Source: an uncultured Gammaproteobacteria bacterium | Lineage (GTDB): Bacteria; Patescibacteriota; Patescibacteriia; Magasanikbacterales; UBA922 | Direction: 5' to 3' | NCBI GenBank assembly: GCA_964522435.1 | Contig: CAZFUL010000002.1 | Coordinates: forward strand, 44,631 to 108,630 | DNA length: 64,000 nucleotides | Part shown: one piece after another, positions 1 to 64,000 of the stretch | Position numbering within the stretch: position 1 is the stretch's first letter | Layout: the number at the start of each line of letters is the position of its first letter | Made by a program: the position numbers and the translations under genes | Notes under the pieces: model-generated | Told to the model about the DNA's origin: nothing | Seen by the model: the letters and a program-made list of their open reading frames with translations, nothing else | Databases searched by the model: none

Positions 1-223
1 AACAGATGCCTGTGTTCCTTGTACCATGCCAGATCAACTTCCGCGCGTGAAAGGATTTTCTGATGTGCACCATGACCTTTCGTTTACAGGTCTTTGTAGC
101 GCGTGTAGATAATAGTATATTTTATACTGAGCCTGCCCATATTTCTTTTTCGCCTGTGCTTTTTCAAGAGCAACGGCTCAAAAGTAACATGAGCAGGCTC
201 AGAGAGAAAAAACATATATACAT

Positions 224-958
224 ATGCAACAAGAGTTTATTCAGGTAGATCATATCAATAAAACATACGGAGATATTAGCGCGGTAGAAGACGTGAGTTT
301 TTCTATTCCTGCAGGAGAAATTGTTGCGATTGTTGGACCAAACGGATCGGGAAAATCCACCTTAGTAAAAATGATGGCTGGACTCATTACGCCAACAAGT
401 GGCACAATTACGATTGATGGAAAACCTCCGGCACAAGCGAGAAAAAAACTCGCCTATGTGCCGCAGCACTTTTCTTTTGATAAAACATTGCCTATTACCA
501 TAAAAGAGTTTTTACTCATTGCTCTTGAAACAGAAACAGAGACACCAGCACATACCCGTGTCATAAATGCACTATCCTTTGTTGGCTTAACTGATCAGAT
601 AGATAAACAGTTAGGCACGCTCTCTGGAGGACAGTTGCAACGGGTACTCATTGCCCGTGCTATTTTAGAAAAAAAACAATTGTTGATTCTTGATGAACCA
701 TCAAGTGGCATTGATGTATCAGCAGAACAAGAAATTCATCTATTGCTTAAAGCTATGAATGTTGAATATGGGACAACGATTGTAATTATTTCGCATGAAC
801 TTGATTTTGTGAGTTCTTTTGCACACAGTGTGCTTTGTTTAAATAAACAAAAAGTGTGTTATGGCGCGGTCGTAGATATGCTTACTAATCCAGAAATTTT
901 GCATAAATTATATGGAACTGTTGTGCCAATGAGCCAACACAAACATGACCATATTTAA
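224..958 (+). CDS. znuC: Metal (Zn/Mn) ABC transporter ATP-binding protein, ZnuC-like
   Basis: Walker A GPNGSGKST, ABC signature LSGGQLQRV, Walker B LILDEP. Followed by a ZnuB-like permease and a convergent ZnuA-like binding protein. Confidence 0.8.
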   Translation: MQQEFIQVDHINKTYGDISAVEDVSFSIPAGEIVAIVGPNGSGKSTLVKMMAGLITPTSGTITIDGKPPAQARKKLAYVPQHFSFDKTLPITIKEFLLIALETETETPAHTRVINALSFVGLTDQIDKQLGTLSGGQLQRVLIARAILEKKQLLILDEPSSGIDVSAEQEIHLLLKAMNVEYGTTIVIISHELDFVSSFAHSVLCLNKQKVCYGAVVDMLTNPEILHKLYGTVVPMSQHKHDHI

Positions 959-966
959 TATTTTTT

Positions 967-1761
967 ATGATTGAATTACTTCAATTTCCTTTTATTCAAC
1001 GGGCACTTATTGGAGGCAGTATTATTGCGTTGTTGCTTGGTTGGATGGGAGTCTATGTGACCAGTAAACAAATGAGTTTTGTGGGTGAAGGGGTCGCGCA
1101 TGCCTCTCTTGCGGCTATTGCTTTGGCATTATTATTAGGCATACCACCACTGCCCACTGCGATTATCTTTAGTATCTTCTTAGGGATGGTGATGTTTTAT
1201 GTAGAAAAAAAATCAACTGTTTCTCGAGATACGGCTATTGGGATTGTTTTTTCTTTTGGGGTAGCCATAGGGATTATATTATTACAATTTTATGATGGCT
1301 ATGTTCCCGAGTTAATGAGTTTTTTGTTTGGAAATATTTTAACCGTGAGTACGCTCGATCTGGGTATTATGGCCGGAGTCACCGCAATGGTGGGAATGCT
1401 GTTGTATATATACCGAAGACAATTTTTGTTTAGTACGGTTGATCCAGAAGGGGCATATTTAAGTGGCATTCATCGAGATTTTTTTGAACTACTTATGTAT
1501 GTGATTACTGCCGTTTCTGTTGTGGTGAGTGTGAAAATGATTGGTATTGTTCTTGTGACGGCCTTATTAGTTATTCCGGCAGCAATTATGCGTTCGTTTT
1601 CTCGTTCATTTCGCTCGTTTGTTGTTGGAACAATGATATGTAGTTTTCTTATTGTGGAATTAGGATTATTTCTTTCTTTTTTTCTGGATTGGCCATCGGG
1701 CGCTACGATTGTTTGCGTTGGATCACTGATATTTTTACTCACTCGTTTTATAAAAAAATAA
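967..1761 (+). CDS. znuB: Metal ABC transporter permease, ZnuB-like
   Basis: 264-aa polytopic membrane protein directly downstream of znuC. Typical ABC-3 permease hydrophobicity. Confidence 0.7.
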   Translation: MIELLQFPFIQRALIGGSIIALLLGWMGVYVTSKQMSFVGEGVAHASLAAIALALLLGIPPLPTAIIFSIFLGMVMFYVEKKSTVSRDTAIGIVFSFGVAIGIILLQFYDGYVPELMSFLFGNILTVSTLDLGIMAGVTAMVGMLLYIYRRQFLFSTVDPEGAYLSGIHRDFFELLMYVITAVSVVVSVKMIGIVLVTALLVIPAAIMRSFSRSFRSFVVGTMICSFLIVELGLFLSFFLDWPSGATIVCVGSLIFLLTRFIKK

Positions 1762-1786
1762 GCAGGAGTACCTGCTTATTTTTTTT
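1760..1786. terminator. Bidirectional rho-independent terminator between znuB and the ZnuA-like gene
   Basis: Stem AAGCAGG / CCTGCTT with loop AGTA. A-run on the 5' side and T-run on the 3' side. Confidence 0.6.
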
Positions 1787-2699
1787 GAAGGATCGCTTCT
1801 ACATTATAGTTGATAAGATCAATATACGTTTCTGTTTCTTTTGATCCACCTAAGGGATCAAGCACGCCAATCGTAATATTATAATCATCTGCAAAGCGGG
1901 TAAGCACGCTAGAGGAGAGTTGTGGCTCACGATACACGCGGGTAACGTTGTGTTCTTCTATAATACTCTGTAACTCTTGCAAATATTGTGCGGTTGGTTC
2001 TTTTCCTGCAAATGGTTCCACTGTTGCTACAACGTTGATATTAAAATGATCAGCAAAGTAGGCAAAGGCGTTATGAAAGGTGATGATATTTTTATCCTCA
2101 AGCGTAGCAAGTTGTTCAGTCCAGATAGCGTCTTGTTCTTGTATACGTTGTTTTAATGCACTTGCCCGTTCACTATAAAGCGTTGCGTTATCCGGATCAT
2201 TTCCTGCAATATAGTTACTCATCGTATCAATAATGATAATCATGTTATTTGGATCAAGCCAGTAATGCGGGTCATAGGCTCCTGTTTCTTCTTCATGATG
2301 AGTTGCGTTATGGTCTTCCTCATGGTCATCATGATGGGTATATTCTTTAAGAGGAATACGTAGGTCGACCGTAATTTTTTGTGCGCTATCAATTTGTGGC
2401 ATGATAGCATCAACCCAGTTATCTAGCTCTTGTCCTATAGCAAATATAATATCAGCGCCTTGTGCTTTTTTAATTGTCGTACTTTTTGGCTCATACAAGT
2501 GTTCGCTTACCCCTGCAGGTAATAAAAGGACAACGTCTGTTTCATTTCCTGCAATAGTTTTTGCGACATCATAAAGGGGGTAAATAGTTGTTGCTACTTT
2601 TGGTTTTTGGGCGATAGGGCCACGGGGTTGTTGTATGATGGCATAATAGATTCCTGTGACGATGAGTACAATAATAAGTAAGGGGAGGTATTTTTTCAT
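1776..2699 (-). CDS. znuA: Periplasmic metal-binding lipoprotein, ZnuA/TroA-like, with His-rich loop
   Basis: Start trimmed to MKKYLPLLIIVLIV, a signal/lipobox-like N-terminus. The longer ORF overlaps the upstream MFS gene. His/Asp/Glu-rich loop HHDDHEEDHNATHHEEE is typical of Zn-binding ZnuA. Confidence 0.7.
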   Translation of the reverse strand: MKKYLPLLIIVLIVTGIYYAIIQQPRGPIAQKPKVATTIYPLYDVAKTIAGNETDVVLLLPAGVSEHLYEPKSTTIKKAQGADIIFAIGQELDNWVDAIMPQIDSAQKITVDLRIPLKEYTHHDDHEEDHNATHHEEETGAYDPHYWLDPNNMIIIIDTMSNYIAGNDPDNATLYSERASALKQRIQEQDAIWTEQLATLEDKNIITFHNAFAYFADHFNINVVATVEPFAGKEPTAQYLQELQSIIEEHNVTRVYREPQLSSSVLTRFADDYNITIGVLDPLGGSKETETYIDLINYNVEAILQKK

Positions 2700-2766
2700 A
2701 GAATAAAAAGATGTAATATATAAAGGGTAAGAGTATTGTAGTGCAACACGGTTGCATTTGTCAAGC

Positions 2767-3984
2767 CTATGTATTGGGGGAGGCAATTTGAGCTCCTTTA
2801 GGCATGCGGAAAAAAACAATCGTAATAATACACAGCAAGGAAGCAAGCATATACGGGTAGAGCATACTTTTTGTAATAAGGAGTGCCGCAATAAGCATAA
2901 TAGGAACTTCAAGGATACTTTTACATATATTAGTTAACGATAAACTCGTTGCTCTATTAAACGATTTCATTTTTTTATTAAGGTATGTGCTATACAGCGG
3001 GTTGCGTGTATTTTCTAGCATGGCAAAAAAAATAAAACAGCTGTAGAGAATATAGGGATTGGGTAATAACCATGCAAAGAGTAAAAAAAATACGGTCATG
3101 AGGGTTGTCATAGCGGTCATTCTATTGATTGTTTTTTCTAATGGTAACGAAATACGGGGAAGAATGTATCGAGAAATAATGTATGATCCTAATTGCATAA
3201 GTGACCAACCTATGCCAATAGCTAAGAGAGATATTCCCAGACTGCTGTAATACACTTGGGAATATTGCCACACCATAAGAGAGGCAATAAAAGGGAGCAG
3301 ACGATTAATAATTGCGTAGAGTATCTCATGATCTTTTTTTATGAGAATAACGGCATCATGAAGAATACCAGCGTTTTGTTCTTCGATATCGTGAGTATGT
3401 TGTGGTTCCGTAAGACGGAGGCTAAATATTGCTGCAATAAGGGTGAAACATATATCGAGAACAATGATGAGTTGAAATTGCCATTCTAATAAATCTTTTG
3501 CTAAAAGAACAGCGATGATAGGGGTGATAATTTTAAAAAATCGTTTAGCAGAATAATAATGAGATAAATGTTTTAATCCATGAGAACCGTCTTCGCCTAA
3601 TTCTTTGGCACTATCATAGAGCAATGCCTCATCTGTTCCAGACATCATCGCAACGTTAATACCATATAAGGCTGCCCCAATAGCAAAGATGATAAAAGAA
3701 TCAGCAAAAAAATAGAATACCCAATACAATAGGCCTAAGATAACTCCCAACATGATTGTTTTTTTTCTTCCCCAACGATCGGCGAGATAGCTCGAGGGTA
3801 CTTCGGTGAGTGTATTTGCAATAGCCCAAATTATTCCTAGGTATAGTATCTCAGATAACGAAAGTCCTCTGTGGAGATAAAATAATGAAGAAATTGCACC
3901 AAATAACCGGGCATTCATACATGCTTGGATCCAAAAGGTATAGGAGACATTCTTGCGTAACCCCTGAGCGCGTACGGCATCCAT
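2767..3984 (-). CDS. MFS transporter
   Basis: 405 aa, 12-TM-like hydrophobicity. MFS motif region LADRWGRKKTIMLG. Confidence 0.65.
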   Translation of the reverse strand: MDAVRAQGLRKNVSYTFWIQACMNARLFGAISSLFYLHRGLSLSEILYLGIIWAIANTLTEVPSSYLADRWGRKKTIMLGVILGLLYWVFYFFADSFIIFAIGAALYGINVAMMSGTDEALLYDSAKELGEDGSHGLKHLSHYYSAKRFFKIITPIIAVLLAKDLLEWQFQLIIVLDICFTLIAAIFSLRLTEPQHTHDIEEQNAGILHDAVILIKKDHEILYAIINRLLPFIASLMVWQYSQVYYSSLGISLLAIGIGWSLMQLGSYIISRYILPRISLPLEKTINRMTAMTTLMTVFFLLFAWLLPNPYILYSCFIFFAMLENTRNPLYSTYLNKKMKSFNRATSLSLTNICKSILEVPIMLIAALLITKSMLYPYMLASLLCIITIVFFRMPKGAQIASPNT

Positions 3985-3987
3985 AGA

Positions 3988-5370
3988 TTATAAGAAAAAT
4001 TTATCAGCAATAGTATAGATACTGAATATGCCAAAGATGATAAAAATAATCAAGAGAATTGCTTTTCGCCAAAGTTTTGCCTGTACTTCTTTTGGCAGTT
4101 GATGATGATTCATCCAATTTACTAATCCTACATGAACAAACATGGCAACGGCATTAATGATTGCTCCAAGCGTAATAAGAAACCGTGGTTCAGAAATATT
4201 TAATATAAATAACATACAGCCAAATGCAATTTGTGACCAAAGAAAGATATAGTACAGACGAGAAAGATTTACTGTTGGGGTTTGTTGTTTTTCTATTTTT
4301 TTGATAGCCGCATTTTCTGCCATGATGCGACTGGTAGAATCGAGAATTCCCAGTTGTGTTTGAAATAACATGATCATGACCGCGATTAAAAACAGGAGAC
4401 CCACAAAGGGGTGAATGTGTTCTGCGATCATGGCGCCTTCTGCTAACACAAATTGAATGCCTTGCCCCGTCGTGTTTTTGCCATAGGTCGTTGCATAGGA
4501 CAACAGCATAAGTAAGAGCATCGCAACGGCACCCATAAACCAAAAGACAATGAGATGTTCTATATTCACCCGTCTCCACCACACATGAAAGCGAGACAGA
4601 TTTTCTTTGTTGATAGAAAACGTTTTTCCACTCAGTTTTATTTGCTGTGCTTCTTTGCTTCTAAATAAGCCAGAGATTTTTTGTGCATAGGCACCCATGC
4701 CATAGCCTTTTTCTTTAATATAAATAGATTGGGTTAAATTCAAATTGCCTCCTGCTCCAGAATAGGCAAAGGCGGCAAAAAAAGAGGCAAAAGCAATACC
4801 TTCTGGCAGCCAGCGGTATCCGTCTCCATAGCCCAGTAATCCACTACCAAGCGCGGCCCAGTCAGCACCGCTTACAATAATAAGCGCAAGAATAAAAATA
4901 AACGGTACCGCAATAAAAATAATGGTCTGTGTTGTTTTTTCCATGAAATTATAGACGGTTTTTCCTAAACTGAGCATAAGTCCCATAGCAACAAGCATAA
5001 GAATCGCGAGGAAGCGATAATCTTGTATGTGCAAAAGTGACCCAAGCACTTGCGCAGACGCAGCGACAATACCAGGTAAGCCAAAGCCTATAAAAGTAGA
5101 AAGAATAAACCAGTAGGGGGCCAGGCGCCATTGTTTTGCTAAACCAACAAACACACTTTCTCCTTTTACCAGGGCATAGCGTTCAATTTCCATATTCATG
5201 AAAAATTGAAAAGTAATACCCAGTACCGCCCCCCAAGCAATGCCAAGCCCAACGGTTGAGGCTAAATAGGGCCATAAAATAACTTCGCCAGAACCAAGTC
5301 CTAAGGCCAAAATAATAAAACTCGGGCCAAGGAGTTTTTTTAGGGAGAGTGGGGGAGGGAGGGGATTCAT
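3988..5370 (-). CDS. mntH: NRAMP-family divalent metal (Mn2+/Fe2+) transporter, MntH-like
   Basis: About 460-aa polytopic protein. N-terminal LGPSFIILALGLGSGEV and overall NRAMP-like architecture. Start moved to the ATG at MNPLPPP, because the upstream start is TTG. Confidence 0.55.
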   Translation of the reverse strand: MNPLPPPLSLKKLLGPSFIILALGLGSGEVILWPYLASTVGLGIAWGAVLGITFQFFMNMEIERYALVKGESVFVGLAKQWRLAPYWFILSTFIGFGLPGIVAASAQVLGSLLHIQDYRFLAILMLVAMGLMLSLGKTVYNFMEKTTQTIIFIAVPFIFILALIIVSGADWAALGSGLLGYGDGYRWLPEGIAFASFFAAFAYSGAGGNLNLTQSIYIKEKGYGMGAYAQKISGLFRSKEAQQIKLSGKTFSINKENLSRFHVWWRRVNIEHLIVFWFMGAVAMLLLMLLSYATTYGKNTTGQGIQFVLAEGAMIAEHIHPFVGLLFLIAVMIMLFQTQLGILDSTSRIMAENAAIKKIEKQQTPTVNLSRLYYIFLWSQIAFGCMLFILNISEPRFLITLGAIINAVAMFVHVGLVNWMNHHQLPKEVQAKLWRKAILLIIFIIFGIFSIYTIADKFFL

Positions 5371-5392
5371 ATTGAGTATATAAATAGTTGAC

Positions 5393-5404
5393 AACAAGCT
5401 TGTT
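5393..5404. promoter_or_regulatory. Perfect 12-bp palindrome AACAAGCTTGTT in the mntH upstream region. Candidate metalloregulator operator
   Basis: Perfect dyad immediately 3' of a TTGACA box. Flanked by a 10-bp inverted repeat, AGTTGACAAC at 5385-5394 and GTTGTCAACT at 5436-5445. Confidence 0.35.
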
Positions 5405-5468
5405 TATATTCTAGCATACTTTGTCCTTTGGGCCATCTCTGGTTGTCAACTCTATTTTAGAGGGAAAC

Positions 5469-5690
5469 ATGACACAAGACGATTTTCAAAAAAAGTTGGA
5501 CGATCTCAAAAAAAAAGGGTTTACAGATGCGGTCATTTGTCTGACTCAAACATCGATCCATCGAGTTCCTATCTACACTATTCGAGTACGACCAGGGGTA
5601 GTTATCTACCGAGACATCAACATGTCTTTTGGGTCGCAGATCACTATGGCGTATGAAGAAATCATAGATCTGAAAGGATTCAAGTCGTAG
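5469..5690 (+). CDS. Small hypothetical protein (73 aa)
   Basis: GAGGGAAA ribosome-binding site 7 nt upstream of the ATG. Own terminator downstream. No recognisable family. Confidence 0.35.
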   Translation: MTQDDFQKKLDDLKKKGFTDAVICLTQTSIHRVPIYTIRVRPGVVIYRDINMSFGSQITMAYEEIIDLKGFKS

Positions 5691-5751
5691 GGAGTAGCCT
5701 TCCGTGTTTGTCCCCTCCGTGGCGCAACAAACACGGGGGCAAACACAGTAT

Positions 5752-5773
5752 CACTCATAAAGAGTGTTTTTTT
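5752..5773 (+). terminator. Rho-independent terminator
   Basis: CACTC-ATAAA-GAGTG hairpin followed by TTTTTTTG. Confidence 0.5.
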
Positions 5774-5839
5774 GTTTATGCCAGCGTATAACAGCGCTTG
5801 GTTGCCTCGGCCCCTGAAATAGGCTATCATACTGACACT

Positions 5840-8800
5840 ATGAGCGATTTTGTCCATCTTCACGTCCATTCCCATTATTCTCTTTTAAATGGGTTAACTA
5901 AGGTAAAAGACCTGGTAAAAACCGCGAAAAAACGTGGCTTTACGGCTATTGCCTTAACAGACTATGGCGCATTATATGGTGCCATAGAATTTTATCGTGC
6001 CTGTTTAGAAAACGAAATAAAACCAATTATTGGCTTTGAGGCCGCTATTGCGCCACGATTACATACAGATAAAGACCCTGAAAAAGATAAAGAGATCCAT
6101 AGTTTGGTGTTGTTGGCACAAAATTATGACGGGTATAGAAACTTGATGAAGTTAAGTTCCATTGGTCAAGTTGATGGGTTATTTTTAGATACCGCAAGAA
6201 TTGATAAAACACTGTTGAAAGAATATGGCAATAATATTATTGCCTTATCTGGATCTATGGATGGGGAGATTCCTAGTTTATTGCATAAAGGACATTATGA
6301 TAAAGCACTGCAAGTAGCAAAAGAATACAATACTCTATTTGGCCAGGATAATTTTTATTTAGAATTGCAAGATCATCCAGCAAAAGAAGGGCAGTTAGCG
6401 GTAAATACGCAGTTAATGCAATTATCAAAAGAAACGGGTATTCCGGTGGTAGCCACTCGAGATGTGCATTACTTGAATCCAGAACAAGCAGATGCGCAAG
6501 ATATTATGCGTTGTATTAGTGAAGGCTGGAAAGTGCACTATACCGATAGAGAGGATTATCGTCATATTGATCGTTCACTGAATACGGCTGAAGATATTAG
6601 TTCCCGTTTTCGTCATATCCCTGAAGCAATTCAAAATACTCGTCGTATTGCTGACAGAATACAAATTGATATCAAACTCGATGATTGGCATTTTGCGCCG
6701 GTACCATTGGATCCAGGAAAAACCTATGACGAGATGCTTCGCGATAATGCTTTTTTAGCTGCGCCGAGTTTCTATCCGGACATGGGAGAAGAAGTTGTTA
6801 CGCGGTTGAATTATGAATTAGATATTATTAAAACAAAAAAATATTCTCCCTACTTTTTGTGTGTGGCGGACTTTGTGCGGTATGCAAAAGAACAGGGAAT
6901 TGTAGAATCAACCCGTGGGTCAGCGGCAGGATCCCTTGTATCGTATGTATTAGGAGTGACAACGGTTGACCCGCTTCGTTTTAAGTTACCTTTTGAACGC
7001 TTTTTAAATCCATTTCGTCCTTCTGCTCCAGATATTGATACGGACTTTGCTGATGACCGTAGACAAGACATGATTGAGTATGTGACCAAAAAATATGGCG
7101 TTGATAAAGTGGCACAAATTATTACCTTTGGAACCATGCAAGCCCGTGCCGCTGTTCGGGATGTGGGGCGAGCATTGGGATTTTCGTATAACTTTTGTGA
7201 TCAAGTTGCCAAGTTGATTCCTCCTGGAGCACAAGGCTTTCCCATGACGATTGATCGAGCACTCCAAGAAGAGCCTGATTTAAAAAAATTGTATGATACG
7301 AATCCAGATGTGTCTCGTTTATTAACCTTGGCAAAACAAGTAGAAGGTTGTGCCCGCCATACCTCTATTCATGCGGCTGGGGTGGTGATTTCTCCAACAC
7401 CGCTGACCGATTACACACCAATACAGCGCGAAGTTGGGGGTGACAAAATTGTCACCCAATATGAAATGAAATCAGTCGAAGCTGCTGGCGTATTAAAAAA
7501 TGATTTTTTGGGTATCCGAAATTTATCTATTTTAGGAAATGCGGTTAATATTGTGAAGAAAACAACCGGGGATGATGTTGATATTTATCATCTGCCACTC
7601 GACGATCAAAAAGTGTATGCCATGTTAGCACGGGGAGAAACCATGGGGGTGTTTCAAATGGGAGGCTCTGGTATGACGCGCTGGTTAAAAGAACTGAAAC
7701 CCAACCGTATTGAAGATATTATGGCCATGGTTGCGCTGTATCGCCCAGGGCCAATGGAATCTATTCCAGAATATATTCGACGCAAATATAATCCAGCCTT
7801 AGTAGAATATCCTGATCCTCGTTTGGAAAAAATTCTCGAAGCTTCGTATGGGCTGCTCGTCTATCAAGACGATGTTATGTTAACTGCTATTGAATTAGCA
7901 GGCTACGATTGGATGGAGGCAGATAAATTTAGAAAAGCCATGGGAAAAAAGATTCCAGAAGAAATGGCAAAACAAAAAATACAATTTTACCAAGGATGTA
8001 AAACACATGGAAAATTAAAACAAGAAACCATTGATGCACTCTGGAGAGCCATTGAACCATTTGCTGCCTATGGGTTTAATAAAGCACATGCCGCAAGTTA
8101 TGGTATTGTTGCCTATCAAACTGCCTATATGAAAGCGCATTATCCGGTACAGTTTATGACCGCGGTATTGCAAGCAGAATCTGGCGATAATGATAAAGTG
8201 GCTGCGATTGTTGCGGAGTGTCGTCGTATGCATATTGATGTGCGTCCGCCAGATGTGAACGAAAGTTTTAAAAGTTTTGCCATGACCTCTGCACAAGGGG
8301 AGCCTGGTGTTATTCGGTTTGGATTAATGGCGATTAAAAATGTGGGTGAACATATTTGTGAAACTATTTATCGAGAAAGAAAACAAGGCGGCGCGTTTAC
8401 GAGTCTGGAAAACTTTTTAGAACGGATTCAGGATAAAGACATGAACAAACGCTCATTAGAGCATTTAATTAAGTCTGGTGCGCTTGACTGTTTTTCAGAA
8501 GATCGTGGCGTCTTATTATCTAATTTAGAGCACTTGTTATTTTTTAACAAGCAAGTGAAAGAAGCAAGCACGAGTAATCAAGGGTCATTATTTGCGGGTA
8601 CCTCAATGGCATTGGATCATAAGGTGGTGTTAAAACCGGCTGCAACCGCGACCTTAGAAGAAAAATTATTGTGGGAAAAAGAATTTTTAGGGATCTATGT
8701 GTCTTCTCATCCCTGTTTACCCTTTGAAAAACGATTAAAACAGGTTATTACTTTTTTGCAAGATATTGAATCTAGTCCACGGGATAGTTGGGTGGTGGTG

Positions 8801-9343
8801 ATGGGCGTGGTAGATAGCATTAAAAAGAAAATTACCAAAAAAGGGTCGATTATGCTTTTTGTTACGATTCAAGATACCACCAGTGCAATGGAATTACTTA
8901 TCTTTCCCAAGGTCTATGAAAAAACACAAAGTATTTGGCATGAAGGAAGCATTGTGTGTGTGGTAGGAAAAACGCCAAAAGAAGAGGGAGATAATAAAAT
9001 CTTTGCAGAAAATGTTCATCCTATCAACAAAGAGAGTATTGATCGGGTCGCTTCTCAATTGTTATTGGGTCAAGGAACGCTCAGTACAAAACAGGCCTCT
9101 TCTCGCGCGAGCACGTCCAAAGAAATTACGGCAGTGATATTAACACTTTCTACCTCAGAGTTAACCCAATATGAAGCTGCCTTAAAACAGTTGTTTAGTG
9201 AACATGGTGGTACTTGCGAGGTGCGCATTCGTGTTGGGAATACCTTAATGCGTTTACCAACAGGAGTGTTGTGGCAGCCAGTATTGAAAGAAGCCTTAGT
9301 TGCTTTGATTGGGCTAAACAATATTGAAGAAGTGCAGAGTTAA
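5840..9343 (+). CDS. dnaE: DNA polymerase III alpha subunit
   Basis: PHP domain start HLHVHSHYSLLNG. Conserved core and OB-fold regions. About 1167 aa. Start set at MSDFVHLHVHS. Confidence 0.9.
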   Translation: MSDFVHLHVHSHYSLLNGLTKVKDLVKTAKKRGFTAIALTDYGALYGAIEFYRACLENEIKPIIGFEAAIAPRLHTDKDPEKDKEIHSLVLLAQNYDGYRNLMKLSSIGQVDGLFLDTARIDKTLLKEYGNNIIALSGSMDGEIPSLLHKGHYDKALQVAKEYNTLFGQDNFYLELQDHPAKEGQLAVNTQLMQLSKETGIPVVATRDVHYLNPEQADAQDIMRCISEGWKVHYTDREDYRHIDRSLNTAEDISSRFRHIPEAIQNTRRIADRIQIDIKLDDWHFAPVPLDPGKTYDEMLRDNAFLAAPSFYPDMGEEVVTRLNYELDIIKTKKYSPYFLCVADFVRYAKEQGIVESTRGSAAGSLVSYVLGVTTVDPLRFKLPFERFLNPFRPSAPDIDTDFADDRRQDMIEYVTKKYGVDKVAQIITFGTMQARAAVRDVGRALGFSYNFCDQVAKLIPPGAQGFPMTIDRALQEEPDLKKLYDTNPDVSRLLTLAKQVEGCARHTSIHAAGVVISPTPLTDYTPIQREVGGDKIVTQYEMKSVEAAGVLKNDFLGIRNLSILGNAVNIVKKTTGDDVDIYHLPLDDQKVYAMLARGETMGVFQMGGSGMTRWLKELKPNRIEDIMAMVALYRPGPMESIPEYIRRKYNPALVEYPDPRLEKILEASYGLLVYQDDVMLTAIELAGYDWMEADKFRKAMGKKIPEEMAKQKIQFYQGCKTHGKLKQETIDALWRAIEPFAAYGFNKAHAASYGIVAYQTAYMKAHYPVQFMTAVLQAESGDNDKVAAIVAECRRMHIDVRPPDVNESFKSFAMTSAQGEPGVIRFGLMAIKNVGEHICETIYRERKQGGAFTSLENFLERIQDKDMNKRSLEHLIKSGALDCFSEDRGVLLSNLEHLLFFNKQVKEASTSNQGSLFAGTSMALDHKVVLKPAATATLEEKLLWEKEFLGIYVSSHPCLPFEKRLKQVITFLQDIESSPRDSWVVVMGVVDSIKKKITKKGSIMLFVTIQDTTSAMELLIFPKVYEKTQSIWHEGSIVCVVGKTPKEEGDNKIFAENVHPINKESIDRVASQLLLGQGTLSTKQASSRASTSKEITAVILTLSTSELTQYEAALKQLFSEHGGTCEVRIRVGNTLMRLPTGVLWQPVLKEALVALIGLNNIEEVQS

Positions 9344-10389
9344 GAGGCTGGTTGATAGGCTTCGTATACTTTCCAATTAGGAGAGGCAGAGATATGTTGA
9401 AGCGAAGCGGTTGTTTTTTCTTGTGCATAATATGCCGCAACCGCAATCATTGCAGCATTGTCCATACTATATTTTCTCGGACAAAGTCGTAGCGGAACAC
9501 GGAGCGCTGTTTCAAGACCTATGCGTAACTGCATATTTGCACTTACCCCACCGGCAAGTACCACTTGTTTGGGCTGGTATTGTGTAACCGCTCGTATTGT
9601 TTTTTGCACTAATACATCCACAATCGCTTCTTGGGCACTGGCAGCAACATCATATTGTTGTGGCTCTGTAAGTGTATAGCTCTGGTGATGTTTTGTGCCA
9701 TGTTCTTGAAGCCAATACAACACGGCTGTTTTTAATCCCGCAAAACTCATATCATATGTATCCATATCTCGCATGGGACGAGGGAATGCAATTGCCTGTG
9801 GATTTCCTTTTTCGGCTAATCGAGCAATCTGTGGTCCGCCGGGGTATGGGAGGCCCATCATTTTTGCTATTTTATCAAAGGCTTCTCCTGCCGCATCATC
9901 ACGAGTACTGCCAATTTTTTTGTAGTCGCCATGATTGTTCATAAGAAGTAATTCCGTATGGCCACCACTCACCACAAGGCAAAGGGCGGGAAATTGTATG
10001 TTTGCCGTTGGTGCTGCCCCTTGTTCTGGTAATAATACCGAATGAATATGGCCATCAATATGATTTATCGGAATAAGCGGAATGTTCCAGAGATAGGCAA
10101 GAGATTTTGCGGCTTCTATCCCCACTAATAATCCACTCATGAGTCCTGGACCTGCGGTTACGGCAATAGCGTCTGGTGTTTTTTGATCCTGCATAACCGC
10201 AGCAATAACAGGAACAATTTGTTCTGCGTGTTTTCTGCCGGCAATCTCAGGAATAACCCCACCGTATTGTTGATGAATATCAATTTGGCTAAAGGTTTTT
10301 TCACTGATCACCTGAATGTGAGTATCGCTTATGTCAATCAGGGCGGCAGACGTGTCATCGCAAGATGATTCAATACCAAGGATACGCAT
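9340..10389 (-). CDS. tsaD: tRNA N6-adenosine threonylcarbamoyltransferase TsaD (Kae1/YgjD)
   Basis: N-terminus MRILGIESSCDDTSAAL. Motifs HIDGHIHS and GGVSAN. Start trimmed to MRILGIE. Confidence 0.85.
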   Translation of the reverse strand: MRILGIESSCDDTSAALIDISDTHIQVISEKTFSQIDIHQQYGGVIPEIAGRKHAEQIVPVIAAVMQDQKTPDAIAVTAGPGLMSGLLVGIEAAKSLAYLWNIPLIPINHIDGHIHSVLLPEQGAAPTANIQFPALCLVVSGGHTELLLMNNHGDYKKIGSTRDDAAGEAFDKIAKMMGLPYPGGPQIARLAEKGNPQAIAFPRPMRDMDTYDMSFAGLKTAVLYWLQEHGTKHHQSYTLTEPQQYDVAASAQEAIVDVLVQKTIRAVTQYQPKQVVLAGGVSANMQLRIGLETALRVPLRLCPRKYSMDNAAMIAVAAYYAQEKTTASLQHISASPNWKVYEAYQPAS

Positions 10390-10475
10390 AGAAGATATAA
10401 AATAATAACAGTGGTATGGTAACAAAAAAATGGCGGTTAGGCCATTTTTTTAAAACGGCGAGTACCGTTTTTCGT

Positions 10476-10549
10476 TGTATCGCCAGGGGGAATCGAACCC
10501 CCGTTATCGGGATGAAAACCCGATGTCCTAACCACTAGACGATGGCGAC
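10476..10549 (-). tRNA. tRNA-Glu (anticodon UUC)
   Basis: Reverse complement GTCGCCATCGTCTAGTGGTTAGGAC...TTCGATTCCCCCTGGCGAT folds as a cloverleaf. Anticodon loop TTTTCAT gives UUC. Resembles canonical bacterial tRNA-Glu. Confidence 0.8.
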
Positions 10550-10565
10550 ATAGATGAATGCAAAT

Positions 10566-10594
10566 AGTATAATGAAGTCAAAAACGTTTGTCAA
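10566..10594 (-). promoter_or_regulatory. sigma70-like promoter for tRNA-Glu, TTGACA-N17-TATACT
   Basis: Read on the minus strand: TTGACA, a 17-nt spacer, then TATACT about 15 nt upstream of the tRNA 5' end. Confidence 0.6.
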
Positions 10595-10610
10595 GAATCA
10601 AGTATAATAA

Positions 10611-10707
10611 TCCCTTTACAGCATACAAGGACGAAAGCAACTCGCATAGGGTGCCAGATGCACCCTATGCTGCGACTGCTTTTTTTGCCTGTATGCTGTA
10701 GCGGGAT
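10611..10707. repeat. 97-nt long-hairpin repeat element, copy A
   Basis: Imperfect long hairpin with inner stem GCATAGGGTGC-CAGAT-GCACCCTATGC. A 95%-identical copy lies at 27406-27503. Confidence 0.7.
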
Positions 10708-10734
10708 ATCATATAGCAGTATGATTAAGCCCCC

Positions 10735-10763
10735 TTGACACTCGTTCCTTTATCCGATATACT
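10735..10763 (+). promoter_or_regulatory. sigma70-like promoter for rplJ-rplL, TTGACA-N17-TATACT
   Basis: Exact consensus hexamers. About a 150-nt leader precedes rplJ. Confidence 0.6.
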
Positions 10764-10912
10764 CTTTCCATAACTTACCATAGACAGTAGCTTCTCGAGG
10801 ATATCGGGATTAAATACGCTACCGAGGTATACTAAGGAAACATTCTATATGTTTCTTTACTAAAGGTCGTATACCTTCCTTCGTCTGTGGTTATTAAGCC
10901 ACATTTTTTTAT

Positions 10913-11431
10913 ATGGCAAAAACAAGAGTACAAAAAGAACAATCAGTAGGCGCATTGGTAACAGGGTTGCAATCTGCAACATCCGTTGTCTTTGCAAACT
11001 ACCAAGGACTTTCTGTTGCTGATATGGAAACCTTGCGTGCACAATGTCGAGAACAAGGCATTACCTGTATTGCAAGTAAAAAAACCTTAGTAAAAACTGC
11101 GTTGAAAAGCGCTGGTTTAGAGGTAAATACCAAATCATTCAACGGAGGTATTGCCACGTTCTTTGGAGCTGACGAAGTAAGTGCACCAAAAATTGTTGCA
11201 ACATTTGCAAAAGATCATGAAAAAGTCACGATCTTTGGAGGGGTATTAGAAGGATCATATATCGATAGTGCGCAAGTAAAGGCATTAGCGCTTCTTCCTT
11301 CAAAAGAACAATTGTTGTCTCAATTGGTTGGAACACTCAACGCGCCAGTATCTGGATTTGTCCGTGTATTGTCTGGAAACCTTCGTGGTTTGGTGACAGT
11401 ATTACAGGCAGTAAAAGAACAAAAAGCATAA
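10913..11431 (+). CDS. rplJ: 50S ribosomal protein L10
   Basis: 172 aa with typical L10 sequence. Immediately upstream of L7/L12. Confidence 0.85.
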   Translation: MAKTRVQKEQSVGALVTGLQSATSVVFANYQGLSVADMETLRAQCREQGITCIASKKTLVKTALKSAGLEVNTKSFNGGIATFFGADEVSAPKIVATFAKDHEKVTIFGGVLEGSYIDSAQVKALALLPSKEQLLSQLVGTLNAPVSGFVRVLSGNLRGLVTVLQAVKEQKA

Positions 11432-11451
11432 TAATTTAATTGTATTATCAT

Positions 11452-11859
11452 ATGTCAGAAGAAACAAAAATGGTAGAAGTACCAGAAAAGTTCAAAGCAC
11501 TTGTTGAACAAGTGGAAAAAATGTCAGTTCTCGATTTATCAGAATTGGTAAAAGTTCTCGAAGAAAAATTTGGTGTAAGTGCAGCAGCTCCAGCAATGAT
11601 GATGGCAGCTCCTATGGGCGGCGCAGCAGCTCCAGCAGCTGAAGAAAAAACTTCTTTCACTGTTGAATTAGTTGATGCTGGTAGTAACAAAATTGCTGTT
11701 ATCAAAGTAGTAAAAACAGCAACCGGCCTTGGATTAGCTGATGCAAAAGCATTAGTTGACGGCGCACCAAAAGCAGTAAAAGAAAATGTTTCTAAAGAAG
11801 AAGCAGAAGCATTGAAAGCAGAAATCGAAGCAGCTGGTGGAAAAGTAGAATTGAAATAA
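11452..11859 (+). CDS. rplL: 50S ribosomal protein L7/L12
   Basis: N-terminal dimerisation helix. Ala/Pro-rich hinge [24 protein letters not shown]-terminal domain [16 protein letters not shown]...[12 protein letters not shown]. Confidence 0.9.
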
Positions 11860-11883
11860 CTTTTTTCTCTATCTCATCTCGAT

Positions 11884-11914
11884 AAAAAAACCCCGATTCA
11901 ATCGGGGTTTTTTG
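11884..11914. terminator. Bidirectional rho-independent terminator
   Basis: AAAAAAA-CCCCGATTCAATCGGGG-TTTTTT. Confidence 0.75.
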
Positions 11915-11931
11915 TATCTATCAATAGGTTG

Positions 11932-14175
11932 TTAATTCGGAATATCAAATCGGAGAATACGGTTATTGTCTAAGACAAAGATGCGTTTTGTCTCATAATC
12001 CACAATCATAGATTGAGGAGAAACAAATTGGTCACTCATATATTGGGTAACGAGTGTCCCTTGTTTATCAATAACCACAATACGTTTTTGCTTCGGTTCT
12101 AAAATATAGAGGTAAGGGACATCGTTATAGGTCCATATTTGTGTGGGTTGTTCTAACACGGGGTCAAGGGCCGCAAGAGAAAATGCTTGTTTTTTTCCTG
12201 CAGAAAATTTACTTATCGCTCCCGTTGTTTCAAGAACAAAGATATCCCCATCAATGGTAAAGGAAACCGCATTATCAATAGAAATGCCCTGTTCTTGTAT
12301 CCAGGCCGTCCCTTGGTCATAGCCAGTTTGTGTTTGTGAATGTTTATATATTTGATTGTTGATAGGGTCTAAGCTGTATACCCGTCTATTGTAGACAATA
12401 ATATCCACAATATCACTTTGTTCTTGAGGAAAACGAATATCTTTTTTACTTATCCCTTGTGCCAATTTATCATATTCCGCAATACCATTGTCATTGGTTA
12501 AAAAGACAATTTTATCATGTTCTTTTGGCGTACTTGCTGCGATAAGTTGTTTTGCTGCCTGATCTTGTTTTATTTGTGTCTGCCCGGTTGTGGTGTCAAC
12601 ACTAATATAGTCAGTATATTCTTTATTAAAGGCAATAATGGTGCTATCTATTTGTGCAAAGCCAGTAAGTGTAATACCTTCGGGCGCAGGAAGCGTTGCA
12701 ATCGTTTCTGCACTAACGAATTGTATTTGTCGCAAAGCCAGTAATTGTTCTTCAATAGTAGCAAAAAAGCGTTCTTGTTGAGTTTTTTCTTGATCTGTTT
12801 GTGTCGGTAATTGCTCGGTGATTTGTTTTGCCTCTTGTAATAACGATAGCGCTTTTGCCCGATCTTTATAAATAAGACTTGCTTGTGCTGCGTCTTGTTT
12901 ATCCTGTATTGCTTGTAGTTGTTCTGTGTAGTGCTTTGCGTATGCTTGTGTTGCCTGTTTATGTCGTAACAGTACCATACTGCTGACAAACACCATAACG
13001 AATATAAGGGCGATAAACAAAAGTATTTTACTTATCATTGGGAGGCGCGTAAACCATTGTTTTTTTCTTGAAAGCGATTGTGTATACGAAGAAATAATGC
13101 CAGCGCGACGACCCTTATAATTGCTGAGGAGTATCGCCGTGGTAGAGAGCAGCCGTCCAATAGCAACAGCAATATTTTTTAAGAAAATAAGTAAGGCCGT
13201 GAGTCCCATAAATACCCCCTTGCCTAAGGCAATAAGGACTTGCTCAAGCATAGGACCCGTGGGTTCTTTACGTTCTTTTCTTGGGCGATAATTGGTTGCT
13301 TGCGTTTGTTGAGAGGGCTCTGGAGCATAGGCAGGATCGCTCGGGCGTAAGATGCCGCTAAATTTTTTCTTCGCGTTTCCTAACAGCGGAGGAGATAATA
13401 ATTCTTCAGTATCTCTCTGTCTATTCACAAAACTATTTAACGATTGTTCTGATCCTTTGTCGGTATGCTTTGGCTGTTTTCCGCTTTTAGGAATTTCGTG
13501 TTCAAAGGGACGATAAATGAGTAATCCACCAAATGATTGGGCACTTTTAAGGGAGGCAAGGGTACGTTCAATATGTTCTGTTACTTCGGCGGGTGATCGG
13601 GTAAGAAATAATTTTTCTAAGCGATCCGAAGAAAAATAATTTGCAACAGAAGGAGTAGAAATAAAAATATAATCGCCGGTCGCGACATTGCCTTGGGTAA
13701 CACTATCAAATAGCTGATTGGGGGTGCTTGATTCATTCACCAATCCAATATGTTTCCAGTCTGCATCTTTTTTATAAAAGACTTGTGCTTGGGGATTGCC
13801 GTGGGTAGTAAATACTAATTCTTTTCCACGCACCACGCCAATAAAGGCATGAATCTCGCCGTCCATGGCCAAAATATCTTGGCTCCGGCGATTCATAATT
13901 TCTATCGTACTTTCAAATGGATCTTTTTCATCACTACTTTCTTTTCTATCATAATAGGCACTTTCTATGTCATCAATAATTTGTTGCAGCCCTTGTATTT
14001 GCTGAACAGTTCCTTCTTGAATTTCACAGATAGCAAATAAATAGCCTTTTTTATAGTCTCCCACTTGAGGTTCACTAATATGAAGCAGCACATGAGAGCT
14101 GCGGCTATCCTTTCCTTCAACAAAAAATTCGTATAATTCAAAAATATCACGCATATGGCTTTGACTTAGTGGCAT
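11932..14175 (-). CDS. Large two-domain membrane protein. N-terminal cytoplasmic domain possibly PP2C/SpoIIE-like, a TM region, and a C-terminal extracytoplasmic coiled-coil/beta domain
   Basis: 747 aa. Hydrophobic segments around residues 330-400. N-terminal motifs DGEIHAFIGVV and GDYIFISTPS loosely resemble PPM phosphatases. Confidence 0.45.
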   Translation of the reverse strand: MPLSQSHMRDIFELYEFFVEGKDSRSSHVLLHISEPQVGDYKKGYLFAICEIQEGTVQQIQGLQQIIDDIESAYYDRKESSDEKDPFESTIEIMNRRSQDILAMDGEIHAFIGVVRGKELVFTTHGNPQAQVFYKKDADWKHIGLVNESSTPNQLFDSVTQGNVATGDYIFISTPSVANYFSSDRLEKLFLTRSPAEVTEHIERTLASLKSAQSFGGLLIYRPFEHEIPKSGKQPKHTDKGSEQSLNSFVNRQRDTEELLSPPLLGNAKKKFSGILRPSDPAYAPEPSQQTQATNYRPRKERKEPTGPMLEQVLIALGKGVFMGLTALLIFLKNIAVAIGRLLSTTAILLSNYKGRRAGIISSYTQSLSRKKQWFTRLPMISKILLFIALIFVMVFVSSMVLLRHKQATQAYAKHYTEQLQAIQDKQDAAQASLIYKDRAKALSLLQEAKQITEQLPTQTDQEKTQQERFFATIEEQLLALRQIQFVSAETIATLPAPEGITLTGFAQIDSTIIAFNKEYTDYISVDTTTGQTQIKQDQAAKQLIAASTPKEHDKIVFLTNDNGIAEYDKLAQGISKKDIRFPQEQSDIVDIIVYNRRVYSLDPINNQIYKHSQTQTGYDQGTAWIQEQGISIDNAVSFTIDGDIFVLETTGAISKFSAGKKQAFSLAALDPVLEQPTQIWTYNDVPYLYILEPKQKRIVVIDKQGTLVTQYMSDQFVSPQSMIVDYETKRIFVLDNNRILRFDIPN

Positions 14176-14232
14176 AAGCCTATTATACTATAAACAACAT
14201 AAGAGGGGAAATGCCTTATACCTGTTAATTCT

Positions 14233-14835
14233 ATGCTTGAACACCTTTTTGGATCAAAGACCCGATATCGTCTTATTAAGCTGTTTTTCCGCGAACCGGA
14301 GCGCCGTTTTTTTGTTCGAGAAATGACTCGGCTTCTTGATACACAAATTAATGCCATTCGTCGAGAATTGATTATTTTGTGTGATGCCGGAGTGGTGGAA
14401 GAAATAGAAGAAGTCGCTCTTCCGGATGCAACGGATTTGGAGCATCGTGGACCAAAAAAGAAATACTACCGCTTACATCGCGGCTCGTTGTTGTATCCAG
14501 AATTACAAGCCTTGTTGTTAAAAGAAAAAATGCTCACGGAACAAGAATTTATTCAACGCTTAAAAGAAAAAGGTGGTGAGATTGAATTATTGATTATGAG
14601 CGGTTGTTTTATGTCTGACAAAACAGCGCTTACGGATATGTTGATTGTTGGTAAGGTAAAAGAGCGAACTATTGAAAAAATTATTCGTGAGTATGAACAA
14701 GAATTGGGTATTCAGTTGCGCTATACCTTTATGAGCAAGCAAGAATTTGATGATCGTCGTCATGTCATGGATAAATTTATCTTTGGCGTGTTTGAGTCTG
14801 CGCATATGAAAATCATTAATGAATTGGGAATATAG
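14233..14835 (+). CDS. Winged-helix DNA-binding protein, hypothetical
   Basis: N-terminal wHTH-like segment FVREMTRLLDTQINAIRRELIILCDAGVV. 200 aa. Confidence 0.4.
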   Translation: MLEHLFGSKTRYRLIKLFFREPERRFFVREMTRLLDTQINAIRRELIILCDAGVVEEIEEVALPDATDLEHRGPKKKYYRLHRGSLLYPELQALLLKEKMLTEQEFIQRLKEKGGEIELLIMSGCFMSDKTALTDMLIVGKVKERTIEKIIREYEQELGIQLRYTFMSKQEFDDRRHVMDKFIFGVFESAHMKIINELGI

Positions 14836-14838
14836 CCT

Positions 14839-15228
14839 ATGTATGTGCTCATAGATATCTGTGTTGATAATCAGATTCTCTTGGCGTTATTTACTAAGAA
14901 TGGTCTGCAGAAAGAATATCGTTATGAACAACAGAACACTGATCTGTTATTTTGTTTTACCGAGCTTTTAAACCAAGCCTCCCTTACGAAACGCGATATT
15001 CTGGGGATAGCCGTTGTATTAGGAAATGGCCGCTTTAGTAGCACCCGTGTTGCCGTGACCGTCGCAAATACCTGGGGTTATGCCGAGCATATTCCTGTTG
15101 TTGCGGTTGACTATGCGCCAGCCTACGACTATGTCGCTATTGCAAACACGCTTGCCGCGCAAGTACCCGGGATTCCGCTTACCGCAACCTATAGTGCAGA
15201 ACCAAATATTGGAAAGATACAAACCTAA
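14839..15228 (+). CDS. tsaB: TsaB/YeaZ-like protein, short form
   Basis: 129 aa. GNGRFSSTRVAVTVANTWGYA corresponds to the TsaB GPGSFTGLRIG region. About half the length of full TsaB. Confidence 0.45.
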   Translation: MYVLIDICVDNQILLALFTKNGLQKEYRYEQQNTDLLFCFTELLNQASLTKRDILGIAVVLGNGRFSSTRVAVTVANTWGYAEHIPVVAVDYAPAYDYVAIANTLAAQVPGIPLTATYSAEPNIGKIQT

Positions 15229-15243
15229 TTCTATTTTGTCCTT

Positions 15244-15825
15244 ATGTCACAAGAAATTGTTTTTGATATTGAAACTATTGGAGATATTCGTGATTTAACC
15301 ACCATGAAAATTACTGTGGTGTCTATTTATGAATATAGCAGCAACAGCTACCGATCGTTTGAAGAATCTGAGCTTGGTATGCTCTGGCCAATTTTAGAAA
15401 AAAGTTCTCGTTTGATTGGCTATAATAGTGCGCACTTTGATCTTCCCGTACTTGGCAGATATTACACCGGGGATTTAACCAAATTTCCTCATTTGGATTT
15501 ATTGCAGGTAATTAAAACTTCAACTGGCAAACGCTTTAAGTTAGATGATTTAGCAAAAGCAACCTTGCAGATGCAAAAAAGTGGTGATGGGTTACAAGCG
15601 CAAGAATGGTTTAAAGAAGGAAAAATGGATTTGATTAAACAATATTGTGAGCAGGATGTAAAAGTCACGAAAGAGTTGTACGAATACGGAAAAAAGAATC
15701 GCATGTTATATTACCCAACTATTACCGGAGACTTAACGCCTTTTCCTGTGCAATTTGATGCCCCTGTTGCGAGTGCTGCTGGAACGCCTGGGGGAGCGGG
15801 GATTAATATGACCTTGCCGTTTTAG
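15244..15825 (+). CDS. 3'-5' exonuclease, DEDD(y) family / RNase H-like fold
   Basis: Motif order FDIETIG, then YNSAHFDLPVL, then YCEQDVKVTKELY. Confidence 0.55.
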   Translation: MSQEIVFDIETIGDIRDLTTMKITVVSIYEYSSNSYRSFEESELGMLWPILEKSSRLIGYNSAHFDLPVLGRYYTGDLTKFPHLDLLQVIKTSTGKRFKLDDLAKATLQMQKSGDGLQAQEWFKEGKMDLIKQYCEQDVKVTKELYEYGKKNRMLYYPTITGDLTPFPVQFDAPVASAAGTPGGAGINMTLPF

Positions 15826-16065
15826 AGGTGCGAATCTACGCCTGCCTGTGTTGCGTCGCTGAAGCTATGCGAAAGCGCAGTAGTTATGTGTAAATAGGAG
15901 GCTGTTAAAGATATTCCAAATAAAGATATATGTTCTTTTATAACTAAAAGAACCAAAAGTTTTGGGGGTGATCGATGTTGCGATTGCTCCCAATCAGTAG
16001 ATACTTCGTCAAAGGCAACGCTCTCACCCCCAAGCCCCTATTCTTTTCTAGTGCGGTTATGAGTA

Positions 16066-16776
16066 CTATTGTAAGGGGACTTCTATCATCAACACAAAGG
16101 CCTCTTTATCAACGCTAAACACAATCTCAGTTGCATCGGTAATACCCGCTGCATCACCTTGAGACAAGGTGGTGTTGTCTAATGTAATACTTCCAGAAAT
16201 AACAAACAGATACACACCATGCTCTTTATTTTTTAGCCCATAGACTACCTGCTCTTGAACAGAAAATTCTCCCCAAGACAAATACGCATCTTGGTGAATA
16301 ATCGCAGAGCCTGCAATGTCGCCAGGGGAGACAAAACAGTCAAAGCGGTTGTATCTTTTTTGGGGATCAAATGTTTTTTGATCATAAAACGGAGGAATAT
16401 TTTGTTCTTTTGTTTCAATCCAAATTTGTAACAAATGCGTTTCTTCCAAAGCAGAGCTGTTTTTTTCTGAATGAAGTACCCCACTGCCTGCAGACATGGT
16501 TTGAATGTCGTTTTTAGAAATAGTGCCTGCATTGCCCATGGTATCTTTATGAGAAATACTCCCAGAGAGGGGAATGGTAATAATTTCCATGTTGTCGTGG
16601 TGGTGGGTATCAAATCCACTATCGGGTGCAATGATATCTTCATTGAGTACCCGCAGTGTGCCAAATCCCATGCGCTCTCTATTAAAATAATTTGCAAAAC
16701 TAAAAGAGTATTTGGTGTTTAACCAATCCATGTTCGCTTTTCCTCTTTCATTCTCTTTGTGAAATACGATGTTCAT
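16066..16776 (-). CDS. Pirin-family cupin protein (YhhW/quercetinase-like)
   Basis: Metal-binding motif TLRVLNEDIIAPDSGFDTHHHDNMEIITIPLSG. Bicupin length of 236 aa. Confidence 0.75.
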   Translation of the reverse strand: MNIVFHKENERGKANMDWLNTKYSFSFANYFNRERMGFGTLRVLNEDIIAPDSGFDTHHHDNMEIITIPLSGSISHKDTMGNAGTISKNDIQTMSAGSGVLHSEKNSSALEETHLLQIWIETKEQNIPPFYDQKTFDPQKRYNRFDCFVSPGDIAGSAIIHQDAYLSWGEFSVQEQVVYGLKNKEHGVYLFVISGSITLDNTTLSQGDAAGITDATEIVFSVDKEAFVLMIEVPLQ

Positions 16777-16787
16777 ATATAAAAAAG

Positions 16788-17201
16788 TTAGATCTGTACG
16801 TCTGGATACGTTTCTTTGTATTGCTCATTTGTGGCGCCAAAGTAGGTAACGCTGCGTAAGACAAAGTCCACTTCGTAAGAAACGACACCCGCATGCCAAA
16901 TAGCGGTTAAAAACTCCGGAAAGGTACTTTTTCCTGCTTGATCTGTGGTAATTGCCGTCATAAGCGCTTCTTTATTAAACGCGGCAATATCCGCCATGCC
17001 TTGTACTAACGGCGTGCCTTGCTGTACCACATTGCCGTAGGGAGTATGATAGATAGATTGTAACGATGGTAAGTACCAATAATTTTTCGTAATGCCGGCT
17101 TGGCGTAGGGCTTCTGCCAAATACGGAAAGCCACCTACGTTGGGGCGAATGCTCATGGCCTGTTGTTGGGCGGCTATCAGATGGTCTATTGCTTGGGACA
17201 T
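16788..17201 (-). CDS. Hypothetical protein, DUF1398-like
   Basis: 137 aa. C-terminal FPEFLTAIWHAGVVSYEVDFVLRSVTYFG pattern. Weak family recall only. Confidence 0.35.
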   Translation of the reverse strand: MSQAIDHLIAAQQQAMSIRPNVGGFPYLAEALRQAGITKNYWYLPSLQSIYHTPYGNVVQQGTPLVQGMADIAAFNKEALMTAITTDQAGKSTFPEFLTAIWHAGVVSYEVDFVLRSVTYFGATNEQYKETYPDVQI

Positions 17202-17259
17202 AGTGTTGTAGGTATGTTTTTTTATTAATTATTTGATGTTTGCCTCGTCCTGAACCCTG

Positions 17260-17730
17260 TTACGCGCATCCTCCACACAGTCTGTTATAGGGGGTTCCAA
17301 AAATTTCAGTTGAGATAATTGAGGCAATATATAGCAAGAGTACAACGCTGAGTATGTATATACATATTCTTGTAAACGTTCGAAGCTTCTTTGACACGGG
17401 TAAAGAAAAATAAATATAGGTAAGTGCCGAAGTCCATGTTATTCCTAATATAAGGGTGCCAATTCTTATTGATGTTGAATAAGGAAGTTGATTAGTATCA
17501 CTATACAGGGGATTCAATAATATAGTATATATGAGCGTATCGGTAATTGGAATAATGAGATTAATAAGGTCAGCTATGAGTAATAATGGGTAAAAATAGA
17601 AACCAATTAAATAACTTCGCGTGATTCCATGATAGTCATAAAAATTTTTTCCATCAATATAGTTAATAAGTAGAAATACTAATAAACCGATGAAAAAAGA
17701 TTTTATTAATTTTGAATAGAAAGCATTCAT
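17260..17730 (-). CDS. Hypothetical small membrane protein, in the AT-rich island
   Basis: 156 aa with 4-5 predicted TM helices. Local GC is about 30%. Confidence 0.4.
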   Translation of the reverse strand: MNAFYSKLIKSFFIGLLVFLLINYIDGKNFYDYHGITRSYLIGFYFYPLLLIADLINLIIPITDTLIYTILLNPLYSDTNQLPYSTSIRIGTLILGITWTSALTYIYFSLPVSKKLRTFTRICIYILSVVLLLYIASIISTEIFGTPYNRLCGGCA

Positions 17731-17732
17731 AG

Positions 17733-18053
17733 CTATTTAGCAGTTGGTGATGTTGTACGCCGTTTTTCTTTGAAAAAATATAGTATTCCCATGAGTGCAA
17801 AGAATAATCCAAATAGTAGTGCAGTAAAAAAATGATCAGCTCCACATTTTGGCTCCATTCCATTAATGTAACAGCCAACGGGGATAGATAAAAATTTCGC
17901 ATACAAAAAACATAATAACGCAACCATAAGTAAACTGGCACCACGGTAATACCATGGTTTTTTTTTCGTAAATCGCTCTATGGGAAAATACACCATAAAA
18001 AATACGATCGTAAACAGGAGGGTAATTGATACGATACTACGAAATTCGTTCAT
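17733..18053 (-). CDS. Hypothetical small membrane protein, in the AT-rich island
   Basis: About 106-130 aa, 2-3 TM. Start ambiguous: M at 18125 or M at 18053. Confidence 0.35.
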   Translation of the reverse strand: MNEFRSIVSITLLFTIVFFMVYFPIERFTKKKPWYYRGASLLMVALLCFLYAKFLSIPVGCYINGMEPKCGADHFFTALLFGLFFALMGILYFFKEKRRTTSPTAK

Positions 18054-18069
18054 AGGAATAGTGTGATAC

Positions 18070-18378
18070 TTATGTTTCTTTTTTAATCCATTTCTTATTA
18101 ATTGCTTCTTCCAAATCAATCCCAAAAAGATGGGCGGTTACTATCGCCATTCCCACGACATCGGCTAATTCTTTTGCAATTTCTTTTTTGGATATTTCTT
18201 CAGGGACATGTTTTTCTGGCCGACTTTTTTTTCTGTGAATTAATACGGCTTGAGTAAGTTCACCAACCTCTTCGTATAATTTTAATAAACCAAAGTCTTG
18301 GTCTATGTCTACATGGTATTTTTTGCCGTAGTTCATGGCATTTTCTACGATTTGTTGTTGGAGTTCTTGAAAATTCAT
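18070..18378 (-). CDS. MazG-like nucleoside triphosphate pyrophosphohydrolase (small all-alpha NTP-PPase)
   Basis: Hallmark motifs EEVGELTQAVL and ELADVVGMAIVTAHLFGIDLEEAI. Confidence 0.65.
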   Translation of the reverse strand: MNFQELQQQIVENAMNYGKKYHVDIDQDFGLLKLYEEVGELTQAVLIHRKKSRPEKHVPEEISKKEIAKELADVVGMAIVTAHLFGIDLEEAINKKWIKKET

Positions 18379-18537
18379 AACACAATACTGGTTATATAAA
18401 AGCAATTTCGCTATTTTTGTTTATGCGTAGTGTTGGCATATCCCTCCTTAGGTATGCAAGTTACATTTTCGTTAGCATTGGGGCTCCACAGCCCTTCGGG
18501 ACTATGGAGCCGGCTGATTTATTGCTCAACCTTTACT

Positions 18538-19227
18538 CTATCGGGTACTAGCCAACCGATTAGCATCAATATCAATTTTATCAAAAGTGTTAAAAATTTC
18601 TAAAAATAGATTTTCCCAATTTTCATAATGTTGAATATTTTTTTGATGATCGTCTATAATACTAATTATGGGGAGTATCTCACATTTTCCATTTATATTA
18701 ATTCCACTACCGCCTGTACCCCTATAAGCACCTAAATAAAAATTTCCAGTAAAAAATAGTAAAGATGCCGCTTGTATTGAATCAGAATCTTCTCTAGGAT
18801 ACCCAAAACTGGTATGGGCAAATACTTTATGACGAAATTGTATGAATGCCTCTATTTCTTTTTTTCTATTTTCAACATTTATTTTATTAAAAACAATTTT
18901 TATTCCTAGATGAGTTAATGTTTTTATTATTTTTTCATAGCTTCGTTCAAGAATTCTTTCAAGATTATATATAGTATTTAAATAAGAAGTGTAATTAGAT
19001 AAGAATCTTAATTTTCTTTTTTTATATTTTTTTGTATGAGTTTCATCGGAATTTTTGTATTTTTGATAATCTTTTAACTCTCTTTTATATATATCATTGA
19101 GAATACTAATTCCTGTTTGTATAGCATCTATTTCATTATGGAATCCAAAAAATGGTGGTACCTCGATATAGCTGATTTTTTTTGAGTATACGTTGTAAAA
19201 TTTCTTAAACATAAAATGCATCTGCAA
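18538..19227 (-). CDS. Hypothetical protein with a possible HEPN Rx4-6H motif (FRHKVFAH), in the AT-rich island
   Basis: 229 aa, Lys/Asn-rich, encoded by DNA of about 28% GC. Motif RHKVFAH. No other recognisable domain. Confidence 0.4.
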   Translation of the reverse strand: MQMHFMFKKFYNVYSKKISYIEVPPFFGFHNEIDAIQTGISILNDIYKRELKDYQKYKNSDETHTKKYKKRKLRFLSNYTSYLNTIYNLERILERSYEKIIKTLTHLGIKIVFNKINVENRKKEIEAFIQFRHKVFAHTSFGYPREDSDSIQAASLLFFTGNFYLGAYRGTGGSGININGKCEILPIISIIDDHQKNIQHYENWENLFLEIFNTFDKIDIDANRLASTR

Positions 19228-19278
19228 TTTATTCTATATATGTTGTTGGTTTACTTAGAGTGCATTCTTCATTTTTTT

Positions 19279-19998
19279 CTAGAATATCTCCAAATGTATC
19301 TTCTTCCCATCAACTCCTTTTGCCAACAATAACGCACGGGTATCTTTTACCATCTCCGTACTGCCACACAAATAAAAATCTTTGCCAACTGTAGTGGCGG
19401 GCATGTGCGTGGTAACGCGACCAGTGGCTCCTTGCCAACTACTGTCAGTGGCTCCTTGAGAAAGAGTGAGGGTATAGGTAAATGTAGGGTATTGAATACT
19501 CAAGTCCTGTAATTCTTGTTGCCAAAAAATATCTTGTTGATGACGCACCCCAAAAATAAGGTGAATAGGGAAGTCAGACTGTTTGTATATGAGTTCATCA
19601 CGAATAATACTCATGATCGGGGTAATACCTGCGCCCGTGGCAATAGCATCGATCGCACCTGGGTGTGGATGGGTAAAATGCCCCAATGGTCCGCGGACAG
19701 CTACTTTGTCACCAACCGCCATAGCCGCAAAATGTTGAGAGGCTTTGCCTTCGGGGAGTATTTTTACACAAAAGCGTAGTTGGGTATCGTCTGGGGCGCT
19801 GGCCATGGAATAGGATCGTGGAACCGTAGTGCCACCAGCGACGGGAATCATAAATTGCAAAAATTGCCCTGCTACAAACGAAAGAGTGGCTGGTTTTTCA
19901 AAATACAGCTCAATAATATCTTTGGTAAGGAATTCTTTTTTTTCTAAAACAAGTGGAAAAGTAAGCAGTGGCATAGGGTTGACAAAAAATGCAAACAT
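19279..19998 (-). CDS. FAD/NAD(P)-binding oxidoreductase, ferredoxin-NADP reductase-like
   Basis: FAD motif RSYSMAS, GPLG, NAD motif ATGAGITP, C-terminal YLCGSTEMV. Confidence 0.6.
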   Translation of the reverse strand: MFAFFVNPMPLLTFPLVLEKKEFLTKDIIELYFEKPATLSFVAGQFLQFMIPVAGGTTVPRSYSMASAPDDTQLRFCVKILPEGKASQHFAAMAVGDKVAVRGPLGHFTHPHPGAIDAIATGAGITPIMSIIRDELIYKQSDFPIHLIFGVRHQQDIFWQQELQDLSIQYPTFTYTLTLSQGATDSSWQGATGRVTTHMPATTVGKDFYLCGSTEMVKDTRALLLAKGVDGKKIHLEIF

Positions 19999-20007
19999 CT
20001 ATATCAT
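19979..20007 (+). promoter_or_regulatory. sigma70-like promoter for the Rrf2 / Fe-S cluster operon, TTGACA-N17-TATCAT
   Basis: Exact -35 hexamer, 17-nt spacer, TATCAT -10. Lies 32 nt upstream of the ATG at 20039. Confidence 0.55.
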
Positions 20008-20038
20008 ACTCATAAAGTATGAATTAGAGCAGAATACC

Positions 20039-20443
20039 ATGATTCAAATAAGTAAACAAGTCGATTACGCCATTCAATTTTTGTTGGCATTACGATCATT
20101 GCCAGAAGGCAATTATTTAAGTGTACGACAGTTTGCCAAGGAGCGCAATATATCTTTTTTGTTTTTACAAAACATTGTTCGCTTGCTTCGCCAAGGGGGG
20201 CTCGTAAGGGCAACCAAGGGCGTGCAAGGGGGGTATCGCTTGGCAGTATCCGCGCAAGAGATTAATTTGTATACCATTACGCATGCCTTGCATGGGGAGT
20301 ATAGAACGGTGCCTTGTATGAATTGCGGCAGTTGCCCAGTAGCAAAGACCTGTACGAGTAAAGAATTTTTTTCAGAATTTCAAAAAGATATGTTAGCACT
20401 CATGCAAACATATACGTTAGCAGATCAACAACCCCGCAGCTAA
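20039..20443 (+). CDS. iscR: Rrf2-family transcriptional regulator, IscR-like, with a three-Cys cluster ligand set
   Basis: N-terminal HTH MIQISKQVDYAIQFLLAL. Cys motif CMNCGSCPVAKTC. Start trimmed to MIQISK. Confidence 0.7.
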   Translation: MIQISKQVDYAIQFLLALRSLPEGNYLSVRQFAKERNISFLFLQNIVRLLRQGGLVRATKGVQGGYRLAVSAQEINLYTITHALHGEYRTVPCMNCGSCPVAKTCTSKEFFSEFQKDMLALMQTYTLADQQPRS

Positions 20444-20444
20444 T

Positions 20445-21629
20445 ATGCGCTCTCTTTTTTCATCACAAAAAAAACACGTCTATTTAGATCATGCGGCTGC
20501 AACCCCGCTTGATGCTGTTGTGCGTGAGGTCATGCTTCCCTATATGAGTGATATATTTGGGAATCCCTCTGCACTATATGCACAAGCACAACAAGCAAAA
20601 GAAGCCGTGGATACTGCGCGTAAACAAGTAGCGACAGTACTTGCTGCGCAATCAGATACGATTATCTTTACGAGTGGGGGAACAGAATCCACCAATATGG
20701 CGGTGTTCGGTGTTACCCGTGCACAAAAAAAAGGACATATTATTACCACGGCTATTGAACATCCTGCCGTGTTACATCCTTGCCAACAATTAGAGCAGGA
20801 AGGATTTACCGTAACTTATTTAGAGGTGGATGACCAAGGACTCATACGCGCTGAGCAAGTAAAAGAAGCACTACGCCCAGATACTATTCTTGTTTCGATT
20901 ATGTATGCCAATAATGAAGTGGGCAGTGTGCAACCCATTGCCGATATTGGCAGAGTCTTATTGCAATGGCGTAAAGCACAAAAAACAGTTTATCCTCTTT
21001 TTCATACCGATGCCTGCCAAGCTGCAGGAGCGCTGACGCTGAATGTAGAAAAATTACATGTAGATTTGTTGAGTGCCAATGGAAGCAAAATATATGGACC
21101 AAAAGGCATTGGTATATTGTATGTCCGTCGTGGTGTAGAATTGTTGCCACTTATGTATGGGGGTGGACAAGAAATGAATAAACGCAGTGGTACAGAATCT
21201 GTTGCAAATATTGTTGGCTTTGCGAAAGCACTCACGAATGTGGCATTAGACAGTAGTCGTATTGCGAATATGCGTGAGTATTTGTGGAAACAAATACAAG
21301 AGCAGATTCCAGATGTTGTCTTGCATGGTCCGGCGTTGGGAGAAAAACGCTTGCCAAATAATCTTAATGTTTCGTTTCTTGGCGCACAGTCAGAAAGTGT
21401 GGTGGTGTATTTGGATGCAAAAGGCATTGCGGTTGGCACCGGTTCTGCTTGTGCAACAGGGGAAGAAGAAGGCTCACATGTGCTTCGTGCCATGGGAAAA
21501 AAGACGCAAGAGATTGAAAGCAGTGTGCGTTTTAGTTTAGGAAAAGATACGACAAAACAAGATATTGCGTATGTAATGAAGCATCTTCCCGCTATTGTAA
21601 AAATGGTGAGGGGGATGACCCTACTCTAG
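20445..21629 (+). CDS. Cysteine desulfurase, NifS/IscS type (class V aminotransferase)
   Basis: PLP-lysine region SANGSKIYGPKGIGILYV. Active-site Cys loop GSACATGEEEGSHVLRAMG. Confidence 0.8.
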   Translation: MRSLFSSQKKHVYLDHAAATPLDAVVREVMLPYMSDIFGNPSALYAQAQQAKEAVDTARKQVATVLAAQSDTIIFTSGGTESTNMAVFGVTRAQKKGHIITTAIEHPAVLHPCQQLEQEGFTVTYLEVDDQGLIRAEQVKEALRPDTILVSIMYANNEVGSVQPIADIGRVLLQWRKAQKTVYPLFHTDACQAAGALTLNVEKLHVDLLSANGSKIYGPKGIGILYVRRGVELLPLMYGGGQEMNKRSGTESVANIVGFAKALTNVALDSSRIANMREYLWKQIQEQIPDVVLHGPALGEKRLPNNLNVSFLGAQSESVVVYLDAKGIAVGTGSACATGEEEGSHVLRAMGKKTQEIESSVRFSLGKDTTKQDIAYVMKHLPAIVKMVRGMTLL

Positions 21630-21631
21630 AT

Positions 21632-23038
21632 ATGTCTATACAAAAACCAACAATCACTCTTGACCGTTCGCTCTACGATGACGCAAACGTAGATCGTTCA
21701 AGTTACAAAGCAGCGCCAGGATTATCCAAGGAGCTGATTATTGATATTTCCACACAAAAAAATGAACCCAAATGGATGTTAGACAAACGCTTAAAAGCTT
21801 TTGAATTTTTTCAACAAAAACCTATTCCAACCTGGGGGCCTGATTTATCTGGCTTAGATTTAGATAAAATTATTTATTATGTTCGCCCTGGAACAAAAGA
21901 AAGTACCACCTGGGAAGATGTGCCAGAAGATATTAAAAAAACATTTGATCGTTTAGGTATTCCTGAAGCAGAAAAAACAGCGCTTGCCGGAGTTGGCGCA
22001 CAATATGATTCTGATGTGGTGTATCACAATATTCAAGACGACTTAAAAAAGAAAGGCGTGATTTTTGAAAACATGGATGTGGCAGTGCAGCTGTATCCTG
22101 ATTTGGTAAAAAAATATTTCATGACCCAGTGTGTGCCGATTAATGACCACAAATTTGTCATGTTACACGGCGCGGTCTGGAGTGGGGGAACATTTATTTA
22201 TATTCCCAAAGGCGTGCAGGTAGAATTGCCCTTGCAAGCGTATTTCCGCATGAACGCAGAGTCGGGTGGACAATTTGAACATACGCTTATTATTGCCGAT
22301 GAAGATTCATCGGTGCAATATATTGAAGGCTGTTCTGCCCCACGCTATACCACCAATTCACTGCACGCAGGATGTGTAGAAATTTTTGTGCACGCGAATG
22401 CAAAAGTAAAATATTATTCGATTGAAAATTGGTCAAAAAATACTTACAACTTAAATACCAAACGAGCCTTGGTTGATGAAAATGCGAGTATGGAATGGGT
22501 GAGTGGGAACATGGGTTCTGGCATTACCATGTTATATCCATCATCAGTTCTGCGTGGTCGTGGCGCACACTCCGATAGTTTAGGCATTGCCTTTGCTGGG
22601 CCAGGACAACATCAAGATACGGGGGCGAAAGCGATTCATGCCGCACCAAATACTTCTTCTAATATTCGGTCTCGTTCTATTTCTGTGGGTGGTGGCATTG
22701 CCGGGTTTAGAGGCTTGATTAAAGTCACCAAAAAAGCGGTAAATAGTACGGCGCTTATGAGTTGTGACGCCCTTCTTTTAGATGAAGATTCTGTTGCCAA
22801 TACCTATCCCGCATTGCAAATTGACACCAACGATGTGTCTGTTGCTCATGAAGCACGCATTGGAAAAATTGGTGATGAACAATTGTTTTATCTTATGAGT
22901 AGGGGCCTCAGCGAAGAACAAGCCATGCGCTTGATTGTTTCTGGATTTGTGGAACCGATTGTCAAAGCCTTGCCACTGGAGTATGCGGTTGAATTAAATA
23001 AATTAATTGAATTAGAAATGGAAGGGGCGATTGGCTAA
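21632..23038 (+). CDS. sufB: Fe-S cluster assembly scaffold protein SufB
   Basis: 468 aa. Conserved C-terminal SufB/SufD beta-helix region. Lies in a suf cluster. Confidence 0.75.
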   Translation: MSIQKPTITLDRSLYDDANVDRSSYKAAPGLSKELIIDISTQKNEPKWMLDKRLKAFEFFQQKPIPTWGPDLSGLDLDKIIYYVRPGTKESTTWEDVPEDIKKTFDRLGIPEAEKTALAGVGAQYDSDVVYHNIQDDLKKKGVIFENMDVAVQLYPDLVKKYFMTQCVPINDHKFVMLHGAVWSGGTFIYIPKGVQVELPLQAYFRMNAESGGQFEHTLIIADEDSSVQYIEGCSAPRYTTNSLHAGCVEIFVHANAKVKYYSIENWSKNTYNLNTKRALVDENASMEWVSGNMGSGITMLYPSSVLRGRGAHSDSLGIAFAGPGQHQDTGAKAIHAAPNTSSNIRSRSISVGGGIAGFRGLIKVTKKAVNSTALMSCDALLLDEDSVANTYPALQIDTNDVSVAHEARIGKIGDEQLFYLMSRGLSEEQAMRLIVSGFVEPIVKALPLEYAVELNKLIELEMEGAIG

Positions 23039-23047
23039 AAATAGATT

Positions 23048-24274
23048 ATGATGAATGATCATATCAAACAACAATTCCCGATTTTTCAACACCACCCTAA
23101 CCTGGTGTATCTTGATAGTGCGGCAAGTACCCAAACACCACAAGTGGTGATTGATGCGATGAATAACTATTACACACATTATCGAGCAAACATTCATCGC
23201 GGGTTGTATGACCTCAGTCAACAAGCAACTGAGGCGTACGAAAACGCCCGTCAAAAAGTGGCAGCCTTTATTGGCGCAGCGCCGAATGAGATTATCTTTA
23301 CCTCTGGCACCACTCAGGGATTAAATTTTTTGGCAAAGTCTTTAGGCCAACAATTACAACCCGGAGATAATATTGTTCTTACCAGATCAGAACATCATGC
23401 GAATCTTATCCCATGGCAACAACTGGCAAAAGAGCGGGGAGTAGAGTTGCGTTTTATTGACCTTGATGTACCGACCGCAACGCGTGCTGGAACCTATACC
23501 CCAACCAAGAGTTCTGCCGAACAGTGTATTGATAAAAACACCAAGATAGTTTCTTTTTCATTAGTATCAAACGTGCTTGGCACGATTACGCTTGCCAATG
23601 ACATTATTGATATTGCAAAACAATATGGTGCTATTACTATTGTTGATGCGGCACAAGCGATGGCGCATATGCCGATAGATATAAAACAAGTAGATGCTGA
23701 TTTTCTTGTTTTTTCTGGACACAAGATGTATGGCCCAACCGGCATTGGCGTAGTCTATGGAAGAAAAGAACGACTGGAAACGCTCGAACCCTATATGTAT
23801 GGCGGAGATATGGTAGCGGAAGTAAGCTATCAAGATGCCACCTGGGCGGATATTCCAGCCCGTTTTGAAGGGGGAACGCCCAATATCGCTGGGGCAATTG
23901 GACTTGGTGCAGCCGTTGATTTTATTCAATCCCTGGGATGGAATACCATCATTGAACATGAAGTGCCGCTGACGGAAAAACTCTGTACTGAACTCAAAAC
24001 TATTGAGGGATTAACCATCATTGGTGCCGAATTTGGCGAGAATAGAATTGGTGTGGTTTCTTTTGTGATTGACGGGATTCATAGCCATGATGTGGCAGAA
24101 ATTTTGAATCGTGATCAGGTCTGTATCCGTGGTGGACATCACTGTGCTATGCCACTCATGCAGTATTTAGGATTGGGAGGAACCAATCGCATATCTGTTG
24201 GTATCTATACCTCGTGGCAAGATATTGATATGTGTATTGCTGCGCTCAAAAAAACAACACAGATATTTACTTAA
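23048..24274 (+). CDS. sufS: Cysteine desulfurase SufS (group II)
   Basis: HKMYGPTGIGVVYG and RGGHHCAMPLM motifs. Confidence 0.8.
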   Translation: MMNDHIKQQFPIFQHHPNLVYLDSAASTQTPQVVIDAMNNYYTHYRANIHRGLYDLSQQATEAYENARQKVAAFIGAAPNEIIFTSGTTQGLNFLAKSLGQQLQPGDNIVLTRSEHHANLIPWQQLAKERGVELRFIDLDVPTATRAGTYTPTKSSAEQCIDKNTKIVSFSLVSNVLGTITLANDIIDIAKQYGAITIVDAAQAMAHMPIDIKQVDADFLVFSGHKMYGPTGIGVVYGRKERLETLEPYMYGGDMVAEVSYQDATWADIPARFEGGTPNIAGAIGLGAAVDFIQSLGWNTIIEHEVPLTEKLCTELKTIEGLTIIGAEFGENRIGVVSFVIDGIHSHDVAEILNRDQVCIRGGHHCAMPLMQYLGLGGTNRISVGIYTSWQDIDMCIAALKKTTQIFT

Positions 24275-24278
24275 TCAT

Positions 24279-24647
24279 ATGGAAGATATTCTCTACAAAG
24301 AATTTATTCTTGATCTGTACAGACATCCCTTGAATAAAAGATATATGGATGACCATCAGGCGTCTGCGACAGAATCCAATCCAACCTGTGGGGACGTGAT
24401 TCATCTGTTTGTAAAATATACCGATGGAACACATATAGAAGCGTCTCACCAGGGGCAAGGCTGCGCAATTTCTCAAGCAGCGGTGTCCCTCTTAACCGAA
24501 GAAGTAACAGGAAAAACAAAAGAGGATATTTTACAGCTGACAGAAAAAGATCTTGTTGCGATGCTTGGCATAGATATTTCAAGCAATCGTATTAACTGTG
24601 CCACACTGGGATTAAAAGCATTACAAAAATCAGTCGGACAACTATGA
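24279..24647 (+). CDS. sufU: SufU/IscU-like sulfur acceptor protein
   Basis: Cys ligands in NPTCGD, GQGCAISQA and RINCATL. Start trimmed to MEDILYK to remove the overlap with sufS. Confidence 0.7.
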   Translation: MEDILYKEFILDLYRHPLNKRYMDDHQASATESNPTCGDVIHLFVKYTDGTHIEASHQGQGCAISQAAVSLLTEEVTGKTKEDILQLTEKDLVAMLGIDISSNRINCATLGLKALQKSVGQL

Positions 24648-25384
24648 GTTTACACATCAACAATTTACATGCATCGATAGAAAAAAAAGAAATTCTGAAA
24701 GGGATTGATCTTAATATTGCTCCGGGAGAAGTGCATGTGATTATGGGACCAAATGGTTCTGGAAAATCGACGCTTGCGCAAGTGTTAATGGGCAATCCTG
24801 CCTACCACGTCGAACGTGGGGAAGTGATGATAGATAATAAAAATCTTCTTGCTATGCCGGTCAATGAACGCGCAACAAGTGGGCTGTTTTTATCGCAGCA
24901 ATATGCGCCAGAAATTTTAGGAGTGAGTGTTACCAATTTACTGCGTTTGGTGGTAGAATCAAAAACAGGAGAAAAACAACATCCCATTAAATTTTATAAA
25001 AAAGTGGTTGCAGTATTGGAACAACTTGGCTTAGGAAAAGAATTTGCCTCTCGTTCGCTGCATGCTGGCGCCTCTGGTGGAGAAAAAAAACGTTTGGAAT
25101 TAGCACAATTATTATTAATAGAACCAACCTACGCCATTCTCGATGAGATAGACTCTGGATTAGATGTGGATGCCTTAAAAATTGTTGCAGAAGGAATTAC
25201 CACGTATCGTCGAGAAGACCGCGCAATACTCTTGATTACGCACTATAATCGCTTGCTTGACTATGTGATTCCAGATGTCGTGCATATTATGTATCAAGGA
25301 ACCATTATTAAAACGGGTGGAAAAGAATTAGCAAAAGAAATTGAAGCGACGGGCTATGAATCATTTATTGCAAAAGCCTCATAA
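24644..25384 (+). CDS. sufC: Fe-S cluster assembly ATPase SufC
   Basis: Walker A GPNGSGKSTL. ABC signature and SufC-specific C-terminus. Confidence 0.85.
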   Translation: MSLHINNLHASIEKKEILKGIDLNIAPGEVHVIMGPNGSGKSTLAQVLMGNPAYHVERGEVMIDNKNLLAMPVNERATSGLFLSQQYAPEILGVSVTNLLRLVVESKTGEKQHPIKFYKKVVAVLEQLGLGKEFASRSLHAGASGGEKKRLELAQLLLIEPTYAILDEIDSGLDVDALKIVAEGITTYRREDRAILLITHYNRLLDYVIPDVVHIMYQGTIIKTGGKELAKEIEATGYESFIAKAS

Positions 25385-25390
25385 AATAGT

Positions 25391-25678
25391 ATGATAACAA
25401 AAGAACGCGTGATAGAAGAATTAGAAACGGTCATGGATCCAGAAATTGGCTTGGATATTTATACCATTGGTCTTATTTATAATGTGACATTGGTGAGTGA
25501 CAAAGAAGTATCTATTCTTATGACCTACACCACACCGGTGTGCCCGTTTGGTCCGGCCTTAAATCAAGAGGTAAAAGATGCCATGTATGAGCTGGGATTT
25601 TCTCGTGTGAATTTAGAAATTACCTTTGACCCACCATGGAAACCGCCAGAAAATTTGCGGGAAATGATGGGAATATAA
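25391..25678 (+). CDS. sufT: SufT / DUF59 (MIP18-family) Fe-S assembly protein
   Basis: 95 aa. DPEIGLDIYTIGLIY and TTPVCPFG motifs. Confidence 0.65.
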   Translation: MITKERVIEELETVMDPEIGLDIYTIGLIYNVTLVSDKEVSILMTYTTPVCPFGPALNQEVKDAMYELGFSRVNLEITFDPPWKPPENLREMMGI

Positions 25679-25681
25679 ATT

Positions 25682-25984
25682 ATGAAAAAAATACGAGTTT
25701 GTAACAGCCGTTCCTGCACTGCCTTTGGGGCAAATCGGGTGATGGAACAAGTAGAAAAAGATACTGGCGTTTCTGCTGGTACAGCTAACAACGACTATGA
25801 TGTTGATTATTGTGGTTGTTTGGGTTGGTGTTCTAATTCTCCGAATGTGCAAGTAGATGATGAACGCATTCTTTTTGATGTGGCTCCGGAAGACGCAATG
25901 CGTCGGATAAACAGTGAAGAAAACAATGAAGGACCCTATTTGCACATTGATCTATTGATTGATGACCCCTTTCTTAAACCATAA
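25682..25984 (+). CDS. Thioredoxin-like [2Fe-2S] ferredoxin family protein
   Basis: Cys pattern C7, C12, CGCLGWC. Confidence 0.4.
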   Translation: MKKIRVCNSRSCTAFGANRVMEQVEKDTGVSAGTANNDYDVDYCGCLGWCSNSPNVQVDDERILFDVAPEDAMRRINSEENNEGPYLHIDLLIDDPFLKP

Positions 25985-26045
25985 GTTGATTTTTTTACGC
26001 CGCTTTGCTATATTTTGCCCATATATTTATTTCTCGGTTATCACT

Positions 26046-26378
26046 ATGGATGCGCAAACCATCATGAATGAAAATAATAAAAAAGCAGATGAGGCAACAG
26101 ATATTGTTGTACCTGCTGATTTACCAGAATCAATTTCTCAAGGAATTAAAAAAGAGGGGAGAATTCGCCGCATTGTGGTAGACCGCCAAGCCTGTATTGG
26201 GGCTGGGTCTTGTGTTGTGGTCACCGAAAAATTATTTCAACTGGATAAAGAAAATCTTGCGTATGTGGTAGATCCAGATAGTTATGATGATGAAACCGTG
26301 CAACTTTCTGCAGAATCTTGTCCAGTACTCGCGATACTCTTGTACGATAAAGATGGAAATAAAATATTTCCTGAGTAA
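26046..26378 (+). CDS. Ferredoxin (single [4Fe-4S]/[3Fe-4S] cluster type)
   Basis: CIGAGSC ... CP motif. Start trimmed to MDAQTIM. Confidence 0.55.
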   Translation: MDAQTIMNENNKKADEATDIVVPADLPESISQGIKKEGRIRRIVVDRQACIGAGSCVVVTEKLFQLDKENLAYVVDPDSYDDETVQLSAESCPVLAILLYDKDGNKIFPE

Positions 26379-26401
26379 TACCTCTTTTTCAAAAATAAAA
26401 A

Positions 26402-26436
26402 ATCCCTTTACGCGCTTGCGTTGAAGGGATTTTTTA
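26402..26436 (+). terminator. Rho-independent terminator of the suf/ferredoxin operon
   Basis: ATCCCTTTACGCGCTTGCGTTGAAGGGAT followed by TTTTTT. Confidence 0.7.
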
Positions 26437-26516
26437 TTCTCCAGTATTTTTTTGTAAAAAAATGCACTGGGGATGGCACGCAACGGGGTGGGATGTGGTT
26501 GTTGCGTGGTTTCTCC

Positions 26517-27257
26517 TTAGTTGGCGGCGTCAACCCCAGGGTCATCAGCCTCAGCCGCTCGATAATCGGGTGGTGGGTGGCAGACGACGTCCCCTTCTTG
26601 CAAGGGGTAGGGGCCGCCCTCTGCTGCCCCTTCAAACAGGGGCTGATTGAGGCTGTTGTTCCGCAACATCGCGGTGTAGTTGAGGCCGTACACCGCCGCA
26701 TAGCGGCCGAGGGTATCGGGGTCCTCTTCCTTGACGATCCCGTAGAGAAGAGATCCACAGCGCCTTGCGTCTTTGCGCTCGTTGTTGCTGGGTTGCGGCT
26801 TCTCTTCCTCTGGTTCAACGAGCGCTCCGGTCTTTTCATCATAATCTTTGGGGACAAAGTGTCCCAAGACGTCACCCGCTGGGTCGGCGAGCCCGGCGTT
26901 CAGACGCAGGAGCGTGTGTTCGTCTGAATTGTGGTAGATAATAAAACCGGTTGCCACGAAGAGCAAGGATGCTCCGACCTGCCACTTCCAGGGGAGCCGA
27001 GGGAATGTGCCGAGGTACACGATTGCTGCATGTACCGTCACCCCCAGAAAGATGATCCCGCTGAGCATTGGGAAGAAATTCTGGGCGCCAAACACCGCCG
27101 ACCAGGCAGTGCAGAAGATGAGCGTCATCGTTCCCCTGAGGAAGTTCTTCTGGGCTTTGGTAAACGGAGCTGTTTTCTTCAGGGGAGGAGGTTCTTCTTC
27201 GGGAAACTCCTGAGGGGGAGGTTCAGTGGAATCTGCTGGAGTGTATTTTTCTGTCAT
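26517..27257 (-). CDS. Compositionally foreign membrane protein: Pro/Glu-rich N-terminus, three TM helices, C-terminal soluble domain
   Basis: Coding GC about 58-60% against a background of about 40%. Codon bias CTC/CCC/GGG/AGG. Own promoter and a GAAGGAG ribosome-binding site. No family recognised. Confidence 0.55.
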   Translation of the reverse strand: MTEKYTPADSTEPPPQEFPEEEPPPLKKTAPFTKAQKNFLRGTMTLIFCTAWSAVFGAQNFFPMLSGIIFLGVTVHAAIVYLGTFPRLPWKWQVGASLLFVATGFIIYHNSDEHTLLRLNAGLADPAGDVLGHFVPKDYDEKTGALVEPEEEKPQPSNNERKDARRCGSLLYGIVKEEDPDTLGRYAAVYGLNYTAMLRNNSLNQPLFEGAAEGGPYPLQEGDVVCHPPPDYRAAEADDPGVDAAN

Positions 27258-27354
27258 GATGTTTCTCCTTCGGCGCTGAGGGGGGCGCCGAGATCTGTTG
27301 TGTATAGATCATATCCCTCTGTTTACCTCCAGTTAGAGAGAAATACGATGTTCG

Positions 27355-27383
27355 ACCCTAGCGCAGATTGGGGTTTTTGTCAA
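27355..27383 (-). promoter_or_regulatory. sigma70-like promoter for the foreign ORF at 26517-27257, TTGACA-N17-TAGGGT
   Basis: Read on the minus strand. A 5'UTR palindrome TCGGCGC-TGAGGGG-GCGCCGA at 27270-27291 lies between the promoter and the ribosome-binding site. Confidence 0.45.
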
Positions 27384-27405
27384 GCTAGGGGGGATATCCT
27401 AACGA

Positions 27406-27503
27406 TCCCTTTTCAGCATACAAGCACGAAAGCAACTCGCGTAGGGTGCCAGATGCACCCTACGCTGCGACTGCTTTCTTTGCCTGTATGCTGTAGCGGG
27501 ATA
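27406..27503. repeat. 97-nt long-hairpin repeat element, copy B
   Basis: 95% identical to 10611-10707. The inner stem GCGTAGGGTGC-CAGAT-GCACCCTACGC keeps its pairing through compensatory changes. Confidence 0.7.
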
Positions 27504-27540
27504 GGATTAGTTAATTTGTCTTACTTTTTTAGGGAGTATA

Positions 27541-27568
27541 AAAAAGCCCCTATACTATAGGAGCTTTT
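27541..27568 (-). terminator. Rho-independent terminator of clpB
   Basis: AAAAAGCCCCTATACTATAGGAGCTTTT, read on the minus strand. Confidence 0.6.
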
Positions 27569-27585
27569 AATATATATATTGATGC

Positions 27586-30228
27586 CTATTTTTTCTTAAC
27601 CGTAATACTATCCTCTTTAATACTTACTAACACCGTATCATTTTCTTGAATAGTCCCTTCAATAATTTGCAACGCAAGAGGATCGAGGAGTTCTCGTTGA
27701 ATAATGCGCTTCAGTGGACGGGCGCCAAGATGTGGATCAAAGCCTTTTTCTCCCAACCAATCTTTGGCTTTTTTATCAACCGTTAGGGTAATTTTCTTTT
27801 CTTGTAATCGCGCTATTACTGCTGCTATTTGCAAATCAACAATATGGCGAATTTGTTTTTTATCAAGCGGGTGAAACATGATAATGTCATCAATACGATT
27901 CAAAAACTCTGGTTTAAAATGCTCGCGTAAGGTATCCATGAGTTTTTTCTTAATAGTTTCCTCATGATGTTTCATGCCACCTTGGTTATTTTCGCCAAAG
28001 CCAAGTTCACCACTTTTGCCCATGCGCATAATCATCTCAGAGCCCACATTACTCGTCATGATAATAACCGTATTTTTAAAGTTTACTTTTCTTCCTTTGG
28101 CATCAGTTAATTGTCCATCTTCTAAAATTTGCAACATCACATTAAATACTTCTGGATGTGCTTTTTCTATTTCATCAAACAATACCACCGAGTAGGGGCG
28201 ACGACGAATTTTTTCTGTGAGTTGTCCACCTTCTTCATAACCAACATAGCCTGGGGCTGCACCAAACATTTTACTTACCGAATGTTTTTCCATGTATTCA
28301 CTCATGTCCACCCGAACAATGGCGTTTTCATCATTAAATAAAAACGTGGCAAGGGTTTTGGCGAGTTCAGTTTTTCCTACGCCTGTTGGACCCATAAAGA
28401 TAAATGAGCCAATAGGACGTTTTTCTTCAGAAATACCAGCACGAGAACGACGAATCGCATGCGATACGGCAGAAATGGCTTCTTCTTGACCAACCACTCG
28501 GGAAGATAATTCTTCTTCCATGCGAGCAAGTTTTTTGGTTTCACTCTCGAGCATTTTGGATACAGGAATTCCTGTCCAGCGAGAAACAACATTCGCAATA
28601 TCTTCTTCGGTGACTTCTTCTTTCAAAATAGCTCTGCCTTTTTGTACGGCAGTTAATTTTTTTTCTAATTGGGTGATTTCTTTTTCTTTTGCAGGAATTT
28701 GTGCGTAACGAATTTCTGCAACTTTTTGTAAATCACCACGGCGTTCGGTAATTTCTGCTTCTTGTTTTAAGGTATCAATATCTTTTTTTGCGGTACGAAT
28801 ATTGGTAATAATATCTTTTTCATTTTTCCAATGGACTTCTAATTCATTACTTTTTTCTCTGGTGTTTTCTAATTCTTGTTGCAATTTTTGCAAGCGAGAC
28901 TTTGAATCCGCATCATGTTCTTTTTTTAGCGCTTCAATTTCAATTTCTAATTTCATCATGTGGCGTTTCATTCTATCCAAATCATCAGGGAGAGAATCAA
29001 TTTCCATACGCAGGGCCGCGGTTGCTTCATCAACCAAATCAATCGCTTTATCTGGTAAAAAGCGATCAGAAATATAGCGACCAGATAATTCTACTGCCGC
29101 GACAATTGCATTGTCCGTAATGCGTACCCCATGATGCACTTCATATTTTTCTTTAATCCCACGTAAAATGGCAATAGCATCAGATTGCTCTGGTTCTTCT
29201 ACTAATACGGGTTGAAACCGTCGTTCAAACGCCGCATCTTTTTCTATATATTTTTGATATTCTTTCAGCGTCGTTGCGCCCACGGTATGAATTTCTCCAC
29301 GTGCTAAGGCGGGTTTTAACATGTTGCTTGCGTCAATCGCCCCATCACTTGATCCTGCCCCAACAATCGTGTGGAGTTCATCTAAGAATAAGATAATTTT
29401 TCCTTTGGATTCACGGGCTTCTTTGAGGACTGCTTTAAATCGTTCTTCAAATTCACCACGGAATTTTGTTCCGGCAACAAGGGCGCCAATATCTAAACCA
29501 ATCACTTCTTTTTCTTTTAAGGATTCTGGGACATCACCTTTCACAATACGCTGCGCGAGTCCTTCAACAATCGCCGTTTTTCCGACGCCTGGTTCTCCAA
29601 TAAGCACCGGATTATTTTTTGTTCGTCGTGATAACACTTGCATCACCCGGCGGATTTCATCATCACGCCCAATGACTGGATCTAATTGTTCATTACGCGC
29701 GCGCTCAGTAAAATTAATGCCGTATTTTTCTAGTGCTTGATACTTACTTTCTGGCGTTTGTGAATCCACGCGTTGGGAACCACGTACTTGCGCTAATACT
29801 TTTAAGATATCATCGTATTGCACACCTTCGCGTTGTAATGCGTCGCTAATAGGATTTTTTTGTTTTGCATAGGCAAGTAACAAATGTTCCACGCTAATAT
29901 ATTCATCACCCATGCGTTTTGATTCTTCTTGGGCTTGTTGCAACACAAAAAGCATGGCTTGGCCCATAAGCACCTGCCCAAGCCCGCCAGAGATATGACC
30001 AAACTGTTTGGGTAATACATCGATCATTGCCTGCACATCACGTTTAATAGCAATAAGATTGACATCTAATTTTTGTAGTACCGAAATCACCACCCCATCT
30101 TCTTGCTCTAATAGCGCCATAAAGAGGTGAGGAGGCTCTACATGGGGTTGATTATTTTCATGCGCAATATGACTGGCCCGTTGTAACGCTTCTTGAGATT
30201 TATTGGTAAAATTATTTGGGTTAAGCAT
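27586..30228 (-). CDS. clpB: ATP-dependent chaperone ClpB
   Basis: Two AAA+ modules: GEPGVGKT and GPTGVGKT. Middle coiled-coil domain. 880 aa. Confidence 0.9.
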
Positions 30229-30374
30229 AGGAGGGGAGTAATCAGTAATGAGTAAATAGAGAGATTATCACTCTATTATATAGACTGATAATACTATAGC
30301 AGATTGAAAAAAGTTGTCAATTGTGCGAAAATACCGAATATGCTGATGGGGTTACCTGTCAGCTATCATATCCT

Positions 30375-31142
30375 ATGACCATCCTTGGCGTTCGAATTGA
30401 TGCCTTGTCACCAAGTGCTGCTATACAACAGGTACAGGCGTTTTTGGGTTCTGATAGGCCACACATGGTTGTGACGCCGAATCCAGAAATGTTGGTAGCC
30501 GCGCAAAAAGATGTGTATTTTCGCGAAGTCTTGAATGAGGCCCATCTTTCTATTTGTGATGGAAAGGGGATCGCATTGCTGACCCGTGGAAACCTTACCC
30601 GCTATGCCGGAGTAGATATGATGGAAGATATTTGTGCACTTGCTGCTGCGGAAAAAAAACGTATTTTTTTGTTGGGTACAGGAACCCGGCATACGCTAGA
30701 AAAAGCAGCCGCAGCCCTGCAACAAGAATTTCCTACGCTTATTATTGCTGGCATGCATCCGGGTATGCCAATTACAGAAAAACCCTCCCCGCACGACGCC
30801 ACACGATTGATCTTGCACTATGATGCACCAGCGCAGGAAGAGCTTATTGATAGTATTATTGCTGCTGCACCAGATATATTGTTTGTCGCCTTTGGTCATT
30901 CCAAACAAGAAAAATGGATATATGAACATGTGGCTGAATTACCGAGTGTGCGAGTGGCTATGGGGATTGGTGGAGCAATTGATTTTTTTGCTGGTACTCG
31001 TCGTCGTGCGCCGCGCATGATGCAAGCGCTTGGATTAGAATGGTTGTGGCGATTGATACAACAGCCAACACGGATACGGCGTATTTGGCGGGCAGTGGTG
31101 GTATTTCCTATACTGTATTTTTCGAAACATAATCATACATAA
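30375..31142 (+). CDS. WecB/TagA/CpsF-family glycosyltransferase
   Basis: Family C-terminal motif GLEWLWRLIQQP. Start trimmed to MTILGVRID. Confidence 0.7.
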   Translation: MTILGVRIDALSPSAAIQQVQAFLGSDRPHMVVTPNPEMLVAAQKDVYFREVLNEAHLSICDGKGIALLTRGNLTRYAGVDMMEDICALAAAEKKRIFLLGTGTRHTLEKAAAALQQEFPTLIIAGMHPGMPITEKPSPHDATRLILHYDAPAQEELIDSIIAAAPDILFVAFGHSKQEKWIYEHVAELPSVRVAMGIGGAIDFFAGTRRRAPRMMQALGLEWLWRLIQQPTRIRRIWRAVVVFPILYFSKHNHT

Positions 31143-31150
31143 TTTCTTCT

Positions 31151-31897
31151 ATGCTTTCTCTTAAAAAAATTCGCCAACTGCAACAAAAAAAATACCGCTA
31201 TGAATACCGACAATTTTTGGTTGAAGGCGTAAAAGGGGTGCAAGAAGCTCTTGCCGCAAAGCGAGTTCGGTTGCTTATGATAGAAGAATCTAAACAACAG
31301 CTGCTGCATACGCTTATTATGGACGCAGCACAACAAGGCATAGAAATTCGTATTGTTTCTGCAAAAGATGCAGAGTCGGTTAAAACAACAGAAACATTTG
31401 CCGGCGTGTTAGCTGTATGTGATATGACGAGTGCATCACTTGCTGATGTGGCGGGAACGGTCATTTGTTTAGATACCCTGCAAGATCCGGGTAATGTGGG
31501 CACCATTATTCGCACTGCCGATTGGTTTGGTGTGTCTCATATTTTATTATCTGAAAATTGTGTAGACCCGTATAACGAAAAAACTGTCCGTAGTAGCATG
31601 GGATCCTTGTTTCACGTACAACTCTATCAATCAACCAATATAATTCAGGATGTGGGGTATTTGCAAAAACAGCATGGGTATCAGGTACATGGCTTAACCC
31701 TGCATGGCAGGCCACTGAGCCCTGATATCGTGTTTTCTGTGCGTGATTGTCTTGTCTTTGGCAGTGAATCCCATGGGTTATCGTCAGATCTTGAAAAAAT
31801 GCTTCATGCGCGCTACACTATTCCCGGCATTGGCCAAGCAGAATCCCTCAACGTTGCTATTGCAGCCGGGATTGTATTATCTCGAGTATCGCTATGA
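31151..31897 (+). CDS. TrmH/SpoU-family RNA 2'-O-methyltransferase (RlmB-like)
   Basis: SPOUT motifs LDTLQDPGNVGTIIRTA, GSESHGLS and ESLNVAIAAGIVL. Confidence 0.75.
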   Translation: MLSLKKIRQLQQKKYRYEYRQFLVEGVKGVQEALAAKRVRLLMIEESKQQLLHTLIMDAAQQGIEIRIVSAKDAESVKTTETFAGVLAVCDMTSASLADVAGTVICLDTLQDPGNVGTIIRTADWFGVSHILLSENCVDPYNEKTVRSSMGSLFHVQLYQSTNIIQDVGYLQKQHGYQVHGLTLHGRPLSPDIVFSVRDCLVFGSESHGLSSDLEKMLHARYTIPGIGQAESLNVAIAAGIVLSRVSL

Positions 31898-33375
31898 TAA
31901 AAGTAAGAACCCGTATACCGCCAAGTCCCACAGGCATGTTTCATGTGGGAAGTTTGCGTACCGCATTGTATAATTATTTGTATGCCAAAAAACATGGTGG
32001 TGAGTTTATTTTGCGTATAGAAGACACCGACCAAGAACGCTTTGTTCCTGGGAGCATGGAAAATATTATTGAAACCTTGGCTATTGCCGGTATTGCCCCA
32101 GATGAAGGTCCGTATATGACCGCAGAAGGAAGCATAGAAGAAAAAGGGGAGTATGGCCCATATGTTCAGTCTGCCCGCTTACCGATTTATAAACAATATG
32201 TTGATCAGCTTATTGCGCAAGGCCATGCCTATTATGCGTTTGATAGTGCAGACGCCTTAGAGGCAATGCGTGAACAACAACGTCTCAACAAGCAAGCTAC
32301 CCGCTATGATAGGGCGAGTATGAAAAATAGTTTTACCCTCTCAAAAGAAGAGGTAGAAGAACGGCTCGCAAAAGGAGAGGAGTATGTCGTCCGTATGAAG
32401 GTGCCAAGTGAGGGGAGTACGAGTTTTCATGATGTGGTCCGAGGAACCATTACGTTTGATAATAAAGAAGTAGATGATCAAATTTTGTTAAAGTCAGATG
32501 GCTTCCCAACCTATCATTTAGCAGTGGTGGTCGATGATCATCTTATGCAAATTACGCATGTTTCTCGTGGAGAAGAATGGTTACCGTCAACACCAAAACA
32601 TGTGTTGTTATATCAAATGTTTGGCTGGGACATGCCTGTATTTGCGCATCAACCCTTACTCGTGAATGAACAAAAACAAAAACTAAGTAAACGCCATGGC
32701 GATGTTTCGGTAAAAGATTTTTTGGAAAAGGGATATTTAATAGAAGCCTTGCTCAATTTTGTTGCGTTTTTAGGCTGGAATCCCAAAACAGAACAAGAAA
32801 TTTTTTCATTAGAAGAATTGATTGTTGCCTTTGATTTAGATCAAATATCAAAATCCGCCGCCGTCTTTAATCGAGAAAAATTGGATTGGTATAATAAACA
32901 ATACTTGATGAAATCTTCTGCACAAGAAGTCGCACGCCGAGCAAAACCGTTTTTTGATCAAGCCGGATTTACTCTTTCTGAACAAGACATTGCGCGTGTT
33001 ATTCCTTTAGAACAAGAGCGGGTAACCACCTTAGCAGAATTTCCAGCAGCCCTGTCATTTATATTTCAAGATACGTTATCGTATGCCCCTGAACTGTTGG
33101 TGTGGAAAAAAGATACGCGAGAACGATCAAGAGAAATATTGCAGCTCTTAGTCACACAGATGGATACCATGCTTGCTTGGACAAAAGAAGATATTGAAAA
33201 CAGTATCAAGAATTGGATTCAACAAGAACAGCTTGGGGTAGGAAATGTGCTTTGGCCCATGCGCACTGCCCTTTCTGGGCAGCAAAATTCGCCTGGTCCC
33301 TTTGAGATCGCAGCCGTATTAGGGAAAGAAAAAACCATACAGCGCTTGCAACAAGCGATTGACGTATTAGCTTAA
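31894..33375 (+). CDS. gltX: Glutamyl-tRNA synthetase
   Basis: HIGH-type motif PSPTGMFHVGSLRTALYNY. KLSKR (KMSKS-type) motif. Confidence 0.9.
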   Translation: MIKVRTRIPPSPTGMFHVGSLRTALYNYLYAKKHGGEFILRIEDTDQERFVPGSMENIIETLAIAGIAPDEGPYMTAEGSIEEKGEYGPYVQSARLPIYKQYVDQLIAQGHAYYAFDSADALEAMREQQRLNKQATRYDRASMKNSFTLSKEEVEERLAKGEEYVVRMKVPSEGSTSFHDVVRGTITFDNKEVDDQILLKSDGFPTYHLAVVVDDHLMQITHVSRGEEWLPSTPKHVLLYQMFGWDMPVFAHQPLLVNEQKQKLSKRHGDVSVKDFLEKGYLIEALLNFVAFLGWNPKTEQEIFSLEELIVAFDLDQISKSAAVFNREKLDWYNKQYLMKSSAQEVARRAKPFFDQAGFTLSEQDIARVIPLEQERVTTLAEFPAALSFIFQDTLSYAPELLVWKKDTRERSREILQLLVTQMDTMLAWTKEDIENSIKNWIQQEQLGVGNVLWPMRTALSGQQNSPGPFEIAAVLGKEKTIQRLQQAIDVLA

Positions 33376-33409
33376 ATACACGTATACTAGAGCTATATAT
33401 TTAATTCTA

Positions 33410-33724
33410 TTGTCTATGATGGCGAAAAAATGTATTGGGTCAAAAGTGATCGCAACCCTATTGGTTGTTGGTGGTCTTAATTGGGGTCTTATTGGGTTAT
33501 TTGATTGGAACCTCGTAAATGCACTTTTTGGCTCTGTTGCTTGGTTAGAACGAGCCGTATACATTCTTGTGGGTGTTGCTGCGGTTATGTCTATCTTTCA
33601 TTGCAAATGCAAGATGTGTAAGGGCAACTGGGGCACAAAAGCAGATGATATGTCTTGTGGTGATGGCGGTTGTGGAGATTGTCATTGTAAAGATGGCGCT
33701 TGCAAATGTGAAGTAAAAAAATAG
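33410..33724 (+). CDS. DUF378-like small membrane protein fused to a C-terminal Cys-rich (metallothionein-like) tail
   Basis: N-terminal GLNWGLIG...VYILVGVAAV two-TM core. C-terminal tail CKCKMCKG...CGDGGCGDCHCKDGACKC has 12 Cys in 45 residues. Confidence 0.55.
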   Translation: MSMMAKKCIGSKVIATLLVVGGLNWGLIGLFDWNLVNALFGSVAWLERAVYILVGVAAVMSIFHCKCKMCKGNWGTKADDMSCGDGGCGDCHCKDGACKCEVKK

Positions 33725-33744
33725 TTTTTTTCTATATATCTTCA

Positions 33745-33775
33745 AAAAATCCCTGATTCTGTCAGGGTTTTTTTA
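33745..33775 (+). terminator. Rho-independent terminator
   Basis: CCCTGA-TTCT-GTCAGGG followed by TTTTTTT. Confidence 0.65.
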
Positions 33776-33781
33776 TAGGGA

Positions 33782-33810
33782 TTGACGGATATGCAATTAT
33801 CTTATATACT
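33782..33810 (+). promoter_or_regulatory. sigma70-like promoter for tRNA-Thr, TTGACG-N17-TATACT
   Basis: Consensus hexamers 18 nt upstream of the tRNA 5' end. Confidence 0.55.
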
Positions 33811-33828
33811 TTTTTTCGTTGATAATAC

Positions 33829-33902
33829 GCCGTCATAGCTCAGTCGGTAGAGCGCATCCATGGTAAGGATGAGGTCCCCAGTTCGATCCTGGGTGTCGGC
33901 TC
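33829..33902 (+). tRNA. tRNA-Thr (anticodon GGU)
   Basis: GCCGTCATAGCTCAGTCGGTAGAGCGCATCCATGGTAAGGATG...GGTTCGATCC. Anticodon loop ATGGTAA. One acceptor-stem mismatch. Confidence 0.75.
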
Positions 33903-34010
33903 ACAATCGCAAAAACAGTCTTAAAAGGGCTGTTTTTTGTATTCTTTCGCATGGTTGAACTCTTCTCCTACTTTTGATAGTATAGTGCCAATATACCCCT
34001 TATTCCTTTT

Positions 34011-34520
34011 ATGCAGATTCAGATAAAAAAAATAGTTGTGCCGCGTGTGTTTCTCTCTCGATTAACACTATGGAAACAAATGCAACAATCTCTTCGCTAT
34101 GGTCTCTTAGGGTTAGGGATTGTTCTTATAACGCTTGGACCTCTATCGATCATTCCTATATTTATTATAAAGGGCTATTACCAAGGGCTTAATGACACCG
34201 CTAATACCTTTCTTCCTGTTATTCGCTGGATATTCTTTTGGGCATTCTTTTTTGTTCAACTCATTGCTGCCTATCTTGCGTTAGTGAATCAAGGGAGGTA
34301 TGCCTGGCGATATGGAGTAGTATTAAGCGTTACTGTCGTGATTGGGTTTATATTATTTGGCATGACAGGTGCTGGATTTTGGGAAAAAACAGAAACAGAT
34401 TGGAACATACTTTGGAAAGTGGTAGGAGTACTCTATGGTATATTGGGGATTCCGCAAATTATTAGTTCTTTATTCGTATCTCTGGTTTCTGCATATACAA
34501 GTAAAAAATTATCAGTATAG
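34011..34520 (+). CDS. Hypothetical membrane protein
   Basis: 169 aa with 4 predicted TM helices. Confidence 0.4.
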   Translation: MQIQIKKIVVPRVFLSRLTLWKQMQQSLRYGLLGLGIVLITLGPLSIIPIFIIKGYYQGLNDTANTFLPVIRWIFFWAFFFVQLIAAYLALVNQGRYAWRYGVVLSVTVVIGFILFGMTGAGFWEKTETDWNILWKVVGVLYGILGIPQIISSLFVSLVSAYTSKKLSV

Positions 34521-34597
34521 GTTTTTGTATATGTCGAACTGAATATTGTTTTCTTGTAGTATCTCATACATGGACTTCTTATTTAATATATGTTTTT

Positions 34598-35176
34598 ATG
34601 CCCCTCACAAAACAAATAAAAACTATTCTCTTGTTTAACGTTATCTATATCACCCTGTTTGGTGCATTCGCTGTGTATCGAGAAAATTGGGAATTTTTAT
34701 TTTATGTGTCGATTGTTGGGTTTTTCTTTTTTCTCCTGCTTAAAAAACATCAAACACTTGGCTTAACACCAGGGGTGTTGTGGGGGCTTTCTGTCTGGGG
34801 GCTTATTCATATGATGGGGGGAAATATCCCGGTGAATGGCAGTGTGTTGTATAATGTGCAACTTATTCCGATATTTTTAAAATATGATCAACTGGTGCAT
34901 GCCTTTGGATTTGGTGTGACAACCGTTGTTGGCTGGCAGCTTATTCGACCGTATTTGAAAGAAACATATAATCGGGTAACAATTGGTATTTTGATTGTGA
35001 TGATTGGTATGGGAGCCGGTGCCTTGAACGAAACACTAGAATTTATTGCAACCGTTATTGTTCCAGAAACAAATGTTGGGGGATATCTCAATACTTCACT
35101 TGACCTTATTTTTAATATGCTTGGGGCAAGTATTGCGGCGGTGTATATTATGAGTCGGGAGAAAAAAAGAATGTAA
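34598..35176 (+). CDS. Hypothetical membrane protein
   Basis: 192 aa with 5-6 predicted TM helices. Confidence 0.45.
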   Translation: MPLTKQIKTILLFNVIYITLFGAFAVYRENWEFLFYVSIVGFFFFLLLKKHQTLGLTPGVLWGLSVWGLIHMMGGNIPVNGSVLYNVQLIPIFLKYDQLVHAFGFGVTTVVGWQLIRPYLKETYNRVTIGILIVMIGMGAGALNETLEFIATVIVPETNVGGYLNTSLDLIFNMLGASIAAVYIMSREKKRM

Positions 35177-35268
35177 ATACTGTCAGGTATACAACGCCAA
35201 GCCATCATTATATAAACGCAGTCTTAACCAGGCTGCTTTTTATATATCCCAAAGGCAACCCTCCATGA

Positions 35269-35297
35269 TTGACTTTTTTCTTTGCTTATGATAGATA
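35269..35297 (+). promoter_or_regulatory. sigma70-like promoter for the foreign ORF at 35344, TTGACT-N17-TAGATA
   Basis: Followed by the 5'UTR palindrome CCGGAA-G-TTCCGG at 35313-35325 and an AAGGAGGG ribosome-binding site at 35331-35338. Confidence 0.45.
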
Positions 35298-35343
35298 AGC
35301 TGCACAACTGAACCGGAAGTTCCGGAACGTAAGGAGGGATAGC

Positions 35344-35898
35344 ATGTCAATTAGCTTTGGATTGCGTCGTTTTCTGCAGCAGCTCCGCTACGATGAGCTC
35401 CGGCTGTTCCAACAGTTCACACAGATGGCTGGTACGGGAGATCGCCTGTGTCTGAAAGATATTCCACCGGAGAAGGGAGAAGCGGTGAGCGCCTTCTTTG
35501 CACTGTTGGTGGAACAGGATATCCTCACCCTCGTGAGCGAACAAGGGGCACATGGGAATATCTGGCGTCTCAACCGGCGTTTGTATGACCAGCTGCTTCC
35601 TGCCAGCTACCAGACCCCCAAGGGGATTGTGCTGCTGGTGGCACAGGAATTCCAGCAGCCTGTGGCACATATTTTGGGTCATGAACACCGCAAACCTGCT
35701 GTGTTTGCCACGAAAGTGGTTGCCTGGCTCATGTACAACAATGGCCGGGGCACGACCTCCCAAGCTGATATCGGTAAGGAGCTGAACCGGGCCCAGTCAA
35801 CCGTATGCACCGATATCATCTTCATTGGGCAGGCAATGCTCGAAGATCCGGCGTTCAACGCTCGGGTGATGCGGTTATACGCCCGCATCTACGGCTGA
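35344..35898 (+). CDS. Compositionally foreign putative DNA-binding protein: N-terminal winged-helix-like segment and C-terminal HTH
   Basis: Coding GC about 55% with CTG/GGC/CGC codon bias. C-terminal HTH-like segment TTSQADIGKELNRAQSTVCTDI. Strong ribosome-binding site. Confidence 0.55.
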   Translation: MSISFGLRRFLQQLRYDELRLFQQFTQMAGTGDRLCLKDIPPEKGEAVSAFFALLVEQDILTLVSEQGAHGNIWRLNRRLYDQLLPASYQTPKGIVLLVAQEFQQPVAHILGHEHRKPAVFATKVVAWLMYNNGRGTTSQADIGKELNRAQSTVCTDIIFIGQAMLEDPAFNARVMRLYARIYG

Positions 35899-36035
35899 TT
35901 TTCCCACCTGAAACGAGAGAATCCCACCTTTCAGGGCGGCAATTCTCGTTTCCCAAGACGATGCCACCCAATCTCTGTATATACTCGTATGTATGTAGAG
36001 ATTGGAGAACAACGGCATCGTTTTGTGAAAAAATA

Positions 36036-36068
36036 AAACCCCGACACATGTGTCAGGGTTTTTTAATC
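36036..36068. terminator. Bidirectional rho-independent terminator
   Basis: AAAATAAAA-CCCCGACACATGTGTCAGGG-TTTTTT. Confidence 0.6.
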
Positions 36069-36084
36069 TCTCATGGTTGTTTTC

Positions 36085-36642
36085 TTATGGAACCACGTTA
36101 ATTTCTAAGGCATTAAATTGTTGTGTTCCGGTTTGTTCGCAAGATAAGTAAATTGTTTGTGGTGGATTCTTGACGCTAATGGTAAATGGTTGCGCATCGT
36201 AGCCGTCCAAGATAATTGATTTTGTTCCAATCGTAATTTTTTGTGGGTCTGCAGAGAATCCATCTAATAACACTGTCGTGCCATTTTTTACCAGCATTTT
36301 GTTGGTAGGAATGGTTTTACAATGTTCTATTTGGATACGCCAATCTCCGTAGGTCGCTAATGCTTTTTGATAGGTATCTGGATTTGCTTTTAAATGTTTT
36401 CCTGAAACAACTGGCGCGGCATTGTTGCCTCCGGTTGCTGGGGCGTCTTCATTTTTCTTTGGAAGAGTCATGGTGTTGTCACGTTCCACTGCGGTGCCTT
36501 CTGCAAAAGGAGAGGTGGAATTGCCATCAACAGTCATTGTCTCTTTTTTTGCATTGGTAATAAGAATACTCACAATGAATACCAATACAATAATACCGGC
36601 AATGATCAACTGTTCACGATACTTGGTAATGATGTCATTCAT
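36085..36642 (-). CDS. Hypothetical N-terminally anchored secreted protein
   Basis: Single N-terminal TM helix, then a Thr/Gly/Asn-rich beta-type domain. 185 aa. Confidence 0.45.
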   Translation of the reverse strand: MNDIITKYREQLIIAGIIVLVFIVSILITNAKKETMTVDGNSTSPFAEGTAVERDNTMTLPKKNEDAPATGGNNAAPVVSGKHLKANPDTYQKALATYGDWRIQIEHCKTIPTNKMLVKNGTTVLLDGFSADPQKITIGTKSIILDGYDAQPFTISVKNPPQTIYLSCEQTGTQQFNALEINVVP

Positions 36643-36752
36643 ATATTTTTGCTTAAATGTATGCTGTAGTATGCCGCTTTTTATGGTGGTTTGTCAACTG
36701 AGTCTTGAAACATATATTCTGCAAAAAAAATATGTGCTATACTGATATACGT

Positions 36753-37433
36753 ATGATTACGTTAACGAATGTTACAAAACAATATACAAAAGATAGCGTT
36801 GGTGTAGAAGATATTGACTTATTTGTGGACGCAGGTGAATTTGTTTCCATTGTTGGTCAAAGTGGTACCGGAAAAACAACGCTCATCAAACTCCTTATTG
36901 CGGAAGAAAAACCCACCCGTGGAAAAATAGAAGTGGGAGGTTGGGATATTACCAAAATTTCATACCGCGATATTCCACTGCTGCGCCGTCAAATTGGGGT
37001 TATTTTTCAGGATTTTAAATTACTCGATAAAAAAACTGTGATAGAAAATGTGGCCTTTGCGTTGCAAGTATCTGGGACACCGACGAGTCGGATTCGAGAT
37101 GTGGTTCCCAAAGTCTTAAAAATTGTTGGGCTTGATAAAAAAATAGATCGTTACCCGCATCAATTATCTGGTGGAGAACAGCAACGGGTTGCTATTGCGC
37201 GAGCCTTAGTGCATCGGCCAAAAATTTTGGTCGCCGACGAGCCAACAGGGAATTTGGATACGATTAATTCTCAAGAGATTATTGATATCTTGAAAAAAAT
37301 TAATGACTTTGGCACGACGATTGTATTGGTAACGCACGATAAAGATATTGTGAATCAATTGCGTCGTCGTGTGATTACCTTACATAATGGCCGCATTGTG
37401 GTCGATGAAAAAAGTGGTAAATATCAATTGTAA
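36753..37433 (+). CDS. ftsE: Cell division ABC transporter ATP-binding protein FtsE
   Basis: Walker [26 protein letters not shown], and an FtsX gene downstream. Start trimmed to MITLTNV. Confidence 0.8.
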
Positions 37434-37436
37434 TAT

Positions 37437-38345
37437 ATGATTTCTTTTCTTCGTATTATCCGATTTGCGTTGCAGGACATGGTGCGTAACCTGAGCTTGT
37501 CCTTCATGACATTGCTGATTCTTATTCTCATGTTATTGTCTATCAATACCCTTATTATTGTGCGGGTATTTACTGACCAGACTATTGAAACCGTGAAACA
37601 GCAAATAGATGTGAGTGTGTATTTTCATCATGAAGCAAAAGATGACAGTATAGAAGAAATGCGCCAATATATTACTGCCTTTCCAGAAGTTACCGATGTA
37701 AGCTATTACAATAAAGAACAAGTGTTAGAACAATTTCGTGAAACACATAAAGATAATCCAGATATTATTGCCTCCTTGTCTGAATTAGCAGATAATCCGC
37801 TTGGCGCCACCATGATTATTAAAACGCGTGATCCAGCAGATTACAAAAAGGTTATTGATGCGTTAAATGTTCCGGAGTATGACGGTATTATTGAAGCAAA
37901 AACCTTTGCAGACACAGAGCAAGCCATTAGCCGAGTGACGCTCATTACCAAACAAGTAGAACAAGCGGTATATGCCTTAACGGCCTTGTTTGCCATTATT
38001 GCCTTCTTTGTTATTTTTAATACTGTACGCGTCGCCATTTATACCCAAAGAACAGAGATTAGTATTAAAAAATTGGTCGGCGCAACAGATTGGTTTGTGC
38101 GTGGTCCGTATATTGTAGAATCAGTTTTATTTACCATCCTGAGTGTTGCGATAACAACTGGGATTATGTTTTTTGTCATTCGCTTTTTAGACCCCTATGT
38201 GAGTGTATTATTGAATAAAGAGGCATTCTTGACAAATTACGTTGAGTCTCATATACTGGTGCTCATAGCGACTCAATGTATCGTGGTTTTCTTCTTAACG
38301 ATTGCCACCAGTGGGTTAGCAATGAGGAAGTACCTTAGAACGTAG
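37437..38345 (+). CDS. ftsX: Cell division permease FtsX
   Basis: 302 aa. N-terminal TM, periplasmic loop, three C-terminal TM helices. Directly follows ftsE. Confidence 0.75.
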   Translation: MISFLRIIRFALQDMVRNLSLSFMTLLILILMLLSINTLIIVRVFTDQTIETVKQQIDVSVYFHHEAKDDSIEEMRQYITAFPEVTDVSYYNKEQVLEQFRETHKDNPDIIASLSELADNPLGATMIIKTRDPADYKKVIDALNVPEYDGIIEAKTFADTEQAISRVTLITKQVEQAVYALTALFAIIAFFVIFNTVRVAIYTQRTEISIKKLVGATDWFVRGPYIVESVLFTILSVAITTGIMFFVIRFLDPYVSVLLNKEAFLTNYVESHILVLIATQCIVVFFLTIATSGLAMRKYLRT

Positions 38346-38398
38346 TTGTCTAAGTTATATAGGATATACCGCCTACGCTAAAGCTACGGCGAACACAG

Positions 38399-38469
38399 TC
38401 GGGGATCGTCTAACGGTAGGACTCTAGGTTTTGGTCCTAGTTATCGGGGTTCGAATCCCTGTCCCCGAG
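38399..38469 (+). tRNA. tRNA-Gln (anticodon UUG)
   Basis: TCGGGGATCGTCTAACGGTAGGACTCTAGGTTTTGGTCCTAG...GGGGTTCGAATCCCTGTCCCCGAG. Anticodon loop TTTTGGT. Confidence 0.7.
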
Positions 38470-38576
38470 CAAAATATAAATACACCCATATGGGTGTATT
38501 TATATTTATGATAGTGAAAGGGATTCGAAGGGCGCGAGAGCCCCGACTAAATGTCGGGGCGGTGCGCAGCGCCCCG

Positions 38577-38593
38577 GTACCCGAACGGAGTGA
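38577..38593 (+). repeat. 17-nt direct repeat of the tRNA-Gln 3' end, AATCCCTGTCCCCGAGC
   Basis: Exact copy of 38453-38469, about 110 nt downstream of the tRNA. The intervening segment is GC-rich and carries hairpins. Confidence 0.6.
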
Positions 38594-38605
38594 GGGGGAA
38601 TCCCT

Positions 38606-38634
38606 GTCCCCGAGCTAAAACAAAAAGCGGCCAA
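38606..38634 (+). terminator. Rho-independent terminator
   Basis: AAAAAGCGGCC-AACA-GGCCGCTTTTTG. Confidence 0.7.
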
Positions 38635-38727
38635 CAGGCCGCTTTTTGTTTATATACATTTGACACATTTTCTCAGCGGGTGTAATATCCCCTATAGGGG
38701 GATATATAATAAATTATTTTTATTTCT

Positions 38728-38994
38728 ATGTATAAACCAAAAAATGAAAAAGAACGAATTACGCATCGACTAAAAATTTCTTTTGGTCATATGAAAAAAA
38801 TTTTAACCATGGTAGAAGATGGTGCCTATTGCGTTGATGTTATTCATCAATCGAAAGCGGTGCAAAAAGCACTCAAAGAAGTCGATCATCTTATTTTAGA
38901 AAATCACCTTAATACTTGTGCTGCAGACGCCATAAGAGATGGAGAAGAAAAAAAAGCGATTGAAGAAATTATGGGCATTATAAGAAAAACGTAA
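38728..38994 (+). CDS. csoR: CsoR/RcnR-family metal-sensing transcriptional repressor
   Basis: 88-aa all-helical protein with Cys/His ligand positions (YCVDVIHQ ... NTCAAD). Precedes a copper ATPase. Confidence 0.7.
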   Translation: MYKPKNEKERITHRLKISFGHMKKILTMVEDGAYCVDVIHQSKAVQKALKEVDHLILENHLNTCAADAIRDGEEKKAIEEIMGIIRKT

Positions 38995-39022
38995 TCCTAT
39001 CGTATCGTTTACTTACTTAATC

Positions 39023-41305
39023 ATGTATATGCTTTACAAAACACAAACGTTTTCTGTTAAGGGGATGCATTGCGCGTCATGCTCCAATATTATTCAAAGA
39101 AAGCTTAAGAAGATTGAAGGAGTAAGTAATGCAGAAGTAAATTATGGTACAGAAACAGCAACGGTTGCCTTTGATGAAAGTAAAACGAACTCGCATCATC
39201 TATCAGAAGCCATCAAACCTCTCGGGTACTCTCTGGTGATGGCCCAAACAGAAAATCATTCCGTACATGCAGGGGCAAACCAATCTAAAGAGGAAAAACA
39301 AAGAGAAATGAAAGATTTTAGAATAAAGGTTATGTCAGTAATTCCTTTGGCGATGTTTAGCATACTCCTAATGGCTTGGGATATATTTGGGCAACTAGAT
39401 ATACTTGCTGAACCATCTAACGTGCTAAAAGAATTTTTTCACCATCTTCTTCCCATTTTTGCAACCTATACGCTTTTTATTGTCGGTAAGCCATACATTC
39501 TTGGGGTATATCGTTTTTTGCGTTACGGTAAAGCAAACATGGATACCCTTATTGGTATTGGAACATTGGTCGCATTTTTGTATAGTTTTATTGTTTCAGC
39601 ATTTGAAGAATCACTTGCTCCGTATATTAATGTAGAGCACAGCTACTACGATGTTACGATCGTGGTTATTGCGTTTATCACTCTTGGAAAATATTTGGAG
39701 GCGACATCAAAGATTAAAACAGGTGATGCTATTGAAAAGCTTCTCAATCTTCAATCAAAAACTGCGCTTATTATCCGAGATGGACAGGAAATAGAAGTTC
39801 CTATTATTGATGTTAAACATGATGATAGTATTATTGTAAAACCTGCCTCAAGAGTTCCAGTGGATGGTGTTATTGTTGAAGGATCCTCTTTTATTGATGA
39901 ATCAATGATTACGGGTGAGCCTATGCCCGTGGAAAAAAAAATAGGGGATACGGTTGTTGCGGGCACGATGAATACGTCAGGAAGCTTCACCTTTAGCGTA
40001 ACAAAAGTTGGGTCAGAAACTTTTTTATCTTCTATTATTCGTATGGTTCAAGAGGCGCAAGGCAGTAAGGCGCCAATTCAAGCATTGGCAGATAAAATTT
40101 CTTCTGTCTTTGTACCTATAGTAATGGTGCTTTCATGTGTTGCACTTGCGCTGTGGCTGCTTATTGGGACACAATATGTTGGTTTTTCACAAGCGCTTTC
40201 GTATGGGCTTACTTCTTTTGTTGGGATTCTTGTTATTGCCTGTCCTTGTGCCTTAGGTCTTGCAACCCCAACAGCCATAATAGTAGGTGTTGGAAAAGGT
40301 GCACGAGAAGGAATTCTTATTAAAGACGCTGCAACCCTTCAAAAATTTCATAAAGTAACTACTCTTTTGGTAGATAAAACAGGCACGATAACAAAAGGAA
40401 AACCCGAGGTGGTGTCAGTAAAAGCACTTGCTGATATGTCTGAAGAAAGAATTATTTCTACTCTTGCTGCTTTGGAATCTCGCTCAGAACACCCCATTGC
40501 ACATGCAATTATTTCTTATGCAAAAGAACGATCGCTTAACATATCAGAAGTTCAAGAGTTTGAACTCGTTAAAGGAAAAGGCATAACAGGAAACGTAGAG
40601 GGGGTTGTCTATGTTGCTGGAAATAGTACGCTCATTGCTGATACACATCTTTCATTTGATAAGACAGCATTTCTTGAAGAAACGAAGCAAGGAAAAACGC
40701 CTGTGATGTTGGCAAATAAAGAAAGCGTTTTGGGTATTGTTATGGTAGCAGATAAGATAAAGCCTGAAGCAAAAGATGCTGTTGAACAATTAGATCAGCT
40801 TGGGATAAAAGTTATTATGTTAACAGGTGATGATAAACATACCGCCCGTTTTATCGCTGATCAAGCAGGAATTGATGAAGTCGTTGCAGAAGTGTTGCCT
40901 CAAGACAAATTAGAAAAAATTAAAGAATTACAACAAAAAGGTGAAATTGTTGCTATGGCAGGAGATGGGGTGAATGATGCTCCAGCGCTTGCTCAAGCAG
41001 ATGTTGGAGTCGCTATGGCAACAGGAACCGATGTAGCAATTGAATCAGCAGGAATTACACTCCTACACGGAGACATGTCCAAGCTCGTCAAGGCGATAAA
41101 ACTTTCTAACATAACGATGCGAGGAATAAAACAAAATTTGTTTTGGGCGTTTATTTATAATATTATTGGTATACCCCTTGCTGCAGGATTGTTTTTTCCT
41201 GTCTTTGGGTGGCTTCTCAATCCTGTATTTGCTGGTGCGGCCATGGCCTTTAGTTCTGTTTCTGTTGTATTAAATTCTTTACGTTTAAAACAACGCAAGC
41301 TTTAA
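39023..41305 (+). CDS. copA: Copper-translocating P1B-type ATPase
   Basis: N-terminal HMA motif GMHCASCSN. Transmembrane CPC motif. DKTGTIT phosphorylation site. GDGVNDAPAL hinge. Confidence 0.9.
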   Translation: MYMLYKTQTFSVKGMHCASCSNIIQRKLKKIEGVSNAEVNYGTETATVAFDESKTNSHHLSEAIKPLGYSLVMAQTENHSVHAGANQSKEEKQREMKDFRIKVMSVIPLAMFSILLMAWDIFGQLDILAEPSNVLKEFFHHLLPIFATYTLFIVGKPYILGVYRFLRYGKANMDTLIGIGTLVAFLYSFIVSAFEESLAPYINVEHSYYDVTIVVIAFITLGKYLEATSKIKTGDAIEKLLNLQSKTALIIRDGQEIEVPIIDVKHDDSIIVKPASRVPVDGVIVEGSSFIDESMITGEPMPVEKKIGDTVVAGTMNTSGSFTFSVTKVGSETFLSSIIRMVQEAQGSKAPIQALADKISSVFVPIVMVLSCVALALWLLIGTQYVGFSQALSYGLTSFVGILVIACPCALGLATPTAIIVGVGKGAREGILIKDAATLQKFHKVTTLLVDKTGTITKGKPEVVSVKALADMSEERIISTLAALESRSEHPIAHAIISYAKERSLNISEVQEFELVKGKGITGNVEGVVYVAGNSTLIADTHLSFDKTAFLEETKQGKTPVMLANKESVLGIVMVADKIKPEAKDAVEQLDQLGIKVIMLTGDDKHTARFIADQAGIDEVVAEVLPQDKLEKIKELQQKGEIVAMAGDGVNDAPALAQADVGVAMATGTDVAIESAGITLLHGDMSKLVKAIKLSNITMRGIKQNLFWAFIYNIIGIPLAAGLFFPVFGWLLNPVFAGAAMAFSSVSVVLNSLRLKQRKL

Positions 41306-41314
41306 TTTTTATAT

Positions 41315-42307
41315 ATGGAAAATACTAATCTTATTGTTATTTTTATCACAGGACTTATTACGGGTGGATTAACCTGTCTTGCGACACAAGGAGGATTGTT
41401 AGCGAGTACTATTGCACAACGAGAAGAAGAACGCCTCAAAGAAGGAGTAACACAGGGGAATGCCAAACCAATCTTCTACTTTATACTAGCTAAACTTGTT
41501 GCGTATACGCTTTTAGGGTTTCTTTTGGGGTGGTTTGGGTCTCTTTTTCAACTCTCAATTAAAGCACAAGCCATTATGCAATTTGTGGTTGCAATTTTTA
41601 TGATCGGTACCGCGTTGAATCTTTTGAATGTTCATCCAATTTTCCGTTATGTTGTTATTCAGCCACCAAAATTTCTGACTCGTCTTGTGCGAAGTACCTC
41701 AAAGAGTAAAGACCTCTTTGCTCCAGCATTGCTTGGTGCGTTTACGGTATTTATTCCCTGTGGTACGACACAAGCCATGATGGCACTCTCTATTGGATCA
41801 GCAAGTCCACTCTATGGTGCGGCTATTCTTTTTGCCTTTGTCCTTGGAACCTCACCCTTGTTTTTTATTCTGGGGTACTTTGCGACAAAATTGGGTGATG
41901 CTTACCAAAAGAAATTTTTTAGGGTTGCGGCCGTTGCTATTATTCTTTTGGCATTATATAACGTAAAAGGTGCGCTTGTATTAAGTGGATTTAATATTGG
42001 GGGAGAGGCTAAAGCAGAGCTTTCAACACCAATTTCTACTAGTGATGAGGTTACGATCCAGGTTCAACCGTCTGGATACAGTCCAAATACTATATTTGTA
42101 AAAGCTGGATCCACAGTTACCTTGCATATTGAAAATGATGATGCATATACCTGTGCTCAGGCATTTACAATTCCCAAACTGGGTATTCAAGAAATAGTCG
42201 CTCCTGGTCAACAACGTACCATTGAGTTTACGGCGCCGTCGAAAGCGGGAAATATTGTTTTTTCTTGTAGTATGGGAATGTATAAAGGCATTATTACTGT
42301 TATATAA
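41315..42307 (+). CDS. Membrane permease (TauE/SafE-like) with a C-terminal cupredoxin-like metal-binding domain
   Basis: N-terminal polytopic region. The C-terminal about 90 aa has a beta sandwich with candidate Cu ligands H..C..H..M (TVTLHIEND...FSCSMGMYKG). Confidence 0.5.
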   Translation: MENTNLIVIFITGLITGGLTCLATQGGLLASTIAQREEERLKEGVTQGNAKPIFYFILAKLVAYTLLGFLLGWFGSLFQLSIKAQAIMQFVVAIFMIGTALNLLNVHPIFRYVVIQPPKFLTRLVRSTSKSKDLFAPALLGAFTVFIPCGTTQAMMALSIGSASPLYGAAILFAFVLGTSPLFFILGYFATKLGDAYQKKFFRVAAVAIILLALYNVKGALVLSGFNIGGEAKAELSTPISTSDEVTIQVQPSGYSPNTIFVKAGSTVTLHIENDDAYTCAQAFTIPKLGIQEIVAPGQQRTIEFTAPSKAGNIVFSCSMGMYKGIITVI

Positions 42308-42312
42308 TCTAT

Positions 42313-42528
42313 ATGGAAAAAAAGATTCAGATCAACATTGAGGGGATGCACTGTACCAGTTGTGCGATGAATATCGACGGGGAGCTTGAAGATATGGGAG
42401 TTAAAGAATCTAGTACAAATTATGCGAAAAGTAACGCAACGGTTACTTTTGATGAGAGTAAAATTTCTGAAGAAAGTATTGTGGAGGCTATCAAAAAATT
42501 AGGCTATCTAGCAAATATTTCAGAATAA
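42313..42528 (+). CDS. copZ: Copper chaperone CopZ (HMA domain)
   Basis: GMHCTSCAMNI metal-binding motif. 71 aa. Confidence 0.8.
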   Translation: MEKKIQINIEGMHCTSCAMNIDGELEDMGVKESSTNYAKSNATVTFDESKISEESIVEAIKKLGYLANISE

Positions 42529-42574
42529 AATTTTTTATTTAATTTAAATTATATTGAAAATCTTAAACAAAAAA

Positions 42575-42604
42575 CCCTGCACTAGAACGGTGCAGGGTTT
42601 TTTA
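42575..42604 (+). terminator. Rho-independent terminator of the cop operon
   Basis: CCCTGCAC-TAGAACG-GTGCAGGG followed by TTTTTT. Confidence 0.7.
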
Positions 42605-42713
42605 TCCTGTTTTCATTTTTATGACAACGAAGATTGATACAAATGAAAATGGGCTGGGGGAGAGTCCAGCTCTCCCACCCTCCTATTTTTTTGTGCAGTG
42701 GCTAATCCTGCGG

Positions 42714-43133
42714 CTAGCGGCGGCGCGTGAGTCCGAATTTGAAGAACTCCCACAGAATCGCGCCAAACACGTCATTGTGGATCTGGTGGATCTGCCGGCA
42801 TTCGCCAATCAGTCGCGGATGCGTGATGCTCTCGAAGCCCCGGGGCATCAAGAAGTCATCATCGGCGATGCCCGCCACGATGGCCGCGTCGAAGATGTCG
42901 GTGAACGCCGCTTCTTCCTGGTCGGAAGAAAGCCCCTGAAACAGCCGCTCCCAGGCCGTGAGCGCCTTGGCGCTGCTCCGTGAAAACACCCACGTCCAGA
43001 AGGTTGGTCTCGGCAGCGCGACCCAGCCCGCATCTGTCTTTGCTTGAGTGCTGATTGGAGGTCGCTGTTTCGGGAAGGTGCTGAAGTATTTCACCCTGTC
43101 CCCGTGGTTGATACCTGTGATCAGGAAGATCAT
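42714..43133 (-). CDS. Compositionally foreign small soluble protein (140 aa), unknown function
   Basis: Coding GC about 58%, CTG/GCC/CGC bias. Start MIFLITGINHGDR, preceded by CCAAGGAG. The upstream GTG-extended ORF was trimmed. No family recognised. Confidence 0.5.
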   Translation of the reverse strand: MIFLITGINHGDRVKYFSTFPKQRPPISTQAKTDAGWVALPRPTFWTWVFSRSSAKALTAWERLFQGLSSDQEEAAFTDIFDAAIVAGIADDDFLMPRGFESITHPRLIGECRQIHQIHNDVFGAILWEFFKFGLTRRR

Positions 43134-43174
43134 GCGTTGCTCCTTGGTGGATATGGCAGTATTGCCATGACCGC

Positions 43175-43203
43175 AGTACACAAAAAAAACGAGCTTTTGT
43201 CAA
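43175..43203 (-). promoter_or_regulatory. sigma70-like promoter for the foreign ORF at 43133-42714, TTGACA-N17-TGTACT
   Basis: Read on the minus strand. 5'UTR palindrome ATGGCA-GTAT-TGCCAT at 43153-43168. Immediately upstream is an array of CAATTAACA / TGTTAATTG repeats at 43205-43290. Confidence 0.4.
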
Positions 43204-43280
43204 GCCGAGCAATTAACATTTAACAATTAGCAATTAACAAATTTGTTTATTAATTATGTATCCTAAATCAACATCGTTTG

Positions 43281-43769
43281 TTAATTGATTTCCACAATAG
43301 TAAAAATTTTTTTATTGAATGTAATTGTTTCTCCCAATTTTTTGCCAAGTAATAGATTCCCCAAGGGAGAGGTATGAGAAATAATACCTTTTGCCGGATT
43401 CGTTTCTGCTGATCCTAAAATCGTATAGCTTCGTTGCTCTGCCGTATCACTCATGATAGTAACGGTATGACCAATCTGCACGCGGTTGTTGTCTTGTTGA
43501 GGAGAAATAATCTGCGCATGATTCAGTTGCGCCTCTAATTCTAAAATAGTCTGGTTGATTCCACGCAGCCGACCTTTGGCTAATTGATATTCAACGTTTT
43601 CAGAAAAATCACCCATCTCTGCTAGGCGACTTACTTCTTGTGCAGCAGCAGGGCGTTCTGCATAGAGGCGGTCTAATTTTTTTTGTAAGGCCTCAAATTT
43701 TTGCTGGCTTAATATATTATCCCGTGTTTGATGGGTGTATTTGCCAGGTTTGCGGTAAGGGAGTTGCAT
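43281..43769 (-). CDS. greA: Transcription elongation factor GreA
   Basis: N-terminal coiled-coil (EALQKKLDRL) and C-terminal FKBP-like domain. 162 aa. Confidence 0.8.
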   Translation of the reverse strand: MQLPYRKPGKYTHQTRDNILSQQKFEALQKKLDRLYAERPAAAQEVSRLAEMGDFSENVEYQLAKGRLRGINQTILELEAQLNHAQIISPQQDNNRVQIGHTVTIMSDTAEQRSYTILGSAETNPAKGIISHTSPLGNLLLGKKLGETITFNKKIFTIVEIN

Positions 43770-43777
43770 ACAATCGG

Positions 43778-45616
43778 TTACTGAACACTAATTCCTTTTT
43801 TTTGTCCAATGACATCTTCTGCAAGCGAGGTATCAATCCCACTGTGTTCTTGTACGATTTGTGTTTCAATAAAGGTGTCAAAGCCTTCTACTTGAATAGG
43901 TAATAGTAAGGGGAGTACTTTTCCGCGATCTGCTTCTGTTGGGGTAATCGCAAGTTCAATATTTGCACTCACGGTTTGTCCAGGGAGTATTTCGCGTAAA
44001 TCCCAGCGAATATATCTATTTGTTGCTGTATATTGCAGAGGTGTTCCGTGGCTGACACTATGACGATCTGTCCAGACTACCGTATTGGGAAGTCGGGTAG
44101 TTAATACCATATCACGTACCCGACTGGTGGTATTTTGTATTCTAATAATGGCCCAGTATTTTGTTTCTTTTCCTACTTGTGGCGGAAGAGGACCACGTCC
44201 TAATTGATCGCCTTCATTGGTATAGTAGCGGCTGGTTGCCATAATAGAGAGATGCGTGCCAACCATAACTGCATTGCTTGTCGCAGTTTTTTGAATGCGT
44301 CGTTGCTCTGCTATACCGCTTACTACGGCAGAAATAGTCGGAGAAAACGATAATCGAAGATTGTTACCACGTAATACGGTTCTGAGAGGAAGCACAATTT
44401 GTATTGTTTGTGAACTGCCTGGAGCAAGATTGGCTAATGCAGCAGAATGATTTTCTGTCATCACAAAGGTATTCCCTCTATAACTGCCAATATTTTCCTG
44501 ACGAAATGCGGTCATATTGATGTGCTCGTCGAGCGGCAGTTGTAATTCCAGTGCTTCAAACGCCTGGTCCCCAGTATTGGTGATATCAAGCGTGAGAATG
44601 GTCTGTTTTCCAGGAGAAAGAGCGGTATCTCCGACACGGGCTGCAATTTGTATGGCAGGGTGCACGACCTGAACGATTTGTTCAAAAGAATTTTGTGGAA
44701 TAGTCGTATTATTTACCAAAATGCTTGGAGTAATGCGTAGTGGGACAGCGGTGATGTCGTCTGAAACAGTAATGGTAACCTCCCCGCGAATCGTCACCGG
44801 GGTGTTTGGCGGGAGAAGGGGAATAGTAAGGGTATTGTTATCAATAACACCCAGAGTACTGGTAACGTTGCTCAATGTCATACCAGAACCAAGAAAAAGG
44901 GGTAATGAGAGTGCTGGAATAGCCGTGGATCCTTTGTGTTCTATGATAATAGCTATCGGGACTGGGGTGTTTGCAATAATGGTGGAAGGCAGGGTTGCTT
45001 GTATACTGAGCGCTGAGTCAGGGAGATTTTGCACAATACGGACAATTTTAATTTCTTCTTCAGTACGGCCTGGTTGGGTATACGAAAGAGTAGCGGTAAT
45101 ATGATCTTCTTCATTGGGAATGGCATAGATAATACCATCAACCGTAAATGCGGTTGACCCACCGGGAACAATATCGGTTATATGAATAACATGATCTTCT
45201 ATGTGAAATGTTTCTGGCAAGGTACTGCTATTAATAACAAAACCCGCAGGTAAGTTGAGGGCAACGCGAGGATTCACAAGCGTGACATCACTATTGTTTG
45301 TTATATGAAGCCGGTAGCTATTTGGTTCACCACTTTGAATGCGGTCTTGGTTACTCGTAAGTTCTAACCGCACGAGAGAGGTTACCGTGGGGTCATAGTG
45401 AAACCAAAAGATAGTACTGCCAATAAGAGCAACAATACTTGCAAGCAGTAAGAGGTCAAAGAAAAATAATTTTTTTGCATGACGAAAAGTAAGATGATAT
45501 TTTTGTTGATAGTGGCGTTCAGCTACATGCAGGGGAGAAGACAGGAATGCTAAAAACCATTTGTGTGGTGCATGAAACAGCTGGTGTTTGGTAAGGTGTT
45601 GTTCTACGTATTTCAT
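43778..45616 (-). CDS. Membrane-anchored cell-surface protein with DUF11 (CARDB-like) repeats
   Basis: N-terminal TM helix. Repeated ITNNSD/ITNTGD motifs characteristic of DUF11 repeats. 612 aa. Confidence 0.55.
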   Translation of the reverse strand: MKYVEQHLTKHQLFHAPHKWFLAFLSSPLHVAERHYQQKYHLTFRHAKKLFFFDLLLLASIVALIGSTIFWFHYDPTVTSLVRLELTSNQDRIQSGEPNSYRLHITNNSDVTLVNPRVALNLPAGFVINSSTLPETFHIEDHVIHITDIVPGGSTAFTVDGIIYAIPNEEDHITATLSYTQPGRTEEEIKIVRIVQNLPDSALSIQATLPSTIIANTPVPIAIIIEHKGSTAIPALSLPLFLGSGMTLSNVTSTLGVIDNNTLTIPLLPPNTPVTIRGEVTITVSDDITAVPLRITPSILVNNTTIPQNSFEQIVQVVHPAIQIAARVGDTALSPGKQTILTLDITNTGDQAFEALELQLPLDEHINMTAFRQENIGSYRGNTFVMTENHSAALANLAPGSSQTIQIVLPLRTVLRGNNLRLSFSPTISAVVSGIAEQRRIQKTATSNAVMVGTHLSIMATSRYYTNEGDQLGRGPLPPQVGKETKYWAIIRIQNTTSRVRDMVLTTRLPNTVVWTDRHSVSHGTPLQYTATNRYIRWDLREILPGQTVSANIELAITPTEADRGKVLPLLLPIQVEGFDTFIETQIVQEHSGIDTSLAEDVIGQKKGISVQ

Positions 45617-45717
45617 AAAAAAGGGGAGAGAAAAGAGTGATGCTAGTATAGCAGGTTTTTTAATAGAACTCGAAATATGCTATACTGTTCTGACAGAAAA
45701 GTAAAAAAGCCTCATGA

Positions 45718-46059
45718 TTATGAGGCTCTATCGGCTGATTCATCAGCGAGCGGGGGTGATGGTTTAACCAATTTTTTACTTGGAGAGTATAGTTTATTGT
45801 TAATATTCCATTTACTGACATATTGTCCTATACCGCTTTTATTGGTTTTGTTTCGAACAGTGGTTTTTTCTTGAGACCATTTGACCAGACTTTCAAAATG
45901 AATTTTATAGCGGCCAGCAACGACAATATAAATAACTTCTTCTTGTTTAATGGCGCGGCGAATCGTTTGTTGGCTTACGCCAAATAAGCGTGCTGCCTCT
46001 GAAATAGAGACACGGATCATTTCTTTTTGAGAATCATTGGATAAAGAGGCGTGATTCAT
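45718..46059 (-). CDS. HTH DNA-binding protein (excisionase/MerR-like HTH), candidate local regulator
   Basis: VSISEAARLFGVSQQTIRRAIKQEEV helix-turn-helix. Start trimmed to MNHASL, because the upstream extension is encoded by the operator palindrome. Confidence 0.5.
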   Translation of the reverse strand: MNHASLSNDSQKEMIRVSISEAARLFGVSQQTIRRAIKQEEVIYIVVAGRYKIHFESLVKWSQEKTTVRNKTNKSGIGQYVSKWNINNKLYSPSKKLVKPSPPLADESADRAS

Positions 46060-46064
46060 AGAAA

Positions 46065-46090
46065 GTTTGTATATACTAGCGTATACAAAC
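46065..46090. promoter_or_regulatory. Operator-like perfect palindrome GTTTGTATA-N8-TATACAAAC
   Basis: A 9-bp perfect inverted repeat. A second site at 46141-46168 has the same half-sites, TTTTTGTATA-N8-TATACAAAAA. Confidence 0.5.
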
Positions 46091-46140
46091 ATATCATAGT
46101 ATCGAGTGTTTGTCAAGCAGTTTTTATGAGCGGTATGTAG

Positions 46141-46168
46141 TTTTTGTATAGACTAGTGTATACAAAAA
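46141..46168. promoter_or_regulatory. Second operator-like palindrome, TTTTTGTATA-N8-TATACAAAAA
   Basis: Same TTGTATA/TATACAA half-sites as 46065-46090, about 50 bp away. Lies between the HTH gene and the ECF sigma gene. Confidence 0.5.
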
Positions 46169-46352
46169 TGTCATTTCACCCGAGTACACGAATAGACTTG
46201 ATGGCTGTTTTCCTTCCGTGATGTACGCAGCAACGAACAAAAAATATGGTATAGTAGCCCTCGTAACCTTGATTATTTCGCTGTTTTCTGCTAAGATTTA
46301 CGCGATTTGGCGCAGACGTATCTTTATTGAATATCGTGAGATTGATTAAAGT

Positions 46353-46378
46353 GTAACATTTTTCTTAAATCCCCGTCT
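46353..46378 (+). promoter_or_regulatory. ECF-sigma-type promoter, TGTAAC-N15-CGTC, directly upstream of the ECF sigma gene
   Basis: Matches the Bacillus sigX/sigM/sigW-type -35 (T)GAAC/GTAAC and -10 CGTC. The position implies autoregulation and a very short leader. Confidence 0.4.
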
Positions 46379-46384
46379 TCTTAT

Positions 46385-46939
46385 ATGAAGAGCCTCAACA
46401 CCATAATTCAAGAAAAAACATTGTTGTACAGGATTAGTGTTCATAAAGACGCAGATGCCTATGCAACAATGTATGATGTGTATGTTGAGAAAATATATCG
46501 CTTTGTGTTTTTTAAAGTAAATAATACCCAAGAAGCAGAAGATATAACCAGTGATGTGTTTTTAAAAGTCTGGCAATATCTTATTTCTGAAAAAGGAAAA
46601 TCTGTATCGCATTTAAGCGGATTATTATATAGAACCGCAAGAAATTGTATTATTGATACCTACCGAGAACGAGCCAAAAAGCCAACAACCTCGCTCGATC
46701 AAGCCGAACAACTCCCTGATGAATCTCACAAACATGACATTCATATAAAAGAAGAGTATCGGCAGCTCCTTGCATCACTTACCTCATTAAAACAAGAATA
46801 TCAAGATGTGCTCTTACTCAGATATGTGGAAGAAATGAGCATGTCAGAAATCTGTCGTATTTTAGAAAAAAAACCATCCGCGGTGCGCGTATTATTGCAT
46901 AGAGCCACAAAAAAATTGCAAGAACTCCACCATATATAA
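46385..46939 (+). CDS. RNA polymerase ECF-type sigma factor (sigma-70 regions 2 and 4)
   Basis: Region 2: YATMYDVYVEKIYRFVFFKV ... DVFLKVW. Region 4: LLLRYVEEMSMSEICRILEKKPSAVRVLLHRA. Confidence 0.8.
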   Translation: MKSLNTIIQEKTLLYRISVHKDADAYATMYDVYVEKIYRFVFFKVNNTQEAEDITSDVFLKVWQYLISEKGKSVSHLSGLLYRTARNCIIDTYRERAKKPTTSLDQAEQLPDESHKHDIHIKEEYRQLLASLTSLKQEYQDVLLLRYVEEMSMSEICRILEKKPSAVRVLLHRATKKLQELHHI

Positions 46940-46942
46940 TAT

Positions 46943-48163
46943 ATGAACAAACGATTGCGTGAACAATTAAGATCGTTAAAGCAAGAACATGCTTCTTTGC
47001 GCCCATCACAAAACTGGGTTGTTTCGCATAAAGAACGGTTGCTCACGCAAATTAAAAATACCGTGACCGAAGAACAACAGGTGCCTGTGTTAGTTCGTGT
47101 ACAGCATGTGGTGAGTAGCATGTTTTCTACCCAGCGTGTGCTTGCGTTTCGAGGAGCGTTTGCTGTGGTATTAGTGGTTGGATTAGCAACCAGTGGTTTA
47201 GTTGCGAGTGCAAGTCCATTACCACGAGACCTGTTATTTAATGTAAAAGTGGCAATGGTGACCGTAACCGGAAATGCAAAAGCAAAAGGCAAATTACATC
47301 TCGACGAAGCAAATTATCAAGCACAAGAGTTACAACGAAAAGTTGCTACGGGATCATCTGAACAAAAAGACGTTGAAAAACAATTGAAAAAAATTAAAAA
47401 GCAAGTAGATTCTGCAAAAAAAACATTAGATAATGCACAAGAAGCAGATAGAACGGTGTTAGCAAAAGATTTAACGAAAGAAACCACGACCATTGCACAA
47501 TCATTAAAAGAAGTAACCGATGGTGCTGCGACAACAGACGCGACGGTAAAAGAAGTAACCGCGGTCCGACAAGATGTATTGTTAGCAGGGATTGATGGGT
47601 TGGTCGTATTAGGAGAACTCATTGATCAGCCAACGGATAGTTTAGGAGCACAAGAAGTCACAGAAATTCAACAAGTAGTAGAAGAAAAAATTGTGGTTAT
47701 TTTAGAAGAAGCCGAAGCAATAAAACAACAAGTGATTGAAGATACAAAAGTGATTGTTTCTGAACAACAATCCACAACCACCCTGCAAGCGGTGATAGGA
47801 TCAACAACACCAGCAATGAGTGATACCACAGCCTCTTCAACCAGTAATAACGTATCGTCTACCCCTGTATCTGTACAGCAACAAGTAGAAAAAGATATAC
47901 AAACATTAAGTGAAAGTGCGCAAAAAACAGATACGGCGGTTACACAGGTAAAAGAATTACTCGGAGAAAATCAAGTAGGAAAAGCCGTGGAAGCGGTGAA
48001 ACAATTACAAACGATTGCCCAAGAAACAGAAGCGGTATTAATTAATGTACGAGAAGTGATTAAAACCAATACTGAACCATCAACCACTGCCACGCTGCCT
48101 GCCGCAACAACTACGGTAATATCACCAACCACGACCCTGCCTGCGCCAGCAACAACATTATAA
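46943..48163 (+). CDS. Putative anti-sigma factor / DUF5667-like single-pass membrane protein with an extracytoplasmic coiled-coil
   Basis: Immediately follows the ECF sigma gene. One TM helix (AVVLVVGLATSGLVA). Long Glu/Lys/Thr/Val-rich coiled-coil. Confidence 0.5.
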   Translation: MNKRLREQLRSLKQEHASLRPSQNWVVSHKERLLTQIKNTVTEEQQVPVLVRVQHVVSSMFSTQRVLAFRGAFAVVLVVGLATSGLVASASPLPRDLLFNVKVAMVTVTGNAKAKGKLHLDEANYQAQELQRKVATGSSEQKDVEKQLKKIKKQVDSAKKTLDNAQEADRTVLAKDLTKETTTIAQSLKEVTDGAATTDATVKEVTAVRQDVLLAGIDGLVVLGELIDQPTDSLGAQEVTEIQQVVEEKIVVILEEAEAIKQQVIEDTKVIVSEQQSTTTLQAVIGSTTPAMSDTTASSTSNNVSSTPVSVQQQVEKDIQTLSESAQKTDTAVTQVKELLGENQVGKAVEAVKQLQTIAQETEAVLINVREVIKTNTEPSTTATLPAATTTVISPTTTLPAPATTL

Positions 48164-48489
48164 ATACAGGTAGTGATGACGATAGTCGCTTCGATTGTAT
48201 CGGCATCATCCCTGTGTTTGTAAAAACACACGTTAATAGAAGATTATATACAGCTCCCAGTACTGTATGGCTCTGCTTTCTATCCGCCGATGAGGCGAAT
48301 GGAAAGCGACTGCCATACGGTAGCCCAAATCTACCGGGCAGGGGAGCAGCCTCCCGCAAGGGAGAACATATCATTAGAAAAGTCGACTCTGGAATTCCAG
48401 GGAATGATATGCTAATAAAAATTCCTTATTTTGGAAGATTTGTTCCTTTTATAGGAATAAACGCTTTCAGATAAGCAGTATACTTACTT

Positions 48490-51400
48490 ATGACAGACGT
48501 GATTAAATTTAGTAAAAAAGCATTTACCTGGTCTGTTGTGCTCATGACAATTTTGTGGAGTATGGGTGTTGCGGCTCTTATGCCAGCATCTGTACAAGCT
48601 GCAGAATGTCCTGCACTTGACCCAGGAACCGACTTTGTTGTACGCGGCGCACGCGCTGTATACAACCTTGATCAAAATTTAGAAAAACGCGCGTACCAAC
48701 ACGAAAAACATTTTCGTATGTGGCGCCGTGGTGAAGGCAATGCCGTTTTCTCTGGCGTTGTAACAATCGACCCAACATGTGCTGATGCATATGATTTACC
48801 AGGCTCATTGCCAATTTGGGTGGGTCCTTTCCCAGGTACTCTTGTTACCCATGAAGAAACACGTAACGTGTACGTTGTTGCTGATGGAAACAAAGCATAC
48901 CGCGTTCCTTCTGAAGAAGTTGCAAAAGCATTTTGGGGATCTAACGTGTTTAAACGCGTTACTACCATCTTGCCTACATACTGGGTAAACTTCTCTATCC
49001 AAGCAACTGATTTTAGTGGAGACGCTCCTGTAGAAGGATCTCTCGTTCGTCGATCTGGCGTTGTATACGTTATGATGGGCGGAAAACTTCACCGTGTAGA
49101 AGGTAGTATGCCAGCTGGTGCATTAGCACAAGCAGTGGACGCTACTGATGCACAATGGACATCTTGGGTTGGTTCAGTAGTTGACCAAGCGGTTACTGCA
49201 GAATCATTAATTTCAAACCCAGGTCGTACAACTGGAAGTTCTACTCCAACTGATCCAAACACACCTCCAGCAAGTAATGCTGCAGTTGCGTTAAGTTTGA
49301 GTGCAAGTACTCCAGCAGGTGGAACTGTTGCTGTTAACGTTGATAACGTTGAATTCACCAAAGTTGTTTTCAAAAACAATGGTAGTGATGCAGCACGCGT
49401 AACATCTGTACGTATTGGCCGTTCTGGACTTGGTCAAGTTGGTGATTTTGAATCAGTTACTTTGTATGATGGTGCTACCAAACTTGGTAATACTCGTACT
49501 TCATGGACTGAAAACAAATACATGAACTACAACATTCCAGAAGGTTGGGTAATCCCAGCAGGTGCATCTAAAGTATTGACCATCAAAGGTCGTTTAGACA
49601 CCGCTGCTACTTACAACGCACTTGGCGTTGAATCTCTTACCCTTTCTGGTGGAGCAGTTTCTGGTCTTCCAGTATTCGGAAACGAAAAATTGGGTGTAGC
49701 AGTAACTGTTGGTGGAGTAACTCTTACTGGTCGTGGTACTGACACACAAACCAAAAAAATTGGAAGCAATGACGTTACTTTAGCAGAATTCCGTTTAGCA
49801 ATGAACTCTGTCGAAGAAGTTGAATTGCAATCAATTACCTTAGAAAACAAAGGAACTGCTAACAATGATGATGTTGCAAACTTACACTTATATCGTGGAT
49901 CTACCAAATTGGCTGGTCCTGCACAAATTAATGCAAACGATCAAGTAAGTTTCGTTCTCTCTGAACCATTACTTATGGAAAAGAGTAAGAACTACGACTT
50001 CAAAGTTGTGGGTGATATCGTTGATGGTATTGATAAAACCGTTGTATTGGTTCTCGATGCATCAACCGATTTAGGAGCTGTTGGTTTAACCTACAAGAGT
50101 AGTGTTTCTGTAACATCAACTGATTTTGATGCAAATGCAGATAATGGAACAACTCAAACCACCATTGATGGTGCTGAGTTAAATATCAGTTTCACTTCAG
50201 TAGCACTTGATACTACTGATGACCGTGATGACGTAGAATTTGGTCGCTTAACCTTAAGCGCTGGATCTACTGATGTTGAAATCTCTACCTTAATCTTTGG
50301 TATTGATGAAGAAAACGGTGATGCTGATGCAACAAATAACGAAGACGTAACTGACTTCGAAATGGTTGACGTTCTTGATGGATCACTTTACAGTGGTACC
50401 ATGACTCTTGGTGGTGACAACGATGCTGACAGTGAATTGTGGACCTTTAGTGATGAATTATACTTGGTTGCTGGTCAACCTCGTACCTTCATCCTTCGTG
50501 GTGACCTTCCTGCAGGCATTGGAGACAACGATTCATATCGTGTTACCTCTACCATCAACACCACAAATGTTGTGGCAGAAACCAAACCAGGAAATGACGC
50601 AGTAGACAACTTCTCTATTGGAAGCTTTACAGGTAAATTAGTTACTGTAAAAGGTGCTGAATTAACTGTTCGCTCAACCAACATGAATGACAGCAACGCT
50701 GTATTCACAGAAGAAGGTGTTGTTCTCTTCAAAGGTTCATTGGAAGCATCTGTTGCAAGTGCACTTGATGTTGACCGTATGAAATTCGAAGGTGCGCATG
50801 AAACTGCAGGTAATACTACAGAAGTAAATGCAAACTTTGATGAAGATAACTGGTCTGAAATCGCACTCTATACCTGGAATAAAACAACTGGTACATGGGT
50901 TCGTCAACAAGCCTTAAATAGTTCAGACTTAGGTGATTCTATTATTGACTTCGATGATCTCGACTTTGAAGTACCAGCTGGTGCTGCAAATCGTGTAGAC
51001 TTTGAAGTTCGTGGTAGTACAAAATCTGTGTTTACTGCAAATACAACTGTTCATATTCAATTGGACACTGTAGAAGCAAATGATACAGATGGAGATGATC
51101 CAACTATCGTAAATACTGCTGGTGTTGCAATTCAAGATCAATTTGAACTTGAAACAACCCGAAGTGTTACCTTGCAAGAAGCTGGTGCGTTACAAATTTC
51201 TATGCGTACCACCGATGCTGGCTTTAACAAAGACCGCATCTTCTTAGCAGGATCTGGTATGTGGGTTGGTAAACTTCGCTTACGCGCATTATACGAAGAT
51301 ATCATGATTGAAGATCTTCGCTTAAAAAATGCAAACGCAGGTGAAGAAGTATCTGTACAAAGTGTCTGTCTCTACAAGAGTACTGTACTTAGTGCAGAAA

Positions 51401-52341
51401 ACCTCGTAGCATGTGCAAGCATGGACGAAAATGACGTGGTAGTATTTGATTCAATCAATGTTACTGTTGCTGAAGGAAGTCAAGATTGGTATATCTACGT
51501 TACCGCTACCCCAATGGGCGACGATGACGGTGATACCGCTGTAACACAAGATGTTATTGAATTACTTGTGGACAGTGCGACAACTGATTACGTTGTTGCT
51601 AAAGGTATCGGATCTAACACCGTTCTTGGTGCTGACGATGGTGACGAGGTAACTGCATCAGGAGAAATTACTTTCGACGCAGATAACGATGGAACCTTTG
51701 ATGAAGCTGGAGATACAACAACAGCAAATAGCAAAGAATTCACTATTGCTGGATCTAAAATTACTGATGTTTCAATGGTTTCATTTATCGGAAACTCACA
51801 ACAACCAGATTTGACGGTTGCTGCAGACATTAGTGGAACCAGTGAACACATTATTGCTATCTTAAAAGTTGAAACTGCTCTCCACAGTAATGAACGTGCA
51901 AATGGTGATGCCTTGAAACTCGCGTTGGACGAATTTATGTTCTACGTAGAAAAACAAGCAAGTACCACAATTAGTGGTGCAACCATTCAACGTTGGAGTG
52001 GGTCTAGTGGTACTGTTGCGTTAACATTAGATGGTGTTGACACTGATGGAGATACTACTGGTACCTTAACCTTAGCAGCGCCTACCTCTAGTTTAGGTGC
52101 TGACGCACAAATTGACGCAGGTCAAACTGCATACTTTGTGATCAAGGGAACCTTTAACGCCTTGAATAATTCTGCAAGCGTTAAAGACTTCATTACTGTT
52201 CGCTTGAACAGTCTTGATACCGCAACCAACAACATTGACTGGGTTGATGGTTACTCAGGATTCTTAGGCACTGCCTTTGAAGAATTGCTCTTAGATAAAA
52301 CAAGTGCTCCAGGTATTCAAGTTGATGAAGACCTTTCATAA
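48490..52341 (+). CDS. Giant secreted surface protein (1283 aa), S-layer-like. Thr/Asp/Gly/Val-rich beta-repeat protein
   Basis: Signal peptide MTDVIKFSKKAFTWSVVLMTILWSMGVAALMPASVQA. The mature protein has no Cys and is acidic with many Asp clusters (Ca-binding-like). A long 5'UTR lies upstream. Confidence 0.6.
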   Translation: MTDVIKFSKKAFTWSVVLMTILWSMGVAALMPASVQAAECPALDPGTDFVVRGARAVYNLDQNLEKRAYQHEKHFRMWRRGEGNAVFSGVVTIDPTCADAYDLPGSLPIWVGPFPGTLVTHEETRNVYVVADGNKAYRVPSEEVAKAFWGSNVFKRVTTILPTYWVNFSIQATDFSGDAPVEGSLVRRSGVVYVMMGGKLHRVEGSMPAGALAQAVDATDAQWTSWVGSVVDQAVTAESLISNPGRTTGSSTPTDPNTPPASNAAVALSLSASTPAGGTVAVNVDNVEFTKVVFKNNGSDAARVTSVRIGRSGLGQVGDFESVTLYDGATKLGNTRTSWTENKYMNYNIPEGWVIPAGASKVLTIKGRLDTAATYNALGVESLTLSGGAVSGLPVFGNEKLGVAVTVGGVTLTGRGTDTQTKKIGSNDVTLAEFRLAMNSVEEVELQSITLENKGTANNDDVANLHLYRGSTKLAGPAQINANDQVSFVLSEPLLMEKSKNYDFKVVGDIVDGIDKTVVLVLDASTDLGAVGLTYKSSVSVTSTDFDANADNGTTQTTIDGAELNISFTSVALDTTDDRDDVEFGRLTLSAGSTDVEISTLIFGIDEENGDADATNNEDVTDFEMVDVLDGSLYSGTMTLGGDNDADSELWTFSDELYLVAGQPRTFILRGDLPAGIGDNDSYRVTSTINTTNVVAETKPGNDAVDNFSIGSFTGKLVTVKGAELTVRSTNMNDSNAVFTEEGVVLFKGSLEASVASALDVDRMKFEGAHETAGNTTEVNANFDEDNWSEIALYTWNKTTGTWVRQQALNSSDLGDSIIDFDDLDFEVPAGAANRVDFEVRGSTKSVFTANTTVHIQLDTVEANDTDGDDPTIVNTAGVAIQDQFELETTRSVTLQEAGALQISMRTTDAGFNKDRIFLAGSGMWVGKLRLRALYEDIMIEDLRLKNANAGEEVSVQSVCLYKSTVLSAENLVACASMDENDVVVFDSINVTVAEGSQDWYIYVTATPMGDDDGDTAVTQDVIELLVDSATTDYVVAKGIGSNTVLGADDGDEVTASGEITFDADNDGTFDEAGDTTTANSKEFTIAGSKITDVSMVSFIGNSQQPDLTVAADISGTSEHIIAILKVETALHSNERANGDALKLALDEFMFYVEKQASTTISGATIQRWSGSSGTVALTLDGVDTDGDTTGTLTLAAPTSSLGADAQIDAGQTAYFVIKGTFNALNNSASVKDFITVRLNSLDTATNNIDWVDGYSGFLGTAFEELLLDKTSAPGIQVDEDLS

Positions 52342-52385
52342 TCATACATAACTGTTGATTAGGACGCTTGCTTTCTAAGCAAAAA

Positions 52386-52422
52386 GACACCTTACCCCTT
52401 GGGGTAAGGTGTTCTTTTTTTT
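52386..52422 (+). terminator. Strong rho-independent terminator after the S-layer-like gene
   Basis: GACACCTTACCCC-TT-GGGGTAAGGTGTTC followed by TTTTTTTT. Confidence 0.8.
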
Positions 52423-52489
52423 AAAAAATACCACTCGACAGATAGACGCTTTTCCTATATACTCCCTGTACTATATTTTTGTTATCCTT

Positions 52490-54535
52490 ATGTATACCCA
52501 TGCGTCATTGTTATTAAAAACCATGCTTATTGCCTTGTTTGTTACGCCCTTGTTGGTATTTTCTGATCTATTTATCTTTCCCTTTGTTGTCTCAAAAGTA
52601 TTTGTGTTACGCTCGCTTATTATCGCGCTCGCTGCAGTTTATCTTATATTGGTACTCAACAATTGGCAGCAGTATAAAGTAAGCCCACATCCCTTGCATT
52701 ACGCGGTTATTCTTTTTTTACTCAGTTATAGTATCTCCACCTTTGTGGGAGTAGATTGGTACCGAAGTTTTTGGGAAAATCATGAGCGTATGTTGGGCTT
52801 GTTTACCCTGGTTCATTACATATTGCTCTATGCTATTGCCTCAAGTAGTTTACGCAGCTGGCAAGATTGGCGAACCGTTTTTCGTGGCATAAGTATCTTT
52901 GGGGGCATTGTCATGGTGATTGCCTTATTACAACAAATAAATCCGGAGTTATTACTGAACAGAGGAAACCGCTCTGCGTCTACTTTAGGAAATCCTATTT
53001 ATGTAGGCGGCTACGCCTTATTTTTATTGGCGGTTGCGTACCTCCTCATGATAAAAGAAACGGTTCGTTCTTGGAAACGGTTTGCTCAAATTGCTGCCCT
53101 CCTTGCATTGGGGGGACTGCTTGCAAGTGGCACGCGTGGATCCTTGCTCGGCTTATTTTCTGCGATTGTTGTGTCGTTAGTTGGGTATGTTATTACCATG
53201 AAACAATCCGCCGTTGTTCGTAAATGGGTGTCTATTGGCGCGGCATCATTTATTGTATTGATTTCGGTACTCTTCTTTTTTAGAAACACGGGGTTTGTTC
53301 AATCTATTCCAACGGTAGGTCGTGTTTTTTCTCTTTCTTTTTCTGCTACCACGTTAAATACCCGTTTAATGGCCTGGGATGTTGCCTGGCAAGGAACACA
53401 AGAGCATCTCTTGTTTGGCTGGGGACCAAGTAACTTTTTCTATTTGTTTAATAAATACTATCAACCAGAATTTTTGTATTATGGATATACAGAAACCTGG
53501 TTTGATAATGCGCACAATGTGGTGGTAAATACCCTCGCAACGCAGGGAATAGTTGGTGTTGTTGCGTACCTTGGGTTGTTTCTCACTCTTGCGTATTGTC
53601 TTATTCGCGCATATCGTCATCGTATGATAGACGCGCATGTAATGATTATTGGACTCGCATTTTTTGCGGCGCATTTTGTTCATAATCTCTTTGTGTTTGA
53701 AAATGTAACGTCCTATTTATATTTCTTTCTCTTTTTGGCCTTTTTTGCGAGTCAAACAACCATAGCCGTTGATAAAAAAAATACGGCGCTTGTGCGTAAG
53801 CCAGTGTCATCAGTGATTATTTGGGCTATTTGTCTGTTGGCCCTCGTATTCATTTGGATAACCAATATCAATCCTGCTCGAGCTAATGCACGAAGCCTTG
53901 TGGCATTACGCCAGTTGAATGCGCAATCAGAAGGGGTATTGGATTATTATGAACAAGAAGTTAAATCAATACCTACGCCACATCGTGATGATGTTGTTAT
54001 GGATGTTTCTCGTATATTTATTGCCAATATTGATGATTTGGTAAAACAAAATCGTTTAGAAGACATAGAGGCAGGGGCGTTACTTATGGAAAAAGACATG
54101 GCCGATATTCAGGCATTACACCCCTTAGATGTTCGTTTATACATTCAACGAGCAGAATTATATAGAATCATGGGAAATTATGCGCCCAGTGTTTCATTTT
54201 TTTATACAGAAGCTGAGAAATTATTACTCACCGCAAAGGAACTTTCTCCCAAACGACAACAATTAAATTATTTGTTAGCGGCAATTTATGCCATGCAAGA
54301 ACGTCATGATGATGCCATTGTCTTACTTGAAGAGGCACTTGCTGCTGATACTCGTGTGGGTGAATCATGGTGGCGCCTTGCCGTGACCCACCAAGATAAA
54401 GGAGATATAGAAAAAGCGACAGCGCTTATAGAAGAAGCGTTTGCGAAACAAGTACTGTTTGATACACGGGGACTTGATGTGATTCAAAATGTCTTACAAA
54501 TGACCTTACCACAATACCTTATTGAAACAATATAA
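52490..54535 (+). CDS. O-antigen ligase-like (Wzy_C) polytopic membrane protein with a C-terminal TPR domain. Candidate oligosaccharyl/O-glycan transferase
   Basis: About 10 TM helices. Wzy_C-like loop GTRGSLLG. C-terminal TPR-like repeats LNYLLAAIYAMQERHDDAIVLLEEAL and WWRLAVTHQDKGDIEKA. The start sits after the terminator; alternative ATG at 52526. Confidence 0.55.
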   Translation: MYTHASLLLKTMLIALFVTPLLVFSDLFIFPFVVSKVFVLRSLIIALAAVYLILVLNNWQQYKVSPHPLHYAVILFLLSYSISTFVGVDWYRSFWENHERMLGLFTLVHYILLYAIASSSLRSWQDWRTVFRGISIFGGIVMVIALLQQINPELLLNRGNRSASTLGNPIYVGGYALFLLAVAYLLMIKETVRSWKRFAQIAALLALGGLLASGTRGSLLGLFSAIVVSLVGYVITMKQSAVVRKWVSIGAASFIVLISVLFFFRNTGFVQSIPTVGRVFSLSFSATTLNTRLMAWDVAWQGTQEHLLFGWGPSNFFYLFNKYYQPEFLYYGYTETWFDNAHNVVVNTLATQGIVGVVAYLGLFLTLAYCLIRAYRHRMIDAHVMIIGLAFFAAHFVHNLFVFENVTSYLYFFLFLAFFASQTTIAVDKKNTALVRKPVSSVIIWAICLLALVFIWITNINPARANARSLVALRQLNAQSEGVLDYYEQEVKSIPTPHRDDVVMDVSRIFIANIDDLVKQNRLEDIEAGALLMEKDMADIQALHPLDVRLYIQRAELYRIMGNYAPSVSFFYTEAEKLLLTAKELSPKRQQLNYLLAAIYAMQERHDDAIVLLEEALAADTRVGESWWRLAVTHQDKGDIEKATALIEEAFAKQVLFDTRGLDVIQNVLQMTLPQYLIETI

Positions 54536-54546
54536 TATCGTGTTAT

Positions 54547-55857
54547 ATGGATATTTATACGTATATACAACAAAAAGATATTCGCGTGACTGTTATTGGG
54601 TTAGGATATGTTGGCTTACCCTTAGCAATACTCGCCGCCACAAAAGGGATTACGACCTATGGCTACGATATTAGTACTGATCGCATTAATCAATTGAGAT
54701 CCGGCATATGCTATGTTGATGATGTATTGAGTGCTGATGTTGCGCGTTTTGTTGAAACAGAAACATTTATCCCAACGAATGATGCTTCTGTTATTGCGAA
54801 TTCTCATGTGGTAATAATTTGTGTTCCCACGCCCCTGACAAAACATAAAATTCCGGATGTAAGCTATATTACAAAAGCAGCAGAAACGGTAGGAACCTAT
54901 GTACAAAAAAATACACTGGTGATATTAGAAAGCACTACCTACCCTGGCACAACAGAAGAAGTCTTGGTCCCCCTTATTGAAAAACACAGTGGATTAATTT
55001 GTGGGACAGACTTTTTTGCTGCGTTTGCGCCGGAACGCGTCGATCCCGGTAATCAGCAATTTACTTTTCAGCAAATCCCGAAAGTCGTTGGGGGCATAAG
55101 CCCAGAACAAACAGCGGTAGCCGTTTCTTTTTATCGTCTTCTGTTAGATAACGTGCATCCGGTTTCCACAACTCGTGTGGCAGAAATGACTAAGCTGTTG
55201 GAAAATATTTATCGCTTGGTAAATATTTCTATGATTAATGAAATGGCGCTGTTGTGTGGCAAAATGGATATTGATATTTGGGAAGTGATTGAAGCAGCAA
55301 AAACCAAGCCCTACGGGTTTCAGGCATTTTATCCTGGACCTGGAGCAGGGGGGCATTGTATCCCACTCGATCCATTTTATTTGTCTTGGAAAGCAAAAGA
55401 ATATGATTTTCAGGCTCGATTTATTGAATTAGCAGGCGACGTTAATTATCGTATGCCAGAATATGCGATGAGTAAAATTATGTTTGCGTTAAACCAACAT
55501 AAAAAAGCATTAAATGGGTCACGTATTTTGGTGTTGGGGGTTGCATACAAACGTGACATTGCTGATCCGAGAGAATCACCTATTTTGCGTTTACTCGAAC
55601 TCCTCATGAAAAAGAAAGCGGTGGTAGAATTTTATGATCCGCATATTGAGTTGGTGCATATGGAAGATGAAGAACATACACAAATTTCTGGAAAATCATC
55701 TATACAGGCGAGTGATTATGCGAGCTATGATTGTGTGGTCATTGGTACTGATCATAATGCTATTAATTATGATGATGTGGTAAAACATGCCCCGCTCATC
55801 GTAGATTTACGCAATGCCATTAAAGATCGCTCACACGCGCATGTATATCGGTTTTAA
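54547..55857 (+). CDS. Nucleotide-sugar dehydrogenase (UDP-GlcNAc/UDP-ManNAc 6-dehydrogenase family, WbpA/WecC-like)
   Basis: N-terminal Rossmann VTVIGLGYVGLPLA. Catalytic Cys region GGHCIPLDP. 436 aa. Confidence 0.8.
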   Translation: MDIYTYIQQKDIRVTVIGLGYVGLPLAILAATKGITTYGYDISTDRINQLRSGICYVDDVLSADVARFVETETFIPTNDASVIANSHVVIICVPTPLTKHKIPDVSYITKAAETVGTYVQKNTLVILESTTYPGTTEEVLVPLIEKHSGLICGTDFFAAFAPERVDPGNQQFTFQQIPKVVGGISPEQTAVAVSFYRLLLDNVHPVSTTRVAEMTKLLENIYRLVNISMINEMALLCGKMDIDIWEVIEAAKTKPYGFQAFYPGPGAGGHCIPLDPFYLSWKAKEYDFQARFIELAGDVNYRMPEYAMSKIMFALNQHKKALNGSRILVLGVAYKRDIADPRESPILRLLELLMKKKAVVEFYDPHIELVHMEDEEHTQISGKSSIQASDYASYDCVVIGTDHNAINYDDVVKHAPLIVDLRNAIKDRSHAHVYRF

Positions 55858-55863
55858 TCATCT

Positions 55864-56997
55864 ATGAAACGGGTGCTCATTCTTACGAGATTTTTTCCCC
55901 CCGAACAAGGAGCCGCACAAGAGCGAGTACGATTTTTTGCAGAACGAATAGGGCAACAAGGGCACACCGTGTCTGTATATACGACCTATCCTTCATATCC
56001 AGACTATCGTCATCATACACAACCAGACGTGGGTGCAACTTCTTACACGCTGTATCGTTTTTGGGCACCGGGTTGGGGAAGATCTTGGCGCGCACTTACG
56101 GAACTATGGTTTGCCGCTCGGGTGACGGTGCAACTCTTGCTTAGCAAAAAACCGGATATTCTTATTGTGAGTAGCCCTCCCTTTTTTTTAGCACTGGTTG
56201 CCGTATGTGTGCGATATATCCGTCGTCTTCCCTATATTGTCGATGTACGAGACTTGTACCCAGATTCATTGGTTCATGTTGGCTGGATTAACGCGACCCA
56301 TCCACTCAGTAGACTATTGTTTACCTTAGAAAAACGCGTATATGAGCAAGCAAAAGGAGTTATTGCGATAAGTGCACACATGAAAAAAACCATTCTTGCA
56401 AAAGCACCAACAGCGGTTGTGAGTACCATATATAATGGTTTGGATTATACGCAATATAGACAATATGAAACAGCGGTACAGATAACACCGCCCTTTGTGC
56501 ATTCCGATAAAAAAACCGTTATCTATATTGGTAACTTTGGTCGTGTCTATGATTTTATGACCATATTACAGGCGGCGAAACAATTGCAAAAAACCGCTTG
56601 GCAGTTTGTGTTTGTGGGAGCAGGTCAACAACAAAAAGACATGGAACAGTATATTCGAGAACAGGGCATAGAGAATGCTTTTTTGCTCCCAATGGTCGGA
56701 ATGGAACAGATACCATCCTATGTAAAAGCGGCAGATGTTGGTATTGTTTCGTTAAAAGATATTCCTTTAGCACAAGGGAGTATTCCAACAAAAATATTTG
56801 AATACATTGCAGCAGAGCTGCCCGTATTAGCACGGGTGTACGGAGAGGCACAAGAGTATTTTGATGGATATATTACGCCATTTTCTACTGCAGAGGATAT
56901 TGTGGCCTTTTTAATGAAACCGCTCCCAAAACAACAGCCGTTTATAGAACGGTTTGATAGGGAACATGGGTTACAGACATTATTATCAATAGTATGA
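55864..56997 (+). CDS. Glycosyltransferase family 4 (GT-B)
   Basis: C-terminal EX7E-type region PTKIFEYIAAELPVLA. 377 aa. Confidence 0.65.
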   Translation: MKRVLILTRFFPPEQGAAQERVRFFAERIGQQGHTVSVYTTYPSYPDYRHHTQPDVGATSYTLYRFWAPGWGRSWRALTELWFAARVTVQLLLSKKPDILIVSSPPFFLALVAVCVRYIRRLPYIVDVRDLYPDSLVHVGWINATHPLSRLLFTLEKRVYEQAKGVIAISAHMKKTILAKAPTAVVSTIYNGLDYTQYRQYETAVQITPPFVHSDKKTVIYIGNFGRVYDFMTILQAAKQLQKTAWQFVFVGAGQQQKDMEQYIREQGIENAFLLPMVGMEQIPSYVKAADVGIVSLKDIPLAQGSIPTKIFEYIAAELPVLARVYGEAQEYFDGYITPFSTAEDIVAFLMKPLPKQQPFIERFDREHGLQTLLSIV

Positions 56998-58091
56998 AAA
57001 AAATCATGACCGTGGTTGGCGCACGTCCACAATTTATTAAACTTGCCCCCTTGGCAAAAGCGTTGGATGACCATGCCTTCTTTAGGCATATATTGGTGCA
57101 TACCGGGCAACACTATGATAGCAATATGTCACAGGTTTTTTTTGATACCTTAGGCATACGATCTCCAGACTATCAATATACTATTTCTGGTACAACGCAA
57201 GCAACACAAACCGCAGAAATGATGGTGTTGTTAGAACAAACATGTATAGAAGAGCTGCCCGATGCGGTGGTGGTATTTGGCGATACCAATAGTACCCTTG
57301 CCGCTGCCCTTGTTGCTGCCAAGTTGTGTATCCCAATCGTGCATATAGAAGCTGGGTTACGGAGTTTTGATATGCGTATGCCGGAAGAAGTAAATAGAAT
57401 TATTACTGATCATGTGAGTAGGTACTTGTCCTGTCCTACGGATCAGGCAAAAAATCAATTAGAAAAAGAAGGAGTCCATGAAAAAGCGACCGTGGATGGT
57501 GATATTATGGTAGATACCCTTCTGCATTTTTTACCGCTTGCAGAACAACGCCAAGGGCTCTTGGATACTTGGAACGTACTTCCAGATACGTATTACGTGT
57601 GTACTTTGCATAGAAATTTTAATGTAGATAACGAAAAGAATTTGGCAGCTATTGTTGGTGCTTTAGCAGCGACGAGAGTCCCTATTATTTTTTCACTACA
57701 TCCTCGTACAAAAAAACAATTAGAGCACTTTTCGTTATATAACAGACTTATTTCATATTCACACATTCATATCTGTGAACCCCTCGAATATATTGATATG
57801 TTGGCGCTTATGTACTTTTCTCGAGGAATTATTACTGATTCTGGAGGAATACAAAAAGAAGCGTATTTACTCAAGAAGCCCTGTATTACTGTGCGCTCAA
57901 CAACAGAATGGGGAGAGACCGTAGAGAGTGGTTGGAATACACTTGTCTGTAATAAAAACACCGGTATGATTGATGAGACGTTACTCACAACCGCTATAGA
58001 ACATCCTACCGCACATAGAGAAAATTGGATGCCATATTACGGAGATGGTAAAACTGTTTCGCGTATTATTGCTCTTCTTGAAACGATCTAA
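56994..58091 (+). CDS. UDP-N-acetylglucosamine 2-epimerase (non-hydrolysing, WecB/WbpI-like)
   Basis: MTVVGARPQFIKLAP start, HTGQHYD, DSGGIQKEA motifs. Confidence 0.85.
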   Translation: MKKIMTVVGARPQFIKLAPLAKALDDHAFFRHILVHTGQHYDSNMSQVFFDTLGIRSPDYQYTISGTTQATQTAEMMVLLEQTCIEELPDAVVVFGDTNSTLAAALVAAKLCIPIVHIEAGLRSFDMRMPEEVNRIITDHVSRYLSCPTDQAKNQLEKEGVHEKATVDGDIMVDTLLHFLPLAEQRQGLLDTWNVLPDTYYVCTLHRNFNVDNEKNLAAIVGALAATRVPIIFSLHPRTKKQLEHFSLYNRLISYSHIHICEPLEYIDMLALMYFSRGIITDSGGIQKEAYLLKKPCITVRSTTEWGETVESGWNTLVCNKNTGMIDETLLTTAIEHPTAHRENWMPYYGDGKTVSRIIALLETI

Positions 58092-58098
58092 CGCTGCT

Positions 58099-59196
58099 AT
58101 GAAAAAAAATGTTTGCCATATTGCCCTGAGACATCCGTTATTTGATACGCGTGTTTTTTTTAAAGAAGCTCTGCCCTTATCACAAGCAGGATACCATATT
58201 ACGATAGTGGCGAAAAAAAGTGAGGGGACGGCCCCCGTAGGGATAGAAGCAATATCCTGTGATTCTTTTTTCACAGGCCTGCGTCTTTTATTGTCAAAAA
58301 AATTTGATGCGTATCATGTACATGATCAGACGTCGTTGCTATTAGGAATTATATTATGTAGCATAAAAAGAACCCCCTTAATTTACGATATTCACGAGCA
58401 TTATTTTTTATTTCCTCGGTTACGACGAGGATGGAAAAAAAGGATATTAAATCTTGTCTATGCCTATATTATTGAACCGCTTGGCATACAGCTCGCGGAT
58501 TTGTGTATAGGGGTAACACCGACGATGCAACGTGTCTATGGAAAAAAATCAAAACGATTTTTATATTTTCCTAATTATTATGTAGGGGAGATGAGCGCAA
58601 CGATGCCTGTAGAAAACAGGGAAGCACCGTTTAAAAATCGATTCGTGTTGTTGTATCAGGGGGGGATGAAACGAGAACGGGGGATATATCAATATATAGA
58701 TATTGTCGATGCGCTTCGGAAGAGCTTTCCGAATATTCTTTTGGCATATATAGGCCCCTTTGATGGTGCAGAAGATAAAGAGCTATTTATGCAGACAATA
58801 GAAAAAAAACAATTACAGGATAGTGTGTGGTATGGAGGGGCACTTCCATTTCAGGATGTGGGGAAATATACCGCACAAGCTGATGTGGGATTAAATTTTT
58901 TAGCAAATTCATTAAATAATAATTTGGGTATCCAAAATAAATTGTTTGAGTATCTGGCACACGGACTTCCTATTTTTTCTTCGGATAATGTTGAGTTTGT
59001 TCGTGATATATTAGTTCCTCAGGGCCTGGCTGTCATTGCGCCGTATGATAATGTTGCTATAAGTGTAACGCGTCTCTCTGAGATGCTCGCACAAAAAGAA
59101 TCGTATGTGCAGTCGGTGATACAGTATCGCGCAGGCTATCAGCAACAGCAGTATATTCCTTCATTAATTGCGGCATATAAAGAGATTGTGGGCTAA
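58099..59196 (+). CDS. Glycosyltransferase family 4
   Basis: GT-B fold. C-terminal NKLFEYLAHGLPIFS region. Start trimmed to MKKNVCHIAL. Confidence 0.65.
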   Translation: MKKNVCHIALRHPLFDTRVFFKEALPLSQAGYHITIVAKKSEGTAPVGIEAISCDSFFTGLRLLLSKKFDAYHVHDQTSLLLGIILCSIKRTPLIYDIHEHYFLFPRLRRGWKKRILNLVYAYIIEPLGIQLADLCIGVTPTMQRVYGKKSKRFLYFPNYYVGEMSATMPVENREAPFKNRFVLLYQGGMKRERGIYQYIDIVDALRKSFPNILLAYIGPFDGAEDKELFMQTIEKKQLQDSVWYGGALPFQDVGKYTAQADVGLNFLANSLNNNLGIQNKLFEYLAHGLPIFSSDNVEFVRDILVPQGLAVIAPYDNVAISVTRLSEMLAQKESYVQSVIQYRAGYQQQQYIPSLIAAYKEIVG

Positions 59197-60977
59197 TGGT
59201 CTTTTGATAAAAATGTTTTTTCCCAAAGAGCTACACTATAGAGTTTCCACCAAACCTGCGGCGATGTTATCCGAATATGTGAAGAAATAGGTTCAGAAAA
59301 CAAGGAATCAAGGAGAACACTCTGTTGGATTAACTCTGTTGACCCATCAATATACGATTGATCGGCATATAACAGGTCAATTGGTGCCTCAAATCCTTTT
59401 TTATTCGTGCGCCAGACAATATTTTTTGGTAATCGCTTGTCCATGGTTTTTCTTAAAATATATTTTGTCCATCCATCATGAATTTTTTCTTGTATGGGCA
59501 AATTGATTGCGTGTTCAACTAACCGATAATCCAAAAGTGGTAGGCGGGTCTCAATTCCGAAGTGCATCGCATTTTTATCTTCATACCGTAACAGATGCGG
59601 TAATTGATGAGAGAGCTCTTGTTGTTGTAATGAAAAAAGGGAAACAGATTTTTTTGTTTTTTTATTTATCTTGTGACGCAATGTCGGTTCTATGTCAGGA
59701 AGCCGTCGTAGGCGTCGGAGCTGTTGGTAACGAGGAAAAGAAAAATAACACCAATACAAGATAATAGTAAGCAGAGAAAGGCCTGTGTGTTTTTGAATAT
59801 TGCGTATTGCGTTCGGGTACTGTCGGTAGGGAAGGCTATGGAGATAGGGGACAATATAGCGGTCATATCCTAATAATAATTCATCTCCACCTTGGCCATC
59901 TAACATCACGGTACAACCCAGGGCTTTTGCTTTTTGCATCACAAAATATTGCATGATAATAGATGGGCTAGCAAAAGGTTCTTCTTGAATACGAACAACC
60001 GTGGGTAGCGCGCGAAGAATTTCTTCAATCGACGGGCTCGTGACATGAAGTGGTACCCCGCAATGGGTGGCCACGGCTTGTGCATAGGCAGACTCATCGT
60101 GTTGTGGTGATATGCTTTGCGCATGGATGGTATGAAAGGTATCTTTTCCTGTATACAATGACGCAGCAATACTACAGACGGTTGAACTATCTAACCCGCC
60201 ACTTAAACAGCCACCCACCGGTACGTCAGAACGCAAACACAAATGAATAGCATCCTCAAGTAAGGTAGAAAAATCTTTTGGATCAGTCGGGCTGTGTATC
60301 CCTGATTCTATGTGATACCATGTGTTGATTGTCTTTTTCCCGCTTGGTATATCAAACAAAAGAGTTTGTCCACCCATCAGTTGCGTTATATCTTCAAAAA
60401 ATGTTTCTGGGGTATCGTTTTCTTTCCCGTGAAGTAAAAAGTCTAAGACGATTTTTTTATTTGCGTTTACGTTAGAAAGAAAGGGGAGTAATTGACGAAT
60501 TTCAGATCCAAACGCAAAAAGTTCTGAGGTAGAATAATAATAAAATGGTTTTATGCCATAGCGGTCTCGGCTGCAAAATACCTGTTTCATCTGTGCATCA
60601 TAAATAGCAAATGCCCACATGCCATTAAATCGTTCTACACAGGCTTCTTTATACAAATCATAGGCAGCTAAGATCACTTCTGTGTCTGTTTCTGTAGAAA
60701 ATGTATAACCCTGTTGTTCTAATTCTTTTTTTAATTCTTTATAGTTATATATTTCTCCATTAAACACTATTGTATAGCGTTCTCTATACGTCATGGGCTG
60801 CACGCCCTCGGGACGAAGATCTAAAATAGCAAGACGTCGATGTCCCAAACCAATATGCGTATCATAAAAAAAGGCACTGGCATCTGGTCCACGATGGGCT
60901 ACGCGTTCTGTCATGGCAGCAAGATGCTCGGAGATATCGTCTTGATTGTTACTAATAATACCAGCAATACCGCACAT
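59193..60977 (-). CDS. Asparagine synthase (glutamine-hydrolysing)-like amidotransferase, in the glycan cluster
   Basis: N-terminal MCGIAGI nucleophile. PP-loop SGGLDSS. 594 aa. Confidence 0.8.
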   Translation of the reverse strand: MCGIAGIISNNQDDISEHLAAMTERVAHRGPDASAFFYDTHIGLGHRRLAILDLRPEGVQPMTYRERYTIVFNGEIYNYKELKKELEQQGYTFSTETDTEVILAAYDLYKEACVERFNGMWAFAIYDAQMKQVFCSRDRYGIKPFYYYSTSELFAFGSEIRQLLPFLSNVNANKKIVLDFLLHGKENDTPETFFEDITQLMGGQTLLFDIPSGKKTINTWYHIESGIHSPTDPKDFSTLLEDAIHLCLRSDVPVGGCLSGGLDSSTVCSIAASLYTGKDTFHTIHAQSISPQHDESAYAQAVATHCGVPLHVTSPSIEEILRALPTVVRIQEEPFASPSIIMQYFVMQKAKALGCTVMLDGQGGDELLLGYDRYIVPYLHSLPYRQYPNAIRNIQKHTGLSLLTIILYWCYFSFPRYQQLRRLRRLPDIEPTLRHKINKKTKKSVSLFSLQQQELSHQLPHLLRYEDKNAMHFGIETRLPLLDYRLVEHAINLPIQEKIHDGWTKYILRKTMDKRLPKNIVWRTNKKGFEAPIDLLYADQSYIDGSTELIQQSVLLDSLFSEPISSHIRITSPQVWWKLYSVALWEKTFLSKDH

Positions 60978-60978
60978 A

Positions 60979-62091
60979 TTATTTGATAAAGGTTTTTATC
61001 TTATTTTTTAATTCAAATAGCCATGCATTGGACGGATAGTCTGCAAATGTTTTATTTGGTTTTTGCAGGATATGTTCAAATTGTTCTTTGGTCAAGCCAA
61101 GTTTTTTACATACATACGTTATATCATCGTCAAGCGTTTGAGGCGTATACACCGCTTGATTCATTTCTTGCAATGCCTGTTCTCGAGTGATTTCTTTATT
61201 TACAATAAGATTAGAAAGATAGGCTCTTCGTTCATCATAGCCAAATTTTGTTGGTCTATAATAGGCTTGTTGAAATTTTGTGAATCGAGATTCAAAATGT
61301 TTACCACCATAATATCGCCAACCCAATGTCTGTAATAGAGCCATGGCGTCCTGTTTTTTATAGTCAATAAAATTGAGTGGTTTTATTACTTTCATCCGTT
61401 TAATAAGGGGATAGTAAATATAGTATTGAAAAAAGTTTACGGTAGGGTATGAGTGTAATGGTTGTTTGCCAAAGCGTGTATGTACGGCTTTGAGATGTCG
61501 TAAATCCATAGCATTATATGCCCAGCTACTCGGCATAATTGCTTCTGTTGCCAAGTTACTGCCACTCAGTACATAGCGTATATGGTGTTTGGTCGCAAAT
61601 GCATATAATCCTGCAAAAAACGCATGATCTTGAGGAATATCTTGGTTTGCCAGGGCTGCCTCAAAAAAGGCACGTTGTAAATCTTTCATTTCTTCCCAAT
61701 TAATCACTATGGTAAATAAATCCACATGAAGTCTATTTACTAACTCTTCAATATTTTTTACCGCTAACTCGGAATTCCATCCGCCATCAACATGAACGAC
61801 AAGTGGACGTAATCCCCATTCTTTTGCTTTGTATAATAAATACGAGCTATCAACTCCGCCACTCAGCCCAATAATACAGTCATATTCTTTAGACGCACCT
61901 TCTTTTTTTATTTGATGAATAATGGTATCTAATTGTGTTTTGCGTAGGTCTTCCGATGCTTGCTCTGCGATTAATTTTCGCATGTTGGTACAATGATAAC
62001 AATCACCTTGTTCATTAAAGCTAATCATTGGATCGCTCGTATCCATAATACAATAGCGACAGATGCGATAGGGGGATGGATTATTGCTCAT
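60979..62091 (-). CDS. N-acetyl sugar amidotransferase (WbpG/WbuX-like PP-loop ATPase)
   Basis: PP-loop GLSGGVDSSY. Genetically coupled to hisH/hisF paralogs as in O-antigen wbpG-hisH-hisF modules. Start ambiguous (62118, 62091 or 62046). Confidence 0.7.
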   Translation of the reverse strand: MSNNPSPYRICRYCIMDTSDPMISFNEQGDCYHCTNMRKLIAEQASEDLRKTQLDTIIHQIKKEGASKEYDCIIGLSGGVDSSYLLYKAKEWGLRPLVVHVDGGWNSELAVKNIEELVNRLHVDLFTIVINWEEMKDLQRAFFEAALANQDIPQDHAFFAGLYAFATKHHIRYVLSGSNLATEAIMPSSWAYNAMDLRHLKAVHTRFGKQPLHSYPTVNFFQYYIYYPLIKRMKVIKPLNFIDYKKQDAMALLQTLGWRYYGGKHFESRFTKFQQAYYRPTKFGYDERRAYLSNLIVNKEITREQALQEMNQAVYTPQTLDDDITYVCKKLGLTKEQFEHILQKPNKTFADYPSNAWLFELKNKIKTFIK

Positions 62092-62857
62092 AGGAGGGGA
62101 TATCGAAAAGAGAATCAATCTCTTCTGAAGATGGGTATTGTATCAAAACTGCCTTATGCTTACCATGAAAAACAAATAAACTGCCCGCCGCAGCTGCACT
62201 GGCGCCTGCTCGTATGACGTCACGACATTGCATAAGACTCCCTGCGCCGCCACAGGCAATAACAGGAATACGCAATTGTGCGGTGATAGCGGCAATGAGC
62301 TCAAGATCATAGCCTTGCATCATACCATCTCTTAAGATCATATTTATGCAGAGTTCTCCTGCGCCTTCTGCTTCCATGCGTTTTGCTGTCTCTTGTATAG
62401 ATAGGCCAGTAGCTTTTTTTCCGTTGTGTGTGTATACGAGTGATTGTCTTCGCCAATTTGTTTTTACATCGAGTGTTGCAATAACACTACTTGCGCCAAA
62501 CCGACGAGATGCTTGTTGTAATAACTGCGGTTGAGTAAACAATGCACTGGAGAGGGATATTTTTTCTACCCCAGCAGCGTACAAGGTTTCCATTTGTTCG
62601 ATAGTGCTAACGCCACCACCATAACTTAATGGCATAAAACATTCACTTGCAATATCTTGGATAAGCGCCATGTTTGGTCCTGTTGCTTGTGTTGTCGCGT
62701 CAATATCTAAGATCAACAGTTCATCAACTTCTTTCGTATTAAAAATATTAATGGCATTAATCGGATCACCAACGTATATTCTTTTTTTGAATTGTATCGT
62801 TTTTACTAGCCCATTGTGAGATAGTAATAAACAAGGAATAATACGTGGACGTAACAT
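62081..62857 (-). CDS. Imidazole glycerol phosphate synthase cyclase subunit paralog (HisF-like, WbuZ-like)
   Basis: TIM-barrel HisF pattern: start MLRPRIIPCLLL, then DELLILDIDA and GGGVST motifs. Confidence 0.75.
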   Translation of the reverse strand: MLRPRIIPCLLLSHNGLVKTIQFKKRIYVGDPINAINIFNTKEVDELLILDIDATTQATGPNMALIQDIASECFMPLSYGGGVSTIEQMETLYAAGVEKISLSSALFTQPQLLQQASRRFGASSVIATLDVKTNWRRQSLVYTHNGKKATGLSIQETAKRMEAEGAGELCINMILRDGMMQGYDLELIAAITAQLRIPVIACGGAGSLMQCRDVIRAGASAAAAGSLFVFHGKHKAVLIQYPSSEEIDSLFDIPSYEQ

Positions 62858-62861
62858 ACAA

Positions 62862-63458
62862 TTATAACGAAAGGAAATTCGTTAGTAAGGTCATACCAAA
62901 GGAGTGACTTTTTTCTGGATGAAATTGCACACCAAATATATGTTCTTTTTGTATAATAGAGGTAAATGGGTAGCCATAGTCTGTTGTCCCAATACCCGCT
63001 GCTGCCGTATGGGGAATATGATACGAATGCACAAAATAAAAACGAGCATCAGGCCGCATATTTTTGTATAAGGGGCTCTCGGCTGTTTTATCAATAGTAT
63101 TCCATCCCATATGTGGAACAGGGAGACTATGGGTAAATTTTATCGTGGTCGTGTCAAACCAAGAAAGTCCTTTTTCTTGTCCTTCTTCGCTGCTGTTTGT
63201 CATGAGTTGCATGCCTAAGCAAATGCCTAATATAGGGGTTTTTTTTTCAAACACACAGTGTTCTAACAAAGGAATCATCCCTCGTTGTTGCAGTTCTTTC
63301 ATCCCATGGTCAAAAGCACCGACTCCGGGGAGAATAAGATGAGAGGCCTGTGTAATAGTGTCATGATCATCGCTAATAATGGCTTGTTTGCCTATTTTTT
63401 TTATCATGTTTTGCACAGAACGAACATTGCCTACATTGTAATCAATAATAACAATCAT
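62862..63458 (-). CDS. Glutamine amidotransferase subunit paralog (HisH-like, WbuY-like)
   Basis: Class I GATase: GVGAFD, catalytic Cys in GICLGMQL, HxE near the C-terminus (HPEKS). Confidence 0.75.
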   Translation of the reverse strand: MIVIIDYNVGNVRSVQNMIKKIGKQAIISDDHDTITQASHLILPGVGAFDHGMKELQQRGMIPLLEHCVFEKKTPILGICLGMQLMTNSSEEGQEKGLSWFDTTTIKFTHSLPVPHMGWNTIDKTAESPLYKNMRPDARFYFVHSYHIPHTAAAGIGTTDYGYPFTSIIQKEHIFGVQFHPEKSHSFGMTLLTNFLSL

Positions 63459-63590
63459 AAAACAATAGAGGAATATACGGCTATTTTAGCAGAAATAGGC
63501 AAAAAAACAAGAAAAGTAGGCCTTGCGCATTGCTTTACTATAAGTAGACTTTTTTTGCTAACTAGGCTACTATTTCAATAGTATTCGTGT

Positions 63591-64000
63591 ATGAAAAAAG
63601 CATTTATCAAAAAAATAGCCTCACCCGGTATATTGGGGATACAACTAGTATTGCTTTACCTAAGTAATGCGATTTTTTTTCTATTGTCATATATCGTGCG
63701 ATTTCCGAAATATACCTTTGTTATTGGGGTGCACGAAGTAGCAAAAAATATCTATCATTTAGGTAAAATTTTACCAAACGCTGCGACGGTTTGTTTATCG
63801 CGAGATACCTATTTTCCGCAGATTTCTTATTCCTATCAATCAACCAACAAAGTGGTTAACCTGCTTTATGGGCCAATTATGCTGGCCTATTTATCTCAAA
63901 AATCGAGTAATTTTTTTTATATTTGGAGCAGCGGATTTTTAATTGATAGGGCGTATGAATTTCGGTTTTTAAAAAGAAAAAAGAAAAAGATCATCCTCTT
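63591..64000 (+). CDS. Hypothetical protein, 5' partial at the window edge
   Basis: ATG at 63591 begins MKKAFIKKIASPGILGIQ. The ORF runs to the window end. Confidence 0.3.
   Translation, partial: MKKAFIKKIASPGILGIQLVLLYLSNAIFFLLSYIVRFPKYTFVIGVHEVAKNIYHLGKILPNAATVCLSRDTYFPQISYSYQSTNKVVNLLYGPIMLAYLSQKSSNFFYIWSSGFLIDRAYEFRFLKRKKKKIIL

Follow-up and report, generated by a model that had tools for sequence, protein, structure and literature searches.

The DNA analysed here, referred to as the window, is a 64-kb stretch from the genome of a member of the Patescibacteria, a relative of Candidatus Magasanikbacteria. Beyond proteins identical to its own, the best match to its L10 protein is 78% identical and that to its ClpB 85% identical, and the matches that carry names are Magasanikbacteria MAGs. 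A repeat search of the window returned a sole long repeat family, with two copies in the same orientation that share an ungapped conserved block of 104 nt at 93% identity. The palindrome proper runs from ATCCC to GGGAT within this block. Upon alignment it was found to be 98 nt long, with 5 substitutions and no indel between the copies (about 95% identity). The two copies of about 95% identity described in the original prediction are therefore present, with slightly corrected coordinates:

10605 to 10708, no strand assigned: repeat copy A, conserved block of 104 nt, with the palindrome proper at 10610-10707
10644-10670: inner 11-bp stem of copy A with its 5-nt loop
27400 to 27503, no strand assigned: repeat copy B, with the palindrome proper at 27405-27502 and the inner stem at 27439-27465

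Read as its reverse complement, the right end of the element (ATCCCGCTACAGCATACA) agrees with the left end (ATCCCTTTACAGCATACA) in 16 of 18 positions, the terminus sequence being ATCCCKYTACAGCATACA, and the centre is a perfect 11-bp palindrome around a 5-nt loop. We found the central 27-mer at two places only in the window, copies A and B, with zero occurrences expected by chance. The GC content of the two copies is 0.47 and 0.52, versus 0.37 for intergenic DNA. The sole ORF inside the element is a frame of 26-38 codons without an RBS that is unlike between the copies, on which grounds a peptide-coding reading was rejected; the element has no coding capacity.

Copy A lies in the spacer between a tRNA gene and a ribosomal protein gene (site A), with the following neighbours:

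10477 to 10549, minus strand: tRNA-Glu(UUC) gene
10566 to 10594, minus strand: tRNA-Glu promoter, TTGACA-17-TATACT, 11/12 match to consensus, with its -35 box at 10594 to 10589; a neighbour of the repeat, outside it
10735 to 10763, plus strand: rplJ promoter, TTGACA (10735-10740)-17-TATACT, 11/12 match, starting 27 nt past the right end of the palindrome
10760 to 10920, plus strand: probable ribosomal protein L10 leader (RF00557, 40.8 bits, below the gathering threshold of 44; E 3.3e-5)
10913 to 11431, plus strand: rplJ

The spacer between the divergent -35 boxes is 140 nt, and the repeat fills 104 nt of it, upstream of both promoters and with its edge 10 nt from the -35 box of tRNA-Glu. The earlier placement of copy A between the divergent tRNA-Glu and rplJ promoters is borne out by the 11/12 match of each. 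A segment of this L10-leader-like structure ('ccatagacagtagc...taccgagg') is also present in the related loci L003, L010 and L013.

Relatives share the gene order at this site: dnaE, tsaD (minus strand), tRNA-Glu (minus strand), rplJ, rplL and then a minus-strand gene of 729-749 aa. L013 and L014 (GCA_002773135.1) have an empty site, with a distance of 3 nt between the two -35 hexamers (AGTCAAgacTTGACA, L013 9766-9780). In L010 the spacer is 433 nt and holds a GC-rich ORF of 77 aa with its own promoter together with an unrelated 62-nt hairpin, and in L003, the closest relative, it holds another small GC-rich ORF and two other long palindromes. These relatives are different species, with L10 at most 78% identical, too diverged for exact insertion junctions. 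The GC-rich ORFs found here in L010 (2921-3250; 77 aa) and L003 (173-566; about 72-109 aa) are mutually unrelated and have no Pfam match. Each is followed by a long hairpin, and the place looks like an insertion hotspot. In addition, at L013 9635-9721 and L014 8589-8675, between the tRNA-Glu promoter and the intact tRNA-Glu gene, 22 nt from the 5' end of this gene appear a second time, joined by about 65 nt that are unrelated to it; this may be a small insertion with a target duplication or a degenerate second tRNA.

Copy B lies downstream of clpB (site B). On the minus strand the order is clpB, its terminator, copy B, a TTGACA hexamer, an ORF of 246 aa and a bidirectional terminator:

30228 to 27586, minus strand: clpB, with its stop at 27586
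27543 to 27569, minus strand: clpB intrinsic terminator, between the clpB stop and copy B, called from a hairpin match and from reading the sequence
27378 to 27383, minus strand: TTGACA hexamer (CTTGACAAAAAC) that lacks an acceptable -10 box, separated from copy B by 16 nt
26517 to 27257, minus strand: GC-rich (0.57) ORF of 246 aa
26394 to 26438, no strand assigned: bidirectional terminator between a ferredoxin-like gene and the GC-rich ORF, marking the far limit of the inserted region of site B

The hexamer is a possible weak promoter of the GC-rich ORF. Copy B had been placed between the clpB terminator and the promoter of a foreign gene. It does lie between that terminator and the GC-rich ORF, whose putative promoter lacks an acceptable -10 box. 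The 246-aa ORF has no Pfam domain, and no homologue was found in 5.8 billion proteins by a word-indexed search or in 1.84 billion cluster representatives by full phmmer.

In the nearest relative at this site, L016 (ClpB 85% identical), clpB converges on the ferredoxin-like gene across a gap of 146 nt that contains two terminators. The corresponding gap in the window is 1208 nt, and copy B and the GC-rich ORF together fill it. L017 has glnA at this place. In L018 (ClpB 82%) a different palindromic repeat of about 135 nt, with GTCATYCCGRRC termini, lies between the clpB terminator and a CTTGACAAAAAC box. The palindromic family with GTCATYCCGRRC termini occurs at L003 42-164, L017 8449-9093 and L018 5345-5478. 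The L017 occurrence, arranged in tandem units of 36 nt, flanks a GIY-YIG gene. The family was not found in the 64-kb window.

Two further GC-rich ORFs lie in the window, at 35344-35898 (plus strand) and 42714-43181 (minus strand); together with 26517-27257 the three have a GC content of 0.55-0.59, versus 0.40 for the genome. The ORF at 35344-35898 has a weak match to the DnaA C-terminal HTH domain (E 1.8e-4, below the cut-off), and the ORF at 42714-43181 has no Pfam match. That the GC-rich ORFs of the window and its relatives form one mobile gene family was rejected, since they show no mutual similarity. Directly downstream of the ORF at 35344-35898 we observed an unrelated composite hairpin of about 80 nt at 35948-36027 (ACGATGCC...GGCATCGT around CCAATCTCT...AGAGATTGG), followed by a bidirectional terminator at 36024-36073. 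At the other extreme of composition, the stretch 15826-19278 has a low GC content (down to 0.26) and encodes a pirin, a DUF1398 protein and a number of small membrane-like ORFs of unknown identity. Since the otherwise syntenic L013 and L010 lack this stretch, it probably represents another island.

On either strand, each copy adopts a single long and imperfect hairpin, built of three helices:

outer helix: ATCCC plus TACAGCATACA
middle helix: GAAAGCA
inner helix: GCATAGGGTGC, with a 5-nt loop

Across both copies and both strands, folding energies were -53 to -62 kcal/mol as RNA (z -8.0 to -10.5) and -31 to -35.5 kcal/mol as DNA (z -7.8 to -9.5). The fold is essentially equal in strength on the two strands, as RNA and as DNA. 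A long hairpin had been predicted, along with a comparison of its folding energy with that of shuffled controls; this comparison upheld it, with z of about -8 to -10 for either nucleic acid. Wobble pairs are found on both strands, with plus-strand G.U pairs at alignment columns 12-97 and 29-79 and a minus-strand G.U pair, which is A.C on the plus strand, at columns 24-85. No strand is thus marked as the RNA strand, and the equal fold together with wobble pairs on both strands is the behaviour of a DNA palindrome.

We then placed the five differences between the copies on the fold. The differences at 10646 (A in copy A, G in copy B) and 10668 (T and C) are partners in the inner stem, so that an A-T pair becomes G-C, a true compensatory change. 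The difference at 10684 (T and C) changes G.T to G-C. At 10618 (A and T) an outer-stem A-T pair is lost in copy B, and the difference at 10630 (G and C), within an internal loop, changes the register of pairing locally. Among the 37 predicted pairs, compared over two sequences only, there is one double change and one single-sided change that preserves pairing, and one pair outside the consensus pairs is broken between the copies.

To see how often this pattern arises at random, we introduced five random substitutions in simulation (three transitions and two transversions), starting from either copy. One or more doubly compensated Watson-Crick pairs arose in 2.5-2.9% of trials (p ~0.03). On the plus strand the simulated mutant was as stable as the other copy in 5-7% of trials; by the same measure on the minus strand this was the case in 0.08% of trials from A to B versus 22% from B to A. 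The structure is retained between the two sequences somewhat better than with random changes, which is compatible with some functional constraint, suggestively and not compellingly. It has been reported that template switching between the arms of a palindrome can change both sides of a pair in one event without selection (Monttinen and Loytynoja, PMC8794818). The paired A-to-G and T-to-C change noticed in the original prediction is genuine, but its reading as covariation that indicates selection on structure is overstated, because it concerns one base pair in two sequences at p ~0.03, another pair is broken, and template switching could produce it. The case cautions against taking a single compensatory pair within a DNA palindrome as evidence of an RNA gene.

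Both copies adjoin a TTGACA hexamer on the minus strand (10594 to 10589 and 27383 to 27378), as had been noted, but these hexamers lie outside the repeat and at different spacing. The distance from the -35 box to the repeat is 10 nt for copy A and 16 nt for copy B, and the intervening bases are unrelated. A full promoter-like match (11/12) was found only for the hexamer of copy A, with copy B lacking an acceptable -10 box. The nonamer shared by the two sites, CTTGACAAA, has 6 occurrences in the window, of which 4 stand at sites unconnected with the element, one of these being at 38228 just upstream of tRNA-Gln; it is the general (extended) -35 consensus of this genome. We considered whether TTTGTCAAG, which adjoins both copies, is part of the repeat and rejected this, as it is the general -35 consensus and is found 6 times in the window. 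Relatives without the element have promoters for tRNA-Glu and rplJ, that of tRNA-Glu with a TTGACT -35 box, and L018, also without it, has the CTTGACAAAAAC 12-mer downstream of clpB, identical to that of the window. A promoter scan inside the element returned a single hybrid match (9/12), located at the right end of copy A, and none for copy B, so that no outward promoter is conserved in the element by the scan of both copies. The suggestion that the element supplies outward promoters is not supported, given that the boxes lie outside the repeat at variable distance, follow the general consensus and, for tRNA-Glu and in L018 also downstream of clpB, have counterparts in relatives that lack the element.

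Near the tRNA-Gln gene (38399-38470) the window also holds an inverted repeat at 38450-38529 with 40-nt arms and 80% complementarity. Its left arm is the 3' end of the tRNA; the right arm terminates with GGGATTCGAA, a sequence complementary to the T-arm.

We searched for further copies with a covariance model built from the pair. With filters off, no further copy was found in the window, the other matches being ordinary terminator hairpins of at most 16 bits. On 10 related loci the same model gave only weak matches, up to 22 bits, to unrelated long hairpins and terminators. The covariance-model search that had been proposed for finding more members of the family thus returned none in the window or in these loci. 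An exact scan for the 19-nt core gave 0 matches in 185,579 GTDB species genomes and 0 in IMG/VR; 2 matches in JGI metagenomes showed no similarity in their flanks and were put down to chance. A gapped pattern of the outer stem gave 6 genome matches, about the chance expectation; 3 of the 6 represent a single conserved sequence of Clostridia, and all 6 are unrelated to the element. The same pattern gave 0 matches in IMG/VR, and the terminus and outer-stem pattern was not found in the related genomes.

Nothing was found by blastn against phages and plasmids, and no match at gathering level was found in Rfam 15, where the only match at E up to 10 was a plant miRNA precursor (20 bits versus a threshold of 135). 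Two short identities within the window were at chance level by shuffling and were rejected: the 12-mer CTACAGCATACA at 36657-36668 (minus strand), identical to part of the element and considered as a third partial copy, and the 10-mer ATCCCTTTAC at 26402-26411 (plus strand), shared with a terminator. The half-site TAGGGTGC occurs nowhere else in the window. As a target-site duplication only the dinucleotide TA fits both copies; it requires the non-conserved terminal bases and is at chance level, with about 1 match of this kind expected. No transposase, integrase, tyrosine recombinase or Y1 (RAYT/IS200) gene was found among the 36 of 59 window ORFs that were scanned against Pfam, the others being annotated only through synteny with relatives or unannotated.

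Several explanations were weighed for a non-coding hairpin at these two positions. It would be a small structured ncRNA, or a cis-acting RNA hairpin, under structural selection if the compensatory A-U to G-C pair, the change of G.U to G-C and the very low fold z-scores reflected an RNA. Copy A also has a TATAAT just upstream (10603-10608) and a T-run after the middle stem. However, this TATAAT has no -35 box and no equivalent in copy B, where the T-run is interrupted, and no conserved promoter precedes the copies. Rfam gives no match and both strands fold alike. Copy A, being upstream of both neighbouring promoters, appears from its position to be untranscribed spacer, and the single covarying pair (p ~0.03) has a mutational explanation (PMC8794818) and is accompanied by the broken outer-stem pair of copy B. 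We consider an RNA element quite improbable, and the structured-ncRNA option of the original prediction is disfavoured by the missing Rfam match, conserved promoter and strand asymmetry and by the position of copy A. Also unlikely is a structural or protein-binding DNA element close to promoters, in which a dimeric regulator at the 11-5-11 centre, or a cruciform formed under the supercoiling of divergent transcription, would insulate or tune the minus-strand promoter. It would account for the same orientation of both copies to a minus-strand TTGACA 10-16 nt away, for the position of copy A exactly between two strong divergent promoters, for a perfect palindromic centre kept through a double change and for a plus-strand structure kept better than in random mutants (p ~0.03-0.07). 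Against this, the -35 distance differs between the copies (10 vs 16 nt), the box of copy B has no -10 partner and the half-site is absent from the rest of the window. In addition, relatives run the tRNA-Glu promoter without the element, one of them has CTTGACAAAAAC after clpB, and any insertion in a compact intergenic region ends near a promoter. Taking RNA and DNA versions together, a Patescibacteria-specific functional hairpin under purifying selection, whether a small RNA or a cruciform or protein-binding insulator upstream of strong promoters, seems very doubtful; if it were true, the element would be the founding example of a regulatory repeat class in reduced Patescibacteria genomes.

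The surroundings of copy B bring in two other explanations. The hairpin could be a relic of one insertion of foreign DNA, without mobility of its own, having arrived at site B with the GC-rich segment before recombination or gene conversion placed a single copy at site A, or having gone in the opposite direction, and having perhaps served as a cassette recombination site or a terminator. Copy B directly adjoins the GC-rich orphan ORF within a 1.1-kb region that the nearest relative lacks, the GC content of the element exceeds that of the DNA around it, and other GC-rich ORFs of the window and its relatives likewise come with long hairpins. Yet copy A has no adjoining GC-rich ORF, the hairpins at the other GC-rich ORFs are unrelated in sequence and stand 3' of their ORFs, whereas at site B the element is 5' of the putative promoter of the ORF. 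Core sites of the attC type are lacking, and the scanned ORFs include no integrase. We regard such a relic as decidedly unlikely. The element might instead be a terminator or an insulator hairpin, keeping transcription from running on into the downstream promoter. This would suit the position of copy B downstream of clpB, and in both copies a consensus scan picks out the inner stem plus GAGTTGCTTT as resembling a minus-strand terminator. This identity was rejected and is highly improbable: the minus-strand consensus match is weak, clpB has its own canonical terminator 35 nt upstream of copy B (27543-27569), and no gene reads into copy A on either strand. The real terminators of this genome are short GC stems between A and T tracts, unlike a 98-nt rod.

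The reading that we favour, and that we hold to be probable by a modest measure, is that the element is a lineage-specific, non-coding foldback repeat of about 100 bp, MITE-like in a loose sense, that acts at the level of DNA. Of the options that had been offered, a REP/MITE-like mobile repeat fits best. A mobile repeat is preferred because both sites are empty or differently occupied in syntenic relatives and because the element has inverted termini and no coding capacity. Among the relatives compared, the element appears to be specific to the genome of the window. The palindrome of L018 at the position of copy B indicates that such spacers are recurrent landing sites for palindromic repeats in this lineage. 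Both positions thus appear to be recurrent landing sites for unrelated palindromic repeats and GC-rich inserts, with the element itself specific to the window genome.

As a foldback repeat, the element would have spread, or been copied, to at least two intergenic spacers after the split from the nearest sampled relatives. Through its inverted-repeat arms either strand, once single-stranded in replication or transposition, could fold into the same rod-like hairpin. The element would have landed only where a compact genome tolerates it, in a spacer of back-to-back promoters and in a spacer between a terminator and a promoter. Selection on the element's own hairpin, as the substrate of its mover, or template-switch correction between the arms could have kept the symmetry. 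A dedicated cellular function would probably be slight or lacking, with any effect on the neighbouring promoters incidental. An RNA function is not needed to explain the element. The data show the repeat, its fold, its uniqueness, the conserved synteny around its two sites and the empty or otherwise filled state of these sites in relatives; mobility, a mechanism at the level of DNA and the lack of a host function are what we infer.

Small palindromic repeats have scarcely been described in Candidate Phyla Radiation genomes, and we found nothing specific in the literature searched. Our data suggest that even genomes of about 1 Mb gather lineage-specific foldback repeats and GC-rich orphan inserts at recurrent hotspots, here the promoter spacer of tRNA-Glu and rplJ and the gap after the clpB terminator. 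Beyond these hotspots and the caution on covariation, the finding is an ordinary one.

We compared the element with known systems. The GTCATYCCGRRC repeats of L003, L017 and L018 share with it the host lineage, the size class (about 120-135 nt) and, in L018, the position. However, their termini and core are unrelated to those of the element, and the covariance model of the element scores them at just 15-22 bits. REPs are 20-40 nt long with a conserved 5' GTAG and a cognate RAYT gene. Like the element, REP/BIME sequences (RAYT, TnpA-REP) are extragenic palindromes without target duplication that act through single-strand hairpins. In contrast, the element is 98 nt long, has GTAG 3' of the hairpin and is accompanied by no Y1 transposase among the window ORFs scanned (36/59); on these three counts, membership in the REP/RAYT group was rejected. 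An integron attC site was rejected as well, as there are no R''/R' cores (RYYYAAC / GTTRRRY) and no tyrosine recombinase among the scanned ORFs.

The ends of the Neisseria Correia element (CREE) carry functional promoter boxes (PMC10969869). Correia elements resemble the element in size class, in their inverted termini and in their position immediately upstream of genes, the position being the basis of the outward-promoter idea. They differ from it in that its neighbouring -35 boxes are external to the repeat, at a spacing that varies, and that copy B yielded no outward promoter in the scan. A promoter-bearing repeat of the Correia type was rejected, since the scan gave no functional outward -35/-10 pair inside the element.

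The closest likeness is to MITEs and other foldback repeats, which are likewise about 100 bp, non-coding and dispersed between genes, with terminal inverted repeats and a stable stem-loop, and often stand beside promoters. The element is under the 500-bp limit, without coding capacity, and has terminal inverted repeats of the expected length (about 4-30 bp). As to dispersal, two copies were seen in 64 kb, at sites that are empty or differently filled in relatives of other species. MITEs are usually AT-rich. The element differs in this respect, its GC content being above that of intergenic DNA, and also in being palindromic almost throughout and not just at its termini. It shows no demonstrable target-site duplication and no sequence similarity to anything in the collections searched, and no related autonomous IS or transposase with matching termini was found among the 36 of 59 window ORFs scanned, nor the terminus and outer-stem pattern in the related genomes. 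For prokaryotic MITEs we used two reviews (PMC10969869, PMC3184786), with the Coxiella QMITE, the enterobacterial RU-1/ERIC and the pneumococcal RUP as examples, and the general description of size, inverted termini and a stable stem-loop fits the element (PMC10969869). We therefore file it as a MITE-like or foldback repeat and not as a proven MITE. As a repeat it is real and non-random, and it makes up a new and very small family of a well-known kind of bacterial repeat.

Follow-up and report, generated by a model that had tools for sequence, protein, structure and literature searches.

A candidate AbiU2-like HEPN ribonuclease gene beside a conserved mazG-like gene in a Patescibacteria genome

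Four open reading frames (ORFs), all co-oriented on the minus strand, occupy positions 17230-19270 of the window (the whole stretch of 64,000 nucleotides that was analyzed), in the places assigned to them by the first-pass annotation, which had read them as one AT-rich acquired island and as a defense or toxin-antitoxin (TA)-like module. The question raised by this locus is whether these genes form a system and, if they do not, what each of them is. The explanation that we consider probable is that the trough combines a lone gene, obtained by horizontal transfer, for an AbiU2-like HEPN RNase, probably of the abortive-infection type, with an unrelated native core mazG-like gene, in whose variable upstream flank the RNase gene lies, and with two lineage-specific membrane ORFs. 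In this explanation, the RNase activity, the dimerization, the defense role, and the co-transcription are the parts that we infer.

The AT-rich stretch noticed initially is readily reproduced, with a GC content of 0.315 across 17230-19270 compared to 0.405 for the window, and the four genes (0.261 for the HEPN-like gene, 0.343 for the MazG-like gene, 0.349 for a 106-aa ORF, and 0.310 for a 156-aa ORF) rank within the five lowest-GC among the 60 ORFs of the window. At third codon positions, the HEPN-like gene is the sole clear outlier among the four, with a GC3 of 0.165, the lowest of 54 genes (z -3.84). Native-like GC3 values are seen for the MazG-like gene (z -0.96) and also for the 106-aa ORF (z -0.78). 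The 156-aa ORF is a borderline case, with z -1.5 for GC3 and z -2.6 for codon usage. The deviant composition expected of an acquired island is therefore clear for the HEPN-like gene only.

The HEPN-like gene (18538..19221, minus strand), characterized here by its ORF, family, structural model, and composition, is flanked by an FNR-like reductase gene and the mazG-like gene. Its reading frame extends upstream to a TTG codon at 19227 (18538-19227, 229 aa); the database call starts from the ATG at 19221 and yields a stand-alone protein of 227 aa. The Rx5H motif RHKVFAH, previously spotted in the 229-aa version, is present at 18814..18834 (minus strand), where the codons for R130-H-K-V-F-A-H136 specify the predicted catalytic site, as judged from the sequence and its conservation in the family. 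A word-indexed protein search was nearly blind to this family (2 and 5 matches), and a full HMMER scan alone exposed it, yielding at least 138 cluster representatives at 50% identity, 81 of them with E<=1e-10 in the profile search. The family is uncurated and undescribed. Among its members, R130 is retained in 116 of 117 and H136 in all 117, residue 131, a histidine in the window protein, is N, D, or H in 115 of 117, and there is next to no variation in the family motif R-[N/D/H]-K-x-[F/A]-A-H. Upstream of the motif, the position of E88 is acidic in 96 of 117 members, and W202 and H198 are likewise conserved.

The AlphaFold model of this protein is mostly helical and confident (pLDDT 88.6, pTM 0.87), with helices at residues 28-55, 64-104, 113-135, 147-158, and 188-213 and a beta-hairpin at 169-186. 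E88 sits in the helix 64-104, and the Rx5H motif is located at the end of the helix 124-135. In HEPN proteins, the motif is positioned at the C-terminal end of a core helix, as it is in the model, and at the start of the loop that comes next, and a polar residue, N, D, or H, comes straight after the arginine (PMC3710099). The defining HEPN features found in the 227-aa protein are the Rx4-6H pattern, the polar residue after the arginine, and the helix-end placement of the motif combined with a conserved acidic residue in the long helix before it. HEPN_AbiU2 (PF18734) was the sole Pfam family matched repeatedly, in 16/60 family members (best E 4.8e-6), 15/57, and 7/10 genome homologs, always at profile positions ~80-147. 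The window protein scores 16.4-16.5 bits against this profile, below the gathering cut-off of 26.8, the genome homologs score 13-23 bits, and the similarity is limited to ~35-60 residues around the motif. Because these scores are under the gathering threshold, the 227-aa protein is classified, by its sequence, as a relative of HEPN_AbiU2 and not as a member. The invariant Rx5H motif, the polar residue that follows the arginine, the upstream acidic residue, the helical model, and the HEPN_AbiU2 matches together bear out the earlier suggestion that this protein is HEPN-like.

These data can also be read to mean that the family consists of non-nuclease helical proteins, regulatory, structural, or housekeeping RNA-binding, in which the R/H motif only mimics the HEPN signature. 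Such a reading would account for the fact that no solved HEPN structure was matched significantly: Foldseek searches of the model against PDB and BFVD produced only non-significant helical-bundle matches, with the HEPN toxin 7ae6 at rank 38 (E 3.5, not significant), and the family profile had no match among PDB sequences. It would equally accommodate the family models that never rise above threshold, the missing antitoxin partner, and the conserved beta-hairpin 169-186, H198, and W202, which lie outside the HEPN definition; no significant match to the 227-aa protein was found in NCBIfam or PHROGs either. What speaks against it is the invariance of the R and H and of the distance between them, together with the N, D, or H that follows the R, the position of the motif where a helix ends, and the conserved acidic residue upstream. 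Furthermore, the weak matches recur to one HEPN family only among 24,736 models, and the patchy, mobile, low-GC spread is typical of conflict genes. We consider this alternative unlikely.

If the protein is indeed a HEPN RNase, several known systems offer points of comparison. HEPN_AbiU2, an abortive-infection HEPN family first seen as AbiU in Lactococcus lactis, shares with the present family the all-helical composition, the length of ~190-250 aa, and an Rx4-6H motif in which the R is followed by a polar residue, and both are often found alone or beside restriction-modification (RM) genes in mobile contexts (PMC3710099). The present family differs in having its own conserved C-terminal beta-hairpin and the helix with H198 and W202; furthermore, AbiU2 is listed with a Sel1-repeat partner (PMC3710099), whereas there is none at the HEPN-like gene of the window. 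For HNPBCG_15845 of Vibrio mimicus MB461, the only gene of an integron cassette and predicted to carry a HEPN AbiU2 domain, a dimeric product and protection from T4 and T7 are reported (preprint 10.64898/2026.03.17.712381). The window gene, which likewise stands alone and is predicted to encode an AbiU2-like HEPN protein, resembles this gene according to the description of the cassette protein, and we propose HNPBCG_15845 as a working model. Unlike it, the window gene has a Patescibacteria host and a different mobile context, with no integron integrase or convincing attC. The toxins of the HEPN-MNT type II/VII TA pairs (e.g., PDB 7ae6) are dimeric HEPN proteins whose active site is an Rx4-6H motif, but the window gene has no adjacent MNT antitoxin, its neighbors being the FNR-like gene and mazG, and no nucleotidyltransferase was present among the 25 neighbor families listed, of 67, from ~26 HEPN-like loci. 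The statement that the locus matches no named system was confirmed with PADLOC-DB v2, which includes AbiU: at E<=1, the four window proteins yielded nothing but a ZorA match (E 0.05), judged spurious, and no relevant match was detected among 60 members of the HEPN-like family.

The HEPN-like gene looks horizontally acquired because no gene of the window has a lower GC3, the family is patchy across phyla, the homologs are usually low in GC relative to their host DNA, and their neighbors often include integrase, RM, or TA genes. Homologs were identified in Dehalococcoidales, Syntrophales, Nostocales, Leptolyngbyaceae, Thermosulfurimonas, Planctomycetota, Saccharibacteria, and Paceibacterota, and in 23 of 26 loci the GC content of the gene is below that of the remainder of the locus. 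There is no conserved neighbor in the homolog loci; the commonest are integrases (4 loci), and HpaII RM with Vsr, BrnT/CopG, SocA, and DUF3644 are also found nearby. In two Nostocales genomes, the HEPN-like genes are 72% identical, compared to 86-90% for the flanking genes. The low GC could stem in part from the I/K/F/N-rich composition of the family rather than from recent transfer. Searches for relatives of the protein in phage and plasmid collections (tblastn) and a scan of IMG/VR with the family pattern gave no matches. At the locus itself, there is no tRNA gene within ~6.6 kb, no integrase in the region, and no att-like repeat at its borders, and direct repeats on the flanks, considered as att sites, were discarded as AT-rich matches at chance level. 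No antitoxin or regulator partner of the gene is evident, and a metagenome search for the FNR-like gene next to it, meant to allow an empty-site comparison, found no close relative.

By analogy with characterized HEPN enzymes, the protein would dimerize, and the R130/H136 pair would form a metal-independent endoribonuclease site, probably assisted by H131 and E88. It would be kept inactive until an infection cue appears and, once triggered, would cut host and/or phage RNA, resulting in a growth stop (abortive infection or dormancy). The gene itself would be a single-gene mobile accessory unit that crosses phyla and that, in this genome, landed between the FNR-like gene and mazG, where the mazG-like gene has its own partly conserved leader and is probably co-transcribed with the two membrane ORFs. 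If this assignment holds, a HEPN family scattered from Cyanobacteria to Patescibacteria, and missed by present defense-finder models, joins the candidate single-gene abortive-infection nucleases, and the window gene becomes one of the few defense candidates from small Patescibacteria genomes.

The spacer between the HEPN-like gene and the mazG-like ATG, 159 nt in length, is unusually structured (folding z -3.8). Folding predicts a GC-rich hairpin with a 13-bp stem at 18482..18511 (minus strand), 27 nt past the HEPN-like stop codon (-24.9 kcal/mol, z -5.3), which is unique within the window rather than a repeated element. The hairpin has no U-tract and is not called by a simple terminator scan, and the spacer region has no match in Rfam. 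Probably, the hairpin marks a 3' end or serves as a terminator-like element that sets the HEPN-like gene apart from mazG. The hairpin flanks were also inspected by eye for an integron attC site (core RYYYAAC...GTTRRRY). GTTGAGC and GCTAAC-like words flank the stem, but not in the order of an attC core, and an integron integrase is lacking, so this identity was rejected. Directly upstream of the mazG-like ATG, the blocks TAC..AAAC...GAAAT..TTTT...TTATG recur in most of the Patescibacteria loci aligned, and these alignments delineate a putative 5' leader or promoter region at 18379..18429 (minus strand).

The mazG-like gene (18070..18378, minus strand), assigned from Pfam and its homologs, encodes an all-alpha NTP pyrophosphohydrolase of 102 aa. 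The ORF is open from a TTG (18070-18405, 111 aa), but translation almost certainly begins at the ATG at 18378, since a length of 102 aa is shared by essentially all homologs. The MazG motifs EEVGEL and ELADVV...GIDLEEA reported at the outset are present, and three Pfam NTP-pyrophosphohydrolase models match above their gathering scores (PRA-PH, 28.2 bits with a cut-off of 21.3; MazG-like, 27.6 with 27.0; MazG, 22.8 with 22.0). The residues E36, E37, E40, E70, and D73 (EExxE...ExxD) are invariant in 30 homologs. By sequence, the PDB relatives are 1vmg, 2q73/2q5z, 5ie9, and 2gta (E 5e-5 to 8e-3). These proteins, among them Sulfolobus SSO3215 (1vmg) and Bacillus subtilis YpjD (2gta), are likewise all-alpha, ~100 aa in length, and have EExxE...ExxD metal-binding motifs. 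The Patescibacteria family differs from them in an invariant inserted loop, LIHRKKSRPEK, between the motifs and in its unusually high conservation. Of the 607 homologs, the best 120 are 70-85% identical to the window protein, identity across Patescibacteria is 70-91%, and between genomes in which RimK is 61% and the DEAD helicase 42% identical, the MazG-like proteins remain 84-91% identical. Because its conservation across Patescibacteria is far above that of its neighbors, and because it was not found in IMG/VR viral contigs, this gene appears, from sequence comparison, to be a native, strongly conserved, housekeeping-like (house-cleaning type) Patescibacteria gene and not acquired cargo; together with its near-native GC3, these observations contradict the first-pass annotation on this point.

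Another possibility is that the mazG-like gene is functionally coupled to an upstream toxin or defense gene, for instance, as a nucleotide-hydrolyzing moderator, or that its 5' flank is an integration hot spot with the HEPN-like gene as its present occupant. Among eight independent Patescibacteria mazG contexts, in which neighbors were classed by hand, defense, toxin, or mobile genes lie within ~5 kb upstream in six: the HEPN-like gene in the window, HinfI RM in locus L003, two Fic genes and a transposase in L004/5, a DNA methylase with CD-NTase/Cap15 CBASS in L020, HicA with a partner in L022-24, and IceA RM in L048/49. Such genes are found downstream of mazG in only 0-1 of the eight contexts, and L004 and L020 have a common RimK/DEAD synteny downstream, unlike upstream. 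A precedent for the arrangement is the E. coli mazE-mazF-mazG operon, in which mazG lies downstream of mazEF and a moderator role has been proposed for it. In both cases, the MazG gene immediately follows a toxin or putative toxin gene in the same orientation; however, the E. coli enzyme is a two-domain protein of 263 aa, the gene upstream of the Patescibacteria mazG-like gene varies in every genome, and a hairpin and a separate leader precede it. The coupling or hot spot is also weakened by the small number of hand-classified contexts, by upstream partners that are mechanistically unrelated to one another, by loci L051 and L053/54, in which MazG is equally conserved with no such gene adjacent, and by the failure to find a common att-like sequence beyond the short AT-rich leader; all told, we find it improbable. 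Taken further, the flank would be a Patescibacteria-wide swap site for unrelated cargo (HEPN-like, RM, CBASS, Fic, HicA), where MazG might cooperate, for example, by hydrolyzing a nucleotide alarm or toxic nucleotide, and where the HEPN-like family would be a new single-gene abortive-infection system, a scenario that we hold to be rather unlikely. A very conserved mazG-like gene with variable defense cargo upstream could serve as a landmark for defense-gene mining in Patescibacteria, a poorly studied phylum, and might be of more practical use than the HEPN-like family.

The reading as one acquired defense or TA-like module, in which the HEPN protein would be the nuclease, MazG the nucleotide hydrolase, and the two membrane proteins effectors, draws on the adjacency, common orientation, and below-average GC of the genes, the tight packing of mazG and the membrane ORFs, and the atypical codon usage of the 156-aa ORF, but it is very improbable and largely refuted by the context analysis. 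None of the 38 loci with HEPN-like homologs (243 kb) encodes a MazG, the 13 MazG loci (98 kb) lack HEPN-like proteins, and neither set contains relatives of the membrane ORFs. The module is further opposed by the conservation and GC3 of MazG, the spacer with its strong hairpin and partly conserved mazG leader, and the lack of a PADLOC match. Thus, a novel four-gene system does not hold, and, as far as these sequences indicate, the four genes are neighbors, not a system.

The two hydrophobic mini-proteins described in the first-pass annotation are recovered as small orphan membrane proteins, recognized from their ORFs and hydrophobicity. Neither has relatives in phage, plasmid, or viral collections, and neither resembles what lies downstream of mazG at other loci, where a small membrane protein, DUF7670, was among the genes compared. 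For the first, no significant match was found in Pfam, NCBIfam, PADLOC, or PHROGs, and the exact ORF is absent from the protein collection; the second has no family match in the same four databases and is a singleton cluster. The 156-aa protein (17260..17730, minus strand) has ~4 hydrophobic segments, and its gene starts 2 nt after the stop codon of the other membrane ORF, which encodes a protein of ~106 aa with ~3 hydrophobic segments (17733..18053, minus strand) and begins 16 nt after the mazG stop codon. The latter ORF is also open from a TTG (17733-18125, 130 aa), a version that overlaps the mazG-like gene, and its start is likely the ATG at 18053.

The AT-rich stretch at 17230–19270 probably holds a family-level addition to the stand-alone Abi-type HEPN genes, adjoining a conserved MazG gene. 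ORF calling identified four ORFs there, all in the same orientation on the minus strand: the HEPN-like ORF (18538–19227; 229 aa with a TTG start, 227 aa from the ATG at 19221 in the public call, P0001), the MazG-like ORF (18070–18405; 111 aa with a TTG start, 102 aa from the ATG at 18378), a small membrane ORF (17733–18125; 130 aa or, likelier, 106 aa from the ATG at 18053) and another membrane ORF (17260–17730; 156 aa). Because homologs show that length, we take the MazG-like product to be the 102-aa form. The first-pass annotation had described this arrangement as a low-GC island, and its elements are confirmed: the genes are co-oriented, one protein bears the MazG motifs and another RHKVFAH, and the two small proteins are hydrophobic. 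GC is indeed reduced across the region (0.315, against 0.405 for the window), but at third codon positions (GC3) only the 229-aa gene deviates (0.165, z −3.84), its total GC of 0.261 being the lowest among 60 ORFs, whereas the values for the mazG-like gene (z −0.96) and for the 106-aa ORF (z −0.78) are typical of native genes and that for the 156-aa ORF is borderline. The DUF1398 gene adjoining the trough (16788–17201, minus strand) has an unusually high GC3 for the window (0.471, z +3.2), so that composition is mixed on either side of the trough.

Whereas a word-indexed search with the 227-aa protein returned one relative, at 35% identity, a HMMER scan using a profile built from two sequences yielded 138 representatives of 50%-identity clusters, mostly of 225–260 aa and 81 of them at E≤1e-10, so the protein belongs to a real, unnamed family. 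Among 117 aligned members, the residues of the Rx5H motif are nearly invariant (R130 in 116, H136 in all 117), the residue following R130 is N, D or H in 115, the E88 position is acidic in 96, and A135, P142, D145, S153, H198 and W202 are likewise strongly conserved. The AlphaFold model, computed from 60 family members, is confident (pLDDT 88.6, pTM 0.87) and mostly helical (helices 28–55, 64–104, 113–122/124–135, 147–158 and 188–213), with a small beta-hairpin at 169–186; the Rx5H motif lies at the end of helix 124–135, and E88 in the preceding long helix. The only Pfam family matched repeatedly by divergent members was HEPN_AbiU2 (PF18734), in 16 of 60 members (best E 4.8e-6), 15 of 57, and 7 of 10 homologs taken from genomes, every time through the motif region; the 227-aa protein itself scored a weak 16.4 bits over residues 118–152, short of the 26.8-bit cut-off. 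Searches of PADLOC, NCBIfam and PHROGs returned no match for the protein, in line with the earlier statement that the island fits no named system; the family profile matched no PDB sequence, and a Foldseek search of the model against PDB and BFVD retrieved only helical bundles, none significant. Given these recurrent motif-region matches below the cut-off and the negative or non-significant outcome of the other searches, the family likely belongs to the HEPN superfamily, related to AbiU2 but outside PF18734. A HEPN fold is likewise likely, and the original HEPN assignment, in agreement with the motif conservation and the AbiU2 matches, is probably right.

Homologs occur in 11 genomes of very different phyla, including Dehalococcoidales, Syntrophales, Nostocales, Leptolyngbyaceae, Thermosulfurimonas, Planctomycetota, Saccharibacteria and Paceibacterota, and on 23 metagenome contigs. 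An all-against-all comparison of neighboring ORFs revealed no conserved partner gene; among the matches listed, the only recurrent neighbor family was a tyrosine recombinase/integrase, at 4 loci. Other nearby genes encode HpaII restriction-modification with Vsr, BrnT/CopG, a SocA antitoxin, DUF3644 and NYN proteins. The HEPN-like gene has a lower GC content than the remainder of its locus in 23 of 26 loci, and the dip is often confined to this one gene (0.33 vs 0.48 in a Syntrophales genome; 0.37 vs 0.54 in locus L028). In a pair of syntenic Nostocales genomes, its identity is 72%, compared with 86–90% for the flanking genes. Lacking a conserved partner, near an integrase in some loci, usually low in GC and diverging faster than its flanks, the gene behaves as a mobile, fast-evolving, single-gene accessory unit. 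Such behavior suits the conflict-system role that has been proposed for Abi-type HEPN proteins. A direct precedent is an integron-cassette gene with a HEPN AbiU2 domain, likewise stand-alone, whose product, a predicted dimer, is reported in a 2026 preprint to protect against T4 and T7 (10.64898/2026.03.17.712381). On a Thermosulfurimonas dismutans contig (L012, 4930–11900), we observed a roughly 7-kb AT-rich island (GC ~0.28 vs 0.51–0.55 in flanking genes) that adjoins a tyrosine recombinase gene and contains a HEPN-like homolog, an NYN-domain protein and several unknown ORFs.

Starting from the motif, family, model and genomic behavior described here, we infer every step of a possible mechanism by analogy with characterized HEPN enzymes (PMC3710099). 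The protein would dimerize, and H136 and R130, assisted by H131 and E88, would cut RNA in a metal-independent reaction. Trigger sensing or closure of the active site may fall to two elements specific to the family, the C-terminal hairpin and the H198/W202 helix, and activation upon infection would lead to translation arrest. No antitoxin or regulator partner that would restrain such a lone predicted toxin is evident.

The four genes do not form a module, contrary to the initial proposal. The MazG family profile found no match in 38 loci (243 kb) with HEPN-like homologs, nor did the HEPN-like profile in 13 MazG loci (98 kb), and relatives of the two membrane ORFs were absent from every fetched locus, from the phage, plasmid and viral collections, and from all the family libraries. 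The 159-nt spacer between the HEPN-like gene and mazG holds the mazG leader and, just 3' of the HEPN-like gene in AT-rich surroundings, a very stable, GC-rich 13-bp hairpin (18482–18511, minus strand; −24.9 kcal/mol, z −5.3) that lacks a U-tract, is single-copy in the window and matches no Rfam family. Gaps of just 16 and 2 nt separate mazG from the 106-aa ORF and that from the 156-aa ORF, so these three genes probably share one transcript. Elsewhere, mazG is followed directly or at one remove by a gene for DUF7670, a 121-aa, four-segment membrane protein (L051, 5417–5782; L052, 562–927; L020, 6592–6957), which echoes the two small membrane ORFs of the window, with no detectable similarity to them.

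The 102-aa MazG-like protein exceeds three Pfam thresholds, retains the EExxE and ExxD metal-binding motifs and is related in sequence to small MazG-like proteins of solved structure (1vmg, 2q73/2q5z, 5ie9, 2gta). The best 120 of its 607 relatives are 70–85% identical, nearly all of 102 aa, and their named sources are Patescibacteria lineages such as Moranbacteria, Falkowbacteria and Gracilibacteria. Between Patescibacteria genomes it is 84–91% identical, against 61% for the neighboring RimK and 42% for a DEAD-helicase. The gene was not found in IMG/VR, and its AT-rich leader, directly 5' of the start codon (18379–18429, minus strand), is partly conserved: comparison of the 50 nt 5' of mazG in the window and in L003, L004, L022, L051 and L053 gave the pattern …AAAC.TTA..GAAATAAATTTTAATTTTT.TTTTATG across distant genomes. 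Conserved beyond its neighbors, and with near-native GC3, mazG is thus a native, strongly constrained gene and not, as had been supposed, acquired cargo. The leader, whose window copy matches no Rfam family, could be a promoter or 5'-UTR element. Between EExxE and ExxD, the family alignment shows an invariant inserted loop, LIHRKKSRPEK (residues 46–56 of the window protein), which is specific to the Patescibacteria family and might be a substrate determinant.

The part most worth pursuing is a possible defense hot spot at mazG. In a small sample of eight independent Patescibacteria contexts, with neighbor classes assigned by hand, six carry mutually unrelated defense, toxin or mobile genes just upstream of mazG: the HEPN-like gene in the window, HinfI RM (L003), two Fic genes with a transposase (L004/5), a DNA methylase with CD-NTase/Cap15 CBASS (L020), HicA with a partner (L022–24) and IceA RM (L048/49); the other two contexts are L051 and L053/54. 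Housekeeping genes occupy the downstream side in 7–8 of the eight, and L004 and L020 share downstream synteny but differ in upstream cargo. This pattern suggests such a hot spot at the 5' flank of mazG. The L020 set, directly upstream of mazG on a Patescibacteria-type contig (1018–4565), comprises a C5 DNA methylase, a 338-aa gene of unknown type, and a CBASS-type pairing of a CD-NTase with a Cap15-like effector.

Elsewhere in the window, three ORFs of very atypical codon usage (26517–27257, minus; 35344–35898, plus; 42714–43181, minus) have a strikingly high GC of 0.55–0.59 and GC3 of 0.64–0.76 (z above 7; window mean 0.33). Pfam gave only a weak DnaA C-terminal HTH match, for 35344–35898; the three could be genes of foreign origin, or GC-rich elements that are non-coding and were called as ORFs.

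Follow-up and report, generated by a model that had tools for sequence, protein, structure and literature searches.

Phage morons are extra genes, each with its own promoter and terminator, that lie between two prophage genes and often deviate in GC content. The three cassettes described here are like them in having one gene per unit, promoter- and terminator-like elements and a deviant GC content, and in leaving the resident genes undisrupted, but unlike them they are lodged amid core housekeeping genes with no prophage, and PHROGs provides no match. Of the elements that an autonomous moron unit would need, -35 boxes with 17-nt spacers and 3' hairpins are seen, but the -10 boxes are poor and a promoter scan accepts none of the three. 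Integron cassettes are likewise small single-ORF units, and imperfect palindromes lie beside two of the cassettes here (a 100-nt hairpin by cassette 1 and a 72-nt hairpin after cassette 2), but the cassettes here do not form an array, being scattered along the sequence, and have promoter-like elements of their own. No attC cores (GTTRRRY/RYYYAAC) were seen on inspection of the hairpin sequences, and an integron cassette was rejected; there is no tyrosine recombinase or intI among the scanned ORFs and no array, and the cassette 1 hairpin stands 5' of the gene.

Another parallel is found in Patescibacteria, for which individually transferred genes, natural competence and comEC have been described (PMC12455944). 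The genomic islets of Patescibacteria/CPR surveyed there are, like the cassettes, short, atypical single-gene segments in a small, streamlined genome, without mobility genes, for which DNA uptake is plausible; islets similar to the cassettes were also seen here in related genomes. The cassettes differ from these islets in that all three cargo genes are orphans, and no donor can be named because none has a detectable homologue; they also keep two marks of the donor, a Shine-Dalgarno sequence (SD) and a C at -1, that the recipient genome does not use. It seems probable to us that each of the three segments is a foreign piece of DNA acquired separately and recently, a genomic islet in this sense, and our best reading of the cassettes is as moron-like, horizontally acquired orphan genes rather than as a demonstrated system; no evidence shows that they act together. 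An earlier note on this DNA had proposed them as a candidate undescribed system; we see no new kind of system in them.

Composition and location of the islands

The window, that is, the whole 64-kb stretch of DNA that was analysed, has a mean GC content of 40.5%, and its GC profile is not uniform. Islands at 26441-27510 (55.1%), 35291-36000 (53.5%) and 42621-43210 (56.1%), which are the sole ones of at least 400 bp that lie at least 12 points over the mean, appear where they had been proposed. Each holds one long ORF, and all three ORFs show coding-type 3-base periodicity (codon-position GC). About 100 nt at the right end of the first island (27405-27503) are a native repeat and were excluded from the foreign cargo. 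The cassettes proper have a GC content of 53-56% and the following approximate extents, ORFs and flanks.

26467-27400, minus strand: cassette 1 islet, ~0.93 kb, ~56% GC (GC profile, sequence, flanking Pfam matches)
25959-26378, plus strand, and 27586-30228, minus strand: 4Fe-4S ferredoxin gene and clpB, which enclose the convergent gap of cassette 1
26517-27257, minus strand: cassette 1 ORF, 246 aa, GC1/2/3 0.63/0.44/0.65
35246-36024, plus strand: cassette 2 islet, ~0.78 kb
35218-35245: terminator of the DUF2238 gene, flanking cassette 2
36035-36062: terminator of the gene at 36085-36642 (minus strand), flanking cassette 2
35344-35898, plus strand: cassette 2 ORF, 184 aa, GC1/2/3 0.62/0.39/0.64
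42607-43205, minus strand: cassette 3 islet, ~0.6 kb
42569-42603: terminator of the HMA/CopZ-like gene, flanking cassette 3
43281-43769, minus strand: greA, whose 3' end flanks cassette 3
42714-43133, minus strand: cassette 3 ORF, 139 aa, GC1/2/3 0.54/0.46/0.77

GC3 is 0.64-0.77 in the cassette ORFs and 0.17-0.47 in native genes, and the codon usage of each cassette departs from that of native genes (G 178-202, null ~47, p<0.004) in a way that control native genes do not. Codon bias had been said to differ among the three, which was taken to argue for separate foreign origins, but neither claim is upheld: codon usage gives a permutation p of 0.54 overall and 0.33-0.88 for pairs, dinucleotide distances between cassettes are 112-137 (native-to-native 132 +/- 43), and on both measures the cassettes are indistinguishable.

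The neighbours recognized through Pfam have housekeeping functions (SUF operon, ferredoxin, ClpB, GltX, FtsEX, CsoR-CopA, GreA), the immediate flanks being SUF/ferredoxin/ClpB for cassette 1, DUF2238/FtsEX for cassette 2 and CopZ/GreA for cassette 3. Each island occupies a convergent (3'-3') gap between intact native terminators of housekeeping genes, with cassette 2 placed exactly between its two; the cassettes are 7-8 kb apart and all three fall within 17 kb of the window. Such locations support a foreign origin, and with GC, GC3, codon usage, SD use and the base at -1 all unlike those of native genes, the horizontal acquisition put forward earlier is well supported. Composition is the sole basis for the direction and source of transfer.

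Might the islands have been created during assembly, by chimeric reads from a higher-GC community member or by synthetic or contaminant sequence? We regard this as very improbable. It would fit a record that is probably metagenome-assembled or sparsely sampled, with all proteins singletons from one 185 kb NCBI contig, as well as the sharp compositional boundaries and cassette sequences that match nothing else. However, native sequence runs in the expected gene order on both sides, so that six precise chimeric joins would be needed, all of them exactly between intact native terminators and never within a gene; independently assembled relatives carry comparable islets, and the cargo is made up of whole genes, each with signals to match, where random fragments would be expected of chimeric reads. 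A synthetic insertion, also suggested earlier, is unsupported.

Expression signals and translation starts

The signals of the three cassettes, as read from the sequence and from predicted folding, are these.

27264-27383, minus strand: cassette 1 signals, with -35 TTGACA (27378-27383), N17 and -10 TAGGGT (27355-27360)
27270-27291, minus strand: cassette 1 palindrome TCGGCGC/GCGCCGA
27264-27269, minus strand: cassette 1 SD AAGGAG
26477-26508, minus strand: terminator-like hairpin 3' of cassette 1, CACGCAAC..GTTGCGTG (fold)
35269-35337, plus strand: cassette 2 signals, with -35 TTGACT (35269-35274), N17 and -10 TAGATA (35292-35297)
35313-35325, plus strand: cassette 2 palindrome CCGGAA-G-TTCCGG
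35331-35337, plus strand: cassette 2 SD AAGGAGG
35910-35952 and 35954-36025, plus strand: two stable hairpins 3' of the cassette 2 ORF, fold z = -6.8
43140-43203, minus strand: cassette 3 signals, with -35 TTGACA (43198-43203), N17 and -10 TGTACT (43175-43180)
43153-43168, minus strand: cassette 3 palindrome ATGGCA-GTAT-TGCCAT
43140-43145, minus strand: cassette 3 SD AAGGAG
42652-42683, minus strand: hairpin 3' of cassette 3, followed by a T-rich tract, GGGTGGGAGAG..CTCTCCCCCAGCCC (fold)

The promoter-like boxes, palindromes and SDs first pointed out in the earlier note are thus all in place. Strong AAGGAG(G) SDs stand 6 nt 5' of the ATG in all three cassette ORFs, and each cassette has a 5'UTR palindrome with arms of 6-7 bp and a 3' hairpin, with a terminator-like site at 42670-42653, 3' of the cassette 3 ORF. 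What had been called a canonical promoter with a 17-nt spacer holds for the TTGAC(A/T) boxes and the spacer but not for the word canonical, as the -10 boxes agree at just 3-4 of 6 positions and for this reason none of the three cassette promoters passes a sigma-70 consensus scan. Shuffled sequences equal the best promoter score of each cassette in 7.5-27% of cases and have a TTGAC[AT] hexamer within 160 nt in 6-10% of cases for each, so that only its joint occurrence is suggestive. The leader palindromes, present in all three as claimed, have unrelated sequences, so that there is no common operator. Perfect stems of 6 bp or more in the 60 nt ahead of a gene turn up in 5-8% of shuffles and before 5 of 32 native genes, so that a leader stem in three of three cassettes is modestly above chance, but the pattern was picked post hoc.

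An SD core of at least 5 nt is found in none of ~50 native ORFs, and even a 4-mer in just two of 38 long ones, in agreement with the earlier observation that native genes mostly lack such sites; the combination of AGGAG, a start codon and high GC3 picks out only the three cassette ORFs in the whole window. The base at -1 is T in 38 of 41 native genes (93%) and C in the cassette genes, and native upstream regions are G-poor. The 16S gene lies outside the window. The layout shared by the cassettes consists of generic features of any SD-using bacterium, and is conspicuous because the recipient itself does not use it. With such features, unrelated palindromes and no shared DNA, the proposal that a shared architecture marks functionally related modules is not sustained.

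GC-rich intergenic segments in an AT-rich genome are also how large structured non-coding RNAs are found, and strong folding is predicted for the hairpin regions at their flanks (z = -4.7 to -9.3), but that the islands encode such RNAs rather than proteins is extremely unlikely given the strong codon-position GC periodicity, the stop-free frames of 139-246 codons, the correctly spaced SD and ATG and the three TM-like helices of cassette 1. The strongest fold, moreover, is that of the native repeat outside the ORF; no Rfam family reaches its gathering score in the window except three tRNAs, and relaxed E-values, applied to islands 1 and 2, give just generic hairpin matches. An OLE-, GOLLD- or ROOL-like RNA was rejected, as there is no covariance-model match and codon periodicity is strong. 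The 3' hairpins of cassette 2 have no other copy in the window and belong to no Rfam family.

Three orphan proteins

The cassette 1 product (246 aa, pI 4.8) has a Pro/Glu-rich N-terminus followed by three long hydrophobic helices at about residues 34-110 by hydropathy, placed at 34-57, 61-81 and 90-110 in an AF2 model (pLDDT 46.6); the C-terminal ~135 aa have a fold without assignment. It is predicted to be an orphan three-helix membrane protein, has no match in Pfam, PHROGs, PADLOC, NCBIfam or PDB, and among 5.8 billion clusters matches itself alone.

The cassette 2 product (184 aa, pI 9.0) is predicted to be all-helical (AF2 pLDDT 43.7). The one sign of a family is a resemblance, below threshold, to DnaA domain IV: residues ~89-181 match Pfam PF08299 Bac_DnaA_C with E=1.8e-4 and 21.9 bits (cut-off 31.5), and NCBIfam DnaA models with E=1.2e-4 and 21.3 bits (cut-off 343.9). 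These residues align to the last ~90 positions of the DnaA models, including the C-terminus of TIGR00362, which form the DnaA-box-binding HTH domain, but unlike DnaA the protein lacks an AAA+ domain and scores far under the family cut-offs, and family membership was rejected for that failure. The 'double-HTH DNA binder' of the earlier note has this C-terminal-half match as its sole basis and is not supported; we would describe the protein as an orphan, basic and helical, with a half weakly like DnaA domain IV and DNA binding as a lead. The window shows no enrichment of DnaA boxes. This protein was searched most fully of the three: a full HMMER search of 1.84 billion representatives finds it alone, and there is no PDB sequence match. 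With PADLOC it gives the only match of any cassette protein, to PDC-S19 (E=0.04, 11 bits), the other two giving none, and at 11 bits a known anti-phage defence protein was rejected.

The cassette 3 product (139 aa, pI 8.0, no hydrophobic segment) is predicted to be a small soluble orphan. The public gene call in island 3 is an antisense ORF at 42621-42983 (plus strand); GC3 is 0.77 in the minus frame versus 0.54 in the plus frame, and composition and SD favour the minus-strand ORF, although this ORF is less certain than those of the other two cassettes.

Searches of protein clusters, plasmids and viral contigs with all three proteins yielded no homologue, nor did those of phages (cassette 2 protein and cassette 1 DNA) or metagenome contigs (cassettes 1 and 3); phage DNA gave no match, and alternative reading frames gave no Pfam match. 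That the ORFs belong to no recognisable family, as had been said, holds for all three.

Acquisition and possible sources

No recombinase or transposase is present among the ORFs scanned in the window, no integrase, terminal inverted repeat or target duplication at the cassettes, and no shared DNA or end repeats between them. No cassette has significant end repeats of its own, and none recurs elsewhere in the window or among the 80 related loci; an IS- or MITE-type element was therefore rejected. Nor do the three sites show direct repeats of the att type, pieces of an integrase, or homology to phages or plasmids. No tRNA gene adjoins them, the nearest being at least 1.3 kb away. As a separate observation, tRNA-Gln has its 3' end repeated 145 nt downstream, with a GC-rich filler between the copies, which is a clear element scar nearby.

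We think it unlikely that the cassettes are what survives of larger integrated elements (prophage, plasmid or ICE), nearly all deleted, with one moron-like gene left per site. An autonomous promoter-to-terminator unit of atypical GC is what defines a phage moron, the DnaA-domain-IV-like HTH of cassette 2 is of a kind known from replication and regulatory proteins of mobile elements, and the tRNA-Gln scar would be of a piece with such a history; against it are the clean sites just described, their distance from tRNA genes and alternative frames devoid of Pfam matches. In the absence of integrase, att repeat, terminal inverted repeat and target duplication, the likeliest route of entry for genomic islets would be uptake of short DNA fragments and their integration through illegitimate or microhomology-based recombination, or else an older element that left no trace.

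On the islet reading, each cassette would have arrived as a complete one-gene unit, with -35 box, weak -10, stem-loop leader of 35-90 nt, SD, ORF and 3' hairpin, from a gene pool of ~55-60% GC with SD-dependent initiation. The recipient would be a ~40% GC chromosome whose own genes initiate without an SD, with G-poor upstream regions and T at -1, and the landing sites would be promoter-free convergent gaps between native terminators, where insertion breaks nothing and would be tolerated. One donor may have supplied all three. Three cassettes within 17 kb that are alike in codon usage and all have a leader palindrome do show somewhat more order than independent events predict.

An alternative is that the three belong to one functional set, made up of a membrane protein, a DNA-binding regulator and a small effector, which came from one donor element, was spread over neutral sites close by and would form an undescribed accessory system, for example in host interaction or defence. 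Codon usage and dinucleotide signature are alike, the cassettes cluster, their layout is identical, with a leader stem-loop beside the SD, and all three proteins are orphans. We nevertheless hold such a set to be distinctly unlikely, since the unrelated palindromes mean that one regulator cannot serve all three, no DNA is shared, PADLOC and PHROGs give no matches, essential housekeeping operons separate the genes, and relatives hold similar lone islets with unrelated cargo. A more specific version, in which one unsampled donor, such as the host bacterium of a presumably episymbiotic cell or that host's mobile element, contributed an accessory module of membrane protein, DnaA-IV-like DNA binder and small partner on donor-type translation signals, seems quite improbable; were it true, the module would be expressed through a separate SD-dependent route in a cell whose other genes initiate without an SD.

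The closest relatives of the genome (GltX 51-60%, ClpB-GltX synteny common) are MAGs labelled 'uncultured Gammaproteobacteria'; a Patescibacteria-like (CPR-like) recipient is suggested by GltX similarity of ~45-50% to Patescibacteria-labelled genomes. Upstream regions in the 80 related loci are equally SD-poor, and comparable higher-GC single ORFs, mostly SD-led, occur in loci L002 (13691-13963), L023, L041 (thymidylate kinase), L062 and L065, while L003 has a 63% GC PNP gene without a clear SD. The ferredoxin|clpB gap measures just 43 bp in L003, and in L005 another gene, of native GC, occupies it, in a comparison with distant relatives (GltX 51-60%) in which synteny is lost at the sites of cassettes 2 and 3.

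As genomic islets, the cassettes would be a clean, well-delimited case of genes captured very recently by a Patescibacteria-like genome of streamlined type, in which the foreign genes retain the GC, codon usage and ribosome-binding signals of the donor and the recipient's start-site grammar, with no SD and U at -1, differs from theirs. Such islets could link uncultured episymbionts to hosts or donors, and could be used to probe the fate of SD-led genes under SD-independent translation; their three proteins enlarge the pool of true orphans, without relatives among billions of sequences.

The native repeat next to cassette 1 is a near-perfect ~100-nt hairpin (27405-27503, fold z = -9.3) adjoining the islet 5' of the gene. 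It was rejected as foreign cargo because it is dispersed in the native sequence: another copy, 95% identical and with one compensatory pair, lies at 10610-10708, where there is no cassette nearby.

Compositional islands and their genes

The earlier note had claimed three high-GC segments, and when GC is profiled at 500 bp over the 64 kb, three clear peaks above the window mean of 40.5% bear this out. With 120-bp windows, the islands extend over 26441-27510 (55.1%), 35291-36000 (53.5%) and 42621-43210 (56.1%), and under a strict criterion (at least 12 points over mean GC, 400 bp or longer) the window has no island besides these three. Each holds one single-gene cassette; we use the names C1, C2 and C3 for the cassettes and for their proteins.

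Features of the cassettes and order of the surrounding genes (window positions)
26517-27257, minus strand: C1 ORF, 246 aa
35344-35898, plus strand: C2 ORF, 184 aa
42714-43133, minus strand: C3 ORF, 139 aa
26477-26508: own 3' hairpin of C1
35910-36025: own 3' hairpin of C2
42652-42683: own 3' hairpin of C3
26388-36 and 27537-70: native terminators flanking C1, intact
35218-45 and 36035-62: native terminators flanking C2, intact
42569-603: native terminator flanking C3, intact, left side only
Before C1: sufS, sufBD, sufC, DUF59 gene, two ferredoxins
C1 to C2: clpB, tagA-like, spoU-like, gltX, DUF378, tRNA-Thr, DUF2238
C2 to C3: unknown gene, ftsE, ftsX, tRNA-Gln, csoR, copA, DsbD-like, CopZ-like
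After C3: greA, DUF11 surface protein

The GC1/2/3 values of the three ORFs have a periodicity of the coding type (C1 0.63/0.44/0.65; C2 0.62/0.39/0.64; C3 0.54/0.46/0.77), which, as the Rfam matches in the window are three tRNAs only, rules out the islands as structured RNAs; a relaxed-threshold Rfam search of islands 1 and 2 gave generic hairpin matches only. The public gene call in island 3 is an antisense ORF at 42621-42983 on the plus strand (120 aa, P0006 in the protein collection). GC3 and the Shine-Dalgarno (SD) sequence favour the minus-strand ORF as the C3 gene over this antisense call, which was probably the choice of a gene caller whose model was trained on the SD-less host.

Elsewhere in the window, GC falls to 28-36% over 17260-19227 (GC3 as low as 0.17), where three ORFs of 156, 130 and 229 aa have no Pfam match. 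This AT-rich island may be foreign or evolve fast, and its compositional sign is opposite to that of the cassettes.

Codon usage and translation signals

GC3 is 0.64-0.77 in the cassettes compared with 0.17-0.47 in ~50 native ORFs, the resident genes of the recipient. When the synonymous codon usage of each cassette was set against native usage, G was 178-202, a value reached by no permutation (permutation mean ~47), and control native genes gave G of 43-67. An SD core of at least 5 nt is absent from all of the ~50 native ORFs checked, in line with the claim that native genes mostly lack ribosome-binding sites, and across the whole window AGGAG, a start codon and high GC3 are combined only in the three cassette ORFs. 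The base just before the start codon is T in 38 of 41 native genes (93%) and C in the three cassette genes. Upstream of these 41 native start codons, which were taken from the whole window, the sequence is G-poor (5-15% G) and without SD, and native genes often have a TATAAT-like hexamer just 2-7 nt 5' of the ATG. T at -1 is also enriched in close relatives (0.5-0.8), and SD motifs are missing before long ORFs in almost all of 80 related loci. This suggests that translation initiation in the lineage is SD-independent, possibly leaderless or of an extended-anticodon type. On these sequence features, a horizontal origin of the three cassettes is well supported.

It had also been argued, from a codon bias said to differ among the three, that their foreign origins were separate. 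Codon usage among them does not differ significantly (p=0.54 overall, 0.33-0.88 pairwise), and the dinucleotide signatures are alike, with distances among cassettes of 112-137 compared with 132 +/- 43 among random native fragments. Because codon usage and dinucleotide signatures are indistinguishable, the cassettes would be compatible with one donor pool, in a comparison of low power.

Promoters and leaders

All of the motifs quoted for the three cassettes are present: TTGAC(A/T), a 17-nt spacer and a weak -10 box (TAGGGT, TAGATA and TGTACT), a perfect 6-7 bp palindrome in each leader (the 5'UTR between the promoter-like boxes and the ATG), and AAGGAG(G) 6 nt 5' of each ATG. To call the promoters canonical goes too far, as a standard sigma-70 consensus scan rejects all three and accepts several native promoters nearby (for example TTGACA-17-TATACT at 38229 and TTGACA-16-TATAGT at 30320), and the observed scores are equalled in 7.5-27% of shuffles. 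A perfect or near-perfect -35 box has a 6-10% chance per cassette in shuffles; only its joint presence in all three is suggestive.

Comparable palindromes turn up in 5-8% of shuffles and precede 5 of 32 native genes, and their presence in three of three leaders is modestly unusual for a pattern chosen post hoc. A stem-loop in each leader, the proximity of the cassettes and their common compositional class leave some room for a coordinated system, and an undescribed one had been proposed. However, the three palindromes are unrelated to one another in sequence, which argues against one common regulator, and nothing positive supports such a system. Of the matching architecture, what stands is that the layout is the same in all three, but it is generic for genes of an SD-using donor and, on the simplest account, stands out solely against a recipient without SD or C at -1.

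Setting and boundaries

The neighbours of the cassettes are ordinary chromosomal genes, with no integrase or transposase among the window ORFs scanned, and every cassette occupies a convergent (3'-3') gap. That the cassettes were brought in by a chimeric assembly is unlikely, since six exact joins, placed between intact terminators, would be required. The cassettes have no DNA in common with each other, the rest of the window or the 80 related loci, and inverted or direct repeats at their ends do not exceed chance; candidates for shared ends, TIRs or TSDs proved to be chance-level short repeats, such as a 10-mer in C1 (expected count ~0.5).

It is possible that the cassettes are remnants of larger elements, and one element scar is present in the window, at tRNA-Gln. 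This tRNA (38399-38470) has its own terminator and then ~100 nt of GC-rich filler with a stable fold, ending in a 22-nt direct repeat (95%; 38598-38619 versus the tRNA 3' end at 38453-38474), and 38399-38619 resembles an att scar left by an integrative element of which almost nothing remains. There is, however, no such scar at the three cassette sites. Separately, the terminators after tRNA-Thr (33911-33942) and after the DUF2238 gene (35214-35245) are 78% identical over 32 nt, which suggests duplicated or convergent modules.

Upstream of C1 lies a near-perfect ~100-nt hairpin (27405-27503; fold z = -9.3), a second copy of which, at 10610-10708, is 95% identical and differs by a compensatory pair (GCGTAGGG..CCCTACGC versus GCATAGGG..CCCTATGC). 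Both copies are 16-22 nt upstream of a minus-strand TTGACA -35 box, that of tRNA-Glu for the copy at 10610-10708 and that of C1 for the other. Because the copy at 10610-10708 is in a native context, the C1-side hairpin is not cargo, and its reading as a cassette part (attC, origin or sRNA) was rejected. No Rfam family matches the repeat, and the 80 related loci lack it; its candidate identities are a native palindromic repeat, a MITE and an sRNA.

Cargo proteins

A word-indexed search of 5.8 billion protein clusters with C1, C2 and C3 returned self matches or none, and full HMMER with C2 against 1.84 billion representatives returned C2 only. With tblastn and blastn, no relatives were found among plasmids (all three cassettes) or phages (C2 protein and C1 DNA), nor did a PDB sequence search give any; scans of viral contigs with C1, C2 and C3 and of metagenome contigs with C1 and C3 were empty; exact-sequence contig look-ups gave no matches for cassette or native proteins; and the other reading frames of the cassettes gave nothing against Pfam. 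For C2 and C3, tblastn also gave weak matches in GltX regions across many loci (E 0.17-9), which do not count as independent and fall short of significance.

Pfam, PHROGs, PADLOC and NCBIfam yielded only a weak signal to DnaA domain IV, in C2, a protein predicted to be basic and helical. The match covers residues 89-181, with E ~1e-4 against the Pfam domain and three NCBIfam DnaA models and scores well under the Pfam and NCBIfam cut-offs; that C2 might bind DNA is a lead, nothing more. Action on DnaA boxes was rejected, as the window has 10 boxes versus 21 expected and thus no enrichment. C1 is acidic, is rich in Pro and Glu at the N-terminus and has three long hydrophobic helices; its C-terminus looked LysM-like by eye, an assignment that was dropped as profile and PDB searches did not support it. 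C3 is predicted to be small and soluble. Single-sequence AF2 models of C2 (pLDDT 43.7) and C1 (pLDDT 46.6) are of low confidence and were not used for fold search because a pLDDT of 44-47 is too poor.

Recipient and related loci

The proteins of the recipient are singletons, all from one 185,058-bp NCBI contig. The top relatives of its GltX (51-60%) are from MAGs labelled 'uncultured Gammaproteobacteria', followed at ~45-50% by Saccharibacteria, Doudnabacteria, Moraniibacteriota and other Patescibacteria, and the seven closest loci have the order SUF-ferredoxin-ClpB-TagA-SpoU-GltX in common (ClpB identity 61-75%). Because of these GltX relatives and this gene order, we infer a Patescibacteria-like recipient.

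Related Patescibacteria-like genomes hold single-gene islets, short segments of higher GC, of the same kind. In locus L003, a purine-nucleoside-phosphorylase (PNP) gene of 63% GC (islet 2201-3280) is one gene from the C1 site, and in L002 (islet 13620-14040) a 90-aa orphan, led by AGGAGG and followed by a hairpin terminator of its own, sits between two native genes. Further SD-led ORFs of higher GC, mostly orphans, are in the islets L023 8014-8517, L041 19608-20528 (a thymidylate kinase), L062 191-721 and L065 13666-15755. Most of these islets have an AGGAGG-type SD and some a terminator hairpin, and besides several orphans their cargo includes PNP and thymidylate kinase, both enzymes of nucleotide salvage. 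The convergent ferredoxin-clpB gap, which in the window (26379-27585) contains C1 and the hairpin repeat, is variable, since it is 43 bp in L003 (3598-3640) and in L005 (4231-5491) contains another gene, of native GC, whose 227-aa membrane-anchored product differs from C1. A survey of Patescibacteria has described individually transferred genes, islands and competence genes (PMC12455944).

The simplest account would be three recent captures of short foreign DNA fragments, each a complete monocistronic unit whose donor used SD and had ~55-60% GC, with the captured units persisting in neutral convergent gaps. We class the cassettes of this CPR-like genome as genomic islets or moron-like orphan genes, which are of a known kind; their value lies mainly in how sharply the translation signals contrast with those of the recipient and in a cargo that consists wholly of orphans.

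Farther along the window, an ORF of 1283 aa (48490-52341) has native composition and no Pfam match at E <= 0.001; upstream of it, at 46385-46939, is a gene for an ECF-type sigma factor.

Follow-up and report, generated by a model that had tools for sequence, protein, structure and literature searches.

The GC-rich islet between the clpB gene and the ferredoxin gene of the suf operon raises a question of identity and origin. Does the long reading frame found there (ORF A) encode a protein, and if so, where does it come from and what could it do? The islet reaches 55-62% GC inside a window (the whole 64,000-nucleotide stretch of DNA that was analysed) of 40.5% GC. ORF A is very probably a genuine gene, though of a fairly ordinary kind: an orphan gained by horizontal transfer. 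The features on which this answer depends are the following, with positions counted along the window:

26394 to 26438, unstranded: bidirectional AT-rich host terminator, whose perfect stem of 15 bp stands between runs of A and of T, common to the ferredoxin gene (plus strand) and ORF A (minus strand)
26460 to 27340, unstranded: GC-rich foreign islet, its limits set by composition and by the end of the similarity to the relative L163, and approximate within about 30 nt
26517 to 27257, minus strand: ORF A, ATG start, 246 aa, with an acidic Pro-rich N-terminus, two to three TM helices and an acidic 138-aa C-terminal domain
27265 to 27270, minus strand: Shine-Dalgarno site AAGGAG, 7 nt before the ATG of ORF A
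27271 to 27292, minus strand: small GC-rich stem-loop CGGCGC-N8-GCGCCG in the 5′ UTR, abutting the Shine-Dalgarno site
27355 to 27384, minus strand: candidate promoter of ORF A, CTTGACAAAAAC (-35), 17-nt spacer, TAGGGT (-10)
27400 to 27503, minus strand: copy 2 of a hairpin repeat, 104 nt, near-perfect, followed after about 15 nt by the promoter's CTTGACAAA motif
27537 to 27582, minus strand: clpB terminator, upstream of the hairpin

The origin of the islet is addressed by comparison with the same locus in relatives. The spacer between clpB and the ferredoxin gene, which converge on the islet, measures 1207 bp here; the relatives L081 and L165 have 146 bp and 31 bp, respectively. Both relatives keep the order WecG-SpoU-GluRS, clpB, fer4-suf, their ClpB proteins are 85% and 79% identical to that of the window, respectively, and their spacers hold neither the islet nor the hairpin. 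Such a difference in length between loci of the same gene order means that the islet is an insertion. The ClpB relatives indicate that the host is a member of Candidatus Magasanikbacteria. Genome representatives provided a best ClpB match of 68%, and the locus taken from that scan, L001, does not share the gene order. The initial annotation had proposed a foreign cassette with a single gene, one for a small membrane protein, and this is borne out by the deviant composition and codon usage and by the absence of the islet from the syntenic site in relatives. A donor or homolog, as the remaining mark of a genomic islet, was not found: the protein searches returned self-matches only, and phage, plasmid and viral collections gave no match. 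A 10-nt repeat, AAGGAGAAAC, present at both ends of ORF A, was set aside, since chance alone can account for it in a region as large as this. Gios et al. 2025 (PMC12455944) surveyed 125 Patescibacteria genomes and report genomic islands, along with genes transferred singly, in the hundreds. ORF A resembles these islets as a compositionally deviant gene inserted into a streamlined genome of the superphylum. It differs from them in having no findable donor or homolog, in being a single gene of less than 1 kb, and in carrying a ribosome-binding site of a kind absent from the host genes in the window.

The codon usage of ORF A defines more closely what kind of DNA was acquired. The preferred codons are CTC (13 of 23 Leu), CCC (11 of 25 Pro) and GGG (7 of 20 Gly), a preference that is normal for moderately GC-rich bacteria. 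AGG and TTC had also been described as heavily used, but they account for just 2 of 9 Arg and 6 of 13 Phe codons. The usage had further been called unlike both the host and the other two cassettes of the window. The first part holds, as the synonymous codon usage of ORF A differs strongly from that of the host (0 of 1000 permutations), but the second does not: ORF A is indistinguishable from cassette B (p 0.40) and from cassette C (p 0.78). These two cassettes share the design of ORF A:

35344 to 35898, plus strand: cassette B, GC-rich, 184 aa, start AAGGAGG-6 nt-ATG, with weak similarity to the DnaA C-terminal helix-turn-helix
42714 to 43133, minus strand: cassette C, GC-rich, AAGGAG-6 nt-ATG, 139 aa, with a CTTGACAAAAG promoter

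Both are located between convergent host genes, as ORF A is, and this, together with the indistinguishable codon usage, suggests that the three probably reflect one kind of acquisition. The eukaryote-like codon signature claimed for ORF A is not supported, as AGG is rare, the gene carries a canonical bacterial AAGGAG-7 nt-ATG start and a sigma-70-type promoter, and homologs were found in no domain of life.

The gene had been said to be driven by a promoter immediately downstream of a hairpin copy. A perfect -35 hexamer, TTGACA (27383-27378), indeed lies there, followed after 17 nt by TAGGGT (27360-27355); the -10 hexamer is poor, however, and this promoter is absent from the list of a consensus scanner. 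The motif CTTGACAAA, present in 6 copies versus 0.97 expected, is a -35 of host type. The composite TTGACA-N17-TAGG[G/T]TCG has two occurrences only in the 1.8 Mb of fetched sequence, and the second is that of L163, at the same position downstream of clpB. Because the composite recurs only at this syntenic site, the promoter looks like one of the host lineage and not like imported DNA. As for the ribosome-binding site, a Shine-Dalgarno motif is present in 0 of 45 host ORFs of the window and in all three cassettes, and only three sites in the entire window combine such a motif with a start at the 5′ end of an ORF. If the host does not use Shine-Dalgarno-led initiation, the translation of ORF A is uncertain.

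Two regions of the protein are relevant to its possible function:

26934 to 27137, minus strand: membrane region of ORF A, residues 41-108, with three hydrophobic helices
26559 to 26747, minus strand: LysM-like segment, residues 171-233 (YGIV...DTLGRYAAVYGLNYTAMLRNN...LQEGDVVCHP)

The architecture first described for the protein is confirmed in outline. The acidic Pro-rich N-terminus is found as PPPQEFPEEEPPPLKK at residues 13-28, and it is followed by hydrophobic segments at about 41-59, 62-84 and 93-108 and by a soluble, acidic C-terminal region of 138 aa (12 K/R versus 26 D/E). The middle segment alone is strongly hydrophobic (Kyte-Doolittle 2.05), the first and the third being weakly so. 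AF2 places helices at residues 34-57, 61-81 and 90-110 with low confidence; run without an alignment on the full protein and on the C-terminal 89 aa, it is uninformative (pLDDT 42-46). The K/R residues before the first helix and in the loop between the second and the third suggest a topology with the N-terminus inside and the C-terminus outside.

The C-terminal region shows a weak resemblance to the core of LysM. Against the C-terminal 138 aa, the Pfam LysM model (PF01476) scores 11.7 bits (E 0.27), below its gathering threshold of 20.9 bits, and with the full-length protein there is no LysM match at E up to 1. In hhalign, the core of ORF A was compared with 7 LysM sequences, all validated as Pfam LysM matches; the probability is 40-52% and P is 1.4e-4 to 3e-4, with 26 columns aligned. 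The score of 24.5 is reached by 0 of 400 composition-matched shuffles (mean 8.6, maximum 17.4). LysM domains are absent from the fetched loci. The likeness consists of the core D-T-L-x2-[I/Y]-A-x2-Y-G ... L-x3-N, located in the predicted extracytoplasmic domain, and of a G-x-[V/L]-x-x-P strand after it. The first strand is atypical, with KEEDPD in place of K-x-GD, and the loop between helix 2 and strand 2 has, by eye, about 11 extra residues. The match covers the two-helix core only, and AF2 gives two helices at the expected places and no strands, at a pLDDT of 42-46. A possible paralog of this region in the window, a tblastn match at 58858-58971, was discarded as being at chance level (E 0.86). 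The 58858-58971 region is itself annotated solely from nearby glycosyltransferase genes.

No family had been assignable to ORF A from the sequence, and the searches agree with this. An exhaustive HMMER search of 1.84 billion (1.84e9) representative proteins returned just the self-match, as did a word-indexed search of 5.8e9 clusters, and apart from the sub-threshold LysM match, the four profile libraries (Pfam, PHROGs, NCBIfam and PADLOC) gave nothing significant. There was no match among PDB sequences, and no DNA or protein match in phage and plasmid collections (tblastn, blastn) or viral contigs.

On balance, we favor the explanation that ORF A is a gene that arrived with about 0.9 kb of DNA, that the donor was a Shine-Dalgarno-using bacterium richer in GC, or one of its mobile elements or phages, and that the gene encodes a membrane-anchored, possibly cell-wall-binding orphan. 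The foreign bacterial DNA, about 0.9-1 kb in all, would have entered where clpB and the ferredoxin gene of the suf operon converge, in the short spacer that separates them. Transcription would then start from a host-lineage promoter that already existed downstream of clpB, just after what appears to be a lineage-specific palindromic element of 104 nt. The product would reside in the membrane, with the Pro-rich acidic N-terminus in the cytoplasm and the acidic 138-aa C-terminal domain outside, where its divergent LysM-like module may bind peptidoglycan or another glycan. Such glycan binding would make it a membrane-anchored accessory protein of the cell surface or cell wall. If this is true, the locus offers a clean and datable case of an ultra-small bacterium with a streamlined genome gaining surface functions: a foreign gene of less than a kilobase lands in a harmless convergent spacer, where a host promoter that was already present comes to drive it. 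Among about 15 billion predicted proteins the product has no relative, which makes it a true orphan, and the faint LysM-like core is the sole clue. Alone it is of modest interest, since such orphan genes are common in metagenomes.

The same foreign orphan could instead be a phage-derived membrane protein of the 'moron' type (superinfection-exclusion, holin-like or anti-phage) and not a cell-wall binder, although we consider this unlikely. Units made of a promoter, a gene for a small membrane protein and a terminator are typical of phage accessory genes. ORF A has the same self-contained layout, being one intergenic gene of deviant GC with a promoter upstream, a terminator downstream and undisturbed neighbors; it encodes a small multi-pass membrane protein without homologs, and it has two faint matches in PHROGs (E 0.28 and 0.62), with no function assigned there. 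The location does not fit, as the gene is found in a chromosomal housekeeping region (clpB, suf operon, WecG, SpoU, GluRS) and not in a prophage, and phage genes are absent nearby. The promoter, weak in its -10, is probably host-derived, and the terminator is the bidirectional one of the host. Phage and viral collections and PADLOC offer no match, and the LysM-like signal favors glycan binding, though phage proteins use LysM too.

A different kind of doubt concerns the coding status of ORF A. The islet could be non-coding foreign DNA or a structured RNA, with open frames resulting from the rarity of stops in GC-rich sequence. Overlapping ORFs of 155, 168 and 209 aa are present in the islet, the exact antisense frame of ORF A stays open across 380 codons, interrupted by a single stop, and the absence of any homolog fits a spurious frame. 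In addition, the region folds more stably than its shuffles on both strands (z -3.9 and -2.7). Several observations make this view improbable. First, an open frame of at least 246 codons arises in just 0.3% of the dinucleotide shuffles of the islet (n=2000; p 0.003). Second, the codon positions of ORF A have a GC of 0.63/0.44/0.65, and the composition of position 2 (A.32, C.28, G.15, T.25) is gene-like on this strand only. Third, a perfect AAGGAG-7 nt-ATG is placed exactly at the start, and the hydrophobic segments and charges form a coherent layout. The long antisense ORFs are to be expected, since ORF A avoids the codons TTA, CTA and TCA (used 0, 0 and 1 times). A structured RNA is not supported by Rfam either: only tRNAs reach the gathering score when the islet and the hairpin are included, and at E up to 10 the region 26300-27650 has nothing but weak sub-threshold matches, the best ones on the two terminators. 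The 246-aa minus-strand frame with its ATG start is present as originally described, the NCBI record lists it as P0001, which forms a singleton cluster, and judged by these compositional and positional signs it is very probably a real protein-coding gene.

The hairpin next to the promoter invites a further reading, in which a mobile system of the cassette type, integron-like or MITE-mediated, carries ORF A as its cargo, with the palindrome and the fixed promoter downstream of clpB serving as the site of capture and expression. A hairpin repeat copy just upstream of ORF A had been noted, and it is found as the 104-nt copy listed above, which has a dG of -63.6 kcal/mol on the minus strand (z -10.8). 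The other copy in the window is 93% identical, with one compensatory pair between the two:

10605 to 10708, minus strand: copy 1 of the hairpin repeat, preceding the CTTGACAAA motif of the tRNA-Glu promoter by about 9 nt and lacking an attached cassette

The element is lineage-specific. It is absent from 80 related rplJ loci, a covariance model detects no copy in 85 related loci, and its 21-nt core is absent from viral and metagenome contigs. It looks inserted at the 10605-10708 site, where the spacer from tRNA-Glu to rplJ has 364 nt; among the 14 relatives with a detected tRNA, 10 have a spacer of 161-341 nt and 4 have one of 593-1002 nt. Further points for a capture system are the hairpin abutting cassette A, the different 134-nt structured element that L163, contig SRR32608987_6623, carries in the same place with the same promoter (the contig then ends), and the glnA-like gene found at the clpB/fer4 junction of other relatives.

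ORF A does share with an integron cassette the single ORF accompanied by an imperfect hairpin of about 100 nt and the promoter outside the imported ORF. It lacks an integrase, a cassette array and the R″/R′ core sites, and its hairpin is on the 5′ side. The flanks of the hairpin copies share neither attC-type cores (R″ RYYYAAC / R′ GTTRRRY) nor target-site duplications, and no recombinase family, integrase, transposase or phage gene is found among those ORFs of the 64-kb window that reach 150 aa or more. The cassettes lie scattered at distances of 7-8 kb, no hairpin copy is found in the window near cassettes B and C, and the second hairpin copy has no cargo. Intergenic palindromic repeats (ERIC, Correia/CREE, REP-type MITEs) offer another comparison, as the 104-nt element is a near-perfect, lineage-specific palindrome with more than one intergenic copy and is located beside promoters. 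It differs in having two copies only, no target duplication and no outward internal promoter, since the -35 is outside the conserved part. Four other identities were rejected: repeats of a diversity-generating retroelement (the differences between copies are not adenine-specific), a retron (no reverse transcriptase), attC (no core sites) and an L10 leader (the hairpin is upstream of the rplJ promoter). A cassette-type system is quite improbable. The bolder version is very doubtful: the spacer downstream of clpB would be a dedicated capture-and-expression site, where the palindrome and the fixed promoter TTGACA-N17-TAGG[G/T]TCG (shared with L163) drive interchangeable foreign single-gene cassettes, and A, B and C would stem from an undescribed integrase-independent or hairpin-directed mechanism, or be genes meant for translation unlike that of host genes.

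There is little to recommend the idea that a GC-rich kilobase was joined to the contig by mis-assembly or contamination, although the contig is of the metagenome type and apparently derived from an uncultured organism, the jump in composition is abrupt and no relative carries the islet. Host gene order is conserved on either side, two host terminators, both intact, bracket the islet exactly, transcription signals join cleanly over the boundary, plasmid and vector collections give no match, and the 64 kb show the pattern at three places, all of them between convergent genes. The view that the true gene lies on the plus strand (26421-26927 and/or 26931-27560), with ORF A as its antisense shadow, is largely refuted: these ORFs share one frame and a similar GC1/GC3 pattern, but they extend across the hairpin repeat and both the host terminator and that of clpB, lack a Shine-Dalgarno site at any sensible start, are G-rich and C-poor at codon position 2 (.28/.15), which is atypical of genes, are unannotated in the source record, and, with both translations searched together, return nothing at E up to 1, so that the check for a reverse-strand artefact raised at the outset comes out in favor of ORF A.

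The contrast between cassettes led by Shine-Dalgarno sites and host genes devoid of them could serve as a simple sequence marker of recent imports in genomes of this type, and it raises the testable question of how such cassettes are translated. Relatives of cassettes B and C were not found in viral contigs. Both carry small hairpins before their Shine-Dalgarno sites, analogous to the stem-loop of ORF A.

ORF A, the 246-codon open reading frame with its ATG, was found at 26517-27257 on the minus strand, where the initial annotation had placed it, and it is a horizontally acquired orphan gene. This is a known kind of acquisition, and orphan genes that deviate in composition are common. In Patescibacteria, horizontal transfers of single genes and small genomic islands have been documented (PMC12455944). 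The window has a GC content of 40.5% and carries the bacterial housekeeping genes dnaE, tsaD, rplJ/L, the suf operon, clpB, GluRS, greA, ABC transporters and glycosyltransferases, and the nearest relatives of its ClpB are annotated as Candidatus Magasanikbacteria, Patescibacteria. The features considered here are the following:

26394-26438, bidirectional terminator of the ferredoxin gene, one flank of the islet
about 26460 to 27400-27500, GC-rich islet holding ORF A, 55-62% GC with sharp borders
27537-27582, clpB terminator, the other flank of the islet
27400-27503 and 10605-10708, copies of a 104-nt near-perfect hairpin, 93% identical, folding z about -9 to -11
35344-35898, plus strand, cassette B, a 184-aa singleton protein in a GC-rich region (35300-36050)
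42714-43133, minus strand, cassette C, 139 aa in a GC-rich region (42600-43250)
18546-19363, AT-rich island, GC down to 0.19
18538-19221, minus strand, ORF of the AT-rich island, GC3 0.16

Large host ORFs without a Pfam family at E <=0.001 are located at 11932-14175 (minus, 747 aa), 48490-52341 (plus, 1283 aa) and 3988-5370 (minus, 460 aa).

The islet fits exactly between the ferredoxin bidirectional terminator and the clpB terminator, in a clpB-ferredoxin gap of 1207 bp. The gene order GluRS-SpoU-WecG, clpB, and then the convergent genes for ferredoxin, a 2Fe-2S thioredoxin-like protein, a SufT-like protein, SufC and NifU is common to the window and two related loci, L081 and L165. In L081 (ClpB 85% identical) the gap is 146 bp, with two terminators and neither islet nor hairpin, and in L165 (ClpB 79%) it is 31 bp. 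In L082, L164 and a 367-kb JGI contig (ClpB 79-80%), a glutamine-synthetase-like gene lies between clpB and the ferredoxin gene, accompanied in one of the three by an 82-aa ORF. These differing contents indicate that the junction is variable across the Magasanikbacteria clade, and from the gene orders compared, the ORF A islet is an insertion between clpB and the ferredoxin gene.

The islet holds four overlapping long ORFs, and the exact antisense frame of ORF A runs through 380 codons with a single stop; the earlier worry about an antisense artefact was thus justified. The results speak for ORF A as a gene rather than a GC-rich artefact. When the islet was shuffled 2000 times with dinucleotides preserved, 0.3% of the shuffles had a frame open for 246 codons or more. 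The base composition at codon position 2 of ORF A (A.32, C.28, G.15, T.25) is almost identical to that of the host genes (A.33, C.22, G.15, T.30), and is reversed in the antisense frame (G.28, C.15). The TTA, CTA and TCA codons are nearly avoided in ORF A (0, 0 and 1 uses), so the antisense frame is expected to stay open. AAGGAG is located 7 nt upstream of the ATG. The NCBI record includes ORF A as an annotated gene, while both antisense translations are absent from the protein collection and gave zero matches at E <=1 in a combined search; the refutation proposed initially, through a better-conserved plus-strand ORF, thus fails. The region 26517-27257 gave zero Rfam family matches and is more stably folded than dinucleotide shuffles (z -3.9 sense, -2.7 antisense), compared with z +1.4 to -1.8 for four host gene segments. 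Complementary CCUCC/GGAGG-type runs arising from the Pro/Glu-rich coding may contribute to this stability. The 10-nt AAGGAGAAAC (minus strand) occurs twice, at 26509-26518, overlapping the ORF A stop codon, and at 27261-27270, at the Shine-Dalgarno site; in a region of this size about 0.7 repeats of the kind would arise by chance, and their position at the ends of ORF A is probably a coincidence.

The codon usage of ORF A differs from that of the host in 1000 of 1000 permutations. The initial annotation described it as eukaryote-like, a reading which should be dropped: ORF A is preceded by a ribosome-binding site of the bacterial kind and by a sigma-70-type promoter, and the share of AGG among its Arg codons is 2 of 9, that of TTC among its Phe codons 6 of 13. 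The CTC/CCC/GGG preference is common among moderately GC-rich bacteria. The proposed distinctness from the other two cassettes was not borne out either (A vs B, p 0.40; A vs C, p 0.78). Cassettes A, B and C follow a common design of a single ORF with a small GC hairpin, AAGGAG(G), 6-7 nt and ATG, and each lies between convergent host genes, namely a DUF2238 gene and a gene without assignment for B, and copZ-like and greA for C. The protein of cassette B weakly resembles the C-terminal helix-turn-helix of DnaA, with matches in Pfam (E 1.8e-4) and to TIGR00362 (E 1.2e-4) that both fall short of the cut-off. In the cassette C region, the record annotates a plus-strand ORF, P0123 (42621-42983); on the minus strand, ORF 42714-43133 comes with AAGGAG-6 nt-ATG as well as a CTTGACAAAAG promoter and for this reason looks like the real gene. 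Neither has a family match.

Such Shine-Dalgarno-plus-start arrangements at an ORF 5′ end are found only three times in the window, at the cassette starts 27257 (minus), 35344 (plus) and 43133 (minus). Among 45 host ORFs with a length of 150 aa or more, not one has GGAG, GAGG or AGGA within 20 nt of the first ATG, against a rough chance estimate of about 5. This confinement marks the Shine-Dalgarno site as a donor signature. Pyrimidine tracts precede several host starts, e.g., clpB (...CTCCCCTCCT|ATG). A donor search by HMMER against 1.84 billion representative proteins returned the query itself as the sole match, and zero matches were obtained in phage, plasmid and viral collections. Integrase, transposase and phage families were found in none of the sizeable ORFs of the window.

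On the minus strand, about 15 nt past the hairpin, lies CTTGACAAAAAC with 17 nt between hexamers and a weak -10, TAGGGT (27384-27355). CTTGACAAA, an extended -35 of the host type, has 6 copies in the window, where 0.97 would be expected; tRNA-Glu and cassette C are among the features it precedes, and it is common upstream of rplJ in relatives. The composite TTGACA-N17-TAGG[G/T]TCG has two copies only in 1.8 Mb of compared sequence, in the window and in the related locus L163 (5345-5620; Logan SRR32608987; ClpB 82%), downstream of clpB at the matching position. There, a 134-nt GC-rich multi-hairpin element differing from the window hairpin (dG -85 kcal/mol, z -10.7) is followed by the promoter as in the window (CTTGACAAAAAC...TAGGTTCG), and the contig ends 70 nt beyond. 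Since the extended -35 is host-type and the composite also follows the L163 clpB, we think that the promoter is of the host lineage and older than the insertion. ORF A would then be expressed from a promoter that preceded it, the imported DNA bringing the 5′-UTR hairpin, the Shine-Dalgarno site, the ORF and a 3′ tail of about 55 nt. That the clpB-downstream site is a dedicated cassette capture-and-expression site is very improbable, given two loci and the early end of the L163 contig.

One compensatory pair, A-T to G-C, distinguishes the two hairpin copies, which are more stable on the minus strand; CTTGACAAA lies about 9-15 nt downstream of both in like orientation. The hairpin was not found in 85 related loci (80 rplJ and five clpB). 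The tRNA-Glu-to-rplJ spacer is 364 nt in the window, and among 14 relatives in which the tRNA was found it is 161-341 nt in 10 and 593-1002 nt in four. In relatives such as L085, tRNA-Glu is preceded on its own strand by CTTGACAAA at a distance of about 43 nt, with the hairpin absent. The absence from related loci and the spacer comparison indicate a lineage-specific insertion of about 100 nt. AttC-type core sites, a target duplication and an Rfam match were looked for and none was found; we regard the hairpin as an intergenic palindromic repeat similar to MITE or ERIC elements, which may insulate the promoter from clpB read-through. Signs that it mobilised the cassette were not found: B and C have no hairpin, and no cargo accompanies the copy at 10605.

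Compared with known systems, ORF A fails the integron cassette tests. It resembles a phage "moron" as a self-contained expression unit dropped between genes, but lies outside any prophage. It is mildly interesting for the absence of relatives of any kind, for Shine-Dalgarno sites confined to imported cassettes, and for the insertion site itself, where a structured element precedes a host promoter, an arrangement also present in L163.

The encoded protein has the N-terminal ...STEPPPQEFPEEEPPPLKK... and three hydrophobic segments, which span about 41-59, 62-84 and 93-108; the remaining 138 aa form an acidic tail. K/R residues ahead of TM1 and throughout the TM2-TM3 loop, and 26 D/E vs 12 K/R in the C-terminal domain, suggest an N-in, C-out topology. 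The predicted outside domain contains a LysM-resembling segment, ...LYGIVKEEDPDTLGRYAAVYGLNYTAMLRNN-(17)-LQEGDVVCHP. LysM is the sole Pfam family listed for this domain, below threshold (E 0.27, 11.7 vs 20.9 bits). A profile of seven reference LysM sequences, all matching Pfam LysM (best E 1.3e-20), aligns with residues 180-205 (hhalign P 1.4e-4 to 3e-4, probability 40-52%), and the segment score of 24.5 was reached by none of 400 shuffles (mean 8.6, maximum 17.4). A relaxed LysM core pattern matches once in 1.5 million residues of translated control ORFs, but it was designed after seeing the ORF A sequence and so counts for little. The AF2 models are poor. A LysM-like, glycan-binding C-terminal domain has slightly below an even chance; otherwise the protein would be an accessory membrane protein of phage type with an unrelated function.

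Elsewhere in the window, the ORF of the AT-rich island (18538-19221, minus) has faint HEPN_AbiU2 similarity (E 0.006, below the cut-off) and may be another foreign gene with the opposite compositional bias. Together with the sequence beyond it, the 3′ terminus of tRNA-Gln (38399-38470) forms a 40-nt inverted repeat (38450-38529), in which the partner arm repeats part of the tRNA 3′ end in inverted orientation; this repeat might mark an old integration site.
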